Positions 1 through 64,000 are shown, counted from the stretch's first letter. The stretch: DNA of 64,000 bases from an uncultured Planctomycetaceae bacterium (GCA_963813715.1 CAWFAK010000009.1:96001-160000); one strand, 5' to 3'. The notes: generated by a model from the letters alone, not told the origin. Numbers and translations: made by a program.

Positions 1-1
1 C

Positions 2-397
2 TCGACGGGTTCGACCAACACGATCTGCACCGAGGCCTCCGGCACGACCTGCTACGCTTACTGGGCCAGTGCTGACGCAGCGGCCGGCAGCGAGACCTCG
101 GGCAACACCGTTGCCTCCGACGTCTGCTTCACTCCGCTCTTCGGTATCAACGGTAGCGGTCTCGGCTGGACCGGTGCGGCTACCGTCGCGCCGGTTCCGA
201 ACGTGATCTACCGCGTCGGTTACCCCGGCGACATCAGCTCGCAACACGAGGCGGGCGCCCAGATCGCGTTGTCGGACGGCTCGGTCCGTTACGTCAGCCA
301 GAGCATCCAGGCCATCGGCAGCGCTTCCGCTCTGCCCGTCCTGTACCTGCTCTGCAACCGGTCGGACCTCCAAGTCTTCTCCTTGCCGCAACAGTAA
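2..397 (+). CDS. C-terminal part of a DUF1559 (SBP_bac_10) / H-X9-DG domain protein, truncated by the window start
   Basis: SSQHEAGAQIALSDGSVRYVSQSI matches the H-X9-DG-SV C-terminal motif of planctomycete prepilin-like DUF1559 proteins; stop codon followed by a terminator. Confidence 0.85.
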   Translation, partial: STGSTNTICTEASGTTCYAYWASADAAAGSETSGNTVASDVCFTPLFGINGSGLGWTGAATVAPVPNVIYRVGYPGDISSQHEAGAQIALSDGSVRYVSQSIQAIGSASALPVLYLLCNRSDLQVFSLPQQ

Positions 398-442
398 GCG
401 GCAGCGCGACGACCTTGGTCTGATGTTCGTTTGAATTCGATC

Positions 443-474
443 GCGACCGCCCCTCACGGGGCGGTCGCTTTTTT
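443..474 (+). terminator. Rho-independent terminator
   Basis: GCGACCGCCCC-TCAC-GGGGCGGTCGC stem-loop followed by TTTTTT. Confidence 0.85.
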
Positions 475-613
475 GCGCAATGTCGATCGACCGCAGGTTC
501 CTGCAATGCACAGTCGGGACGGACGTCTCTCTCGAGCGCGTTTCTCGACGACCTCAGATGCCGATTGTCGCCGAGGCAAATCACGCTCGGTATTCAGCCC
601 AACCGAGGGCGGC

Positions 614-1483
614 TCACGGCAGCCAGAGGGCGCTCGGCGGCTGGGGCTCGTGGCTCTCGCAGGCCAGGCGGCGGGCCTTGATGCGGACGTAGGGAGGCAC
701 ATAGCGGGCGCGGTGGCCGATCTCGCCAACCGCGGCCTGGTCGTCGGCCCGCGACGGTTCGACCAGGTCCTCGATCGCGAACCCGGCCTGGCACAGCCCG
801 CCCACGAGCGCGCTCCACGTGTGCAAGAACTCCACGGCCCCGCTTTCGCGGTACGAGCGATCGGGCACGACCGGCAGCGGACCGTCCTGGGCGTACTCGA
901 GGCCCAACACGTAACGATCCTTGGCGTCCCGATGAGTGACCTGCAGGCTGGCCGGCTGCTTGTGTTGGCTCACATACAGGCCGCCGGCACGCAGCACGCG
1001 GGCCACCTCGCGGTAGACGGCCGTCACGTCCGGGACATAGCACGTGCTCACCGGCTGATGCACGATGTCGAAGGACGCCGCGCCGAGCGGCGCCAGGTCG
1101 TCCATCGACGCCTCGACGAGCCGCACACTGAGCCCGCGCCGGGCGGCCTCGCGCTCGTCGAGCTGCAGCATCGACGGGCTGATGTCGGCCACCGTGACCC
1201 GTGCGCCGGCCGCCGCGTACAAAATGGCCTGCCAGCCGCCAGCGGAGGCCAGGCACAAGACGTCGAGCCCGTCGACCGATCGGGGCAGCCAGCCGCGGCC
1301 GTCGAGCGTACCCAGCGGATCGCGGCACTCCTCGTCGGTGGCGACCTTGGCAAACACGCTGCCCGACTCGGCCAGCCGATTCCAGGCCGCGCGGTTTTGC
1401 GCCCGTGACGCGGCTCTGGCGGCGCTGCCGTCACCGCCATCACTGTGGCCGAGGGACTCAAGCTCTCGGGGCGACAAGTCCAC
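614..1483 (-). CDS. Class I SAM-dependent methyltransferase
   Basis: VLCLASAGG motif I, VTVADIS, FDIVHQPVS and RVLRAGG motifs. Confidence 0.85.
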   Translation of the reverse strand: MDLSPRELESLGHSDGGDGSAARAASRAQNRAAWNRLAESGSVFAKVATDEECRDPLGTLDGRGWLPRSVDGLDVLCLASAGGWQAILYAAAGARVTVADISPSMLQLDEREAARRGLSVRLVEASMDDLAPLGAASFDIVHQPVSTCYVPDVTAVYREVARVLRAGGLYVSQHKQPASLQVTHRDAKDRYVLGLEYAQDGPLPVVPDRSYRESGAVEFLHTWSALVGGLCQAGFAIEDLVEPSRADDQAAVGEIGHRARYVPPYVRIKARRLACESHEPQPPSALWLP

Positions 1484-1535
1484 CTCTGGGCAAAGATTTC
1501 GCGCGGCGGCTCAAAGGCGCCGGCCCGCGCACGAA

Positions 1536-2770
1536 TCAGCTCTGGGCGGCTTGAGACGACGGGCGCTTACTGGACTGCCCGACGAGAGCCGAAGTAAAGC
1601 CGATCAGATCCCCTTTTTCCCGGGCCGCGTCGCGGAACAAGTCGAGCCGGCCCGCCTCCTCGCACAGCTGTGCGAAAGAAAAACCGCTCGACTCATCCAG
1701 GTCGCGCAAATGTTCGGCCGCGACCAGCACCGCGTCCCCGAACGCCCCGCCGCGGACGAGCAGATCGACCAGCACGTAAGCGATCAGCCGGCGGTCGTCT
1801 GTTTCGGCGCTGCGGTGAGCCGCTCGCGGAAATAGTCGAGCGAGGCCGCCCGGTCCACGCCTGCCAGCACGCGGAAGAAGTGCCGATGGGCCTCGTAGTA
1901 ATCGTCAAAGGGCGGATCGGACGGATAGTGAAATTGCCGCGAAAGCCGCCGCCCGTATTCGCAGAGCTCAATGGCCTTGGCCAGTTGCGGGCTCTCGGGC
2001 GTGAGGAAACGGGCAAAGCGAACGACGGACGCCAGGTGCGACACGTCGACGTGGTAATTGCCCTCCTCGAACAGCCAATCGCGATCGGCAATCGCCTCGA
2101 GCAGCGACTGCGGCTGAGCCGCGCCTGTCGCTGCCCTGGCCGACGCTGTCGCGGCGTCCGTCGAAGAATTCTCGGCAGCGCGGCGTTCGATGTCCCGGCA
2201 GACCGAGCTCAACAGTTCGTCGTACAGGTGGCTCACCAACAGCTCGGCCCCGCGGAGCCGCTCGTCCGACGAGATTTGGGCGATCGCCTGGTCGAAGGCC
2301 GTGATCGTGTTGCAGGTGCCGCGCGACTTGAGCATCAGCTCGAGCCCCTTCACGGGATGAGCTTTCTCATAGAGGGCGACCGAAATCAGGTCGTCGATAT
2401 TTTCCGGCAGGCCGTTGTTGGCGTCGATCTTCTCGAGCGCCTGGGCCACGACCTGCGGCTCGCGCACGGTCCGCAGGTACATCCAGGCTTGGGGAATGTT
2501 GTTTTCGTCGAGGAAGGCGCGGCCGACCCGGCGGGCGGCCTCGATATAGGCTTCCTCGAATTCCTGCTGGCGGTCTTCGGGAACCTGGTCGAACGACGAG
2601 GGCCGAGCGGTCGGCAGCCCCATCGCGAGTTTTTTCTTGAGCAGGAGCGCGTCGAACAGCCGGTGCCAGTCGTGGCCGGCCTCGAACGTGCGGACCAGCT
2701 CGTCGACGGCGGCCGCCGGTCCGTGGGAGCGGTTGGCTTCGTCGATCTTGGCGAATTCGGAATCGCTCAT
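1536..2770 (-). CDS. Alpha-helical hypothetical protein (frameshift near 1780)
   Basis: ORFs 1784-2791 and 1536-1775 read as one continuous helical protein; co-oriented with its neighbours. Confidence 0.7.
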
Positions 2771-2824
2771 GCCGGTCACAACCGCTTTCAAAGCCGAGCC
2801 TTCACTAGCGAGCTCAGAGCCAGC

Positions 2825-3373
2825 TCAGTGACAACAGCCGTTCGAGCCGCCACCCGAGCCGCATCCCCCCGAACCGCAGCCGTGTCCGCTCTCCGCCGGC
2901 ACCAGGCCGTCGGCCCCGACCGATTGCACTTCGACGACGCCCAGTCCGGCGGCCGCCGCCTGCAGCGCAAGCCGCGTGCACTCCGGTCCCCGCTCGTTGA
3001 GCACGTAGAGAATCAGTTTGGAGCGATCGAGAGTCCATTCGAGATCGATCAATTCCAGCTGCAGCTTCCACTCGCGAATGCGAGCCTGCCAGCCGGCGAA
3101 TTGCGATTCGCAGTCGGACCGGAGCGACTGCCCGGCGCGACGATCGTCGTCGCTCAGCGGCCGGAGGATGCGGGCCAGCTCCGCTTCGTCACTCTCGGGG
3201 GCGAACGAACCATTGATCTCAGCCGGGGCGTCTTCCAGGAGCAGCCCCGTTTCCAGCCCGCGATGGCTCTGCACGACCACTTCGGTCCCGCGACCGAGCG
3301 TGCTTCCGCTGGCGTTGACGAACCGGGAGACTTCAGAAATCGCGCCGTATCGAACGAGGACCGTTTTGCTCAT
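2825..3373 (-). CDS. PSP1 C-terminal domain protein (RicT/YaaT-like)
   Basis: VVVQSHRGLETG, ILRPLSDDD and LELIDLEWTLDRSKLILY are typical of PSP1; Cys/Gly-rich tail GCGSGGCGSGGGSNGCCH. Confidence 0.8.
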   Translation of the reverse strand: MSKTVLVRYGAISEVSRFVNASGSTLGRGTEVVVQSHRGLETGLLLEDAPAEINGSFAPESDEAELARILRPLSDDDRRAGQSLRSDCESQFAGWQARIREWKLQLELIDLEWTLDRSKLILYVLNERGPECTRLALQAAAAGLGVVEVQSVGADGLVPAESGHGCGSGGCGSGGGSNGCCH

Positions 3374-3436
3374 GACGCCCGTTTGCTGTCCGCCGGTTGA
3401 CCACCGGGCTAATTGCCACCGTAGATCACCGCTTGG

Positions 3437-5493
3437 CTATTCGCCGCCCGATGCTTCGCCGCTCTCGGTGGCCTGGTCAGTCGATTGCTCAACCTGCACC
3501 AAGGGTTCCACGTCGCCGCGGACGAAACGCCCCATCAGGCTCTCGTACATTGTATGCTGACCCAGAACGGAGCGGGGCTCAAGGGCGGGGAGCAAACTGC
3601 GATAATACATCCACTTGAGCGGGCCGACTTCCAACAGATAACCGGCCGCTTCGCCCGAAGGTACAGGCGCCCCGGCATACGCCACCGTCAGCCGCCGCCA
3701 GGCCGCCGGACTGCGACGCCGTCGCGGATTCCAGTCGATCACCAAGGGCGCATAGAGGCCGCCGACTCCGGTTTGCGACAGCTCCATGCGGCCGTCGACG
3801 CCGATCAAGTGCCCGGAGACGCCCTCCACACGTGAACAGTTGAGACCCAGCGGAAAGGCCCGCGCCGTGCGCCCGCCAAACACCAGCCGCGACTCGCGGG
3901 TGCGGGTTTGGGCGATGAGTGCGGCATCGGGCGCCAGCGTCCAGCGGGTCGTGCTTTCCAGCTTGGCGGCGCTGCCCACAGTCTCGGGGTCCGCCACCAC
4001 GACGTCGGCCAAGAGCGCGAAATCGTCGGTTCGGGAGAGGAATATCTGCCGCTCGATCCGCAGGCCGTCGGGACGCGATTGCAGCTCGAAGTAATCTCCG
4101 TCGTCGTCAGTTTGCCAGCAAACGCACGACCAGTCGGCCGGCTCCACAGTCCGACCGTCAAGCCGCACCTCGATCTCCCAATCGCCGGCGAAGAGCGTCG
4201 TGCCACCGACCGCCATCTCGAGCGTCGGATAACGCCCGTGGTGGGCGACGACGACCGAACTCGCGCTTCGCGACCAACCGTCGCGGAGGCAGGCCAGGCG
4301 GCTCTCGTCGGACTGAAAGACGGGCCACGGGGCACCTTTCGGCAGATGGCCGTTCGACTCGCGCCCGTTTCGCCTACGGCCGTTGCGGGCGGCTCCATTT
4401 CGCCGCGAGGCGCGGCGTGTCGTCCCGCCGCGATTCGCGCTACCATTGGCGCCGTCGGCTAGCGATCGCAAGTAACTGGCGGCCGGGGAGACCTGCTGAC
4501 CGCGAGGGGGCAACGCGCTGGCAGCCGCCGACCAGACTTGCGCCACCCCGTTGACCTCGCCACCGACGAGTGCGGGCCGGCCATCTTCTCGACAGAGCTT
4601 GGCGACCGCCGTCACCACGCCCCGCAACCGCTTTTCCTGCGACGCACCAAATAGCGGCCGGCCGAAATGTCTTCCCCATTCCCGCGCCCGCACGAGCGAC
4701 GTCATCCAACTGGGCAAATCGGCAAGCGCCCTGGCCACGGGAACGCCGGCGGCGTCGCTGGCGTCGGCGATCAACTGCCCGAATGCGGTGCGCCCCGCGT
4801 CGCGAAGCGAGCTCGAACCGGCAACCGGGGCGAACAACAATCCCGCCTGCCAGGACAATTCGGCCTCCCGGGCAATCGCCGCGAGATGCGTGCGGGCAGT
4901 GGGCGGTTCGTCGCCGACGGACGGAGCGGCTTTGGAGAAGCGGGCGAGGCAGATTTCCAAAATGGCCCGCCACAACCGGGCTGCTTGCTCGAGCGATAGC
5001 TCTTGGGCCGCATCGCGGAGAATTTCCAGCAGCATGAGCAGCTCGAGCGGCTGGACCGGGTCCGTCTCGTCGCGGGCAGCCAGCCAAACGTCGAGTGCCG
5101 CGCTCAATTGGGCGGTCGGCGGAGCCTGCTTCCGGGCGACTGCCGCAGTTCGCACGCGGCGAGCACTTTTTCGCTTGGATCGCCCAGCGGCGGACGTGGC
5201 TGAATGCGCAGCGAAAGGCCTTCCAGGCCGCCACCAGCCCGGCACGCGCGGGGCGGGCACTCGAGGTCGTGCAGCGACCAGAGCGCGAGCTTGCCGAGCG
5301 TCTGCGTCGGACCTCGCCGTCGATTTCGCGCTGCTGAACTGTGCGAGGAGCAGGCGGACGGCGCGCTGCCAGTCGCCCGCTTGCGCTCTCGCCGCAGGGC
5401 CTTCGGGGCAGCCGGGTCCCAATCGATCCGGCGGAAGAAGTCCGCGTCGTCCGCGAGCGGATTCGATTCAGTAGCCGGCCCGAACGCGATCAA
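3437..5493 (-). CDS. Hypothetical protein with a possible heparinase II/III-like C-terminal region (frameshift near 5390-5420)
   Basis: Long ORF 3437-5422 plus an N-terminal segment from the 5104-5493 frame; LACLRDGW segment followed by a beta-rich C-terminus. Confidence 0.6.
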
Positions 5494-5613
5494 TCTCCGA
5501 CCTCAACGCGAGCGTGCACAGGGATGGACCCGCACCAGATTAGCCGATCGGACGTCGATTGAAAACGCGCCGCGAGAGAGTCGCGGCGAGGTGCCCGCAT
5601 ACGCGGACGTTCG

Positions 5614-6889
5614 TTAGCCGGCGATAAGATTCACCACGTCCGAATTCTCGTGAAACAGTTCGTCGTACGGATCGGTTACGCCCACCTGCCCCAGGCGGAT
5701 GACGGCGAGGCCGGGAGATTTTCCCGGCTCGATCGTTCCGAGCCGGTCAGCGAGCCCCAGCGCAATTGCGCCATGCAGCGTTCCCATCCGCAGCAATTGG
5801 GCCGCGTCGGCAGCGGGGAAAATTGCGTCGCAAAAACTGCAACTCGCCCCAAACGCTCAAGTCGGGATTGGAGCAGCGGCCGTCGGTGCCGATCGCAACG
5901 ACGGCCCCGCGCTCGGCCAGCTTTTGCCACGGATGATCGCGGTGTCCGAAGAAAGCGTGCGTCCGAGGGCAGTAGACGAGCGTGAAATTCGGCCGGACGG
6001 CCAGAAAATCCAGCTCGTCCTCGGCGAGATAGTTCCCGTGTGCGATGGCCACGCGCGGCAGCGGTGCGAGCCGGCGGAGAAAGTCGAGCGGCCGCGTGCC
6101 GCCCGGGTAGAGCGGTCCCTGCCAGATGCCGGCCGCCGTCAGCATCTCGACGAGGTCGCCCGTCCCCGCCGCCAGGCACTCGAGCTCGGCCCGCGTCTCG
6201 GCCAAGTGCATCGTCAGCGGAGCGCGGGCATTGAGCGCCAGCGAAATGGCCGAGTCGAGCAGCCGCGGATGCACGGTGTAGGGAGCGTGCGGGCTGAGGC
6301 CACGCACGACACCTTGTGAGCTCATCGTGGATGGATGATCGAGGAACTCGGCCGCCGTCCCCGTTTGCAGGGCGACCGTAGCCGGGTCGAGACCCAGCAG
6401 CTCGCGAAAGGCCACAACGTGGGTCGGACGCTGAGCCAAATCCTGATCGGGGTCGGCAGCCGAATACTGGTCCGGCTTGCCCCGCGTGTCGATATCGCCG
6501 ACGGCGATCGTGCCGCACGTGCGCGATTGGGACAGTCCCGCGCGAATGGCCCGCTCGGCGTCGCCCCGCTGCCGTCGATACGCGACCAGCGCCCGCAGCC
6601 AGGCGGCGAACGGCTGGGCCGGCTGCAGCGGCTCGGCCAGCTCACTGAATTCCAGGTGCGTGTGAGCATTCACCAGCCCCGGCACGAGCGCCACATCGCC
6701 CAGATCGTGCACTCCGGCAGGCGGCTCGCGGTGCACCGCGAGCACGCGACCCGACGCGTCGATTTCGACCGCGCCGCCGGCAAGCGGCGGGCCCGAGACG
6801 GGGAAAATCCAACGGGCACGGACCGAAAACGAGGCACCGGGCGGCGGCCGAAACGTTTGCGGATCCACGTTGCCACTTCCTCGCGGCAC
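5614..6889 (-). CDS. Metal-dependent amidohydrolase, probable aminodeoxyfutalosine deaminase (frameshift near 5800)
   Basis: PGLVNAHTHLE, SPHAPY, HLAET, AHGN, AIGTD and GTIEPGK motifs; same strand and cluster as mqnA/mqnC. Confidence 0.8.
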
Positions 6890-6916
6890 GACTGGTTCGC
6901 CCCTTCGCCCTATCCG

Positions 6917-9404
6917 TTAGCCGTTGAGCGACTGCCCCGGCGCCACTGGCTCGGCCTTCCGCACCCTCAACTGCGACTGTTTGAGCGCGACAAGCTCCTC
7001 GGCGTCCGCGGCCAACGGTTGTTTGCGGCCGTCGCGGACCAGCCAGGTGATGAGCGTCACGGCCACGACGGCGGCCACGATCAGGCAGGTCGTCGTGTAG
7101 CCGATCCCCTCGCTGTCCTTCGCGACGAGCCACTTCAGCACGGGCAGTTCGACGACCGCGTCGCCGGCCCGCGATCGCACCGACTCCAGCGAGTTGTACA
7201 GAATGTGGAACACGACGCCCGGCCAAAGGCTGCCGCTCCGCAGCGCCAGCAGGCCGAGCACGAGCCCGATCAGCACGGCATTAAACACCTGCTGCGGGAT
7301 GATGTGGCTGATGCCGAAGGCGAGGGCCGAGAGCAGGATCGCCATGCCGGGGCGGGCCGAGCGGGCAAAACCGCTCAAGATAAAGCCGCGAAACGCCAGC
7401 TCTTCGCAGATGCCCGGCGCGACGGCCAGCGCCAGGATCACCAGCCAAAGCGGCAAAGTCGGATCGGCCAGGTTTTGCACCGCGTCGGTCACCGACTTGG
7501 CCAGCGGCGGGAAGAACCAGCCCTGCAGCCATCTTTGCAGCGCCACCGACAGCGGTCCGCACGCGAGCGGCAGCACGCAGGCGACAGCCAGGTAACGCCA
7601 GTTCGGCAGGCGCAGGCGAAACGTCCGCGCGAAGTTCGTCGTCAGCATGATGCCCATGAACAGGGCCGGCAGCCGACAAAGACGAGCTGCTGGGTGAGCA
7701 ACAATCTCAACGTCGAGCGGGGATCGATGTGGCCGCCGGTGACCACGAGGCCGCCGCTCAAAAACCGCGACGCGACGAATTGCAAGAGCAGCACCAGGAC
7801 GAAGCAGAACGTGGCCTCGGCGAAGCTGGGGGTCGATTCCTTGTCGCGGAGCAAATGCCGGATCCAGAGGCGCACGTCGAACCGCTCGGCCTCGCGAAAG
7901 AGGACGTCTTCGCGATTGAACATCTCGATGGCCCACCACAGCCCGGCCAGGCTGTAGGCGATGCTCGTCGCCAGCACGGGAATCCCATAGACGAGGGGCG
8001 CCGAACTGCCGGGCGACGCCAGCACTTCTTTGAGCAAGAGGGCCGGCCCGACCACGGGCAGAATGCTGTAAAGCGGCTCGATCTCGACCACGGGCGACAG
8101 GCAGAACATCGTGAGGCCCAGCGTCACCAGCAAGAGCGGCGTGAGGTAATACTGCCCCTCCTTGGTGCTGCGGGCAAAAGTCGCCAGGGCCAGGCTGATC
8201 GCGCTATAAAACGCCGAGAGCGGCAAGAGCAACAGGATCAGCCAAGTCAGCTCCCACGGTCCGGGGAACGACAGCGTGTCGGCCCCCATCCGTGAGAGCG
8301 CCTCGTTCCGCGCCATGCCGACGACGTATTTGCCCGTAATACCCATGCTCAGCAGGTTGAGCAGCACGGTCGAGATGCTGAAGGTGAGGACGGTGAAGAA
8401 CTTGCCCAGCACGATCTCGCTGCGTTGGGCGGGCGAGATCAGCAGGGTCTCCATCGTGCCGCGTTCTTTCTCGCCGGCCGCCAGGTCGACCGCCGGATAA
8501 AACGCCCCGGTCACCGCCATGATGATCAGGAGCGTGGGAAACATTTTGCTCCACAGGCTGGCCGACACCTGGCGGGCAATCGCCACGTCGAGCAGCTCGG
8601 GATCGACCGGCTTGGCCAGCCCGGCGGGCAGCTTGGCCTCGCTCAGGCGATCCTGCAGCAGCCGCTGCTCCCAGGCGGTCAGCACGAGCCGCACCCGCTG
8701 GTAGGCGAAGGCCGACTTTTCGTCCGCGCTATTTTGCACGACGAGCAGGCGAACTTTTTTGAGATCGCTGGGGTCGAGCGGCGCAGCCCTTGGCACGGGC
8801 GGCGAGCGCTTTGTTGGTTCGCTCGACCTCCTGCTTGAGCCCGGCGGGCGCGATGATCAGCACCTGGACCTTCGAGGCGCTGAACCGCTCGGCGAGCTCT
8901 TCCTTGAGCGATTGCACCCGCTCGACCAGTTTCTGTTCGTCGGCCGAGTTCGCGGTCGTGCCCCAGGCGATCGAGCTGCTTTTCCAACTCCTCGAGCTCT
9001 TGGGATTTGGTCGCGAGTTGCCTCGCTTCGTCGAGCACGACGGCGTTCGCTTCGACTTCCGGCTTGTCCGGCCCCGCCTTGTCCTGCCCCGAGGCGTCCG
9101 ACTCGCCGCGCGGCTTGCCGTCGTGAATCACGCGGAGCTTGTCGGCGTCGTCGGGCACCGCGAACCACTGCTGGTCGAAGTGGTGGTCGCTCAAGAGGGG
9201 CGGGTCGGCCGGCAGGTTGTCCGTGCCCAACAGCACGATCGTCCGCGGCTGCTCCCGGAACAAGAACGAGATCTCCACCATGCCGATTGCCAGGCCCGGA
9301 TAGAGCAGCATCGGCAGCACGACGATCATGAACAGCGTCCGCCGATCGCGGATCTGGTCGCGAACTTCGCGGAGAAAGACCAGGCGGACGTTCCTGCGGT
9401 TCAT
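6917..9404 (-). CDS. NatB-like ABC-2 permease fused to a CPBP (Abi/CAAX) intramembrane protease domain (frameshifts near 8950, 8790 and 7670)
   Basis: [15 protein letters not shown]-terminus; [16 protein letters not shown] (NatB); [16 protein letters not shown] and HILYN (CPBP motifs). Confidence 0.85.
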
Positions 9405-10163
9405 GGGGCGGCCGCCAGCCCTTCCTCGGCTTCGGAGATCAGGTCGAAGAACAACTCCTCGAAGTCCGACTTGCCGAAACGTGCGAGCAGCTCCTGCGGC
9501 GTGCCGGCCGCCAGGATCCGCCCCTTATGAATGATGGCGACGCGGTCGCAGAGCTTTTCGACCTCGCGCATGATGTGCGTCGAAAAGACGATGCACTTCC
9601 CCTGGTCGCGCAGCAAGTCGATCGTTTTGAGCACGGCCCGGGCCACCAGCACGTCGAGCCCGGTGGTCGGCTCGTCGAAGATCAGCACGGGCGGATTGTG
9701 GACGATCGTGCGGGCGATCGACACTTTCTGCTTCATGCCGGTCGACATCTTCGAGCCGAGCACGTCGCGGAATTCCTGCATCTGCAGCTTGGTGAAGACC
9801 TCGTCGAGCCGCTGCGAAAGGCGACGGCTCTTCCATGCCGTAGAGCCGGGCGAAGTATTCGACCAGCTCCCAGGCGGTCATGCGGTCGTAGATGCCCGTG
9901 TTGCCCGACATGAAGCCGATGCGGGCGCGGACTTCGGCCGCCTGGGTCAGCACGTCGTAGCCGGCGACGCGTGGCAATGCCGCTGGTCGGCTTGAGCACG
10001 GTGCTCGAGCACGCGGAGGCACGTGGTTTTGCCGGCGCCGTTGGGTCCCAGCAGTCCGAAGATCTCGCCGGGCTGCACGTCGAAGCGACACGTCCTCGAG
10101 CGCGACGACGCTGCCCCGGCGGAAGTCGGTAAAGCGTTTGGAAACGTGCTCGACGTGAATCAT
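9401..10163 (-). CDS. NatA-like ABC transporter ATP-binding subunit (several frameshifts)
   Basis: Walker A GPNGAGKT across frames, signature STGMKQK, Walker B LIFDEPT, STH switch; overlaps the permease start. Confidence 0.85.
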
Positions 10164-10432
10164 CAGGGATCCGCCCGGGTGACGCGCTCGCTGCACGCCT
10201 CACTGAAGTTTACCGCGTCCCAGGGGGCGCGCAACAGCGGACTTCGCGCCCGGCGACTCGGGAATCCGACCGACACTCCGCCTGTGCAGGCGACGTAAAT
10301 TGCGCCCGAGGCTGCCGGTGCAGGAAAATCAACGGGGGGCACCGCTTTTGCCTGCGCGGATGGCCCCTGCGGGATGCTCGTTGAATAAAAAAAGCAACGT
10401 GCATTCTGCAGTTGTCAATCCAAATCACCGTG

Positions 10433-10527
10433 CGGGTGGCGGGGGCGCTCTGCGTTTCGCGGAAGCCCCCGACTCTTGGATCGCGCCGCATTCCGGGGCT
10501 TCCGCGGAGCGGAGCGCCGGCCACCCG
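10433..10527. repeat. Long imperfect intergenic inverted repeat (REP-doublet-like)
   Basis: CGGGTGGC..GGCGCTC..CGCGGAAGCCCC pairs with GGGGCTTCCGCG..GAGCGCC..GCCACCCG. Confidence 0.7.
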
Positions 10528-10547
10528 GCCACTGAATAAACCGCGAC

Positions 10548-11685
<1,138 letters not shown>

Positions 11686-11714
<29 letters not shown>

Positions 11715-12508
11715 GCTCCACCCCCTGGGGAATGATTTCCAGCCGGGCCGCCAGCCGCGCGAATAGCCGCAATCCGCTCCGCTCGGCCGGCCCGATGCGA
11801 AAGTGCAAGTTCTTGGTGAGATAGTTGTATGCCGTCGGCTCGGTCAAGCCAAGCAGCGGAGCCTCCCGCTTGGCGATCGCCGCCGCCCGCTTCGACGCCC
11901 AAATCGCGAGCCCGGCCCAACGCCTCTTCGACGGCCGACAGCTCGGTCCCCGTGCGGGCTGCCCACACCGCGAACACAAAGGGCAGCCCGCTCCAGCGAA
12001 GCCATTCTTCGCCCAGATCCCACGTGGCGACGAAGTCTCCGGTCGGCTCGTGCATGGCCCGGTCGCCGATCATCAGCACCGCGTCGGCCCGCGTGGCGTC
12101 GGGCGATTGCTCGAACGGAAACGGCTCGATCCGCGGCGTCACGCCGTACCGCTCTCGCAGCATGATCCGCACCAAGGCCGCGCTCGTTCGCGAGCCGACG
12201 TCGAGCGCCAGCGTGCGGATCAGTCCGAACGGGACGCGGCTATACAGCTTGACGCTCATCACGGGACCGTGCGTGGCCACGCAGGCGTCGGAGATGACTT
12301 CGTAGTTGGGATGCCGCAGCACTTCGATCGAGGGGACGAGCGCAACGTCGAGCCGGCCCGCTTCCAGATCGTCGGCCAGACGGCTCGGATAGTCGAGCGT
12401 CAGCTCGGCTTCGGGAAGCAGCTCGGCAAGCCCCTCGATGAGCGGCTTGGAGTTCAGATAGTTGACCGCACCGATACGTACGGCCCCATCGATCGACGTA
12501 GTCATCAT
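11686..12508 (-). CDS. mqnA: Chorismate dehydratase (frameshift near 11890)
   Basis: RIGAVNYLNSKPL, GPVMSV, SRTS, IGDRA, DLGEEW and LPFVFAVW motifs; overlaps mqnC. Confidence 0.92.
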
Positions 12509-12783
12509 GACGTCCTTTTCCATCCCGGGAGTGTTCGCCGACCGCAGCGCGGCAGTTCTCCCATAGAATGCGGAATCTGGCCGTCTCATTCAAGCGATTT
12601 GGGCCTCCCAGGGCCGTTTCCGCCCGATCGGCGCACGGGCCAGGCCGATTGACCCCTCCCCGACCCGTGCGCCACAATGGCCACCGCCGACCACTCCTGG
12701 CGAGCGGCCTACGCCAGTGAGAACCGCAAACGGTGGCGAGGTTTAACAGGCCTTTTCCCCGACTGAGCGACGAAATCCATCGA

Positions 12784-14088
12784 ATGATGACTCCTTTGCG
12801 TGTTGCCCTGCTGGGGCTGGGCAACGTCGGCGCCGGCGTTGCGAAACTGTTGCTCGAGCAACCGGAGCGCCTCGCTTTGCGGGCCGGCCGGCCGATCGAG
12901 CTGCGGCACGTGATCGTCCGCGATCTGAAAAAGCCGCGGCCCGTGCCGTTGCCGCCCGGCCTCGCCAGCGACGACTATCGCCGCGTGGTGAACGACCGCG
13001 AGGTCGACGTGGCAATCGAGCTGATCGGCGGCGTCACGCCGACGTTCGAGATCTTTCAGGAATTGCTCGACTCGGGGAAGGACGTGGTCACCGCGAACAA
13101 GGCCCTGTTGTGCGAGCGGGGCGACGCGCTCTTTGCGCTGGCCCGCAGCCTGGGGCGGACAATTGCTTTCGAAGGGGCCGTCGCGGGCGGCATTCCGATC
13201 ATCGCCTGCATCAACCAGTCGATGACGGCCAATCAGATCACGGGCATCGAGGCGATCCTCAACGGCACGAGCAATTTCATCCTCACCGAAATGCTGGCCC
13301 GCGATCGGCCTTATCCTCAAATCCTCAAAGAGGCCCAGCGGCTGGGTTACGCGGAGGCCAATCCAGCAATGGACGTCGATGGCACCGACGCCGCCCAGAA
13401 GCTCGGCCTGCTCGTGCAGTTGGCCTTCGGCACCAAGGTGCCACTGACCGCGTTCACGCGCGAAGGCATCGATACGCTCGAGCTGGCCGATCTCAAGTAT
13501 GCGGCGGAGCTGGGCTACACAGTGAAGCTGTTGGCGGTCGCCAAGCTGGTGGACGGGCAGCTTGAAATGCATGTGCAGCCGACGCTCGTCCATCGGGACC
13601 GGCCGTTGGCACAGTGCGGCGGCGCGTTCAACATGATCGCGCTCGACGGGGACGCCGTCGGCAAAACGGTGCTCTCAGGCGCGGGAGCGGGGCAAATGCC
13701 CGCGGCCTCGGCCGTCGTCGCCGACTTGATCGACATGGCCAGCGGCCGCGCGGCCCTCACGTTCCCGCGGATCGACGTTTGGAACGCCCGGCCGCCGCTC
13801 CCCGTGCAGCGCCCCGAGGACGTCGCCAACCGCTATTACCTGCGGTTCAACGTGCAAGACCGGCCGCACGTCTTCGCGGACATTGCCGACATCCTTGGCC
13901 GCAACGGCATCAGCCTGGCCTCGATCATTCAGCACGAGGCGCCCGAGGACGAATCGCGCGAGTCGATCGTGCCGCTGGTCGTGATGACGCACCGCACGAC
14001 CTACGGCCGACTGGTTGCGGCCGATCACGAACTCGACCAGCTCGACTCGCTCCTCCCGCCGCGAATCCGCATGCCGGTCGCCGACTAG
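12784..14088 (+). CDS. hom: Homoserine dehydrogenase with C-terminal ACT domain
   Basis: GLGNVG, VVTANK, EGAVAGGIP, NGTSNFIL, GYAEANP and DAAQK motifs. Confidence 0.95.
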   Translation: MMTPLRVALLGLGNVGAGVAKLLLEQPERLALRAGRPIELRHVIVRDLKKPRPVPLPPGLASDDYRRVVNDREVDVAIELIGGVTPTFEIFQELLDSGKDVVTANKALLCERGDALFALARSLGRTIAFEGAVAGGIPIIACINQSMTANQITGIEAILNGTSNFILTEMLARDRPYPQILKEAQRLGYAEANPAMDVDGTDAAQKLGLLVQLAFGTKVPLTAFTREGIDTLELADLKYAAELGYTVKLLAVAKLVDGQLEMHVQPTLVHRDRPLAQCGGAFNMIALDGDAVGKTVLSGAGAGQMPAASAVVADLIDMASGRAALTFPRIDVWNARPPLPVQRPEDVANRYYLRFNVQDRPHVFADIADILGRNGISLASIIQHEAPEDESRESIVPLVVMTHRTTYGRLVAADHELDQLDSLLPPRIRMPVAD

Positions 14089-14404
14089 CGCGGGCTGGCG
14101 CGGTAAGAGATCGCTCGGGAGCAAATCGTCTTTCGCGTCAAACCGCAAACCGCGCCCGGCAAGTAGAAGGGAAAAGACGCCGAAAAATCCTCGGTCAACG
14201 CCGACCGCCAACGGCCACGGCGAGTCCGTCCTTGACTATTGCGGCTCGGCATGGTGGGATTTTGCCAGTGTCTCTCGTTGGGTCCAATGCGCGATGGCCA
14301 CGAGAGCCGCGACCGTGTCGACCAGGACAGAACTTGAGCACCAAGCAGAACTTGCCCTTACCGCACAGTTTGCCCCTCACCGCACAAACCAGAAGGAAAT
14401 TCGC

Positions 14405-15739
14405 ATGAAGTTGGCACCCTTCGCGATCGGCGCATGCCTGTTGTTGATCTTCGCGCACAGCGCCGCGCTGGCCGCCGATCCCCCCAAGGCGGACGACGCA
14501 ATTCGCAAGATGTGCGATTTCTACAAGCAGCAGAAATCATTCTCGGTAAAGGGGCAAACGAAGTTAGACATTCACGGGGGCGGGATCAACAACACCGCGA
14601 AATCGACGTTCACCGAGATTGTGGAGCGTCCCAACAAGATTGCGTTCAAGAGCGAAGATCGAGCCGGACTGACCGTCGTTTGCGATGGAGACGACCTCTA
14701 CGTCGCCGTGGCCGCCCTCAAGAAGTACATGCAGACCGACGCCCCCGATTCGCTCACGGAACTGGCCGAGAATCCACTGATGGGCGTGGGCGTACCTGGC
14801 ACCAGCAATTTCGCGATCGACTTCGCGACGACCGATCCTGCCCAGCTGATCCTGAAAGGCGTGACCGCCTCGAAGGATCTCGGAGTGGTCAAACTCAACG
14901 GCCAACCCGCCCGGCACCTGTCGTTCACTCGCGGCAAGATTGAGGGAGAGGCCTGGATCGCTGAAGGCCCGCAGCCCCTCTTGCTGCAGGTCGACTATGA
15001 TCTCTCCAAAATGGTCCGGCTGGGCACCAAAGAAGTGAAAATCGCCGTGACCCAGACGTTTAGCGACTGGAAGTTCGGGTTCAAGCCGTCGCCCAAGGAA
15101 TTCACCTTCACGCCGCCCAAGAACGCCAAGGAAGTGCACAACCTGCTCCGTCGCGGCGACGAAGAGGAAGAGCCTTCGGCGCTGTTGGGGAAGGCGGCCC
15201 CCAAGGTCGACCTCGAGCGGCTGGACGGCAAGCGCGTGAAGCTGGCCGACAATGCGGGCAAGGACGTGGTCATGCTCGATATGTGGGCTACGTGGTGCGG
15301 ACCGTGCCGCGCCGAGCTGCCCCACCTGATCAACGTCGCCAAGGACTACAAAGGCAAAGGCGTGGTGTTCTACGCCATCGATCTGCGCGAGAAGAAAGAA
15401 AAGATCAACGAGTTCTTGAAGAAAGAAAAGTTCGACATGACGATCGGACTCGATTCCGAGGGCAAGCTGGCCGAAGCCTGCGGCGTCGAGGGCATTCCCA
15501 TGCTGATGCTGATCGACAAGAAGGGCGTCGTCCAAGTCGTGCACATCGGCTACAACGACAAAGATTTTGAGAAGGAGCTCCACAAAGAGCTCGACAGCCT
15601 TCTGGCCGGCAAGGACCTGGCAAGCGCCACCATCTCCGAATTCGCAGCGAAGAAAAAGGTGGCGGAAGAAGCCCGGGCGAAGCGGAAGAAGGAGCACGAG
15701 AAAGCGAAGAAGGCGGCGTCCGAACAGACGGCTCGCTAA
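14405..15739 (+). CDS. Exported DUF2092 (LolA-like) plus TlpA/redoxin domain protein
   Basis: Signal peptide MKLAPFAIGACLLL; N-terminal ERPNK beta domain; WATWCGPC thioredoxin motif. Confidence 0.8.
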   Translation: MKLAPFAIGACLLLIFAHSAALAADPPKADDAIRKMCDFYKQQKSFSVKGQTKLDIHGGGINNTAKSTFTEIVERPNKIAFKSEDRAGLTVVCDGDDLYVAVAALKKYMQTDAPDSLTELAENPLMGVGVPGTSNFAIDFATTDPAQLILKGVTASKDLGVVKLNGQPARHLSFTRGKIEGEAWIAEGPQPLLLQVDYDLSKMVRLGTKEVKIAVTQTFSDWKFGFKPSPKEFTFTPPKNAKEVHNLLRRGDEEEEPSALLGKAAPKVDLERLDGKRVKLADNAGKDVVMLDMWATWCGPCRAELPHLINVAKDYKGKGVVFYAIDLREKKEKINEFLKKEKFDMTIGLDSEGKLAEACGVEGIPMLMLIDKKGVVQVVHIGYNDKDFEKELHKELDSLLAGKDLASATISEFAAKKKVAEEARAKRKKEHEKAKKAASEQTAR

Positions 15740-15948
15740 CGATCTGCTCCTCGCGTCACACATCCGAACTCACACGACCGGCCCAGTTCGCTTTATCGCG
15801 AATCGGGCCGGTCGCTTTGCGCGGGCCGGCAACTCGCCGGGAGAATTCCACGCCGGCACTCCGTGCGGCTTGACCCCGCTCAGCCGACTGCCCACAGTGG
15901 AGAACCCGCCCGAAAGATCCGCCGTCCCAGCCGCCGTCGAGGGTTCGC

Positions 15949-17282
15949 TTGAGCCAGGATTCGTCCGCGCTACCGCCTCTGTCGAGTCGTCCGAGCCCCA
16001 CCTACAAGTGGTGGGTTGTGGCGATGCTCTGGTTCATCTGCTTCTTCAACTATGCCGACCGGATGGCGATCAACGCGGTCGCCAAGGTGCTGCAACAGGA
16101 CTACCACTTCACGGACGAGGATCTGGGCTGGATCATCTCGGCGTTCATGTTTGTCTACGCCTTGAGCGCGCCTTTTGCCGGACAGGTCGGCGATCGCTAT
16201 CGCCGCAAGTCGCTGATCCTGGGCGGACTGGCGGTTTGGAGCGTGGTGACCGGGGCGACCGGTTTCTGTCGCCGCTGGATCGAGTTCGTGATTGTGCGGG
16301 CGACCGAGGGTCTGGGCGAAACCTTCTACTTCCCCGCGACGATGTCGCTCATCAGCGATTACCACTCGTTGCGAACTCGCTCGCGAGCGATGGGTTTGCA
16401 CCAGACGAGCGTCTACGCGGGGACGATCGGCGGCACGGCGCTCGCCGGATACCTGGCGAGTCAGTATGGCTGGCAGGCGCCGTTCAAGCTGTTTGGGATT
16501 GGCGGCATCGTGCTGGCGATCGTGCTGGCGATCTTCTTGCGGGAACCGGCTCGCAACGAAGCGGAGCGAATCGAAGCCCAAACTCTCGACCACGTCCCCA
16601 ATCCGCCGGCCATTCCGCTGATGCAATTCCTGCGAGAGCTCCTCGAAACGCCGAGCGCCGTGATCCTGATCGTCGCCTTCTTCGGAGCCAATTCGGTCGC
16701 GTTCGTGTTTTTGAGCTGGATGCCGAAGTATCTGGGCGACCAGTTCCACATGGACCTGGGGATGGCGGGCTTCAGCGCCACCTTTTATCTGCGGATCGCC
16801 AGCATCGTCGGATCGATTTTCGGAGGATGGCTGGCCGACCGTTGGCGAATGCACCTGCCGGGCGGCCGGATCTTGAGCCAGGCCTTCGGCGCGCGCTCGT
16901 GGGCATTCCCTTAATTTATTTGTGCGGCAGGCAGGTCGAAGCGACGCCGCTGCTCGTCTATCTGACTCTCTTCGGGCTGGCCGAGGGGATCTATGACGCG
17001 AATATTTGGGCCTCGATGTACGACGTGATTCATCCGTCGCGACGGGGCACCATGCTCGGCCTGGCGAACATGATTGGCTGGCTGGGCGCGGGCGTGGCCA
17101 CGGTCGGCACCGGAATGGCGATGACGCGTTTGCACATGACCTACGGCCAGGTGCTGTCGGTGACCGCCATCATCTACGCCGCCGTCGCGATGCTCTTGAT
17201 CGTCGCCGGCGTCGTGTTCGCCCCGCGCGACATCCGCCGCGCCCAGGCAGACACCGCGCTCGCGGATGGTGTCGCCTCGTAA
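15949..17282 (+). CDS. MFS transporter (frameshift near 16890)
   Basis: FNYADR, GDRYRRK (motif A), EGLGE and GGWLAD; multiple TM helices. Confidence 0.9.
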
Positions 17283-17289
17283 GCGAAGC

Positions 17290-17369
17290 GGGTGGCACTG
17301 GGGGAGTTGCACTTAGGGCCACCCATTCCGGCCCGAAGGGGTTCAGAACCGACGGCTCGCCGTCGGTTC
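17290..17369. repeat. REP-like palindromes
   Basis: GGGTGGC...GCCACCC (17290-17324) and hairpin GAACCGACGG-CTCG-CCGTCGGTTC (17346-17369). Confidence 0.6.
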
Positions 17370-17500
17370 CGCCATTCGTGTCGCGGCGGTCGCAGAAAGA
17401 AGCCAAGGATTCCCGCATTTTAGCAGGTCTGGGGAGATGGGCGCAATAGCACTTTTGGGTCTTGTTTCTACGCCCCAGAATCCGCCGCTAGAATGACGGC

Positions 17501-17689
17501 ATGGAGTTTCTTTCCTTGGCCATTTATGTGGCCACCATAGGAGTCGTCGCAGGGGCAATTTCCTGGGTGCTCCGCCGCTTCGGGAAAACGCCGTCCTTTA
17601 TTCTCTGTTGCGCTATTGCCGTGTGTCTGGTGGCCCTGCTGGCTACGTTTATCGCTACCTACCCGTGGCGAGGGACTCCCCCGCCTTAA
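17501..17689 (+). CDS. Small two-TM membrane protein
   Basis: 62 aa; two hydrophobic helices separated by RRFGK; TAGAAT at 17489-17494 just upstream of the ATG. Confidence 0.6.
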   Translation: MEFLSLAIYVATIGVVAGAISWVLRRFGKTPSFILCCAIAVCLVALLATFIATYPWRGTPPP

Positions 17690-17830
17690 CCTAGTGCCAC
17701 CCCTTCGGGGTTCGGAACTCCGCCCGCCCGCCTGCTGCTCCAACCACACATGGGATGCCGCGCTGACCAATCACACCTGCGGGCCAAACCGCATCTGGCC
17801 GCTTATCCCCACTGCCGCACGATTTCCCAA

Positions 17831-17866
17831 CTTGTTTACACGCTCATAGAAACACGACCTTGTTCC
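17831..17866 (+). promoter_or_regulatory. 36-bp motif upstream of AAA_25 gene copy 1
   Basis: CTTGTTTACACGCTCATAGAAACACGACCTTGTTCC; 26/36 ungapped identity to 52226-52261 on the minus strand. Confidence 0.6.
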
Positions 17867-17934
17867 GTTTCCAGAATCCGCAAAATGGAGATAGGAGCTT
17901 TTTTTCCGTGCTGTTCACAAGTTGAGAGTGTTGT

Positions 17935-19659
17935 ATGTCCGAGCGAAATGGGAACGGGCACCTGCCCGAAAGTGGGGCGGCGGTTGGGGATCGGGTTAAT
18001 GGCGAGACGCCGGCGGTCAGGCCCGATTTGACCGATGCCCAACGGGCGGAAGCTGTTCTGGAATGGGATCGCCGCTTCGAGGAGGCGCTGGTCGAAGTGC
18101 GGGCCAATTACGATCGGCAGGCCGAGGAAGCCAGACAGGAGAGCCAGCCAGAACCTGTTCGCGCCGGCCTCAATCGCCTGCGGGAGCTGGTCGTGCCGCC
18201 CAAGAAAGAGTTTCGGCTGTTTTCGGCCGCCCAGCTCAATTCGGGGCAGTACGAAACCCGCTACCTCGTCCGCGGCATCCTGGCGGCCGGCCAGCCCGGC
18301 GGCATCTTCGGGGCCTTCAAAACGCTCAAAACGTCGCTGGCGGCCGACCTCTTGATCTCGATCGCCAGCGGCACCCCGTTCCTGGGCCGCTTTCCCGTGC
18401 CCCAGCCGGGACGCGTCCTCTTTCTCTCCGGCGAATCGGGGCTGCCCGCGCTGCAGTCGATCGCCCGGCGAATCTGTGCCGAGCGCGGCCTGTCGCTGGA
18501 AAAACTCGACAATTTTGTCCTTTCGCCGGACTTGCCCCGGCTCGACCTGAGGTCCGACGTCGCGCGCCCTCAAAAAGACTCATCGAAACCGAACGGCCCG
18601 TCTGCGTCGTCATCGATCCGGCCTATCTCACGCTCGGCGGCGACAACGGCCGCAACCTGTTCGCGATGGGCTCGCTCTTGCGGCCGCTGGCCGAACTCTG
18701 CGAATCGACGGGCTGCACGGTGCTCGTCGTGCATCACTGCAAACGCTCGCAAAAAGCGGGCGACCCGGCCACGCTCGACGACATCGCCTGGAGCGGCTTC
18801 GCCGAGTTCTCGGCCCAGTGGCTCCTGGTCTCGCGGCGCCGCCGCATTCGATCCGGCCACCGGACACCACGAGCTGTGGCTGGGCGCGGGCAGCCGCGTC
18901 GGCAACCACGGCCTGTGGGAACTCGACGTCGACGAAGGCCGGCCGAACGAATTTTCGCTCGATGTTCGGCCCCACGGCCCGGTCGATGGTCCGCTCGATG
19001 ATGCTCTTACGGGCGAGCACCGCATCTGGAAGACGATTTTACGCGCGGTGGCCGCGCTGCAGCGGCAACTCGACGCGCAGTTCGTCGCCGCCAGCGAAGA
19101 CCGCCGCCTCCGCCGCCGAGCCGCCACGTTCGACCGGCAAAAGCAGCGCGTGCTCGAGTTCCTCTCCGCCCACCCCAACGGCTGCAACGCCACCCAAATC
19201 CGCGAAGTGCTCGGCTTCAACGGCAACCGAATGAAACGGCTCCTGGACATGCTCTGCGACGACCGGCTCGCGCGGACCGAGGAAATCTACTACGACCGGC
19301 GGAAGGAAATTCTGTACCACCGCGTGCAGGTCATGGATCTATCCGCCACCGCCATCCAATCCAACCGCGTCAGCCCAGTCGATGAAATGAAGTACGAGGT
19401 CCGGTCCGGACACTTTGTCGATCGACCGGCAGCGCGACCGGAAGACCGCCAGCCACCCACCCCGCTGAACGCCGTCGCCCCGGCAATCGCCCCGACTCCC
19501 GTTCTCCCACCGATAACCCGCGGCGAACGGCCCGTTCCCCAAGAACGCCCCAACCGCCCCGGGTGCAGGGGCGTTGCCCCTGCCCCTGCCAGGTCCGGAC
19601 ACTTTTGTGGAAGCAGGGACCGACGCAGACCGGACGTAGATTGCCGCGTAGTCCTGTAG
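17935..19659 (+). CDS. AAA_25 / RepA-like (RecA-fold) helicase with C-terminal winged HTH, copy 1 (frameshifts near 18570 and 18845)
   Basis: Walker A variant GAFKTLKTS, LFLSGE, Walker B VVIDPAY, VLVVHHCK, WSGFAEF; helical tail VLEFL..ATQIREVLGFNGNRMKRLLDML. Confidence 0.8.
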   Translation: MSERNGNGHLPESGAAVGDRVNGETPAVRPDLTDAQRAEAVLEWDRRFEEALVEVRANYDRQAEEARQESQPEPVRAGLNRLRELVVPPKKEFRLFSAAQLNSGQYETRYLVRGILAAGQPGGIFGAFKTLKTSLAADLLISIASGTPFLGRFPVPQPGRVLFLSGESGLPALQSIARRICAERGLSLEKLDNFVLSPDLPRLDLRSDVARPQKDSSKPNGPSASSSIRPISRSAATTAATCSRWARSCGRWPNSANRRAARCSSCITANARKKRATRPRSTTSPGAASPSSRPSGSWSRGAAAFDPATGHHELWLGAGSRVGNHGLWELDVDEGRPNEFSLDVRPHGPVDGPLDDALTGEHRIWKTILRAVAALQRQLDAQFVAASEDRRLRRRAATFDRQKQRVLEFLSAHPNGCNATQIREVLGFNGNRMKRLLDMLCDDRLARTEEIYYDRRKEILYHRVQVMDLSATAIQSNRVSPVDEMKYEVRSGHFVDRPAARPEDRQPPTPLNAVAPAIAPTPVLPPITRGERPVPQERPNRPGCRGVAPAPARSGHFCGSRDRRRPDVDCRVVL

Positions 19660-19910
19660 TTCCGTAGGGCCGGCTGCCAGCTTACGCAGGCGGCTCGCCA
19701 AGATCGAAACGCCCGGCGAGCGTCGGGCGTCAGCCCGATGGTGCTTTGTCTTAACGGCAGCGTGATCGCTGTCGCCAAGGTTCGCAAGATGAATTGAAGC
19801 ACCCGCCAGCTTACGCTGGCGGCTCGCCGGTTCGGGTGCAGGGGCGCTGCACCTGCCAGTCCGGACACTTTTGTGGGAATGGGGACCGACGCGGACCGGA
19901 CGTAGATTGC
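19560..19910. repeat. Two ~80-bp direct repeats with interspersed REP-like palindromes
   Basis: 19560-19644 resembles 19833-19910 (GGGTGCAGGGGCG...GTCCGGACACTTTTGTGG...GACCGGACGTAGATTGC); GCCAGCTTACGC(A/T)GGCGGCTCGCC at 19676 and 19805. Confidence 0.85.
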
Positions 19911-19936
19911 GGATCTGAATCGTTAGTGTGAGGCAT

Positions 19937-20028
19937 TGGGTGGCACTGGCGGCTTGTCCGCCAGTGTCTTCTGATGGGCAGCGCGACGGACCCAAGAACA
20001 CTGGCGGACAAGCCGCCAGTGCCACCCA
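19937..20028. repeat. REP doublet (REPIN-like inverted repeat)
   Basis: GGGTGGCACTGGCGGCTTGTCCGCCAGTGT and its exact reverse complement flank a ~30-nt spacer. Confidence 0.9.
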
Positions 20029-20098
20029 CGACCACGTCTTGGCCAAAAGAGAATCCGGGGCTTCCGCAAAGCGGAGCGCCCGGCCACTCGTCGCGTAG

Positions 20099-22028
20099 TC
20101 ATTCGGCGACTTTGTTCGCCGCGGTCGGGCGGTAGTAGTCGCCCGCCAGCCAGCGGACGACCAGGTCCGATTCGCGGGGGCTCAAGCGCGTTTGGAAGGC
20201 CGGCATGTGATTGTGCTCGCCGTAATTCTCCGGGCGGCCCGGGTCGGCGACGAATCGCTTGAGCCAGTCGACGCTGCCGTAACCGGCCAGCGCCGGGGCC
20301 GAACCGTCCTTCGCGCCTCCCTTCTTGCCGCCGGCGGCCGGCGTGAGCGAGTGGCAATCGGTGCAGGCCGACGACAGCTTGACCTTGGCCAGCGCGCCGG
20401 TCTCGAAGATTTTGCGACCCGGCTCGACCAGCGCCTTCTGCTCGGCCGTCTGAGGTAAGCGGCCCGACTGCGACGCGATGAATTCGACCAGCGCATCCAA
20501 GCTCTGTTTGTTGGCCGGATCGTTCAAGGCGGCCTTGTTCGTTTCGGACCAGTCGGCCATTTCGCCGTTGTCGAGCAGGTCTTCGCCGACTTTTTTGTCG
20601 GCGGCGTTCCGCAGCGGCTGGAACTGATGCTTGAAGTCGACGAGCACCGCGCGGACCCAGTCGCGCGAGCCGAAGTTGCCCAGGTCGGCCGCGGTTGCCG
20701 GCGCTTCGACGCGCGCGTCCCCGGCGGCGCTTTCGCCCGCAGGCGCAGCCGCGGCTCCGTTTGCTGGTGTCGGCGCAGCCGCCACGGTGACCTTACGGCC
20801 CGTGCCGTCGGTGCCGTTATAGCGGTGACAGCTCGCGCAGTTGGCCGCGAAGATTTTGGGCCCCTGCGAAAGGGGATCGTCGCGCAACAGCGTCACCGCG
20901 CCGGCGACGGGGATCATGTCCGGGACGGCGGGCCAGCTCGACGGCCCGTTCGCCCGATCGATCGGCCTCGTGGACGGCCAGCTGGAAGTCGGCGTTGTGT
21001 CGATCTTCGTAGGCGGCCAGCCCGGTCAGACCGACGACGCCCGCCATCAGCGCGAACAAAAAGCAAACGTTGAACGCGTGCCCGGCCCGCCAGCGTCCAA
21101 TCAGCGGCATCAGGACAAAAATGATCAGGATGGCCGTCGGCACGTAGATCGCGCCAAACGCCAACCCATAGTGCTCGACCGATTGAAATTTCAGGAAGCG
21201 GAACAGGAACAAGAAGTACCACTCGGGCCGAGCGGCCGAGTACGGCTCGGAGGGATCGGCCGGCGCGCTCAGCTCGGCCCCTTTGAAGACGACGCACAAG
21301 ATGACGACTGCCAGGACGCCCAGGCAGGCGACCGCGTCGCGGAGCACCTGGTCGGGCCAAAAGGTCGTCTCGGGTCGATCTTTCCGACGCACCGTGAGTC
21401 CGTGTCGCCGAAACATGTAGACATGCAGCACCAAGAACAGGACGAGCGCCGCAGGCAGGAAGCCGGCGTGCATCGCGAAGAAGCGGGTCAGCGTGTGATG
21501 GCCGTAGCGAGAGCCGCCTTGCACGAGCTGCTGCAAGAGCGGCCCGACGACCGGCGCGGACCCCATGATCTCCGTCGAAACCTGCGTGGCGTAATAGCCT
21601 TTTTGGTCCCAGGGGAGCAGATAGCCGGTGAGCGACAAGCCGAAGACGATCTGCATCAGGATCAGCCCGAGCCAGAAGTTGATCTCGCGCGGCGCACGGT
21701 ACGCCCCGTCGACGATCACCTGAATCAGGTGCAGGGCCATCAGCACGACCATCGCCTGGGCCGAGTAATGATGGATGCCCCGCACGAGCCAGCCGTAGGA
21801 CATCACGTCCTGGATGAAGTAGACGCTTTCCCAGGCGGTCTGGGCACTGGGGCTGTAGGCCGTCCAGAGGAACAGGCCGGTGATCACCTGCACGGTAAAC
21901 GTGAAGACCAGCGTGCTGCCCCACACGTAACGCCAGCGCGCTCCGCCGGGAATCGGCTCGAGCAGGACCTCGCGCATCAGGTGGCGATAGCCGGTGCGGC
22001 TGTCGAACCAATCACTCAGGCTCGTCAT
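20099..22028 (-). CDS. Cytochrome b (bc complex) fused to a dihaem cytochrome c domain (frameshift near 20920)
   Basis: RGIHH, TGYLLPWDQ, LTRFFAMH and RPEWYF (PEWY) motifs; C-terminal CASCH and CTDCH with distal HMP. Confidence 0.88.
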
Positions 22029-22040
22029 AGGTTGCCGTTC

Positions 22041-22690
22041 TCAGGCCGAGACCACGATCTTGTCGGGAGTGCCCGCTTTGAAAACCTGGTAGCGGACCCA
22101 GACCTCGCTGTTGTTCTTGAGCTTCACTTCGAGCGAGTCGAGGCCGCGCGGCGGAATTTCGTTCTTGCGTTGCCCGTCGAGATCGAAGCCGCTCATGTGG
22201 CAGGGACACAAATAATCGTTCTGCGACGGGGCGGTAATCGACGGCGCAGCCCAGGTGCGGACAGCGGACGTTGAACGCCGTCACCGTGCCGTCCGGCAGC
22301 TTGCGGAGAAACACGCGGCCGACCGGCTGGTTGGCGAACTTGTTCCAGGCGTCGACCGTGTCGTCATAGACGGTGAAAATCTGCGGCCGGCCGTCGGCGG
22401 GAATGGCCGCCAGCGGACGTCACCGGCAGAAAGCCGTCGGCATCGCGTCGACCGTCGCCGCCGCCCGACGAGCCCCGCTTTCGCAGGAGCGGATCGAGAA
22501 AGAAGGTCACGCCCGCGGCGGCCGGCACCACCAACAGCACTCCGCTGGTCAGCACGGCCAAGAGCTTTGTCAAAAAGTTGCGGCGCGGGCCGCCGGCTGG
22601 AGGCGCTTCGCCGAGCGAGCGCGAGGCGTCCGCGGGAGTCGATCCGGATTTTCGCGCGGCGGCCGATTTATCGGCAGAGTCCGAGGGCAT
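22041..22690 (-). CDS. Rieske 2Fe-2S subunit of the bc complex (frameshifted)
   Basis: Tat-like RRNFL plus TM; CPHLGC box; CPCH box in an adjacent frame; PPRGLD. Confidence 0.88.
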
Positions 22691-22875
22691 GATCAGTCGT
22701 CCGAGTGTGGGAGTCGCTCAATCGCAGTCATGAGTCCAAGAATGTCGGCGGGCAACAGGCGGTGGCAGGTTTGTTGCAGTGTCAGTTTTATTAAAGGCAG
22801 TGGCAGTTTATTGAATCTGGGCGCTGGGTCGTCAAGGAGGGAGCGAAGCGGCGTGGGGCCGGATCGCGGGGGCCG

Positions 22876-23886
22876 TCATGCGGGGGCGGGCGGTTCCGTC
22901 GGAGCGGCGAGGGCGTCGCGAGTGGCGGTCAGCACGCGCTTGAGCGCGTCCGTCAGGTTGCCGTTCAACGTTGCGCCGGAGGCCTGCTTGTGGCCGCCGC
23001 CGCCGAATTGCTCGGCGAGCATGGCGACGTCGACGCCGGCTCGGCTGCGGAAACTGAATTTGACCGTCTTGTTCATCTGCTCGACCGCGATGAACGCACA
23101 CTGGGTGCCGCCGATTTTCAGGCACTCGTTGACGAGGTCCTCGGTATCGACGGGGCGGGCGCCGCAGCGGTCGAAGTCGGCCAGTTCCACCCAGGTGTAG
23201 GCCAGCTTCCCGTCGCTCTCGAGCGTCACCCGGCTGAGCACGCAGCCGGCCAGCCGAATGCGGCCGACCGAAAACTGCTCGTAAAGTTGCCGGTAGAGCA
23301 AGTCGGGCCGCGCACCGAGGTCAATGAGCCGTGCGGCCACGCGGTGCGTCGACTCGCGAACCGACGAAAAACGGAACCAGCCGGTGTCGGTGGCGACCGC
23401 GCAGAACAACGGCGTTGCGACTTCGGGAGGAATGGCCAGATCGAGCGCGTCGGCCATTTCCAGAATCAGCACGCCCGTCGCCTCGGCCTGCGTGTCCTTG
23501 AATTCGAGCGCCCCCAGATCGTCGCTGCTGGCGTGATGGTCGATCACCACCCGGCGGGCCGTGCCGCGACGCATCATCTGGCCGACGTCCTGCAGCTGGC
23601 TCCAGGAACTGGTGTCGACGACGATGTGAACGTCGGTCTCCAGCAGGGCCTCGGGCTTGATGTCTTCGCCGATCTTCAGCACCTTGTGCTCGGGATCGAG
23701 GAACGACAGCGTCGCCGGGATTGCCGACGGATTGACGATGCGGACCTCTTTGCCCAGCGTCCGCAGGATCGCGGCCAGCCCCAGCTCGGAACCGATGGCG
23801 TCGGCGTCGGGCCGCACGTGGCTGGACAAGATAAACCGCTGGTTCGACATCAACACGTCGCGCAGCGGTTCCCAGGGAATCACCAT
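22876..23886 (-). CDS. nrnA: DHH/DHHA1 bifunctional oligoribonuclease / pAp phosphatase
   Basis: HVRPDADAIGS, VVD, IDHH, TDTGWF, SFRS and GGGHKQASG motifs. Confidence 0.9.
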   Translation of the reverse strand: MVIPWEPLRDVLMSNQRFILSSHVRPDADAIGSELGLAAILRTLGKEVRIVNPSAIPATLSFLDPEHKVLKIGEDIKPEALLETDVHIVVDTSSWSQLQDVGQMMRRGTARRVVIDHHASSDDLGALEFKDTQAEATGVLILEMADALDLAIPPEVATPLFCAVATDTGWFRFSSVRESTHRVAARLIDLGARPDLLYRQLYEQFSVGRIRLAGCVLSRVTLESDGKLAYTWVELADFDRCGARPVDTEDLVNECLKIGGTQCAFIAVEQMNKTVKFSFRSRAGVDVAMLAEQFGGGGHKQASGATLNGNLTDALKRVLTATRDALAAPTEPPAPA

Positions 23887-23975
23887 GGCCGCATTGTAAA
23901 AGGTCGCTGCCGATCTCGCGACTGGCCCCGCAACGATTGCGCCGGACTTTCTTGCGCCGGGAACCATGCAAGGTC

Positions 23976-24063
23976 GGGTGGCACTGGCGGCTCGTCCGCC
24001 AGTGTCTTGAGTGGGCCGCTCAGCGGACAAGAAACACTGGCGGACAAGCCGCCAGTGCCACCC
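23976..24063. repeat. REP doublet, second copy
   Basis: Same arms as 19938-20027 (one mismatch) with a different spacer. Confidence 0.9.
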
Positions 24064-24087
24064 CTGACTCATCGTTTTGGGGGAGGA

Positions 24088-25814
24088 CTATCGCGGCTCG
24101 GGGCCGAGGTTGCCGGCAAAATGGCTGGGCAGCGTGGACGGTTCGACGGGCGGATTGAGCGAGTTTCGTGCGCCGAGCGGCAAACTTTGGGCGGCCAGGC
24201 CGAGCGCGTGGGCTTGGTTGCGCAGGTGTTCGATTTCGTGCAGCTCGCGCTCCACATCCACGTTCGACTCTTCCAAGCAGCCCTGCCGCACGCGGCCCGA
24301 CAGCGCGTCGGAGCCGGCGCCATTGGCCTGAAACTGGCGGCGAATCGTGAACAGGTTTTCGCCCGTCGGCGCCAAGTCGGCCAGCGCGGGCACCCGCACG
24401 ATTTCGATTCGTTGCGGCGAGTCGTGCACGGAAACGGGGCCGGCCTTGACCATGCTGTCCACCGAGATCTCGACGTCGCTGTCGGGTCCCTTGATCTTCA
24501 CCGACGGCAGCACGAAGAGTTCGCGCTGCGCGGTGCGCCACACGAGTTCCCCGCCGACGCTCACCGCGAAACGCCCGCACCGCGTGTAGTACAACTGGTG
24601 GGTCTGGCGGTCTTCAAGCTGGAAGAATCCTTCGCCGTCGATCGCCAGATCGAGCGGACGATCGGTTTTGCGAATCTTGCCTTGGCCAGCGTCGACACCC
24701 ACCGGCCCGAGCCGCACGCCCACGCCGATGCTGCCGCGCGACGAGCTGGCGGCCGCGCTCTCGAGCGCGACGATCGCACGTTTGTAACCGTCGGTGCCGG
24801 CGTTGGCGACGTTATTCAGCAAGACTTGCTGCGCCTGAGCGATGGCTTCGAGGCTGGCGCCGATCGTCCGCGCGGCGTCCCGCTCGCCGTCGGGCAGTAA
24901 GCCGGGTGAGTCACTGGGCGGCAGGAGCGGCTCGCTGGCGGTCGGCCCGGGAGTAGCCTGCGGCCACAGCGGCAGACTCGAGGGGGGCTGGCCCAGTGAC
25001 GACGGGCCAAACGGCGACTGGCCGATTGGCGACTGGCCTAACGGGGAAGGCCCCAGCAGCGGCCGGGTCTCGACGGTCGACGGCGGCGTGCGGCCCAGCT
25101 CCTCGCGGAGCCGCAACAGTTCGCGCACGTCGTGGGGCGACAGAATCCTTGAGCTGTTCGTGCCAGACTTCGCGCTCCTCGGCCGTTGAGTTGGGCAGCG
25201 CTCGATCAATGACGCGGCGACCCGGCGAAATCGGGTGTGGGGAAATTCACGTTCGGCGAATTGACATTCGGGGAATTTAGGCCCGGTGCGATCGGCCCCC
25301 CATCGCCGAATCTGGGAGTCACTGGGGCCGAGGCTGGTGGTTCGACGGGGAAATCCGGTCCGTCCGGCAAGAGCGGCAGTGCGTCGGTCCGTAGTGGCAT
25401 CGGCATCGGCTGAGGAATCGCCGAGGGCCGCGTCGATTCGCTGGCGTCGGCCGTCCGCGGCGGGTGTGGCAGAGCGGCCGGCTCGCGACCCGAGACAGCG
25501 GGCAGGATTCGGTTGGTTCCGACCTCGCTCGACAACAGCGGGCGCTCGCAGGCACCGCTCGCGCAGCCGGTGGTCATGACGTCCGAGATGCGAGTGACCG
25601 TGCGCGGTCCGCTTGCGGGCGGATTGTCTGGCATCTTGCAGTCGGGGTACAGCTGCGGGGGAAGGAAAGACGCGGGCGTCGCCGCGCCCGTCGCGCGGCT
25701 CGCAGCCGGCGGATGGTGGTGTCCTTGACGAGCGATCCAATGTCCGGCAACGAGCAGTGCCGAGACGCAGACCAAAGACAAAACACCGGTCGCCGCGCGG
25801 TTCACAAAGCGCAT
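24088..25814 (-). CDS. FlgG/FlgF-like rod-domain protein with N-terminal hydrophobic anchor and Pro-rich linker (frameshift near 25200)
   Basis: NNVANAGTDGYK, TDRPLDLAIDGEGFF, YTRCGRF and QGCLEESNVD motifs; upstream frame starts MRFVNRAATGVLSLVCVSALLVAG after a GGAGG RBS. Confidence 0.7.
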
Positions 25815-26433
25815 GGTTGCCCTCCCTGGCAAAAGCGGGCCGCACGGTAGTCGAATCCGGTAAAAGCGGCAAGATGGATTGGCTCTCAATCGCTTCCGGG
25901 GAAGCGACTTAAGAGCTCGTCGCGCCCACCTGCCGAATCCGTCGGCCGAGCAACTGATGAAGGCTCTCTCAGAATGCAGCTTCCGGAAGCTCGCACCTCG
26001 AAGCACCTACCGATGTCCGGGCCTGTGGACGCGGTACAGCCTGCGCTGTCCGGCATCGAGGTGAGTCACAACGTCGCATGGATGCCCCCCGAGGACGCAT
26101 CGCGAATCGCGGGACGAAATTTTACCGGCTGCAGGGCCGCGTTCGTCTCGACCGATTGCCGGTCGTTCACTATAAAGCGTCCCCCTCAAAGCGGCCGTAA
26201 GCCGCTGAGCGGGTAAAAATTACGCAGTCGTGCGCGGGGCCGCAGGATTCCGACCGGCGCAAACGGGAAACATCGGCGCCTGCGGAATTTCTTGGCAGTT
26301 TCTCATTTGCACGGCAGATCCCTCGCGTGACCGGCCGGACCCAGAGATGCCGGAAACTGCGAGCGGTCTCGCGAAATCCCGCGCCGGATCGCGAACGTGA
26401 GACTTTAATCCTCTTGAAAGGAGTCGTGACGTG

Positions 26434-28207
26434 ATGCAGGGCTTGGGTCGAAAGGAATCTTCATCCGTTGACACCGTGCGGCGGACGGCGCGGCGGCTGG
26501 CCCTCTTCGGCCTGGCCGCGGCCCCGCTGATGGCGGCCGGCACGCTGATCTGGGCTCAGGACGATCCGCGCGACGTAATCGAACAGCGTCGCCGCGACGT
26601 CGATCGCGAACGCCGCCTCGTCGACCACGACGTCAACCGCGAGCGGCGCTTGGACGACCGCGAGTATATCTCCGATCGCCGGCCCGATCCGGGCGCCATC
26701 GAGCGACGCGAAAAACTGGCCCGCGACCTGAAACACGACCTGCTCGACTTCGACAAGAACGGCTTTGATCGCGGTCCGGATCGTCGATATTACGGCGGCG
26801 ACGTGTCCACAGTCGTCGAATCGCCCGAAACGCTCGACCTGTCACGCCGCATCTTCGATCACATCGCGCAGGAGGCCGACGCCCTGCAAGTCGGGCTCAA
26901 CAACGACGTCGACCAGATGCGGGGCGTCCGTAGCGTATTGCACGACGTGATCCAGTTCAGCGCGGGCCCAGGTTCTCGCCGAAAGCTGCCGCCGGACCGA
27001 ACGACTCGGCGTGATGTATGGCGACTTCGAGGCCTTCGATCGCGACTGGCAGTCGATTTCCTACAAGTTGCGACGGATTCCCGAGATCAACCAAAGCGCT
27101 GCGCTCCGGCGCATTGAAAACATCGACAAGCTCGATGCAAAGCTCAACGAAATCTTTAAGGTCAAGCCGCACTTCGACCAGCACGAGCTGCTCCGCGCCA
27201 CGGCCGCGCTCTCCGACAAGCTGCAGAGACTGGTGGAAGACATCGAAGTGGAAATGGTCGATCCCCAGTTGCGCCGCTCGTTGACCGAGATGGCCCGCCG
27301 CACGCAATCCGAGGCCCAGATGGTCTCCAGCGTGTGCGATTCCGAGAGCGATCCGGCGGCTGTCGCCGGCGAGTTCAAGGAGTATCTCGAGTTGTGGCAC
27401 CCGCTGGTCCGCCAGATTCGCCAGGTCGACGCCAACCATGCGCTCGAGCGGACCGTCTTCCGCGTCAGCCAGTCGAACCGGGAGATCGGCGAATTCCTGC
27501 GGATGCCCGCCCAGAATGACACAACCAACCTGGGCTACATCATGGACTCACTTAAACGCGACGTTGACGAATACTTCACGCGGGCGCCGCTGCGACTCGT
27601 GATGGACCTGCCCGATGCCCGCACGGCGCTCGCCACTGCCGGAGAGTTTTACGGCACCTGCGAGCAGTTTTCGCAGGAAGCCACCAACAACGCGTCGCAG
27701 ACCGACCTGGCCGAGGCCTTCCGCAACGTGTCGCAGGCCTGGCGGGCGTTCAACTACACGTTCCGCCCGATGCAAAGCGAGCCGGCTCGCCGCGTGCTAA
27801 ACCGCATCGAGCAGAGCATGGGTTCGCTGGCCGACGCGTTGCAGCTCTATGATCAGCAGTTCGACGGCCGCCGCATCAGCGACCTGGCCTACACTCTGTC
27901 GGCCGCGGCCGACAACATCAACCGCGACACGCAGATCTGGCTGCAGCGCGATCGCCAGGACTTCGCCGACGAGGCGACCCGCGCAACGCAGTCGTTCGTC
28001 GAGCGTTGCCAGCGGTTCAGCGACGCGGTGACCGGCGGTGCGACGGTCGAACAACTGCGGCCGGAAATCATGCACTTGTACGAGCACTACAAGCAGGTCT
28101 ACTCCTTCATCTCGCAGTGCGGCGGCCACGAGCGCGGCCGGTTGGCGGAAAACGCCAAACGCGCCAAAGCGGCCCTGGTCGACCTCCGCACGCAGCTGGA
28201 GATCTAA
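26434..28207 (+). CDS. Secreted alpha-helical repeat protein (frameshift near 26965)
   Basis: AGGAG RBS; signal-like segment LALFGLAAAPLMAAG..WAQD; repeated helical units with F..W; terminator downstream. Confidence 0.7.
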
Positions 28208-28230
28208 TCCGCGTTATGATTTGATTCTCG

Positions 28231-28264
28231 AAGCCCGCCGGCCCAAAACCGGCGGGCTTTTTTT
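28231..28264 (+). terminator. Rho-independent terminator
   Basis: AAGCCCGCCGG-loop-CCGGCGGGCTT followed by a T tract. Confidence 0.85.
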
Positions 28265-28443
28265 CGCGCTGATCGGTCAAGCCGTGCGCGGCGTGATTAG
28301 CGGAGGATGTGGGGCAATCGTAGGGTATGACCGGGCGCCTCGGCGGCCGCCGGCACACCATCTTACGGACATTTCGTCAGCGCCCTGCGCAAGAATGGCG
28401 GGCCTGCGCCCGCTTCGCCGGCTGGTCCTACCCTACAAAACCG

Positions 28444-30369
28444 CTACGAATTCAGCTCGGCCGCCTCTTCCCAGTGTTCGTAGAGCGTTGCCAACTCCGC
28501 GCGAAGGTCTTCGTGCTGGCGGGTCACTTCGCGAATGCGCTCGGGTGTGCGATGGATTTGCGGGTCGGCCATTTCCGTCTCGACCTGCCGCAGCGTCGCC
28601 TCCTTATCGGCGATGTCGCGCTCGATCGCTTCGGTTTTGCGATAGGGGAAGCGGCGTTTGCGGCGAGCCGGTTTGCTGCTGTCCGTCGGGGCCGCTGGCT
28701 CGGCGGTCCGCGCGGCGTCGTTGCGCGCTGTCCGCGCCCCTTCGCGGGATTGGCCGAGTGCCAGGAGCCGCTGCTGGGCGAAATGAACGTAATCGCTGTA
28801 GTTGCCGTCGTAGCACTTCCAGCCTTCCGGCTCGCACACGACCACGCGTTTGGCCAGCCGATCGAGGAAATAGCGGTCGTGGCTGACGAAGACGAGCGTC
28901 CCCTCGTACGCGCGAAGGGCTTCTTCGAGCGAATCGCGGGCCCACAGGTCGAGGTGATTGGTCGGCTCGTCGAGCACCAGCACATTGACGTTTTGCGCGT
29001 TGAGCCGGGCGAGCGCCACTTTGCTTTTTTCGCCGCCGCTCATCGCGCCGACTTTCTGCAGCGCCAACTCGCCGCGAATGCCGAAACGGGCCAGCAGGTT
29101 GCGGAGCGTCGCGGGCGTGACCTCGGGCCGGTCGGGGGGACGAATGGCTTCGATGGCGTCGCACTCGGGATCGACGCTCGTGAGCCGCTGATCGAAATAG
29201 CCGAGCTTGACGCCCGTGCCGATGCGGGCGACGCCGCTGTCCGGTGGCAGCTCGCCCAGCAGGACCCGCAACAGCGTCGTTTTGCCGCAGCCGTTGGGCC
29301 CGAAAATCCCGAGGGAATCGCCCCGCCCGACGCGGAGCGAAAAATCGGTGAACAGCGGCCGGCCCAGGCTCTTGGCGACCTGCTGCGCGTCGAGCACCCA
29401 ATCGCCGGGCCGCCCCACCGACGAAAAGTTCATCCCCAGCTCGGCGATTTCAGGCGGTCGCTCGATCTCCTCGACGCGGGCCAGCTTTTTCTCACGGTCT
29501 TTGGCCTGCCCGCTTTTCTGGCCCATCTTGTTGCGGCGGATGAAATCCTCGGTCCGCGCGATGTATTCCTGCTGCCGCTCGTACGTCTTCTGCAACAGCT
29601 CGCCCCGCTCGTGCCGCTGCCGCCAGTACGCGGAGAAATTGCCCGCGTAGTCGGTGAGCCGGCCGGCCCACAGCTCGAGGATGCGGTTGGTGACGCGATC
29701 GAGGAAATATCGGTCGTGGCTGACGATGATCATCGCCTGCGGAGCGCTCACCAGCCAATTTTCGAGCCACTCGGTGGCCGCAATGTCCAGGTGGTTCGTC
29801 GGCTCGTCGAGCAGCATGACGTCCGGAGCCCGGAGCAGCATCCGCGCTAAGAGGGCCCGGTTCCGCTGCCCGCCGCTCAGCTCTGAGAGGGGCTGCGCAA
29901 ACTCCGCGGTCGAAAAACCGAGCCCATGCAGCACCTCGTCGACGCGGTGGTCAATGTTGTGGGCGTCGAGCCGATCGAGCTCGGACTGCACCGAGTCAAA
30001 CCGCTTTTGCAGCCGGGCGACTTGCGCGGGATCGGCCTCGGCGGAGATGTCGCTGGCCAACTCGGCCGACTCGCGCTGCAGGGCATAGAGTGCGGCCAGG
30101 CCTTCGCGGGCCTCGTCCAGCACGGTACGCTCGCTGGAATAGTCAGCCTCTTGCTCGAGCAGGGCCACGTCGGCCGAGCGATGCTGGGTAACTTCGCCCT
30201 TGTCCGGATGATCCATTCCGGCCAGGATCCGCATCAGCGTGGTCTTGCCCGCGCCGTTGGGCCCGACCAGGCCGACCCGTTCGCCCCGGCGGATCTCAAA
30301 GCCGACCCCTCGTAAGACCGGGTCGGCATCGAATTGCCGAAAGACGTCCACAAGTGAAAGCAAGATCAT
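28444..30369 (-). CDS. ABC-F family ATPase (Uup/YdiF-like)
   Basis: Two NBDs ([22 protein letters not shown] and GPNGCGKT/MSGGE/LDEPTNHLD), no TM segments, C-terminal coiled coil. Confidence 0.93.
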   Translation of the reverse strand: MILLSLVDVFRQFDADPVLRGVGFEIRRGERVGLVGPNGAGKTTLMRILAGMDHPDKGEVTQHRSADVALLEQEADYSSERTVLDEAREGLAALYALQRESAELASDISAEADPAQVARLQKRFDSVQSELDRLDAHNIDHRVDEVLHGLGFSTAEFAQPLSELSGGQRNRALLARMLLRAPDVMLLDEPTNHLDIAATEWLENWLVSAPQAMIIVSHDRYFLDRVTNRILELWAGRLTDYAGNFSAYWRQRHERGELLQKTYERQQEYIARTEDFIRRNKMGQKSGQAKDREKKLARVEEIERPPEIAELGMNFSSVGRPGDWVLDAQQVAKSLGRPLFTDFSLRVGRGDSLGIFGPNGCGKTTLLRVLLGELPPDSGVARIGTGVKLGYFDQRLTSVDPECDAIEAIRPPDRPEVTPATLRNLLARFGIRGELALQKVGAMSGGEKSKVALARLNAQNVNVLVLDEPTNHLDLWARDSLEEALRAYEGTLVFVSHDRYFLDRLAKRVVVCEPEGWKCYDGNYSDYVHFAQQRLLALGQSREGARTARNDAARTAEPAAPTDSSKPARRKRRFPYRKTEAIERDIADKEATLRQVETEMADPQIHRTPERIREVTRQHEDLRAELATLYEHWEEAAELNS

Positions 30370-30491
30370 CGATCGGCCGCTGCTGCGCACGAGGCGGTGC
30401 GGCGCACGCCCTCAGCAGGCCACGCTCGGCACCGGCCGGCTGATACCGCTTAATCCGCGGATTCGCCGGGTTTCAGTCGCAGCCCGTGATG

Positions 30492-32636
30492 CTAGCGAAC
30501 GTCGACCGGTTCGGGCAACGAGGCCCGTTTCGGCGCCACATTGATCGTCGGCAGGATCGTCGACGGCGCCGCCGCTGCCGCCGACCCGCTTGACGTACTC
30601 GCAGGCGACGTGTTCACCGGCGGGAAGTTCATCGTCGACGCGCCAGCCGGCAGTGGGCTGGCAGGAGCCAGGCTCGCGGGCGTCGTATTCACAGGCGTCT
30701 CGGGCATTTCGGGCATCGGCTCCTGCTCGTTCGCGGGGGCCAAGGCCGTCCGCGTCGGATCTGTCGAAATCGGATGTGCACTCAGCGGATCGACGGCGAA
30801 GCCCCGCGGGCCGCGCTTGGCCAGCTGCAGCTTGAGCGAATGCTTGAGTTCCGCTGGGTCGGCCTGTCCGGCCAGCAGCCAGACGCGATCGATCATCAGG
30901 TAGTCGCCTTCGCGAACCAGCTCGACTTTCGCACCGAACCGTTCGTCGCCAAGCATCACGATCTCACCAGTCGCGACGTCAGTGATGCTGCTAAGCGGCA
31001 TGTCGAGGTGCGGCAGCACGGCGTACGCCGCCTCGGGAACCTGTGTGATTTGCGTCCAAACCAGTCGATTGAAATCGCGAGAGCTGATCGTCTTGAGCAG
31101 TTCGAGCTGCGGCTCGTGCCCTTCGGCGGCCGTCGAGGCGTCGCGGAGGGCGAGCGTCAGCAGGCGAATCGGCAACGTAGCCTGCAGCGTGTCCTTGAGC
31201 GATTGCGGCCGGTCGAGCACGGGCATCAGCACGTCGTCAACGTTCACGTCGCCGTTCCAGTCGCGCATTACATAGGTCAGCTCGCGGCTGCCTTGCCGCA
31301 CGGGAATGCGGATCACAGGGCCGCGGAAATCGGTCGGATCCGTGTTGACGGCCGGCGAAATCTCGATTTCCGGCGGCAGAACCTCGGCCAGCGGCAGATT
31401 GCCGAGCCGTCTCCACACCTTGAGATCAAAGTCCTTGCTGGAGTTGGCACGGACGAGCGACAGATTGCCCTTGAGCAGCGCCTGGACGAAGAGCTGCATC
31501 TTGGCCTGGGCGGTAAACAGGGCGGCGAGCCGCTTTTCAGACTTGGAATCGAAGATGGTCACTTCGTCGACCAGGAACTTCGGATTCTCGGGGTCCACGA
31601 TAGGCTTGGAATTCTCGCCGTCGCTGTAGGGAACTTTGAGCGAGATCTTCACCGTATCTTCGCCGCGATGCAGGAGATATTCGGCCGTCAATTCCTGCGT
31701 CGTCACCGTGTCCTTTTCGCCTAAAACTTCCGGCGTCGGCAGCGGCACGAGCTTGGGATCGGCCAGCACCAGGCACTTTTCGTAGAAGGTCGGGGCAGAC
31801 AGTTTCTTCAGCTGTGTCTTGTCGGACCCCTGGTAAGACTTGAGGAAGTCGACCACGGTGCGGATCACGGTGGCCGTGCGCTTGGCGGAGGCGAGCTGGT
31901 CTTTGTCCTTGCGGGACTCGACCTGCACGTCGGCCACTTTCCAGCCTTTATTCGTCAGCCGCATCGACAGAATGAGGATGCCGCGGGCCCGTTGCAGTTT
32001 GACGATGGCGTCTTGCCCGTCGATCGTCGCCTCAGGACGAAACTCTTCGGCCTTGATGCGTTCGCCGGCAACTTTCTTTGTGAGCCGTTCGAGGTGAGTG
32101 GTGGGCAGTTCGCCCAAGAGCTTGCCGAAGCTCGCGGTGGTGACGGCCTGCACTTCCTCGCGCTTGCCCTTGTGCCAGGCGACGAGGAAGTCCTGCACGA
32201 CCAGGAGCAAGTCCATCTGCTCGATCACGCTCTTGACCGCGGTGACGTCCTTGCTTTTCTGTTTGAAGACGACGTCGTCGACGACCCACTTGCCCGATTT
32301 CTGGTCGCGGACCAGCTTGAACTCCATCTTGCGATGGGTCTTTTCCGTGGTGACTTCGACTTTCTTTTCCTTATCCGAAACGTTCTTGACCTTGACGATC
32401 GTGAGCTTTTCCTCGGGGTGCTGATACACGATCTTCAGCGCATCGATCGAATCTTTCCGCCGCAGCGCCTTCTCGTCGAACTGTTCCGAGGCCGTGGCCT
32501 TCAGCTGGTCGATATCGTTTTTCTCGATCGCCGCGGTGAAGTGATCGAGTACGCCGGTCTCGGCGATGTTCGCGCAGCCGACGGCGGCGCAGACGAGAAC
32601 CGTTCCGTAGACCACGGTGTGCGGAATGCGAACCAT
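30492..32636 (-). CDS. Hypothetical lipoprotein with repeated NTF2-like modules
   Basis: Lipobox AVGC; repeated units ending W(V/K)V(D/A)DV or FLVDEV; Pro/Ser-rich tail. Confidence 0.65.
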   Translation of the reverse strand: MVRIPHTVVYGTVLVCAAVGCANIAETGVLDHFTAAIEKNDIDQLKATASEQFDEKALRRKDSIDALKIVYQHPEEKLTIVKVKNVSDKEKKVEVTTEKTHRKMEFKLVRDQKSGKWVVDDVVFKQKSKDVTAVKSVIEQMDLLLVVQDFLVAWHKGKREEVQAVTTASFGKLLGELPTTHLERLTKKVAGERIKAEEFRPEATIDGQDAIVKLQRARGILILSMRLTNKGWKVADVQVESRKDKDQLASAKRTATVIRTVVDFLKSYQGSDKTQLKKLSAPTFYEKCLVLADPKLVPLPTPEVLGEKDTVTTQELTAEYLLHRGEDTVKISLKVPYSDGENSKPIVDPENPKFLVDEVTIFDSKSEKRLAALFTAQAKMQLFVQALLKGNLSLVRANSSKDFDLKVWRRLGNLPLAEVLPPEIEISPAVNTDPTDFRGPVIRIPVRQGSRELTYVMRDWNGDVNVDDVLMPVLDRPQSLKDTLQATLPIRLLTLALRDASTAAEGHEPQLELLKTISSRDFNRLVWTQITQVPEAAYAVLPHLDMPLSSITDVATGEIVMLGDERFGAKVELVREGDYLMIDRVWLLAGQADPAELKHSLKLQLAKRGPRGFAVDPLSAHPISTDPTRTALAPANEQEPMPEMPETPVNTTPASLAPASPLPAGASTMNFPPVNTSPASTSSGSAAAAAPSTILPTINVAPKRASLPEPVDVR

Positions 32637-33104
32637 GACACTCGTCCTGGCCGATCAGACGTCGGGCAAGCGGAAGTTTTGGAGGTGGGAGCAGTCGGGA
32701 GGGAGGGGAGGCGAGAGTTGAGAGGGGCGTCTTTTCTCAAATCCCATCGGTCGCGTCAAGCCCGGTCACACCGGGCAAAATACAGTTTTTTCATCGTTTC
32801 GCATTCTGCTGACGCGATTGCGCGACCGAAACTGGTCTTGGTGCGAGGTTACCTCGCACTATAATCCCCGCCCTCTCTCCTCTCTTTCTTGTTGCATTCT
32901 CTCTCGCAGCTCACTGTCGATCTCGTCCGCTCGTTTCGCGCTGCTCACTTCGTTCCTCTGCGCGTCTGCGCCTTTCGCACTTCTGCTTGCCTTAATCGGT
33001 TCGCGCCGGCCGGCTCGCCCCTCGCGGCGAATCGTGTTGGAAATCGCGATCCGCCTGCGTTCGCTCATCTCGCTCGCTCTCCGCTCCCGCTTTCCCTTCC
33101 CTAG

Positions 33105-36100
33105 GTGATTCATGGGGACTCCTTCGTCCACCGGCTGCTCCGCGCAGGCTGGCGGCTTCCCAATAGTCGATCGCATCGCTGCCGTAGCCTGGCCTGGCGG
33201 GCCGCCTGTCTCGCGCTCGGCACCCTCTTTTTGTCCGCGGCCCATCCGGACGAAGATCACCGTCTGGTCCGCGTTCAAATCGAATGGCGGTCATCCAAAT
33301 CCGAATGTTGGGCCGGTGTGCTGGAGACGTCGCAGGGCACGATTGAGCATCCGGCATCGTTGGGCGTCGCCGGCGACGAGGCGGGCACGCTCTGGGCTGA
33401 CGGCAAGTGCCTATGGCTCGGCCGGCACAAGTCCAGCGATCGCGACGGCTTCGAGGTCTCCGTCATCGCCCCGCCTTCGGCACACTTATCTTTCACGCTG
33501 CAAGCGCCGGGCAGCAGCGGCCCGCGGCAACGGTTTGAATGCCTGCTTTCCGACCTCGAAGAGGGCAAAAGCCTGTCGGAAAAGGGAGCCGCGTTGCAGC
33601 TGTCGGTCCGCCGCGCTCCTGGGGACGCCTTGCGGATCGTCGTCGATCGTCCGCATCTGATCTATCATCCGAGCGAAACGTTCAAAGCCACGCTGGTCCC
33701 CGACGTGCTGATCGACGGGCGGCCTAACAAACGGGCACAGATCAGATGGACGCTCTCGGCCGCGCGAACGGGCGTTACGCTCAAAAGCGGCACGCTTCCT
33801 TTCCCGAGGAAGCCGCCGGCCGGCCACGGCGCGCTCGGCGGCGGTCTAGTCGAAATTCCGCTCCCGCGCGAAGAAGGTCCGATCTCGCTCGGCTTTCGCC
33901 TTGTCGGCAATGGCCCGAGTGAGCCGCGATCGTCTGTGCAATTGCTGGTGCTGAGCGAAACGGCACCGCGCGATCCGCGCATCGCGCTGTCGGCTGAGAC
34001 TTTGATCGAGCGCCTCACAGCTGACGAATTTGAATCGCGGCGACTTGCGCCCACACCGGTGGCTTCGGGCAGCTCGACGCCCACACTCCGCGCGGCCTTC
34101 GACACGTCGCGACCGGAACCGGCCGAGTTGACCACCGCCGGCGAAGCGCACGTCGACTGGATGCGCCGTCCGCCTGCAGCTCAAGCATCCGCAACGGCCG
34201 CACCGATTGGTGCTGCACGTTGCGCCCGATAGCGGGCCGTTGCTCGGCGCAAGCCTGCTCGAACCCGATGCGAAGGGAGCATTCACGGCCTCCACGCTCA
34301 ATACGGGCTTGGCGTTCGCCGACACGAGCGACGAGGCACCCGCCACAGAGGCCGCCGGTTGCCAGCACGAAATTCTCTTCTGGCCGCAAGTTTGCGACCC
34401 GGTACTGCTCGTGCACGATCTGGCCAGCGGTCATCGCCCGCATGTCACGAACGTCGAAATCTATGAATTGGCTCCGCCGCCTCCGCAGCCTTTGACACCA
34501 CAGTCGCCGATTGCAAGACCAGTGAATGCGGCCCACGCAGTCGACTCGCGTTCGGACGAGCGTCTGATCGGCCCGTACCTCGCCCGCCCACTCTTGCCCG
34601 AAACATTCGGCGGCCCGAAGGTCTTCGACGCGCGGGCCGGACAGAGCATTGAGGATTGGGAGACGTTCCACGCGGCCGCCCGGCATGTCGCGGATTATCT
34701 CGTCTACCATGGCTACAACAGCCTGCTGATCGCCGCCCTGTCCGAGGGCACAACGATCTACCCGAGCACGTCGATCGAGCCGACCCGGCGGTACGACTCG
34801 GGCGCGGTCTCGGCCGCGAGCCAGATTCCAATCCGCAAGGATTTCTTGGAACTCCTCCATCGGGTCTTCGATCGAGAACACCTGACATTGATTCCCGAGC
34901 TGCAGTTCACTTGCCCGCTTCCCTCGCTCGAGCGGCAGTTGGTCGACGGGGCGGCGGCAGAGGGGATCGAGCTGATCGGGGCCGACGGCCAGAGCGCTCG
35001 CGAGCGCGGGGGCCGCGGGCAAGAACCCTGGCCGATCTACAACCCGCTCGACCCGCGCGTGCAAGACGCGGTGCTCACCGCCGTTCGCGAAGTCGTCGAG
35101 CGGTATCGGCAGCATCCTTCGTTTCGCGGCGTGGCGCTCGAGATCAGTCGCACCGGTTACCTGCAATTGCCGGGAATCGATTGGGGCTACGATTCGGCGA
35201 CGGTCGCCCGTTTCGAGCACGACACGGGAGTGACTGTCGACGGACCGCTCGGCGGCGACGTTTATCCGCATCGGCACGCCGTCCTCACAGGCGAGGCCCG
35301 AACCGCGTGGGTTCGCTGGCGGTGTCAGCAAATGGCGAAGTTCTATCAGCGGCTAGCCGACACGCTCCAATCGTCCGGACCGCAGGCGCGTCTCGTGCTA
35401 GCGTGCAAGCAGGTGCTGCCCGATCCGGGCGCTGACGAGGAAGTGCGACACGAGATTCGCGTGCGGGGCCGACTGGCCGAATTGCTAGCCGACCGCGGGC
35501 TCGACTTTTCGCTTTTGGGCGACGACGCGCGAATCGTCGTGCTCAAGTCGTCCGTGTGGCACGCCTCGGCCAACGCCGAGGAAGGCTTGCTTGACGACGC
35601 ACTCAGCCCGACGGGCTCGTTCGGCAACGCCTTTCACTTTCCCCGGATCGGCGTGCTCAACTACCGCCCGCCGCGACAGATCAACGTGGCCAATTTCGAG
35701 TGCGCTGCGGCCGGGCAGCCTGCGGTGATGCGGCTCTCTGTCGAAGCTTCGCCGAATGTTCGCGCGAGCCGCCGCCGCTTCGTCCGCGCACTGGCCGAGA
35801 CCAACGCGCCGATGATCTTTGAGGGGGGCTGGACCGTTCCGCTGGGACAGGAACGGGCAACCGAACGCCTGCGGCAAATCGCGCGGGCCATTCCGCCGAT
35901 CCCCTTTTTTAAAGTGGCGGCGGACGACCAGTCGGCCATCGTTCAGATCGCCCGGCACAACAAAAAGACGTATATCTATGCAGTCAACGCGTTCGCCCAA
36001 CCGTTCGAGCTATCGCTCGTGCTCTCCTGTCCGCCGGGAACGGCCTGTCATCCGCTCGGCCCGTCGCCCCCGGCATTGATTGGACCGGGATCCTCCGGAG

Positions 36101-36690
36101 CGACCAGCGGCGACTCGGCTGGCAGCGATTCGAGCCGGCTGCATACGTCGCTCGACGGTTACGGGCTGGCGGCCTGGGAAATCGATCACGACGATGCGCG
36201 AGTGATCGCCGTCGAAACGCAGCTGCCGCCGGCCGCCCTCGCACATTTGCAGGCGCGCGTCGCCCGCTTTCAGCAACAACTGGCCCTCGCCCGGAGGAGC
36301 GCTCAGGCGGAGACAAGTGTCGCGGCGACTGCCGGAGGAAATGCCCCAGGGGATACCGCCGCGCCGCGCGGAGAGAAGGGGGAAGCAATTTCCTCGCTGC
36401 ACGAAACTTCCGCCGAGGCTGGCTCGCTCGAACTGACCTCCGGCCGCAGCCCGGTTCGCGGCGTGGTCGCCGACGGGCCGCCCGAGACCGACTCGCTCTC
36501 GCCCGACGATTTGCGCCAGCTCGCGAAGATCTCGATGCAGCTCGCGCTCGCCGCGGACGAAAAGCGAGTCGCGCAGTGCCAGCAATTGTTGGACAGCTAT
36601 TGGTGCCGCCACCTGTCGCTCCGCGCCGACTCGTCGCAGCCTGCCCTCCTCCGGGAGGCGGCCCGACCGACCGAATCAGCGACCCGCTGA
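33105..36690 (+). CDS. Large exported protein with a GHL10-like TIM-barrel domain (frameshift near 34170-34200)
   Basis: GYNSLL..IYPS, DFLELL..FDRE, YNPLDPRVQ, RYRQHPSFRGV, WGYD and WVRWR motifs. Confidence 0.65.
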
Positions 36691-36721
36691 ACGCACCGCC
36701 GCGGGCTGTGCGAAGCTCGCT

Positions 36722-37485
36722 CTACGGCTCGCTATCCCCGGCAAAGCTCGCGATCAACTCGCGTTTGAGCGCACGGACAGCCCCCGCAGAAATCGGGTTT
36801 GTGCGGCGGCCGCCTGCGCACGCCGCGCTCCGCACGCCGACAAGATCGGGGCCGACTGTTGGCCAACTCGGCCAATTGGGGGCGTCTCAGCCCGCCAGCC
36901 AACGCGACCTTTAAGCCCGTCTCGCGCGCCTCGTTGACCAGCCGCCGCAGCGTACGGCAGTCGGTCACTTCCAGCAGATTTCCGGCCCGCTTGTCGAACG
37001 TGTCGAGCAGCAGGACCGAACACCGCACCGTTCGGGCCGACGCGAGTACTCGCGAGGGTTCAAGGCTTTTGGCCTTCTGCCAATCGGCATAGGCCACCGC
37101 CACCCATTGCACGCCAGCGCCGGCAGGCATTTCGACCCGGCTCTGCACTTGTCGCCAGGCCGCGACCCAACGCTCAGCCGAAGCGATCCCGGCCGCGCCC
37201 AACTTGAGATAGCCGATTCCGGGTGGCACCGCGAACGCCGGCTCGCCCGGCCGCTTCCCAGTCGACCAGCTCACCCAGGGCCGCGCTGCAGGGAAGGGGA
37301 GTCGCCGGGCCGCGGCAACCGGCAGCAAACTCAGCGATGGCCACCATCCGCGGGCGATCGGCCATGCCAAGCGGGCCGCGGGACGGTTCCTTGATGTCGA
37401 GCAGATCGCAACTGCCAACGACGGCCGCCCGCGCCTCGACTGCGTTGCGAACGCTCACCAGCAACGCGGGAACGCGCGCGTCCAC
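36722..37485 (-). CDS. mfnB: (5-formylfuran-3-yl)methyl phosphate synthase, DUF556 family (frameshifted)
   Basis: LLVSVR..EA, DIKEPSRGPLG, SAALGE, YLKLG, VAVAYAD, LLDTFDK, ALAGGL and DLVGVRSAAC across three frames. Confidence 0.85.
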
Positions 37486-37571
37486 CCGAGGGCGCGCTCG
37501 TCCACGGCCGATCGAGACCGGGATTTCGGACGAAAGAAACGGGGCGAGAGGAGGGACACAGGATTGATCCG

Positions 37572-38315
37572 CTAAAGCAAGCGGGGCGACTCGTCCGCGA
37601 ACGGATGCAGGCCGCCAAACGTCTTCGGTCGGGGCAAGGCGTCGACCAGTGCCTCGGCCATCTTGAAGTCGGCAAATGTGGTGAGCTTGATGTTCATCGG
37701 CCAGCCTTCAACGATCGACACTGGGTGCCCCAGGTTCTCTACCAGCTGGGCCTCGTCGGTGGCCTGCAGCGATCCGCGGCGGGCGAACGCGTCCATGAGC
37801 AACTGTCGGCGAAACACCTGCGGTGTCTGCGCCCGCCACAGTCCGTCGCGCGGCACCGTCTCGACGATTGTGCGATCCGGGCCAACCCGCTTGAGCGTGT
37901 CGCTGGCGGCCAGGGCCGGGATGACGGCCCCCGATTTCTCCGCCTGCACAAAAAGCGTGTCGACCCATTCTTTTACGAGCAACGGCCGGGCCGCGTCGTG
38001 GACGGCGACGAAATCGACATCAGTTTTGACTCGGGCCAGGGCGTTCTGCACCGATTCGAACCGCTCAGCCCCGCCCTCGACAATCTCAACATTCATAAAG
38101 GCCAGATTCGGGCGGAACTTTTCCTTGACCCACTCGATGTCTTCGCGGGAAACGACCAGCAGCACCTGACTGACGTCCTCCCGATTGAGGAAGACTTCGG
38201 CCGCCCGCACCCAGACGGGCCGCCCCTTCAACTCGATGAAGGGCTTCTTCCGCTTCTGCATCGAGAAGCGGCTGCTCTTCCCCGCGGCCGGCAGGATCAC
38301 GGCGAAGTTGGCCAT
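37572..38315 (-). CDS. ispD: 2-C-methyl-D-erythritol 4-phosphate cytidylyltransferase
   Basis: PAAGKSSRF, GGAERFESV, VHDAARP, QTPQVF, TDEA and NIKLTT motifs. Confidence 0.95.
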   Translation of the reverse strand: MANFAVILPAAGKSSRFSMQKRKKPFIELKGRPVWVRAAEVFLNREDVSQVLLVVSREDIEWVKEKFRPNLAFMNVEIVEGGAERFESVQNALARVKTDVDFVAVHDAARPLLVKEWVDTLFVQAEKSGAVIPALAASDTLKRVGPDRTIVETVPRDGLWRAQTPQVFRRQLLMDAFARRGSLQATDEAQLVENLGHPVSIVEGWPMNIKLTTFADFKMAEALVDALPRPKTFGGLHPFADESPRLL

Positions 38316-38444
38316 CGAATGACTCCGCGACACGAATCGGACGACGCGCACCCCCGAAAGAATTGAAGTGCGGCCGACGGCTCGATCATAGACCGCGCCG
38401 GTACAGGCGACAATTCACGCGGTCAGCAGTCGACGTGCCGGCCG

Positions 38445-38942
38445 TCAGATCCGTACGGGGGCCAGTCCCAGGCTCTTGCGGATCACCGTTAGCTGGCCGT
38501 AATGCACCCCCTCATGCCACAACAGCCGCATCAGCACGTTGCCCAACGTCGGGGCGAACTTGGAAAACTTTTCGGGGGGCGGGCCGGCAAGCTGCTCGTC
38601 GGTCAGCGATTGGACCCAGGCCCGAAAGGCGGCCCGCGACGACTTGAAATAGTCGCGGACGACGGCCAGCGGTGGGTAACTGCTCGCGTCGGGGCTGGGC
38701 TGCGACTTGGCAAAGAACGTCGCCCGATATTTCTCGGCGAGCGCATCGTCGTGGCCGGCCAGGTTTACCAAAAAGTACTGGTTGACCGTCGCCAGATGGC
38801 CAAGCGTCCACAGGGCATGGTTGCCCCCCTCGCACGGCTGGTGAAGGTACTGGTCCTCGGGAATGGCGGCGAAAAGGTCTTCGACCGCCTTATCGGTGTA
38901 ATCAAGGGCCGTGAGCAATTGATTGCGAAGTACGTCGGACAT
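38445..38942 (-). CDS. DinB family protein
   Basis: NHALWTLGHL and HEGVHYGQL His motifs. Confidence 0.85.
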   Translation of the reverse strand: MSDVLRNQLLTALDYTDKAVEDLFAAIPEDQYLHQPCEGGNHALWTLGHLATVNQYFLVNLAGHDDALAEKYRATFFAKSQPSPDASSYPPLAVVRDYFKSSRAAFRAWVQSLTDEQLAGPPPEKFSKFAPTLGNVLMRLLWHEGVHYGQLTVIRKSLGLAPVRI

Positions 38943-39164
38943 CGTCGGTTCCTTGTGGTGGGGCCGGTTCGGGTGGCGGAATCCCGGGGCCGTCCCAAGG
39001 CCTCTCGAGCAAGGGAGATCCGTAGAATCCTCCCAAAATCGCCCGCCCCTGACAAATTCCCGCACGGATTATCACGGCCGGCACCACTAATAAGGTGACG
39101 GATCCGGCGAAGGATCGCCGCCGTCAGATTGCGGTCTTACGGGAATCCGAGCGAGTCACGAACC

Positions 39165-41747
39165 ATGCGACTAACCCTCCGCACGCTGTTGGCCTACCTG
39201 GACGATATTCTGGAACCGGCTCAAACCAAGGAGATCGGCTCCAAGCTGACGGAGAGCAAGTTCGCGTCCGACCTGGTCGAGCGGATTCGCGACGTGATGC
39301 GTCGCCGCCGGCTGTCGGCCCCCGAGGTCGAAGAAGCCGAGGGGAGCCTCGACGCCAACGTGATGGCCGCCTACCTGGACAACACGCTCGCGTCGGACAA
39401 AGTCACCGACGTCGAAAAAATCTGCCTCGAATCGGACGTGCACCTGGCCGAGGCGGCCGCCTGCCATCAAATCCTCACGATGGTGCTGGGTGAGCCGGTC
39501 GAGATCGTCCCCGACAGCCGGCGCCGCATGTACGGATTGGTCTCGCAAGGCAGCGGAGACAATCACGCGGCCATCGCGGCGGGCCAGTCCGCGGCAGCCG
39601 GGGCCGCGCACGACGACCTCGACGACTTGGCGACGCCGACTCAGCCCGAGGAGCGGACCGAAAAGATCGACAGCCTGCTCCCCGAATATCTGCGGCCGCG
39701 CCCCTTCTGGCAGCGGGCGGCGTACGTCGCGGTTCCCGTGGTGCTGTTGGTCCTGCTCGGCTCTCTAATCGTCAACGATCCCACTTTCCACTTGGGGAAA
39801 TGGTTTGGCGGTGCAGACAACACGGCCGGCCAGGTCGCGGTGGGCGTGCCGAAGGCGCCCGGCCACGAACCGGCCAAGCCGAACGATGCAGCGCACGCCA
39901 CTCACGATGGGTTGCCCAATGCGGCCGAAGCTGTCGCGGCCGGCGGCGCGGCGAAACTGCCCGTCTCATCGACGTCCTCCGCGGCAACTCCGCCCGCGCA
40001 GTCGGAACCGAAATCGCCCTCGGTCGAACTGGCTCCCGGGTCGACGCCTCCGGCCGTGACTTCCACGAATCCCACGTCCACCGCACCGTCGCTGCCGGAC
40101 ACGGCGACGATCATGACCCCGACAAATGGGACAGCAACAAACGGGACAGCGACGAACGGCTCACCGACCGCGGCGACAACGACCCCGGCGCAGCCCACAT
40201 CGCCGGGCGCTCTGCCCGTGAATGTCGCAGCGTCGCCGACGAATCCGGCGACAAGTGCGGGGCCGGCTCCGGCGGTTCCCGCCCCCGGCAGCCCGACCGA
40301 GATGACGGCAAAGCCGGCGCCGGCCAATCCGGTCGCGTCGATCGGCTCGGCGAAATCCGGCGGCTCAGTTCCCGCTCCTCCCGTGCCCGGCATTACCGGA
40401 CATGAACCCAAATCGGCAACTACCGCCGGCGTGACGGCCAAGCCGGACAAGCCGGTCTCCGAAGCGCCGCTCGACGTGAGGTTTGTTTCCAAAACGGGCG
40501 TGCTACTGGGCTACGATCCGACCCGTGAAGATTGGTTCGTGCTCGAACGGCCGAGCCTCAAGCTGCCGGCTCCCATCGACGAAACGCCCAAAGTTGAGAA
40601 GGGTGATGCGGCCAACCAGCTCGTTTCGCCGGCACCCCCCGTGCCGATGCCTGGTGACCGACGGGCCGACTTGCTCGCGGCCCCCGAGCCGTTCGACAGC
40701 CAGCTCGACCTGGGCGACGGATTGTGCCGGATGTGGGTGATTGGCGGCAGCTCCGCCCGTCTCTTAGCGCCGGCCGGCGCCTCGCGCTTCGGCATCGAAC
40801 TGCGCGAAGGGCGCATCGTGCTGCGGAGCGGGCTCGGGCCTAATCCCGCGTCCGCCTACACGCCGCTCGTGGTGACGCTGGTCGTCCGCGGCGAACAATG
40901 GCAGCTCGAGTTCCTCCGGCCCGATACGCAGTGCGGCATCGAGATCACGCCGCTGTTTCCCAACAAGCCGGGTCAAGACGCCAAGGAAGTTTCCTACAAC
41001 GGCGGTCTGTACGTCGTTTCGGGAGACGTGCGATTCACGGAGGCCATCGGCCGGCAGCGGACGCTGGCCGCCGGTCGCTGGATTTCGCTCGCGCCGAGCG
41101 ACCTGGCCGTGGCGACCGATCTGGCCGGCTCATCGTTCCGCGCGAAGGGATCCGCCCCAACCTGGCTGACTCCGGAGACGCACAAAATTCCGCCGTCACT
41201 CACGCGGATCGCAAAAGATTTCGGCGAAGCGTTCCTGTCGGATCAGCCGGTTTCGCTGTCGATCGGCACGCTCGCCAAGAGCGAGAAGAATCCGAAGATC
41301 GCGGAGCTGGCCGCCAAGACACTGGCGCTCACCGGGCAATATGCGAGCCTGGTCGAAGTGCTGGCCCAGGTGCCGCACGACGAAGCGGTCGAAGCCGCGG
41401 CGCGGGGCCTCCGCGCGTGGCTGCCGATTGCGCCCAACAACGTTACGCTGCTGCAAAAAGAGCTGAGCACGGCCTTCGTGCCCGCCGTCGAGGACATTGT
41501 GTTGCGGTTGTTGTGGGGTTACAACATCAACGACGACGCCCGCAATCTCGACACGTCGAAGCAGCTCGTCGAATGGCTGGATAACGACAAGCTGGCCGTC
41601 CGCGTGCTGGCGATCGACCAGATCAGCGCGCTCACCGGCGGCCAAACCATGCGATATCGCGCCGGTATGAAGACCGCCGATCGGAAGGTCACCAAGCGGC
41701 AATGGGAACACTACGTCGAGCAGAACAAGGGCTTGGTTCACAAGTGA
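39165..41747 (+). CDS. Planctomycete-type single-TM protein (anti-sigma-like N-terminus, Pro/Thr linker, helical C-terminus)
   Basis: MRLTLRTLLAYLDD...VEKICLESDVHLAEAAACHQIL; one TM; long low-complexity linker. Confidence 0.7.
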   Translation: MRLTLRTLLAYLDDILEPAQTKEIGSKLTESKFASDLVERIRDVMRRRRLSAPEVEEAEGSLDANVMAAYLDNTLASDKVTDVEKICLESDVHLAEAAACHQILTMVLGEPVEIVPDSRRRMYGLVSQGSGDNHAAIAAGQSAAAGAAHDDLDDLATPTQPEERTEKIDSLLPEYLRPRPFWQRAAYVAVPVVLLVLLGSLIVNDPTFHLGKWFGGADNTAGQVAVGVPKAPGHEPAKPNDAAHATHDGLPNAAEAVAAGGAAKLPVSSTSSAATPPAQSEPKSPSVELAPGSTPPAVTSTNPTSTAPSLPDTATIMTPTNGTATNGTATNGSPTAATTTPAQPTSPGALPVNVAASPTNPATSAGPAPAVPAPGSPTEMTAKPAPANPVASIGSAKSGGSVPAPPVPGITGHEPKSATTAGVTAKPDKPVSEAPLDVRFVSKTGVLLGYDPTREDWFVLERPSLKLPAPIDETPKVEKGDAANQLVSPAPPVPMPGDRRADLLAAPEPFDSQLDLGDGLCRMWVIGGSSARLLAPAGASRFGIELREGRIVLRSGLGPNPASAYTPLVVTLVVRGEQWQLEFLRPDTQCGIEITPLFPNKPGQDAKEVSYNGGLYVVSGDVRFTEAIGRQRTLAAGRWISLAPSDLAVATDLAGSSFRAKGSAPTWLTPETHKIPPSLTRIAKDFGEAFLSDQPVSLSIGTLAKSEKNPKIAELAAKTLALTGQYASLVEVLAQVPHDEAVEAAARGLRAWLPIAPNNVTLLQKELSTAFVPAVEDIVLRLLWGYNINDDARNLDTSKQLVEWLDNDKLAVRVLAIDQISALTGGQTMRYRAGMKTADRKVTKRQWEHYVEQNKGLVHK

Positions 41748-42653
41748 ACCCACCGAGCGCGCAGGGCACGGTCGGCGGTGCCTCCGTGCGGCGATTCCTC
41801 GAGCTGATTCGCTTCAGTCACACGGTCTTCGCACTACCATTCGCCCTGTTCTCGGCCGTGCTGGCCTGGCAACAGCCGGACGTCGCTTTTCGTCTGCGCG
41901 ACGTGGCGGGCTTGCTGTTGTGCATGGTGTTTGCCCGCTCGGCCTCGATGGCATTTAATCGCCTGGCCGACCGTCGCTTGGACGCTCAGAACCCGCGGAC
42001 GGCGGGTCGCCACCTGCCGGCGGGACTGTTGAGCGTGACGGCGGTGAGCCTGTTCACCGTCGGCTGCGCGGCAGGATTTGTCGCCTCGACGCTGCTCTTT
42101 TTGCCGAACCGGTTGCCGCTGGAACTGTCGCTGCCTGTGCTCGCGTTCTTGCTGGGCTACTCGTTCGCGAAGCGGTTTACGTCTTTCGTGCATTTCTGGC
42201 TCGGCGGCCGCGCTCATGCTCTCTCCCATTGCCGCCTGGATCGCGATTACCGGCGGCCTGGCCTGGCCGCCCGTGCTGTTGGGGCTGGCCGTCTTCTTCT
42301 GGGTCGGCGGCTTCGACGTGATCTACGCGTGCCAGGATGTCGAGTTCGATCGCGCATCGCGACTCCGCAGCATCCCCGCGCGATTCGGCGTTGGCCGAGC
42401 GCTCAAGCTGGCGGCGCTCAGCCACCTGCTGACGGTCGTTTGCCTCGCCGCGCTGTGGTGGACGGCTGGGCTCGGTCCGCTGTTCGCCATCGGCGTGGCG
42501 GCTGTCGCGATTCTGTTGGCCTACGAACACTGGCTCGTCCGCCCCGACGATCTGACCCGCGTGAATATGGCGTTCTTCAACGTCAACGCGGTGATCAGCA
42601 TCGGCCTGTTCGTGGTCGGCAGTTTGGACGTTTGGACGAGAACGCTGCGATAG
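41744..42653 (+). CDS. UbiA-family polyprenyltransferase (MqnP-like; frameshift near 42210)
   Basis: IRFSHTVFALPF, FNRLADRRLDAQNPRT, GFDVIYACQD and AFFNVN motifs; upstream of mqnE. Confidence 0.9.
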
Positions 42654-42691
42654 GGAGTCTTACCGAGCGCTGCCCTTCCTCACCCGCTCAG

Positions 42692-42730
42692 CCCCTCGCC
42701 CTAAATTCCTCTCCCCCTCGCGGGAGAGGG
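42692..42730. repeat. REP-like CCTCTCCC/GGGAGAGG hairpin
   Basis: CCCCTCGCCC..CCTCTCCC-CCTCGC-GGGAGAGGG. Confidence 0.55.
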
Positions 42731-42892
42731 AGAAAGATGAGGGACTAGTAGCGAGATCCTCCGTTCGACCGAGCGTCCGTCTGACGCACGGTGGTCCGGC
42801 TCCGCTCGGCGGACTAGAATACCGGTAACGCGGAAATATGGCCGATTTATCGAGAAAAACTGCGGAGTGACGCGTGGATCGCGAACGCACCC

Positions 42893-44006
42893 TTGCCAAT
42901 CACCGACAAAGTCGAAGCCGGCGAACGGCTGTCGTTCGACGAAGGCGTCTTTCTCGACGAGCAGGTCGACATCCTCACGTTGGGCCGCTTGGCCAACGTC
43001 GTCCGCGAGCGGAAGAACGGCAACCTCGCGTTTTACAACACGAACATCCACCTCAATCCGACCAACGTTTGCGTCTATCGCTGCACGTTCTGCGCGTTTC
43101 GGGCCGACCTCAAGGCGGCCAAGGCCTACGAATTCACCGACGAGATGGTTCGCGACCGCGTGCTCGAGGCCACGAGGGCCGGTGCGACTGAGATTCATGT
43201 CGTCGGCGGACTGCATCATCTCAAGCCCTTCGAGTGGTACTTGAACGTCGTCCGCGTCATTCACGACACGAACGCCGAAATGCACATCAAGGCCTGGACG
43301 CCGGTGGAAATCCACTGGTTCAGCTACATCACCAAGAAGCCCATCCGCTGGGTGCTCGAGCAGTTGATCGAAGCGGGCTTGGGCAGCCTGCCCGGCGGCG
43401 GAGCCGAGATTTTTCATCCCGAGGTCCGCGACCAGATCTGCGAACACAAGGCCGACGCCAGCCATTGGTTCGACATCCATCGCGAGGCACATCGCCTGGG
43501 GCTGCGGTCGAACGCCACCATGCTCTACGGCCACATCGAAAAGGCCAAGCACCGCATCGATCACCTCTGCCGGCTCCGCGACCTGCAGGACGAGACGGGC
43601 GGCTTTCAGACGTTCATTCCGCTCGCCTTCCATCCGGAGAACACGGGTCTCGTCGCACATTCCCAAGGCGAGCGGGCTTGCCGATCTCAAGGTTGTCGCG
43701 CTCGGACGGCTGATGCTCGACAACTTCGACCATGTGAAGGCCTATTGGATCATGCTGGGCGAAAAGACGGCCCAGATCGCCCTCAGCTTCGGGGCCGACG
43801 ATATCGACGGCACCGTCGTCCATGAACTGATTTATCACGACGCGGGAGCCAAGACGCCAGAAGGACTCACGGTCGATCAGATCCATCGCTTGATCAGGGA
43901 GGCGGGACGTATTCCGGTCGAGCGCGATACCCTCTATCGACGCGTGATCCGCGACGGTGCCCGCTGGACCATCGGCGAACCGCTCCTGGCAGGGGCCGCC
44001 TGCTGA
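42893..44006 (+). CDS. mqnE: Aminofutalosine synthase (radical SAM; frameshift near 43650)
   Basis: NPTNVCVYRCTFC, EIHVVGG, SNATMLYGHIE, FIPLAFHP and HVKAYWIM motifs. Confidence 0.92.
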
Positions 44007-44025
44007 CGACTCGAGTCCCTGCCCT

Positions 44026-44412
44026 ATGAAAACCAATGAGTCCAACGCGATGCCCGCTCCCACCGCAGTCGGCGACATTATTCCCCGCACGGTCAGCCGC
44101 GAGCTGAAATTTGCCAACGGCACGGCGATCGGCGTCAGCAATCGCTGGAACAAGGGGCAATACTGCTCGATCCTGACTGAGGCTGGCATCGTCGGCTGCG
44201 GCATTTACGATCTGGAGACGGCGGCCGAATTCAGCCTGGCGATTGCCATCTGCAAAGGGACGCCGGCCAAGCCACTCGTCGAGCCCGAGGATTTGTTCGA
44301 GTCGAAAATCGTCGGTGCCACTCCGCAGGCCGAAGCGATGGGCATCCGCAAAGGGATCACCGGCAAGGAAGCGGTGGAACTGATGCTGCGGGCCAAACCG
44401 GCGAAATCGTGA
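44026..44412 (+). CDS. YunC (DUF1805) family protein
   Basis: GIVGCGIYD and KIVGATPQAEAMGIRKGITGKEA patterns. Confidence 0.75.
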   Translation: MKTNESNAMPAPTAVGDIIPRTVSRELKFANGTAIGVSNRWNKGQYCSILTEAGIVGCGIYDLETAAEFSLAIAICKGTPAKPLVEPEDLFESKIVGATPQAEAMGIRKGITGKEAVELMLRAKPAKS

Positions 44413-44450
44413 CCAGCGCTTTCCACGAGTTCTAAGCCAGAGAGACCGCC

Positions 44451-44912
44451 ATGAGCCCGACCGACGCCGCCACCCGCTCGACGCAGCATGCCGCGACGTC
44501 ATCCGCGAATCCGCTGCGGGTGAAGACCCTCGACCACGTGACGCTGGTCGTAAAGGACCTCGAACGCAGTCACGCCTTTTATGCGGGCGTGCTCGGCATG
44601 CAGCCAGTCGAGCGGCCCAAGTTCTCGTTTGCCGGCAGCTGGTTCCAGGCGGGAAAGACGCAGATTCATCTGATTTTGGAGCATCCCGAATCGGGCCCTT
44701 CCGGCGTGCCGATCCCGCAGCAACTGTTGGGAATGAGCCGCACGCATCACTTCGCCTTCGAAGTCGACGATGCCCATGCAGCGACCGAGGTATTGCGGTC
44801 GAAGGGCATTCCGATCGTCAGCGGACCGAAGAACCGTCCCGACGGCATGATCCAGGTCTTCGCGACCGACCCGGACGGCCACGTCGTCGAACTCTGTTCC
44901 TGGCCTCGATAG
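44451..44912 (+). CDS. VOC / glyoxalase family protein
   Basis: LDHVTLVVKDL, HFAFEV and DPDGHVVEL motifs. Confidence 0.9.
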   Translation: MSPTDAATRSTQHAATSSANPLRVKTLDHVTLVVKDLERSHAFYAGVLGMQPVERPKFSFAGSWFQAGKTQIHLILEHPESGPSGVPIPQQLLGMSRTHHFAFEVDDAHAATEVLRSKGIPIVSGPKNRPDGMIQVFATDPDGHVVELCSWPR

Positions 44913-45035
44913 GGACAGGCCGCCCCGCTGAAGACGCCGCCATCACGAACCGGCTATCGACGACGCTGCGCGTCCCCGTCGACGGGCGCGGAGCAGCGAC
45001 CGTGCCGCGATAGCTCGTTCGGTCTCGAAGTCGGC

Positions 45036-45608
45036 TTACTCCGACTTCCCTTTCTCCTCGGTCGATTTGTCCTCGGCCGCGTCGTCGGTCTTTTCCTTGC
45101 CGGCTTTCTTGGCGGTGCTCCGCTTGGTCGTGGTGCCGCCGCCCGCGGCCGGCGCGAACTCGACGCGAGCCGCAAACAGCTGCTTGAGCCGCGTCGGGTT
45201 GTAGAGACGAACGACGCGATTCTTGTAGGTCACGCGGCCCTGGGCGTCGTGTGCCAGGTGCTCGGCGACTTCGGGCACGGCCTGGCCGGCGTACAGCCCG
45301 GCGAAGGTTTCGGGATCGACTCCCTGTCCCGATTCCAGATCGGCGACGGCATCGACACCGCCAACGCTCGTGGCAAATGCGTTGAGCCCAAGGATGGCGG
45401 GAACGTAGCGTTTCTCGTCCTGCAGCATCTGCATGGCTTCGGACATCACGCGGTCCGCGTCGCGCAGCTTGTCACGCAGGGCGCCTTGCACGGATTCGGT
45501 GGTCGGGTCGGCACTCAGCGGCGTGGGGCCTGCGAGATGCAGCGTGCCCAGCACATAGCCGACGCTCAAGAGACACAGACAGAACACGGTCCGAGGGATC
45601 CAGCTCAT
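45036..45608 (-). CDS. Exported hypothetical protein
   Basis: GGAG RBS; signal/TM segment; GVDPETFAGLYAG core; charged tail. Confidence 0.7.
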   Translation of the reverse strand: MSWIPRTVFCLCLLSVGYVLGTLHLAGPTPLSADPTTESVQGALRDKLRDADRVMSEAMQMLQDEKRYVPAILGLNAFATSVGGVDAVADLESGQGVDPETFAGLYAGQAVPEVAEHLAHDAQGRVTYKNRVVRLYNPTRLKQLFAARVEFAPAAGGGTTTKRSTAKKAGKEKTDDAAEDKSTEEKGKSE

Positions 45609-45891
45609 GCTCGCTCCGTTGGCTGAAGAATAGCCCGCCATGGTTGGCGTAACAGCCCGTGGGAACAGGCCGAGCCCGCGTCCAATCTCTATCGTCGTGA
45701 CCGACCCGAGGCTTTGCAAGGGAGAAAATCAGCCGCCACCGCGGCCCACAACAAGTTCTCGGCGGGCGCTGTGCAAACTCGCCGAGGGGCTCTGGACACC
45801 GGGTCAAACGCGACGCGGAACGGGGAACGATGCCGCAATTCACGGGCGAGGCGGGCAAAGTGTGACACGCGCGCCAGAGGCGCGGCGGGCT

Positions 45892-46213
45892 CTAAACCTC
45901 GACGCGGGCGAGCAAGCTGATCAGCTCGTTCAGCGCGTGATCGATGCGGACGGTGTCCTGCAGTCGGCAGGCGTGTTGCAGTTCGGCGCCGGCCGCGCTG
46001 ATTTGCGGGAATCCGTAGCCGCCACCCGCGCCCTTGAGCTGGTGCGCCTGCCGTCCCAATTCCTCGACACAGCGTGCGCGATGCAGCTCGCTCAGCAGGC
46101 GCATCCGGTCCGGCACCGCGCTTCACAAAGAGGTCGAGCAAGTCGTGGAAGTCGACGTCGTCGGCGAATTCCGAGCGGAGCGGCGTTTGGGCGGTCGTGG
46201 TCGATACGGACAT
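45892..46213 (-). CDS. Stand-alone Hpt domain protein (frameshift near 46120)
   Basis: PLRSEFADD..DLLDLFV followed by AHQLKGAGGGYGF. Confidence 0.8.
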
Positions 46214-46487
46214 GACAAGGGTTCCTGCAATCCGCAACTGGATCGGTGGCACCGAATGTTTAGCACGTCCGGAGAGACGACGATTCGCTTCCGCCCCTGC
46301 CAGAAACCGCCGAGACCAAGCGAGGTCCGGTTTTGCCGAACGCACGGATTCTGACGTTCGTCCTGTTTGCAAATCGCCCGAACCACAGCGTCATGTGTGG
46401 GAGCCGGCCATCGGGATAGAATGAGTTGCGCGGCGATTCTGGAGTTCGGGCCGCGTAACCGACGCCCATCCGAGGCTCTGCCTGCCG

Positions 46488-47021
46488 ATGCCTTTCGGAA
46501 CTTACCAGCGCATCTTTCGCTCTCCGCTGGAGGCGCGGGTCCAGATGAATGGGCAGTCTCCGCTCGGCTGCCTGTTGCTGATCGTCGTTCCCGCGCTGCT
46601 CGTCGTGTCCACGTACCTCGCGTGGTGGGAGCTGCGATTTTTCGTGCAGGGTCGCACGACCGAGGCCACCGTCGACCGCGTCGAGGAAATCCGACTGCGG
46701 AGCGGCCTGTTCGGCGGGTCATACCGCGACGTCCACTACTCGTTTCCTGACGGCGATTCGGACCGTTTGCGCAGCGAACGCGACGAGCTGCCTGCCTCGT
46801 GGCCGCGCCCCGGTCATGTGGTGCGCGTGGAATTCGTTCCCGGATTGCCAGGCGGCTCGCGCGTCGCCGGCCATCGGCACATCGGGTTCACGATCTTTTT
46901 TGTGGTGACTGTGATTGGCTCGGCCGTGTATGTTGGCCTGTTGCTGCGGGAAGCGCGGCGGGTGGTGAACGAGCAAGCGAGGTTCGAATCGGAACGCCGC
47001 CGCCGCGGGAATGCCGTTTGA
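46488..47021 (+). CDS. Two-TM membrane protein (DUF3592-like)
   Basis: TM, then GRTTEATV..VHYSF..VRVEFVP, then a second TM. Confidence 0.55.
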   Translation: MPFGTYQRIFRSPLEARVQMNGQSPLGCLLLIVVPALLVVSTYLAWWELRFFVQGRTTEATVDRVEEIRLRSGLFGGSYRDVHYSFPDGDSDRLRSERDELPASWPRPGHVVRVEFVPGLPGGSRVAGHRHIGFTIFFVVTVIGSAVYVGLLLREARRVVNEQARFESERRRRGNAV

Positions 47022-47042
47022 TTCACCGGCCGAATGCCGAGG

Positions 47043-49550
47043 CTACTTCCCGACGAACTCGCCGTGCTCGACGCTCCAATCGTTGCCGAAGAAGCCGGCC
47101 TGTTTGACGCCGGGCACTCCTTTGAGCAACGCTTCCGCCCCGAACACCACGCAATCGGGATAGCCGATGCCGGAGACGAAGAAGGGCAAACGGTCAGTCA
47201 GCCGCATCCCTTTGACGCCAGTCCCTGAGACGACGCCGACGGCGGCCACGTCACTGTCGGGCCGCGGACGCACGAAGAGACAGCCTAGGTTGTCGGCCTT
47301 GGTCTCCTTCCCGCCGACCGAGATCGAACCCGACCGCACCTGCACGGGACTCTGCCCCAAGAGCGCCGTCCACGCGCCGTTCGTGTTGGCGTTGCCGTAC
47401 AGGATCACGTTGTGATCGCCGTCCTTGGTCGCGTCGAACTCGGCGTCGGTCACGATCGGGATGAACCCGTTGCCGCGATACCAGAAACTTTCGGCGTCGA
47501 AGCGGGCTTTCTGCAGCGCCCACGCGTTTTCTTCCGGAGAACCTTTCGTGCCGACGACGAACCGCATGCCGTTGCGAAACGCATCGCGAAACGGGCCGCT
47601 GCGTGCCGGCGTCTTCATAGCGGCCGCCGGCTTTGCACCGACGTGCCATTTGCCGCCCACCCGGTCCAGCCACACGACGGCCCCGCTGCCGGGCCAGGGA
47701 ACGTCCTTCAATGCCTGGCCGTCGAGCTCGATCGAAAGCGGTGCCGCCCGGCTTGAGGTGATGCACGTCGAGTCCCAGGCAGGCCACGTTGTCGGTCGTG
47801 CCGGCGAAACTTCCGCTTCTCGCGATCCTGCGACAGATGAATGGCGCGTCGGTTTGTACGCCTTTTGTTGCTCTTCGATGATCGCCCAGTGGGAGTCGGC
47901 CGAAACGCCCGGGCTGATCGTGACGAAATCGACCCGCTTGACGTCCGCGTTCTCGGGCCGCGAACGCTCGGAGAAGAACTCGAACATCTGCGGCCAATCG
48001 ACGCACAAGTTGCCCCACCAGTGGCCGGCCCCCGAGCGCTCGTGGTAGGCCCAGTCGCCGTGAAAGCCGGCGAGCACTTTCCGCATCTCGCGCGCCTGGT
48101 CGACGGGGACGTTGTCGTCCTGGTCGCCGTGCAGCACGTAAACGCCGAGCGAACCGAGATTCTTGACGAGGGCCAGCGTATCGCCCGCCGATGCGGACCG
48201 CTGAAACAGGTCGGCCATCGGGTCCGGGTGTTCGGTCCGGGGCACGCCGGCGTATGACATCATGCTGATCCAACCGGCGCTCGGGCCGATGGCGGCGAAC
48301 TTGTCCGGATACGTCACGCCCAAGTGCCATGTGCCGTGCCCGCCCATCGAATGGCCCGTGAGCCAGATGCGATGCGGGTCAACCTTGAGCGTGTGGCAGG
48401 CCTCGTCGAGCACTTCGAGTGCGTCGAGCCGGCCCCAGTCTTCCCAGTCGAAGCCATACGGCCGGCGATTTGTCGCCGCGACGACGTGCGTCCACGGCTT
48501 GGGTTTGAAGCAATCGGCCTGGCCCAACCCTTCGACACCCGCACCGTGCAGCGTCAGAGTCAGACCGGGCGTCTGCGAACTGGGCGTGGCCGGGACCAGC
48601 GCGTAATACTGCACACTGCCGTCGATCTTGCTGCGAAAGGTGACTTTGTGCGTCTGCTCCGGCTTCAACAAGCGGAGCCGAATCACCGTTTGATCGAGGC
48701 TGCGGCCAGCGTCGGGCTTCGGTCGCTGCAGCGCGAGTGTGACGGACACCTGACCGGGCTTCGTCGGCGGCATCCCGGCAATGCGAATCGGCACCTTGGA
48801 GACACTGAACGGAGGCAGTTCGGGCAGCTCGGTCCGCGTGGGGCTGCTGCCCGGCAGCGTCGACACGATAGTCACGCCCTTTTGCCACGCGGGCGTCGCG
48901 TTGATCACGGGGACGGCCGCCCAGCCGTCATATTTTCGCCCCGTCAGCAGGTCGGGAGTGGTGATGTCGCCTGGATTGAAAAAAAGCTCGCCGGGCGAAG
49001 CCGTCAGTTTGGCCTTGAGGTCCCCGCGCGCCACCGTGAATAAGAACAGGTTCGCCCCCTTCTTGAGTTGCACCGGCACGTGGACGTAGCCGTACGAGTA
49101 GGGATCGCCGGCCCGCGGCTCGCCGTTGACCCAAACCATGCCATGCCCGCTCGCCTCCAGGATCATCACACGGTCTGCCGGCGAGTTGAGCGAGAAGAAC
49201 GCATAACCCCCGTTGAGCGCGCGGTCCTGATAGCTGCCGTCTTTTCCCGGAGCCAGTTTTTGCCAGGCCCGCGTCCGGCCATCCGGTCGAGGCACCGTGT
49301 CTCCGGCTTTCGGCGGCGTCCAAGTGCCGTCGGCGACCTGCGCCGCCACGGGGTCGATAGGAAAGGCGACCCGCATTCCCCGCGCGGGGGGTGCCAGAAT
49401 CAATGCCTCGCCGAACGTCGTGTCCTTGGGAGCGTCGGCGGCGCGGGCGGGGACAACCGTCAACAGAATGGTCAGGGTCAGTAGAGCGGCGAGGGGCGGG
49501 GCGAATGCCAACTTGAGGCACAGCTTGCGACACGAACCTGGCGCGGTCAT
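47043..49550 (-). CDS. Exported alpha/beta-hydrolase (S9 peptidase/esterase-like)
   Basis: LHGAG, GHSMGG nucleophile elbow, HGDQDDNV, GHWW; signal peptide. Confidence 0.8.
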   Translation of the reverse strand: MTAPGSCRKLCLKLAFAPPLAALLTLTILLTVVPARAADAPKDTTFGEALILAPPARGMRVAFPIDPVAAQVADGTWTPPKAGDTVPRPDGRTRAWQKLAPGKDGSYQDRALNGGYAFFSLNSPADRVMILEASGHGMVWVNGEPRAGDPYSYGYVHVPVQLKKGANLFLFTVARGDLKAKLTASPGELFFNPGDITTPDLLTGRKYDGWAAVPVINATPAWQKGVTIVSTLPGSSPTRTELPELPPFSVSKVPIRIAGMPPTKPGQVSVTLALQRPKPDAGRSLDQTVIRLRLLKPEQTHKVTFRSKIDGSVQYYALVPATPSSQTPGLTLTLHGAGVEGLGQADCFKPKPWTHVVAATNRRPYGFDWEDWGRLDALEVLDEACHTLKVDPHRIWLTGHSMGGHGTWHLGVTYPDKFAAIGPSAGWISMMSYAGVPRTEHPDPMADLFQRSASAGDTLALVKNLGSLGVYVLHGDQDDNVPVDQAREMRKVLAGFHGDWAYHERSGAGHWWGNLCVDWPQMFEFFSERSRPENADVKRVDFVTISPGVSADSHWAIIEEQQKAYKPTRHSSVAGSREAEVSPARPTTWPAWDSTCITSSRAAPLSIELDGQALKDVPWPGSGAVVWLDRVGGKWHVGAKPAAAMKTPARSGPFRDAFRNGMRFVVGTKGSPEENAWALQKARFDAESFWYRGNGFIPIVTDAEFDATKDGDHNVILYGNANTNGAWTALLGQSPVQVRSGSISVGGKETKADNLGCLFVRPRPDSDVAAVGVVSGTGVKGMRLTDRLPFFVSGIGYPDCVVFGAEALLKGVPGVKQAGFFGNDWSVEHGEFVGK

Positions 49551-49729
49551 CGAGCGGGCTTTCTCTAGAAGATGTCCGAGGGTGTGGAATGAGTTGTACC
49601 GCGACGATCCGGCTTCTGTCATGCGCGCCCAGCCGATTTTGCGTAGCGACCCGCATAGAATGGCCGAAAGGGCCGCCCCAACGTCACAATGCTCGCGCCT
49701 GGACGAACGTCACCGCGAGGGAGAAACGA

Positions 49730-49915
49730 ATGCAGCAGGAAGGCACCTACATTTGCGACGCCTGCGGAGAGGAGATCGTCGTGCCGATCGACGTCTCGGC
49801 CGGCGAGAGCCAGGAATACGTGGAGGACTGCCCCGTCTGCTGCCGCCCCAACGTCGTGCACGTCGAGATCGAAGATGACGGCGGCGTGCGCGTGTGGGCT
49901 CAGAAGGAAGCGTAA
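49730..49915 (+). CDS. CPXCG-motif cysteine-rich small protein
   Basis: CDACGE...QEYVEDCPVCCRP; GGGAG RBS. Confidence 0.85.
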   Translation: MQQEGTYICDACGEEIVVPIDVSAGESQEYVEDCPVCCRPNVVHVEIEDDGGVRVWAQKEA

Positions 49916-50118
49916 GCGGCCGACGACGACCCGATGATCCCGGTCGCCGCATTCGGGGCTCTCGCTTCCGGGACAAGTATCAGCCAAACCGAAACGGTTT
50001 TAGAGAGAAGCAACTACTCGTTCAGAATCTACGTGACCACCGACAGACCCGCCCCACTGCAGGGTTCGCTGTCGAGCTGGCTCTCGAGGCTGGCGGTTGT
50101 CGGCGTTCTGAGCGCCCG

Positions 50119-50472
50119 TCAGTCCAGCATCACAAACAAGTAGGACTGGCCCGTATCTTTCTCGGGATCGAATCCTTGCTCTTGTGCGATGCGGCCGCAC
50201 CAGGCACAAACGCGTTGCCGAGCCTCCGGATCGTCAGGCAGTTTGAGAACGAGTTTGCCGGTGTTCTGCCCTTCCGGGTATTCGTCGATTTCCACGGCGA
50301 AAACCTCAACGGCACCGGCATCATAGGCTTCCTTCGCCAGGGCGATGGACTCCTCATTGGTGGCCAATTCGCCGAGAGATCGAAAATCCTCGCCGGAGCC
50401 CCCTTTCAGCCAACCGAGCACCTCTTTCGTATTGGGATCGCGGAGGAATTTCTTACAGAATTCGTCGGACAT
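50119..50472 (-). CDS. Hypothetical protein
   Basis: GAGG RBS; globular acidic 117-aa ORF downstream of AAA_25 copy 2. Confidence 0.75.
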   Translation of the reverse strand: MSDEFCKKFLRDPNTKEVLGWLKGGSGEDFRSLGELATNEESIALAKEAYDAGAVEVFAVEIDEYPEGQNTGKLVLKLPDDPEARQRVCAWCGRIAQEQGFDPEKDTGQSYLFVMLD

Positions 50473-50663
50473 CGATGTGCCTCACCGTTCCGATTACGAG
50501 AAAAAACGATTCGGTGTCTCCATCGTCGCAACTGGGGCCCGTCAACTGCAAGGCGAAATCTTCGGTGAAAAGCGACGTTCCGCAGCGTCGTTACTGCTGA
50601 GCCGAAACGTCTCAGCCGTGGCACCCGAATAACCGGACGAGGCATGACACCGGGGCGCGCGGT

Positions 50664-50749
50664 GGGACCACTTTTGGCGCCCCCCTTATATTAAATGTGA
50701 TGGTACCGTCACGGCGGGACCACTTTTTGTTGTCCCGGCGGGTCCACTT
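50664..50749. repeat. Short iteron-like repeats around an AT-rich patch at the 3' end of AAA_25 copy 2
   Basis: GGGACCACTTTT at 50664 and 50716, GGGTCCACTT at 50740, CCCCCCTTATATTAAAT between the first two. Confidence 0.6.
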
Positions 50750-52205
50750 GTTCCACCGCGCGCGTCGCCTCGGATGAATCCGCCGGCTTCGTGGGCAGGC
50801 GATAGGCTACTTCCGTCCGGTCGTGCCGCTCGATCTTGACGACGACCAGTCGCTCTTCGTCCACGAGTGATTCGAGGACGTCGATCAATCGCTTTGCATT
50901 GAGCCCCAGCGCAAGGCGCAAGCCCCGGGCGGTTTCGCCTGCCGGGCGGAGGGCCAAGGCCTCAAGCACGCGGTGGCGATTGCGCTCGAACGCGACGGCG
51001 ACCTGGCGAGCGCGGCGATCTTCACAGTCGGCAAAGGTCCGCTCTTCGGATTGAGCCTCGGCGATCGAGACTGGGCGAATGGCGGTCTTCCACTTCCGCT
51101 TTTCCCGTCCGCCGGCCACTCCTTCACTCACATCCAGGGCCCACAAGCCGTGGTGACCGCTGCGTCCCCCGGCCGAGAGCCACAGCTCGTGCCGGCCGAG
51201 TTCCGGGTCGAACCGCCGGCGGCGCGAGAGGGTGAGCCATTGGGCGGAGAACTCGGCGAAGCCGGCCCAGGCGATGTCCTCGAGCGAAGCCGGGCTCCGA
51301 CGGGCTTGCTGCGAGCGCTTGCAGTGATGGACGACCAGAACGGTGCAGCCGGTTGTCTGGCAGATTTCGGCCAGCGGACGCAAGAGCGCGCCCATGGCGA
51401 ACAGGTTGTGGGTGGCTTCGCCGCCGACCGCCAGGTAGGCCGGATCGATGGCGACGCAAATCGGCTGTCGCTCGCGAATGATCCGCCGCAACGCCCGCAC
51501 GTCGGCCGCCCGATCGAACTGGGGAAGTTTTGGCGAGAGCTCGAAATTGTCGACCGCCTCCAGCGACAGCCCCCGCGCCCGGCAGATGCGGCGGACGATC
51601 GATTGCAGCGCGGCCAGGCCCGATTCGCCCGAAAGAAACAGCGTGGGGCCGGGCTGGGCGACGGGGAACTGGCCCAAAAAGGGCGTCCCGCTCGCCAGCG
51701 AAATCAACAGGTCGGCCGTGACCGAGGTCTTGAGCGTCTTGAACGCCCCGAAAATGCCGCCCGGCTGGCCCGCCGCCAGCACGCCGTCGATCAGATAGCG
51801 GGTCTCGAACTGCCCCGAGTTGAGCCGTGCGGGCGTGAAGAAAGGAAAACGGTCTTCGTCGGATGCCTCGGACAGGTCGATGTCGTCGAGAATCTCGTCG
51901 AGTTCATGTCCGGGTGTCGGGTGGTTGCCGGCCAACCGACCCAGCCGATTGATGATCTCTCGGACATGGCAGTTGGGATCCGGATCGGGCCGTGCCCCCG
52001 GATCTGGCGGATCACCTCCTCCCAGGCCGCGTCGCGGATCCGGCAGAAGTCCGCCAGATCGATGACGTCGGCGATGACCGGGTCGAGCCCGATCGATTGC
52101 AAGTAATGCGAAAAAGCCTGGCGCCGCCCCTTGTCGACCCAGTCGATCGACCGCGCCACGGACGACGCGGGCGATGTGCTGCGATAAATTATGGCCATTT
52201 AGCAA
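50709..52205 (-). CDS. AAA_25 / RepA-like helicase with C-terminal winged HTH, copy 2
   Basis: GAFKTLKTS, LFLSGE, AIDPAY, VLVVHHCK, WAGFAEF; tail VLEAL..ARGLRLALGLNAKRLIDVLESL; N-terminus may carry compensating frameshifts. Confidence 0.85.
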   Translation of the reverse strand: MLNGHNLSQHIARVVRGAVDRLGRQGAAPGFFALLAIDRARPGHRRRHRSGGLLPDPRRGLGGGDPPDPGARPDPDPNCHVREIINRLGRLAGNHPTPGHELDEILDDIDLSEASDEDRFPFFTPARLNSGQFETRYLIDGVLAAGQPGGIFGAFKTLKTSVTADLLISLASGTPFLGQFPVAQPGPTLFLSGESGLAALQSIVRRICRARGLSLEAVDNFELSPKLPQFDRAADVRALRRIIRERQPICVAIDPAYLAVGGEATHNLFAMGALLRPLAEICQTTGCTVLVVHHCKRSQQARRSPASLEDIAWAGFAEFSAQWLTLSRRRRFDPELGRHELWLSAGGRSGHHGLWALDVSEGVAGGREKRKWKTAIRPVSIAEAQSEERTFADCEDRRARQVAVAFERNRHRVLEALALRPAGETARGLRLALGLNAKRLIDVLESLVDEERLVVVKIERHDRTEVAYRLPTKPADSSEATRAVEQVDPPGQQKVVPP

Positions 52206-52225
52206 TCATCGCGCGCCCACACAAT

Positions 52226-52261
52226 GGATCAAGATCGAGTTTCTACGCCCAAAGAAACAAG
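52226..52261 (-). promoter_or_regulatory. 36-bp motif upstream of AAA_25 gene copy 2
   Basis: CTTGTTTCTTTGGGCGTAGAAACTCGATCTTGATCC on the minus strand; contains a GTTTC-N10-GAAAC dyad. Confidence 0.6.
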
Positions 52262-52529
52262 CGGCGGAAAAGCGGGGCGCGGGCCTGGCCTGCCCTACCG
52301 CTCGGGATGAGACGCCGGGAGTTCGAGGGACCTAGACCCGCGCTCACCTTCGGTTAGGTACTTCGCCTGCATCAACCCGAAAGCGTCGGCGAGGGCAGTG
52401 CGGGGTAACGAAGCCGAGATCCAGAGAACTGCGGTCACAAGCAGGAAGGGCGAAATTCCCCGGACAACGCTCGATAGGACAAGCATTCACCTTTCCCAAG
52501 CCGGTAGCGCGTGCAAGTTGTGTTGACGA

Positions 52530-52799
52530 TTAGTGCTCCAGATGCTGCTCATATATCTGCCGCAACCGGGGATTCGGCCACTTACTATCATACTCGTCGA
52601 AGTACCTTAACAACTCAGTCTCCGCGTCGGGCCGCCAGCGGGCGACGAGACTCGGAACTTCGTGGAGAGCTTCCCAAAGGTCGTTGATTTGCTTCCGCGA
52701 GATCTCCTCGCCCAGCGTCCAGTTCCGTGTCGTGTAGGCGGCGACATGTACCACGCGGAGGGTGGCTAGGAGGATCGGCTCAGGTGCGAGCGACGTCAT
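52530..52799 (-). CDS. Small helical hypothetical protein
   Basis: GGAG RBS; 89 aa with protein-like composition; visibly AT-richer than core genes. Confidence 0.7.
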   Translation of the reverse strand: MTSLAPEPILLATLRVVHVAAYTTRNWTLGEEISRKQINDLWEALHEVPSLVARWRPDAETELLRYFDEYDSKWPNPRLRQIYEQHLEH

Positions 52800-53043
52800 C
52801 GGATTTCTCCACCGGCAATTTGTAACTGCCGAGCACCGCTCATTTTAGCGTCCGCAAAAATCAACCGTCGATTGGCAAAACAACTCGCACGCACTACGCC
52901 CCAAGCTGAAGGCTCCGCGGTCGTGAGTGTTAATGCCGACTTGACTCGCGCTGAGTGCGCATTTATTTTCACTTTGGCCGATCTGTCTCCGTGATTCGTC
53001 CTGCGCGGCAGTCCGCGCGCCCTCTGCACCTGGGAGCCCAACT

Positions 53044-54415
53044 TTGCGCCGCATTCTCTCCGCTGCCGCGGTCGTGACTTTCCTCGCTTCCGCCGGCGCA
53101 CGAGCCGACGACTGGCCGCAATGGATGGGCCCCGAACGCGACGGGATTCTGGCGCGAGGGAGGATTGATCGACAGATTCCCGCAGAAGGGGGCCAACATC
53201 CGCTGGCGCGCGCCGATCGGCAACGGCTACAGCGGCCCGGCCGTCGTCGGCAATCGCGTCTATGTCATGGATCGCCAGAAGAGGAGCATTCCACCCGCAG
53301 CGCAAACGACGGCCCCCGCAGCCAAGAGTCCCACCAGTAAGAGTGCCGGCAAGAGCCTGCCGGGGAACGAGCGCGTGCTCTGCCTCAATGCGGCCGACGG
53401 CTCCGTCGTGTGGAAGTACGAATACGATCGCCCCTACACGATCTCGTACTCCAACGGGCCGCGCTGCACGCCGCTCGTTCGCGACGGTCGCCTCTACACG
53501 CTCGGTGCGATGGGCGATCTGACGGTCTTCGACGCGGCCGACGGGCATGTCCGCTGGACGAAGAACCTGTCACGCGAGTTTCAGGTCAAGGTGCCGATCT
53601 GGGGCTTCGCCGCACATCCGCTGCTCGAAGGCAATCTGCTTTATTCGCTCGTCGGCGGGCGTGGCACGGCGGTCGTCGCCCTCAACAAAGACACGGGAGC
53701 CCTCGTGTGGAAAGCGCTCGACACGCAGGAGACTGGCTACAGCCCGCCGATGCTGTACGAATTCGGCGGCAAGAAGCAGTTGATCGTCTGGCTCTCGGAG
53801 GCGATTTATGGTCTCGATCCCGTCAGCGGCAAACAATTGTGGAAACACCCGTATCCCGAAGACGTGCCCATGCAACGGCCGGCCGTCAACATCGTCACTG
53901 CCAAGAAGGTGGATGACCTGCTGTTCATTTCCACCGTGTATCACGGTCCCATGATGCTCAAGGTGGAAGCCGACAAGGCCACCATGGTGTGGAGGGGGAA
54001 GAGCGAAAATCCTGGCAAGCCCGACGGCGCCCACTGCCTGATGGCCTCGCCCGTGTTCAAAGACGGTTACGGTTATGGCGTGGGGATGATGGGCGATCTC
54101 CACTGCTTTAGAGCCAAAACCGGCGAGAACCTGTGGGAGACGTTCGCCGCCGTGACGGGGCACCGGGCCGACTGCGGCACCGTGTTCGTCGTCCCGCAAC
54201 ACAGCCGCTACGTGCTCTTCAACGACCAGGGAGACTTGATCCTCGCCGACATCACGCCCCAGGGTTACCACGAAATCAGCCGCGCGCACGTGCTCGAACC
54301 CGTCGCCCTTGCCCGCGGCCGCAACATCGTCTGGTCGCACCCCGCCTTCGCGCACGGCTGCGTCTTCGCCCGCAATGAAAAAGAAATGGTGTGCGTGTCG
54401 CTTGAGAAGTCGTGA
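53044..54415 (+). CDS. PQQ-binding-like beta-propeller protein (frameshift near 53150)
   Basis: Signal peptide plus DDWPQWMGPERDG; GYSGP, GPRCTP, GYSPP and WSHPA motifs. Confidence 0.9.
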
Positions 54416-54457
54416 GCGATCGTGAGGCGGCCGGCGCGAATCGCTCGAGCGCGTTTT

Positions 54458-55282
54458 CTAAGGCGCGCGATACGACAGTTTGAATTTGTGCTCGTCGAAG
54501 CCGAGCTTGATCCGTTCGACGAGCGCCCCGCGAACGTCGCCGTAGTCGGCCGTCTTCACCCAAACGCGGACGGCCAGCTGCACGCCGGCAGGGACGAAGT
54601 CGTTGACGGTGACGCTGGGCGCCGGATCAGGCAGGACTCGTGGGTCGAGCAGCAGCAGACTTTCGAGCAGCTGTTTCACGCGCGGCAAATCGTCGTCATA
54701 CGCGCAATTGATCAGCAGCTCGATCCGCCGCTCGTCCTTGACCGAGTAGTTTTTGATCACGCCCTGGGTGACCTGGCTGTTGGGAATGTAAATCTGCACG
54801 TTGTCGGCGGTCCGCAGCAGCGTGGAGAAGACGTGAATTTCCTCGACGGTGCCGGCCGAAGGACCGATTTCGACCGAGTCGCCCACCCGAAGCGGCTTGA
54901 AAACGAGCAGCAGCAGTCCGGACGCCAGGTTTGACAGCGATCCCTGCAAAGCCAGACCGATCGCCAGACCGGCGGCCGCGATGACTGCCGCGAACGAGGT
55001 CGTGTCGAACCCGATCCAACCGAGCGCGGAGATGACCGCGAAGACCAGCACGCTCACATAAATCACGTCCGAAACGAACGTCGCCACGGCCGCGTCGGTC
55101 TTCGACCGAAGAATGATCGTCCGGCTAAGCCGGGCCAGACCGCGGGCCACCCAGCGGCCGATCAGCACGATCACGAGCGCGGCGACGACGTGCTCGAGTA
55201 GCCGGAGCCCATCGGTTTTCAAAAACGCCGTAACGCGTTGCCAATCAGAGGCCTCGGCGACCTGCACAAACGGGTCGAACAT
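54458..55282 (-). CDS. mscS: Small-conductance mechanosensitive channel
   Basis: AAGLAIGLALQGSLSNLASG, GTVEEI and IPNS motifs. Confidence 0.92.
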   Translation of the reverse strand: MFDPFVQVAEASDWQRVTAFLKTDGLRLLEHVVAALVIVLIGRWVARGLARLSRTIILRSKTDAAVATFVSDVIYVSVLVFAVISALGWIGFDTTSFAAVIAAAGLAIGLALQGSLSNLASGLLLLVFKPLRVGDSVEIGPSAGTVEEIHVFSTLLRTADNVQIYIPNSQVTQGVIKNYSVKDERRIELLINCAYDDDLPRVKQLLESLLLLDPRVLPDPAPSVTVNDFVPAGVQLAVRVWVKTADYGDVRGALVERIKLGFDEHKFKLSYRAP

Positions 55283-55947
55283 GGGTCACTCTCCGGTTTG
55301 GATCGAAACACAGCCGACAGCGAGCTGGCGATTCTAGACTCCGGCCGAAACGGGACAAACGGGGTTGTCGGCAGGGGTCGCGTGGCTGCCGGCCGGAAAC
55401 GGCCGGCCGGCGAACCAGCCTCAAGCCCGGGAATGCCAGCGGCTTTTTCAGCCGGCTCCAGGCAATCCCGAAATGTCCGCGACGGCTCCGGCATCCGATT
55501 TGCATATCTGCTCCGTCGTTCATATCGAGGTCGACGCATAAGTCGAACCTCGTGATCATTTTGATCGATCTTGTGGTCGGTTTGAGTTCATGGTGTCGGG
55601 CCAGGTTTGGAAGGGATTCGAGCAATGGAACGCTTACGAGGGCATTCGGCACCCTATCTCCCCTCGCCCCATCAGATTCGGGAGGCGTGCCGCGGCATTC
55701 GCAGCTCATGGTCGCCAGGCGAGCGCCAGTCGCGCCGCGTCGGGCGCGAGTTGCGTGGCGGGTTTTGGTCCTGCGACACCCGGAATTTGATCGGCGCCAA
55801 CAACTCCACAAGATCTGATGCTCTCCGATGCGGTCTGTTGACCCAGGCATCATCGGTCTGATTGCCAACGAGCCATCGCCCGCAGGGTCTGGTCCCGGGA
55901 GTGGACCCGTCCCGCGCGGTTCCGATAAGCTGCCGGCGAGGGATTTC

Positions 55948-56310
55948 ATGATCGCGACAACCATCGAATTCGACGTGCCCCGGGCCCTTGATCGGGTTGG
56001 GGGAGACCGCATTCTCTTAGCTCGAATCATCGACTTTGTCGTCGAGGACAGTCCCGACCTTGTCCGCAAGATCGAAACTTCGCTGGAGAGTGACGAGTTC
56101 GGAGAGGTCGAACGGGCTGCGCACTCGCTGAAGGGGCTCGTCTCCAACGTCTATTGCGAAGCCGTCCAATCCCGCGCCGTCGAGATTGAAAAGCTGGCCC
56201 GCTCGAAGAATCGGGTGGGGATCGAACACGCCCTCGAGAGCCTGACGGATCTGCTGGAGCCAATGATCTCCAAGCTTGAGGTCGCACGACGCGAGCTGGA
56301 AAACGGCTAA
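55948..56310 (+). CDS. Stand-alone Hpt domain protein
   Basis: ALDRVGGD and AAHSLKG motifs. Confidence 0.85.
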   Translation: MIATTIEFDVPRALDRVGGDRILLARIIDFVVEDSPDLVRKIETSLESDEFGEVERAAHSLKGLVSNVYCEAVQSRAVEIEKLARSKNRVGIEHALESLTDLLEPMISKLEVARRELENG

Positions 56311-56580
56311 AGCCGCGCGCGGTCGGCGTCGCGGTTATCGAATCGTCACTGAGCCGTCGTGAATTCTCGTGCGCGAAGCTGGTGACATTGCGCCGTCGTT
56401 CTCAGACGGAGGCGCTCTCCTGTCACCGGGTGCCTTTCGGAGCAGTGAGCATTGGCATGCGATGTGCCAGCCTCTGTGAAGGGCCTTCAGGGAACCTCGC
56501 GCGCATTAACGATGGGTCTCGGTCATCCGGATAGAATCCAGCTCGAAATCCAAATCCGTACAAGTTCGCATTCAAGAAGG

Positions 56581-58378
56581 ATGGTTATGAGGCGATCCGC
56601 GAAATACGTCTTCAGCGCTGTCTGTGTCGTCGGTCTCTGGAGGGACGCTGTCCCTGGTGCAGTCGCAACAAGGTCCGAGTGCTCCCTCGACAGACCGATC
56701 CAACCAACTGGCCCTGGTCGACTTGAACCAGGCTCCGCCCACGGCTCCGCAGCCCGACGCGGCCGTTCCGCCTCCCGCCGGCGCCGCCACCGATAAAATC
56801 GTCGAGCAGACCCGCGGCCCGCTCAACCAGGGCTTCGCGGAAATGACGAACATGACTCCGCAGCCCGCGCCGCCGGTCGCCAAACAACCGCCCGCGCCGA
56901 TCGCCGAGGAGCCGCCCGACGTCAGACCGGATAACCCGGACGCCACCTGGGTGCCCGGCTATTGGTCCTGGAACCCCGAGAGCAGCAATTTCCTCTGGGT
57001 CAGCGGCAGCTGGCGCGTGCCCCCGCCGGGGCATCGCTGGATTCCCGGATATTGGTCCGAGGGGACCGGCAATTATCAATGGGTCTCGGGCTTCTGGACC
57101 CCCGAAGAGGTTGAAGAAACGACCTACCTGCCGGCGCCGCCGTCGTACCGCGACGAAAACGTCGACACCACAAACCCTCCAGACGCGGATCACTTTTGGG
57201 TCCCCGGCTATTGGGCCTACCGCACGCGGCAGTACGAGTGGCAGCCCGGTTACTGGAGCCGCGTCGTCAGCAATTGGATGTGGATTCCCGCGCACTACGA
57301 ATGGACGCCGTATGGCTACGTCTTCATCGCCGGACACTGGGACTATCCACTCGACCAGCGCGGCATGCTGTTCGCGCCGGTCGCCTTCACGTCGCCGATT
57401 TACTTGAATCAGGGATTCGTTTACACGCCGCAAAATCTGGTCGCGCTGAATTCGCTGGTCGACAACCTGTTCGTCGCGCCGGGATTTCAATCGTATTACT
57501 TCGGCGACTATTACGGACCTCAGTATGCGGGGTTCGGCATCTACCCCTGGTTCAACGTGGGGGTCGGACCGTACCTCTACGATCCGATCTTTGCGTACCG
57601 CTCGAGCCTGCTATGGCGCAAGGACCCGCATTGGCGGGATCAATTCCGCACCCGCTACGACCGCCTGGTGCGCGACCCCGCATTGCGTCCTCCTCGTACG
57701 TGGAGCGACTATCAGCGGCTCGTCGCGCAATGGCAGACTGCCGAACGACCGGATGGTGGCGCTGCCCTTGCGAGACGCCCTACGAGATAAGCGTTTCAAC
57801 GAGCACGTGGTCCGGTTGACCGACGCCGATCGGCGGACCTTCCGCACGCAGAACGACTTCCACCGCAATCAGGTCGCCGAGCGCAGCCGTCTCGAACGCG
57901 CGGGCATCGATCGGCAGCCGGATGCCGTCCCGGCGAACGCACGCCCGAGCGGCCTGGCGTTCGCCCTGGTGAGAGACCGGTCGAGCGACCCGGTGTGCGA
58001 CCCGAACGCCCGGTGGAGAGACCAACTACGCGTCCCGAAGAGCGGCCGGTCGGACGACCGGGTGAGCGCCCCGACCGCCCGGAAGTGCGTCCGGGACAGG
58101 AGCCGCGACCCGAAGTGCGTCCGGGTCAGGAGCCGCGGCCCGAGGTGCGTCGTGACGAGCGCGCCGAAGCGCCCCGCGCGCCGCGAACCCTGCGGTTGCC
58201 CAACCGCGCACCTGAGGGGCCGTGCGCTGAACCCCGAGCTGAAGAACGACGCGAACCCGCTCGCACGCCCGCCGTGCGTCCGGCACCGCGAGTCAATACC
58301 CCACGACCTCCGGCTCCCGATCGCGGAGTGCGGACGCCCGCAGCTCGACCCGCACCCGAGCGCGGTGAACGGAAGTAG
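56581..58378 (+). CDS. Secreted YXWGXW-repeat protein with Arg/Pro/Glu-rich tail (several frameshifts)
   Basis: Repeated WVPGYW, WVSGSW, WIPGYW, WQPGYW; tail with tandem EVRPGQEPRP. Confidence 0.8.
58080..58150 (+). repeat. 30-nt coding tandem repeat
   Basis: GAAGTGCGTCCGGG(A/T)CAGGAGCCGCG(A/G)CCC, about 2.3 copies. Confidence 0.8.
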
Positions 58379-58429
58379 GAAAGTCTGACAGGTTTCCGAG
58401 GTTTTGGGCTTTTGAGAGGAGAACAGAAG

Positions 58430-59113
58430 ATGCGACTGCACCCAGGGATGAAAGCAGGCCTGTTGCTGTTGACGATTGCAGGCACGATTGCCGCCGCGAG
58501 CGGCACCGCGCAGCGCGGCACGGGCGCGGATATTACGGCCGTGGATATAACGGCGGCTACTACGGTGGCGGCTGGGGCGGCGGATATGGCTGGTACGGCG
58601 GCTATCCCTCTAACGGGTACGCCTACGGCAACTACGGCTATGCTCAGCCGGCCTATGCCTACAACGACTACGGCACGACCACAGCCAACTATGGGCCGAA
58701 CGTTCAGCCGATGAACGCCAATCAGCCGGCGATGGTCTACGGTCAGGGTGGCTGCGGCAACACAAGCACGACGGCCGCTTATCCGCCTTCAGGTCCGATG
58801 CCGGGAACGCCCGGCGGCTACAACGGCACAACTTATGAGAGCGGACCGCCGACGCCGACTTACGCTCCCGGAACACGCGCTCCCATGAACGCTCAGGGAA
58901 ACATGCTCCGGGATGAACGGTCAGCGGATGGACAACGCCAACGACCACAACGCGACGATGAACCCGACGGTCGGCGGCACTCCGCAACCCGGAACCTCGG
59001 CCGACACGGCCAACAACCACAACGCGACGGCTCCGCCGCCGGCTCCCGCTTCGGCCCCGGCTCCCAGCTCGAGCTCAAGCGATACAGCGAACCAGCACAA
59101 CACGACACCTTAG
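58430..59113 (+). CDS. Secreted Gly/Tyr-rich low-complexity protein (frameshifts near 58510 and 58900)
   Basis: GAGGAG RBS; signal peptide; alternate frame reads GYYGRGYNGGYYGGGWGGGYG; Asn/Pro-rich tail. Confidence 0.6.
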
Positions 59114-59218
59114 GAGCACGACGCCGTAGCGGCTTCACGGACTTCGGCGCTCGACTCGTTGGCACAGGCACAGGAGACTGAAGGAGCCAGCGTCAGGAGG
59201 CCGCAATTCACGGATGGG

Positions 59219-59264
59219 CGACAACAGCCGTCGGCAGTCTTGCCGATGGCTGTTGTCGTTTTTT
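59219..59264 (+). terminator. Rho-independent terminator
   Basis: 18-bp stem CGACAACAGCCGTCGGCA / TGCCGATGGCTGTTGTCG followed by T6. Confidence 0.88.
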
Positions 59265-59287
59265 ATGCGCGCGGCCTGCGCGTCGCC

Positions 59288-61891
59288 TCAATTCATGCGG
59301 CTGGCCGGCCGATCGGCGATGGCGCGGCGGACCGGGGCCGGCAGCGGCGCGTCGACTCCCTTGATCGACCGCCAGAGGATTTCATTCAGCTCGAAGTCGT
59401 TGACCCGATCGTACTCGCTGAAATCCATCTTCATCGAGCGGTCCGCGCCGTAGGCCAGCGAGCTGTTCACCGCGTTCACGTCGATCTGCGCCGGCACGCT
59501 TTCATAGGGCGTGAGATCGGCCCGATCCGTGAAGGAGGCGAACATGGGCCGCGCGGCCGCGTCGTATTGGCTGAGCGGAGGCAGACCCAGAATCAGCTCG
59601 ATCGTGTGGATCATGCTGACCGTGCTGTACTGCGTGCTGTCGACGGCTTTGCGTTTGACGTACGGGCTGATCACCAGGCCGACCGTCCGCTGGGCGTCGA
59701 CGTGGTCGGGGCCGTTCTGGGCGTCGTCCTCGATCACAAAGATGGCCGTCTCCCGCCACGACTTGCTGTGGCTCACGCCCTCGACCAGCTTGCCGAGTGC
59801 CAGGTCGTTGCAGGCGACGCAGGCGGCCGGCGTAAACGTGCCCGGCCGCGTGCCGGTGGTGTGGTCCTCGCCCAGGCTCAGCACCATCAGGCTGGGCAGC
59901 TTGCCTTGCTGCTCGAACTGGCGGTACTCGGCCAGAAAAATGTCGACGTTCGACGTGTCGCGTTGCTTTTGCCCGGGCACCTTGGAGATGGCGTAGCTGT
60001 CGCACATGTGGCCGACGAGGCCGGGAACGGCCCCTTCCATGCGGAACTTGCCGTCCGGCTGACTGACTCGGCGGCCGTATTCGCCGTAGTTGCGATAGTC
60101 GAGTCCCGCGCGTGCGCAGGCGTCCCAAATGTAGCCGGACGGGGCCTTCGAGAGGTTGGCGTCGTCATCGTCGTCGACGCCTTTGCGGTTCGAGTAGGTG
60201 AGATGCCAATCGCGGGCCACGTAGTCGGTGTTGTAGGCCATCGTCGACCAGGGATGGCCGTCGCGCGAGACCTGCCCGTTGCAGTAGAGGTTGTCCAACA
60301 GCACGTATTCGCGGGCCAGCTTGTGATGGTTGGGCGACACCTTTTCGCCGAACATCACCAGGCCGGCATCGCCATTGCCTTCCTTGATGTCGCCAAACAC
60401 CTGGTCGTAGGTGCGGTTCTCCTTGATGATGTAAATCACGTGGCGGATCGGGCAGGGGTCGCCGACGCGGCTGGGAACGACGGTTTTTTCTTTCGTCGAG
60501 GGCACCGACCAGCGATTGATCCGAGTAGGGGCAGTTCGCGTAGACCTGGGCCGTGTATTTTGCCAGCTGCGCCTCGTCGGGAATCGGCACGATCGACAGG
60601 GCGCCGGACATCGTGCGGCCGATGTAGCGGAAGGGGACGCGGAGCGAGCCGGCCTGTTGTTGGCCTGCTGGTCGGCGTCGAGCGAACGGCCGGTCGCGTT
60701 GGCATGCGACTGCAGTCCTTTGCCGACGCCGACCAAGAGCTTCTTGCCGTCCGGCGTCACTGCGACCGACGTCGGATACCAGCCGGTCGGAATAAATCCC
60801 TTCACCTGGCTGCGGCTCGGCTGGCTGATGTCGATCACGGCCACGCAGTTGTTGTCGGCATTGGCGACGAACAGGGTCTGCCCGTCCGGAGTGATGGCCA
60901 GCGCATCGGGCGTGCTGCCTTCGGGGGATTTCGGAAACAGCGGCGTGTAAATCGTCTCGGTCACCGTGCCACCGCGCGTGTCGATCACCGACACGTTGTT
61001 GGTCGAAGCGCAGGTTACGAAGAGGCGGTCGTCCTTCGGATGCAGCATGATCTGGTTGGGGTGTTCGCCGACCGGAATCCGCGAGATCACGTGCAGATCG
61101 CTGGGGCGCACGGCCAGCACGGCGCGACCGGCCCAGTCCGACACAAACAAGAGCGCCCGGTTGTGCGAGCGAACAACATCGTAGGGCCGCCCGCCGCATT
61201 CCGCCGATTGCGTGATCTTGCCGCTGGGCACTTCGATGGCGTCGATGCGGCCGGCATTGATATCGAGCGAATAGAGCGTGTGCGAGGCCGCATCGAGCAA
61301 GAGCCCGCTGCGAAAATGATGCAGGCTGGCCCGCTCCTCGGCGCTCCGTCCGCGGTTCCGCCTGCCCGTGGCAGGTTCAGCCGTCGCCTGTTGGGCCTTA
61401 AACGGGGGGTCGAAGGTTTGACGTGTCAGCCCCTTGTCATTCACCGCGTATTGGAAGATGCGATTGCTGCCGCCTCCCGACCACCAGACGAGGTCCTGCC
61501 CGGCCGACGTCGCGAGGCCGAACCAACTTTCGCCTACGCTCTCGCGGGCCAGTTCCTTCTCGGTGCTCAGATCGATCAGCGACAGCTCGTGGCGGTTGTA
61601 GCCGTCAGTGCCGACGAGGGCGCGGCGATTGTCGGCTAGCGGAACGATGTTGAGCGGCAAGTCGGTCAGCTCGACGTGTCGGCCGGCCGGTGTGACGACC
61701 CAGCCGTTGGGAAGCACGAAGCCCTTGTCACTGGGCCCGGCCGTCTGCGGTGGAGCGGCGGAGGTCATTCCGCCGGCGGCCGCGATGATGCACGCGCAGA
61801 ACATCAGGCGGGCGCAGAACGCCGCTGGGCAGCCAACGGCCGAAACGAGCGAAAGCGACCCGCACAAGTGCTGAGCAAACTGCGACGTCAT
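59288..61891 (-). CDS. YncE-like beta-propeller fused to a phosphoesterase (alkaline phosphatase superfamily) domain
   Basis: LPNGW..TPAG, IPVGEHP, IPTGWYP, HVIYIIKENRTYDQVFGD and EDDAQNGPDHVD motifs; compensated frameshift near 60480-60650. Confidence 0.88.
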   Translation of the reverse strand: MTSQFAQHLCGSLSLVSAVGCPAAFCARLMFCACIIAAAGGMTSAAPPQTAGPSDKGFVLPNGWVVTPAGRHVELTDLPLNIVPLADNRRALVGTDGYNRHELSLIDLSTEKELARESVGESWFGLATSAGQDLVWWSGGGSNRIFQYAVNDKGLTRQTFDPPFKAQQATAEPATGRRNRGRSAEERASLHHFRSGLLLDAASHTLYSLDINAGRIDAIEVPSGKITQSAECGGRPYDVVRSHNRALLFVSDWAGRAVLAVRPSDLHVISRIPVGEHPNQIMLHPKDDRLFVTCASTNNVSVIDTRGGTVTETIYTPLFPKSPEGSTPDALAITPDGQTLFVANADNNCVAVIDISQPSRSQVKGFIPTGWYPTSVAVTPDGKKLLVGVGKGLQSHANATGRSLDADQQANNRPARSASPSATSAARCPAPCRSCRFPTRRSWQNTRPRSTRTAPTRINRWSVPSTKEKTVVPSRVGDPCPIRHVIYIIKENRTYDQVFGDIKEGNGDAGLVMFGEKVSPNHHKLAREYVLLDNLYCNGQVSRDGHPWSTMAYNTDYVARDWHLTYSNRKGVDDDDDANLSKAPSGYIWDACARAGLDYRNYGEYGRRVSQPDGKFRMEGAVPGLVGHMCDSYAISKVPGQKQRDTSNVDIFLAEYRQFEQQGKLPSLMVLSLGEDHTTGTRPGTFTPAACVACNDLALGKLVEGVSHSKSWRETAIFVIEDDAQNGPDHVDAQRTVGLVISPYVKRKAVDSTQYSTVSMIHTIELILGLPPLSQYDAAARPMFASFTDRADLTPYESVPAQIDVNAVNSSLAYGADRSMKMDFSEYDRVNDFELNEILWRSIKGVDAPLPAPVRRAIADRPASRMN

Positions 61892-62287
61892 GAGAAGTCC
61901 CTCCCCAGCCGGGCTGGGCGTCAGATTCCGGAATAGCGGCCGCCTCCGTTCTAGCAACCGCTGCGAATTCTTTCACCGAATGCCGGGGCTTATCCACAAG
62001 AAATTCACAGTGGCCCTCGCTGTCGGCGATCCCAAGTCGAGCGCCGGTAAGACGTTGGTTCGTGCCCGCCGAGCACGGTTCGAGAGTGGCCGCGGCGGCA
62101 ATCGGTGCCTTCTTGATTTTTCGCCTGCGGCCCGCCCACAATGCTCGTGCGACTCAGCGATTGGGGTGAGGAGTCGCACACGCTGAATGAGTGGTACGGA
62201 TCGCTCCGTCGCGTCGTGCCGGTTCAGAGAACGGTGCGCGGCGCCGACGTTGTCTGGATCGACCGGCGGTGTTGCCTTTGGTGCAAG

Positions 62288-62557
62288 ATGCGCAGCTTGG
62301 TTTATTCGTTGGAATTTGAACTGGAAATGTTGAGGGCTCGAACGACGCACCGGCTGATCGTCCCCGTCAACGAGGACGGCCGGTCGCCCCATTGGCGGGC
62401 ACACGAGCTCAATAAGCGGCTCGTCGACGTCGGCCCCGGGGACTGGATCGTTCACAACCGGCGGCGGTACCGCGTCAAGACGGTTGCGCCCTTCCGCTCC
62501 CGCGAACTGACCAGCGACTTCGCCGGTCCGCGGCACGGCTTCATCCGCGAAGGCTGA
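62288..62557 (+). CDS. Hypothetical protein
   Basis: 3' part of ORF 62141-62557 has protein-like composition; start position uncertain. Confidence 0.5.
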   Translation: MRSLVYSLEFELEMLRARTTHRLIVPVNEDGRSPHWRAHELNKRLVDVGPGDWIVHNRRRYRVKTVAPFRSRELTSDFAGPRHGFIREG

Positions 62558-62645
62558 CGCCTGGACTGGCTGCGAATTGGTCGCAATTTGCTCGCGCGAC
62601 CCGGCCGGTTGCTGCGCGCGACACTCGCCGACACCTCGCGACCGA

Positions 62646-63858
62646 TCAGGAATCGAGCATCACGCCGAGGAAGTTCTTGCGGTTGCCCGCTTCGCGGATC
62701 TTTTCGGCGATCCTGGCCAGGACCTGCTGAGCCCGGCGTTCGCCGTCGAGCTGCGCGATCGAGAGTGCGTTGCTCATCTCGATGTGCAAGGTCGTCACGA
62801 TCTTGCGATACGTGCCAAACGCCCGATCGGCGTCTAGAAAACCGTCGAAGTGCCGGCGAGGCGCGATGTACTTTTCGTACGTCTCCTCGAACCAGCGCCG
62901 CTGCCCGGCTGAGCTGGTGTAGCCGATGTCGTGCGCTTTGACGCACTTCCACAGCCGGTTGGTGCAATCCCGGAGCATCCGGCGGGCCTGCTGCCAGTCT
63001 TTCTTTTCCTGGTTGTTGGAATGCACGCGTTCGGGACCGGTGAGGTCGCGATTGAGAGTTTTGAGCCGCCCCATCATGTCGAGCAACTGCTGCCGCAACC
63101 GGGCCAGATCTTTCTCGGTGTTCTTGCGACGACCGCCAGTCCTGCTCGACGTGCTCGTAAGCTTCCAGCAGATGGGCCGCCGCGGGAATCACCGGCTCGT
63201 GCTTGCCGTTCATCCGCGCGCTGGCGGCGCCCATCGGCACCGGGACCATTCGAGCGGCGGGCATTCCAGGCGCCGGCATCCCAGGCGCGGCCAGCGCAGG
63301 CAGGGGCATCCCAGGGAGCGGCATGGCGGGGGCGGTCGGCATCACGGGGCCGGGGGCCATCATCGGCATCGCGCCAGGGACGAACGCGCCCATCGGCATG
63401 CCTGGCAGCGGGGCTGTTCCTGGCGCGCCATTCACGCCGGCGACAGGCATGCCCGGAGGAAAGGCCGGCATATTCGGCAGGGCGACGGTGACCACGATAT
63501 TGGGGTCGGCCCCGGGCACCGGTGCGGGCACCGGCAAATCGAGCAGCGGATTCGTTGCGTGCGCTCCCGGGAAGGCCGCTCCGTTCACCCGCCAGAGGAG
63601 CACGCAGACAGGATCGACGTCGACCGCCAGCAGCAGCTGCCGCATCGTCCACGCGGATTGCCCGGCCGACTGAAAGGCCTCGGGGGCTAGGCGCAACAGC
63701 AGGCCGTTGGGGACGGCTGGCGGCTTGAACCAAGCCCACGCCGAGCTCGTCGGGCGGTCGGCGGCGGCAATCGGCTCCCACGCCTGCGACGGCGGACGCC
63801 GCACGAATCGCTCGCGTGGATCGGCGGCCGGATCGCGAGATACCTCAGCTCGATTCAT
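62646..63858 (-). CDS. Hypothetical protein: globular N-terminus, Met/Pro-rich linker, helical C-terminus (frameshift near 63120)
   Basis: ORF 62452-63912 N-terminal part joins ORF 62646-63098 (LKTLNRDL..DWQQARRMLRD). Confidence 0.7.
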
Positions 63859-64000
63859 CGACGGGTCAAACTCCCCGCGGCGGACGCAACCCGGAGGGTG
63901 GCAAAACGACAAACCAAGCCCGCTCGTGCCTCGGCGGATTACGAATCAACCGTGCAACATATTTTACCGCTCACCCCCCGCACTCTCCAGGTCGTTTGTG

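Follow-up and report, generated by a model that had tools for sequence, protein, structure and literature searches.

Dispersed single-gene helicase cassettes in a planctomycete genome: a candidate family of primase-less selfish elements

Here we describe a family of genes in the genome of an uncultured Planctomycetaceae bacterium (G000; other G-numbers denote compared genomes) that occupies 11 loci, each a single-gene cassette of 2-2.4 kb in which an operator-like palindrome or structured leader is followed by a gene for an AAA_25 ATPase with a C-terminal winged helix, and then by short repeat arrays. At a probability of roughly one half, we propose that the family is a selfish, duplicative, primase-less replication-helicase cassette, which would multiply through helicase-started replication combined with host recombination. 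The window from which this work departs (64,000 nucleotides; GCA_963813715.1 CAWFAK010000009.1:96001-160000) holds two of the loci, which an earlier note had described as two units of one architecture and had interpreted as a multicopy unit spreading on its own. The spreading finds support in the sharp ends shared among the 11 loci, in an empty site and a variable island in related genomes, and in bursts of copies in two other genomes; two copies only, both syntenic, which the note held to speak against spreading, is not the pattern found. That the unit spreads on its own is not borne out. Neither a catalytic recombinase nor a free circle nor a target duplication turned up.

Two damaged copies in the window

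Both genes named in the earlier note, copy 1 (c9a) at 17935-19659 (+) and copy 2 (c9b) at 50709-52205 (-), are open reading frames that match Pfam AAA_25 (PF13481) above its curated cut-off of 27 bits, and an exact recount agrees with its figure of 81 identical residues in the 100 that start at LNSGQ. Both, however, are damaged, by indels in copy 1 and by displacement of the first ~70 codons in copy 2. They lie among housekeeping genes (MFS, cytochrome c/b, peptidase) and, as the note had held, neither an integrase nor a primase occurs among the neighbouring ORFs (0/34).

Despite its open 574-aa frame, the copy 1 ORF is, judging by its sequence, a pseudogene. Compared with the 93%-identical intact paralog c5b it has gained 2 nt near 18561-18575 and 1 nt at 18844, so that ~94 codons of the ATPase core are out of frame. 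The AAA_25 match in the 574-aa frame is limited to residues 93-187 (48.2 bits, profile positions 5-99), and the displaced middle of the domain is found in an alternative-frame ORF at 18063-19001 (+; 45.2 bits, positions 54-192); the winged-helix region lies at ~19147-19302 (+) within the main ORF. Similarity to the intact c5b cassette (G000:C5:1483577-1485594; 93.4% identity over 1843 bp plus 92.4% over 263 bp) delimits the copy 1 cassette to 17804-20086 (+). The upstream motif that the note had seen before both genes was located at 17831-17853 (+) in copy 1 (CTTGTTTACACGCTCATAGAAAC, with inverted GTTT..AAAC arms), ~25 bp inward from the 5' boundary of the cassette, and at 52239-52261 (-) in copy 2 (CTTGTTTCTTTGGGCGTAGAAAC, GTTTC-N10-GAAAC), both being of class I as defined below. 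Upstream of copy 1, a 513-bp stretch that occurs once in the genome (17291-17803) is part of a G000-specific 2.76 kb insertion, yet lies beyond the stretch common to c5b; it includes a hydrophobic 62-aa ORF (17501-17689) that has no Pfam match.

The 3' part of copy 1 carries three GGTCCGGACACTTT-type repeats within 19408-19871 (+), at 19408, 19597 and 19863, the positions at which GGACACTTT occurs; the first falls within the codons of the conserved C-terminal peptide (..RSGHFVD..). A further 190 bp that copy 1 has in excess of c5b (19643-19832) is composed of dispersed repeats. A palindromic REP-like element of ~90 bp at 19937-20029 (GTGGCACTGGCGG...CCGCCAGTGCCAC; 70-125 BLAST hits in G000) is probably independent of the cassette, because it is found also in the helicase-free genome G008. 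The right junction falls inside a hairpin repeat, CCGGGGCTTCCGCAAAGCGGAGCGCCCGGCCAC (20055-20086), that donor-like copy and target have in common: c5b carries it at the right end of its cassette and G002, with a different loop, in the empty site. Genome-wide it has 26 copies when up to 2 mismatches are allowed. Judged from these alignments, copy 1 descends from the c5b lineage, is dead, and is specific to G000.

In copy 2, an open frame of 498 aa, AAA_25 is matched in full (87.2 bits, profile positions 7-194). A wHTH-like region lies toward the C-terminus, and a dispersed repeat has supplied the last ~38 residues. Homologs cover both this frame and a second ORF in another frame (51791-52198, -), the first 71 residues of which match the N-termini of homologs, which indicates a frameshift near codon 70. 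Two dispersed repeat units lie at the 3' end (50593-50764): one of 36-46 bp (50593-50639), with dozens of copies in G002, G003 and G009, and one of ~100 bp (50656-50764), with two GGGACCACTTT words (positions 50664 and 50716) on the + strand, opposite to that of the gene. Two stretches adjoining copy 2, 49930-50641 and 52349-52931, are missing at the orthologous site of G002, where 206 bp and 118 bp stand in their place; they contain orphan ORFs of 117 aa (50119-50472, -) and 89 aa (52533-52799, -), respectively. The orthologous copy in G002 is 93% identical in nucleotides, and copy 2 is in all appearance an older copy, common to the nearest relative.

The encoded ATPase and its relatives

Searches of c5b, copy 1 and copy 2 against Pfam, PHROGs and NCBIfam returned AAA_25/helicase matches only, the PHROG matches being to phage primase/helicase families; no primase family and no DDE, HUH, serine or tyrosine recombinase domain was among them. 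An AlphaFold model of the intact paralog of copy 1 (mean pLDDT 67.6) has a predicted RecA-like fold, for which Foldseek finds the T7 gp4 helicase (E 1.6e-5), KaiC, Twinkle and RecA/RAD51 paralogs. The Walker A motif, which lies in a region of pLDDT <50 in the model, is non-canonical (GAFKTLKTS, with Leu where Gly is usual), and L131, K132 and S134 in this region are invariant in 65 sequences; in the alignment, a RepA-family helicase from an E. coli plasmid has GASGSYKS in its place. The wHTH tail that the note ascribed to both genes is supported by a predicted winged-helix domain in the model (H-H-H-strand-strand at residues 373-462, pLDDT 88-94) and by PF12802, precomputed on many of the 120 homologs listed. 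In the two copies themselves the profiles fall short, MarR_2 reaching 18.3 bits in copy 1, below its 27-bit cut-off, and no Pfam wHTH profile matching copy 2.

The family shares the AAA_25 match and the RecA fold with RepA/DnaB-type AAA_25 helicases and with Prim-Pol/PriCT-AAA_25 primase-helicases. Among longer proteins, its nearest relatives are mobile-element primase-helicases: Prim-Pol, PriCT, NrS-1 HBD, a Zn-ribbon primase or DnaB_N precedes AAA_25 in 19 of 30, with core identities to such proteins of 36-49%, and the combination of AAA_25 and winged helix also occurs in phage 'RepA' clusters. Unlike the primase-helicases, the family proteins have no primase or DnaB_N but an N-terminal helical region of ~90-120 aa, and their genes are chromosomal and solitary, without partner genes, at 11-15 loci per genome. 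A search of 72,556 plasmids and 50,697 phage records found no close homolog (<=29% identity).

Such relatives, together with the position of several loci at synteny breaks or in variable islands, might suggest that the genes are replication modules left behind by larger integrated elements (plasmids, prophages or satellites), each acquired separately and otherwise deleted. We regard this as very improbable, for the insertions measure just 2.76 and 4.5 kb, and the sole other mobile-element gene belongs to an IS110 element beside c5b that is independent of the cassette. Moreover, copies within a genome are one another's closest relatives and have ends in common, and no neighbour family recurs in more than 4 of 37 loci.

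Spread and decay of the cassettes

Two kinds of 5' control region are found in the cassettes. Class I is a palindrome of the GTTTC-N10-GAAAC type; in class II, a TATAAT promoter precedes a leader of two hairpins and a terminator-like stem, and all 6 such leaders in the genome lie upstream of family genes. Three sub-families have sharp common ends, with identities of 93% over 1.84 kb (A), 90% over 1.96 kb (B) and 91-93% over 2.1-2.3 kb (C), and all four group B copies of G000 and G002 begin and finish at identical bases. The extra group C copy of G000 lies in a segmental duplication that spans at least 6 kb, and gene conversion is the better explanation for the near-identity (99.7%) of the two group C copies in G002.

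Presence/absence polymorphism at otherwise conserved sites, a trait of transposable elements, is seen at two places. The earlier note had proposed a search for empty sites, and the copy 1 site is empty in 4/4 congeners examined, with 83, 87, 71 and 73 bp in G002, G003, G005 and G009 in place of 2764 bp. The intact, donor-like c5b (93% identical) lies in a 4.5 kb island that is missing from G003 and G009. The distribution among congeners is patchy, with hits in 7 of 11. Most loci, in turn, are common to a relative that is ~92-93% identical in the compared flanking DNA, G002 having an ortholog of every G000 locus other than copy 1 and one copy of group C, and turnover is slow. Intact copies are under purifying selection, both as orthologs and as paralogs (dN/dS 0.09-0.22 in 10/11 close pairs).

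The selection on intact copies and the loci held in common with this relative keep in play the alternative, raised already in the earlier note, of a domesticated family: host paralogs with a winged helix and RecA-fold ATPase that act on GGAC-word arrays in regulation, repair or replication restart, and whose number changes through ordinary duplication, gene conversion and loss. The conserved control regions, which suggest co-regulation, the gene conversion between copies and six gene-less 'solo' class I motifs before repeat arrays would all fit such a role. A host function is harder to reconcile with the state of the family, however, since six or seven of the 11 loci are broken in G000 and different ones in G002 (group C is broken in G000 and intact in G002, group B the reverse), and since the family is wholly missing from four congeners, one of them 96% complete. 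Dispersed duplicates agree exactly in their ends, promoter included, convergent housekeeping genes flank the insertions, and independent bursts have produced six copies of 91-96% identity in G003 and eight of 84-90% in G020, which is of a different family and has 13/13 frames open. With the mobile-element affinity of the nearest relatives added, we consider domestication rather unlikely.

Dispersed repeats and a proposed mode of propagation

The GGAC(C)ACTTT repeats reported in the note at the 3' ends of the genes are present, and direct-repeat arrays lie beside the helicase genes, as in iteron-type replicons. These candidate iterons are members of repeat families that are dispersed genome-wide (CCGGACACTTT, 62 copies; GGGACGGGAC, 363 copies). 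The GGAC-word array of a cassette starts within the last conserved codons of the gene. GGGACGGGAC occurs near 6 of the 11 loci, where 16 of the 363 hits fall against ~2 expected, all on the strand of the gene and 15 of them downstream; the other 347 lie away from family genes. Different gene sub-families pair with different repeat variants. Groups B and C have GGGACG-type words downstream, and each of the six G003 copies has CGGGACGGGACAy 2-5 times, the repeat number varying between copies. A different repeat flanks the genes of G020, with 16 of its 61 copies falling in the 13 loci, and AATGACGAA is present there 4 times. The co-occurrence of repeat and gene across genomes follows one clade and therefore counts as roughly one event.

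In the main sub-family of G020, inverted repeats of 130-190 bp, which are also dispersed, flank 5 of 8 copies. This arrangement could indicate that the helicase gene is non-autonomous cargo between MITE- or REP-like short repeats, moved in trans by Y1/RAYT-like or IS110 transposases encoded elsewhere, and G000 has eight Y1_Tnp matches, the IS110 element adjoining c5b, and REP-like palindromes adjoining many cassettes. Yet only 1 of the 8 Y1_Tnp genes is near GGAC-word repeats, no inverted flanking repeats bound the cassettes of G000 or G003, and the cargo explanation leaves unaccounted for the presence of the same gene type in two distant lineages with unrelated flanking repeats; it seems to us distinctly unlikely.

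The cassettes resemble several known systems in part. Initiator-next-to-origin modules include the Rep proteins of iteron plasmids and the archaeal Orc1/Cdc6 genes beside ORB repeats; the family is like them in its winged helix fused to an NTPase, its adjoining short direct-repeat arrays and its several paralogs per genome, but its ATPase is RecA-fold/SF4-like rather than AAA+, and its repeat words occur at >100 other places in the genome. REPIN-RAYT systems likewise have a gene flanked by short repeats that are scattered in tens to hundreds of copies, and sub-families that pair with repeat variants. RAYTs, however, are HUH/Y1 transposases, typically single-copy and vertically inherited, whereas the genes described here encode a helicase-type ATPase with a winged helix, are multicopy with insertion polymorphism, and are found in a genome whose own Y1_Tnp genes are unlinked to the GGAC-word repeats. 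With insertion sequences and their derived MITEs the family shares discrete ends, dispersed copies, empty sites, decaying copies and gene-less mini-versions (6 sites); it differs in the recombinases that it lacks, and in the ends of groups A, B and C in G000, where neither a target-site duplication nor a consistent terminal inverted repeat came to light. Circular junctions, which the note had proposed as a check, were absent from the contigs of four metagenome runs (no 3'-to-5' joint), and none of 43 metagenome loci had a terminal overlap.

Under the selfish-cassette reading that we favor, the winged helix would bind the palindromes and repeats of its own cassette, and the ATPase would load there as a ring helicase and start local replication, the role for which its primase-helicase relatives in plasmids, phages and integrative elements are annotated. 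Host recombination at short dispersed repeats would then fix the surplus DNA at new sites. In this reading, fresh copies turn up at unrelated intergenic sites, purifying selection maintains the active lineages, and many copies decay. A broader claim, that these genes form a recombinase-free class of bacterial selfish element that encodes nothing but a helicase of the origin-binding type (a RecA-fold ATPase with a winged helix), and which copies itself by replication from its own repeats while also seeding or maintaining lineage-specific GGAC-word repeat families (in G020, AATGACGAA/GCGCAAG-type), is speculative and, we think, unlikely. If true, it would amount to a helicase-based counterpart of the REPIN-RAYT or IS-MITE relationship.

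Cassette loci in the window and in the genome

The two AAA_25 ATPase genes that an earlier note had placed in the window (G000:C9:96001-160000, in the 7.49-Mb, 63% G+C, 18-contig genome of the studied Planctomycetaceae bacterium, G000) are both present, at 17935-19659(+) (copy 1) and 50709-52205(-) (copy 2). Both match Pfam AAA_25, and the hand count of 81 identical residues in the 100 from LNSGQ is exact. Past those residues identity falls to about 1 in 20 across ~95 residues and then recovers, because indels in copy 1 displace about 94 codons of the ATPase core: relative to an intact, donor-like paralog, c5b (93% DNA identity), copy 1 carries an insertion of two bases near 18561-18575 and of one base at 18844, and the out-of-frame core is found in ORF 18063-19001. 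The 574-aa ORF is still open only because stop codons are scarce at 63% G+C, and copy 1 is a pseudogene. Copy 2 is damaged as well, apparently by an N-terminal frameshift, with ORF 51791-52198(-), in another frame, matching homologs such as P0094 and P0070 at residues 1-73 and the main frame matching these and like homologs from residue 70 on. The upstream motif said to be shared by the two genes was found at 17831-17853 and 52239-52261; the GGACACTTT and GGGACCACTTT words attributed to their 3' ends occur in those places, although those of copy 2 are not on the gene's strand but on the other one. Two orphan small ORFs without a Pfam match flank copy 2, at 50119-50472(-) (117 aa) and 52533-52799(-) (89 aa); the stretches holding them are absent from the orthologous site of the nearest congener, G002, and the 89-aa ORF is found again in metagenome locus L064 in the same gene context.

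Beyond the two copies of the window, a six-frame search of the genome gives 11 loci in all. All-against-all BLAST of these loci with 6 kb flanks yields group A (copy 1, also c9a, and c5b; 93.4% over 1843 bp), group B (c5a and c6; 90.3% over 1964 bp), group C (c10, c13 and c9c; 91-93% over 2.1-2.3 kb) and four singles (copy 2, also c9b, with c14, c7 and c3). Past the common 2-2.4 kb, only short dispersed repeats link the flanks, with one exception: c13 and c9c additionally have 3.7 kb in common at 96.7%, a larger duplication. Frames are fully intact at four loci (c5b, c5a, c6 and c7) and shifted at six (copy 1, c10, c13, c9c, c3 and c14), besides the N-terminal shift of copy 2; the breaks in the three group C members are each at a different place. 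Outside the window, an insertion of ~1.5 kb 3' of c9c relative to its duplicate c13 (G000:C9 ~9578-10783) encodes a 402-aa protein that, by eye, looks like an IS481/IS3-type DDE (rve) transposase.

The upstream control regions are of two types. Class I, found at copy 1, c5b, c3, copy 2 and six copies in the congener G003, reads CCAACTTGTTTyy-N-TAGAAAC and holds an inverted GTTTC/GAAAC pair at a spacing of ~10 bp. Class II, found at c5a, c6, c7, c10, c13 and c9c, has a TATAAT box, then a pair of hairpins whose loops resemble CTTAAC, and then a stem that looks like a terminator and carries a T-run; all six genome occurrences of its core are 5' of cassette genes. Pairing holds in 99.7% of cells in an alignment of 16 distinct class II leaders (G000, G002 and metagenomes), and one position per small hairpin shows a two-sided change, GC/AU in 6 sequences and CG/UA in 7; either change may have arisen only once, given how closely the sequences are related, and a DNA palindrome explains the changes as well as an RNA stem does. 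Six 'solo' class I motifs (GTTTC-N10-GAAAC type) stand without the gene in G000, at C2:21515, C5:156966, C12:307907, C16:311585, C17:774666 and C17:218510, with long GGAC-word arrays within 130-400 bp 3'; the two C17 sites have ~200 bp in common after the motif. Such sites could be gene-less cassette derivatives.

A replication-type helicase encoded beside repeats

The cassettes encode, next to repeats, a helicase of the replication type that also has a DNA-binding domain. In the AlphaFold model of c5b (65 sequences, mean pLDDT 67.6) the N-terminus is helical, the core is RecA-like, and residues ~373-462 form a winged helix predicted with confidence. Foldseek places the core nearest to T7 gp4 helicase, KaiC, Twinkle and RecA/RAD51 paralogs, and the PHROGs matches are phage primase/helicase families. 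Thirty longer relatives have a core identity of 36-49%, and since 19 of them carry Prim-Pol, PriCT, NrS-1 HBD, a Zn-ribbon primase domain or DnaB_N N-terminal to AAA_25, the cassette ATPases are predicted to form a primase-less branch of mobile-element replication helicases. Their invariant Walker A, GAFKTLKT, has Leu where Gly is usual; GASGSYKS stands in the aligned position of a RepA-family helicase, so the Leu type marks a clade and does not prove inactivity. Among PDB sequences the winged helix matches ADAR1 Z-alpha best (E 0.008); Z-DNA binding was rejected, since the contact positions of Z-alpha, which we take to be Asn and Tyr, align to Lys/Arg and Asp. NCBIfam and PADLOC gave no match, which leaves a known defence system unsupported.

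No flanking ORF is common to the 11 loci, and among 165 neighbour ORFs at 37 loci (11 in G000, 13 in G003 and 13 from metagenomes) no family occurs at more than four, those that recur being orthologous contexts. In a Pfam search of 34 ORFs around six G000 loci the matches are mostly housekeeping (homoserine dehydrogenase, MFS, cytochrome b and c, MetK, D-Ala-D-Ala carboxypeptidase and others), with one IS110 transposase; none is an integrase or primase, which bears out the lack of such a partner remarked on before. Plasmid and phage collections gave distant helicase matches only. The primase-bearing relatives would suit cassettes that are remnants of larger elements, but as the insertions at copy 1 and c5b measure only 2.76 and 4.5 kb and no neighbour family recurs, we consider this reading very improbable.

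Arrays of GGGACGGGACAC lie 3' of groups B and C and of c3, and in G003, where their copy number differs among the six copies; GGTCCGGACACTTT arrays lie 3' of the group A genes. The first 3' word overlaps codons of a conserved C-terminal peptide, consensus KVYDxGTGQFVDR. Genome-wide, GGGACGGGAC occurs 363 times in 131 clusters; within 1.5 kb of six of the 11 loci it was observed 16 times vs ~2 expected, always on the gene's strand and in 15 cases downstream. GGAC words are enriched at cassettes, yet most copies are elsewhere in G000. One tandem array, at G000:C17 ~898565, has 16 matches to GGGACGGGAC in units like TGGTTGGGACGGGA, and GGGAC-word runs such as GGGACGGGACGCGGGACGGGAC fit G3-N-G3-N-G3-N-G3 and are potential G-quadruplexes.

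In a genus comparison, G000 and the six congeners with strong helicase matches each hold 23-117 copies of the 13-mer CGGGACGGGACAC; the four family-free congeners hold none, nor does G011, which has one weak, divergent locus. The genomes that lack the 13-mer are at the same time the most remote ones (73-76% identity or no match, vs 78-92%), for which reason this co-occurrence counts as about one event and was downgraded as evidence. Only G000 (57), G002 (30) and G007 (45) are rich in the 14-mer GGTCCGGACACTTT, and all three have helicase genes bearing it at the 3' end. A different repeat, which contains AATGACGAA four times, flanks five of eight copies in inverted orientation in G020, a genome from a different family; a 17-mer of it occurs 61 times, 16 of them inside the 13 G020 loci (~1.3% of the genome).

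A ~90-bp palindromic REP-like element at 19937-20029 (GTGGCACTGGCGG...CCGCCAGTGCCAC) has 70-125 BLAST matches in G000 and is also found in congeners, including the helicase-free G008; one copy, at G000:C5 ~265630, lies directly upstream (142 bp) of a RAYT-like Y1_Tnp match. It is probably a separate REP-type system, and may be a separate REPIN-RAYT system. A RAYT link to the GGAC-word repeats was rejected, as only one of eight Y1_Tnp genes in G000 is near them. Rfam gave only two matches on the 11 loci, both to Acido-Lenti-1 and below threshold (L002:2999-3052 and L006:3008-3062; 34 and 29.9 bits vs gathering 37), within a dispersed ~100-bp repeat 5' of c14 and 3' of c5a.

Copying to new sites and conservation of lineages

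The cassette is a discrete unit that has been copied to new sites and whose active lineages are conserved. The genes flanking copy 1, an MFS gene ending at 17282 and a cytochrome c gene, are direct neighbours in G002, G003, G009 and G005, separated by 83, 87, 71 and 73 bp vs 2764 bp in G000; G002 identity in these flanks is 92-94%. The insertion comprises the cassette at 17804-20086 and 513 bp of unique sequence, which came either with the insertion of copy 1 or before it and holds a 62-aa hydrophobic ORF (17501-17689) without a Pfam match or a second genome copy. The c5b island of 4.5 kb (~950 bp, the cassette and an IS110 element) is missing from G003 and G009, which have 74 and 73 bp there. 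Its IS110-family transposase (DEDD_Tnp_IS110 + Transposase_20) lies just 3' of c5b (L025:6371-7450, G000:C5 ~1485870-1486949), beside a stretch, L025:6063-6607, that is 96% identical to a G009 contig end, the genomes being ~80% alike elsewhere.

Seven of 11 congeners have 2-15 matches and four have none (G001, G004, G005 and G008, with completeness of 65%, 74%, 96% and 86%). In the one-contig genome G003, six copies agree at 91-96% over 1.7-2.1 kb, and another pair at 96%; the six have one common start base, just 5' of the class I motif, and four have open frames. When empty sites for this family were sought in G006, G007, G009 and G010, the flanks were on separate contigs. Likewise, the two group B copies of G000 and the two of G002 all start at one base, ~35 bp 5' of the TATAAT box, and have a common end. 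In G020, whose proteins are only 30-38% identical to c5b, all 13 frames are open (509-688 aa) and eight loci show 84-90% identity across 1.6-2.3 kb. AAA_25, often together with MarR_2, is present in more than 335 close homologs, the named ones annotated as 'AAA family ATPase [Planctomycetaceae bacterium]', and the wider family has 1,814 cluster representatives at E <= 1e-30.

At the right end of copy 1, its homology with c5b ends in a hairpin repeat (20055-20086) that is also present in the empty G002 site with another loop, G000 having the donor-type loop; this fits recombination inside a short shared repeat. No homology was found at the left junction, and neither target duplications nor terminal repeats are evident at the ends of groups A, B and C. 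A 3'-to-5' joint of the cassette was absent from Logan contigs of four soil/rhizosphere metagenome runs, so depth is uninformative, and none of 43 metagenome loci had terminal overlaps. Neither a circular form nor excess coverage was seen in these metagenome contigs, and no recombinase for cassette movement was found. Cargo mobilised in trans would agree with the inverted flanking repeats of G020, but such repeats are lacking around the G000 and G003 cassettes, and we hold this reading to be unlikely.

Orthologs of c7, c3, c14, c5b, copy 2, c5a, c6 and group C are present in G002, which leaves copy 1 and a single group C copy as the loci specific to G000; cassette turnover is slow. The flanks of copy 2 are non-adjacent in G003, G005 and G009. 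For 10 of 11 close pairs, among them three G000-G002 ortholog pairs and paralog pairs inside G000 and G003, dN/dS is 0.09-0.22, the exception being a near-identical G002 pair (0.61, dS 0.024). This pair, of group C (L049:6542-8944 and L050, G002:C4), is 99.7% identical over exactly 2404 bp, inverted and ~107 kb apart, with unrelated flanks; both sites are occupied in G000, where the counterparts are 91-93% alike in rearranged contexts, a pattern that suggests gene conversion and recombination between cassettes. Group C is broken in G000 and intact in G002, and group B the reverse. A domesticated family would accord with the low dN/dS and the slow turnover, and less well with the copies at new sites and the broken lineages; we rate it as possible though somewhat unlikely.

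Proposed mechanism and significance

A selfish, duplicative cassette is the reading we prefer, at roughly even odds. The winged helix would bind the cassette's own palindromes and words, the ATPase would load there and begin to replicate DNA locally, and extra cassette copies would be fixed through host recombination at dispersed short repeats. We found no description of such a family in the parts of the literature covered, which does not prove its absence. Even on a conservative reading, automated annotation gives these genes as plain 'AAA family ATPase' and overlooks many frameshifts. If the cassette does multiply with only a helicase-winged-helix protein, it would represent a route of gene mobility without transposase or integrase and, for a phylum in which genetic tools are few, a naturally occurring minimal 'initiator plus origin' module. 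It would also point to a protein that may partner the short intergenic repeats so abundant in these planctomycete genomes.
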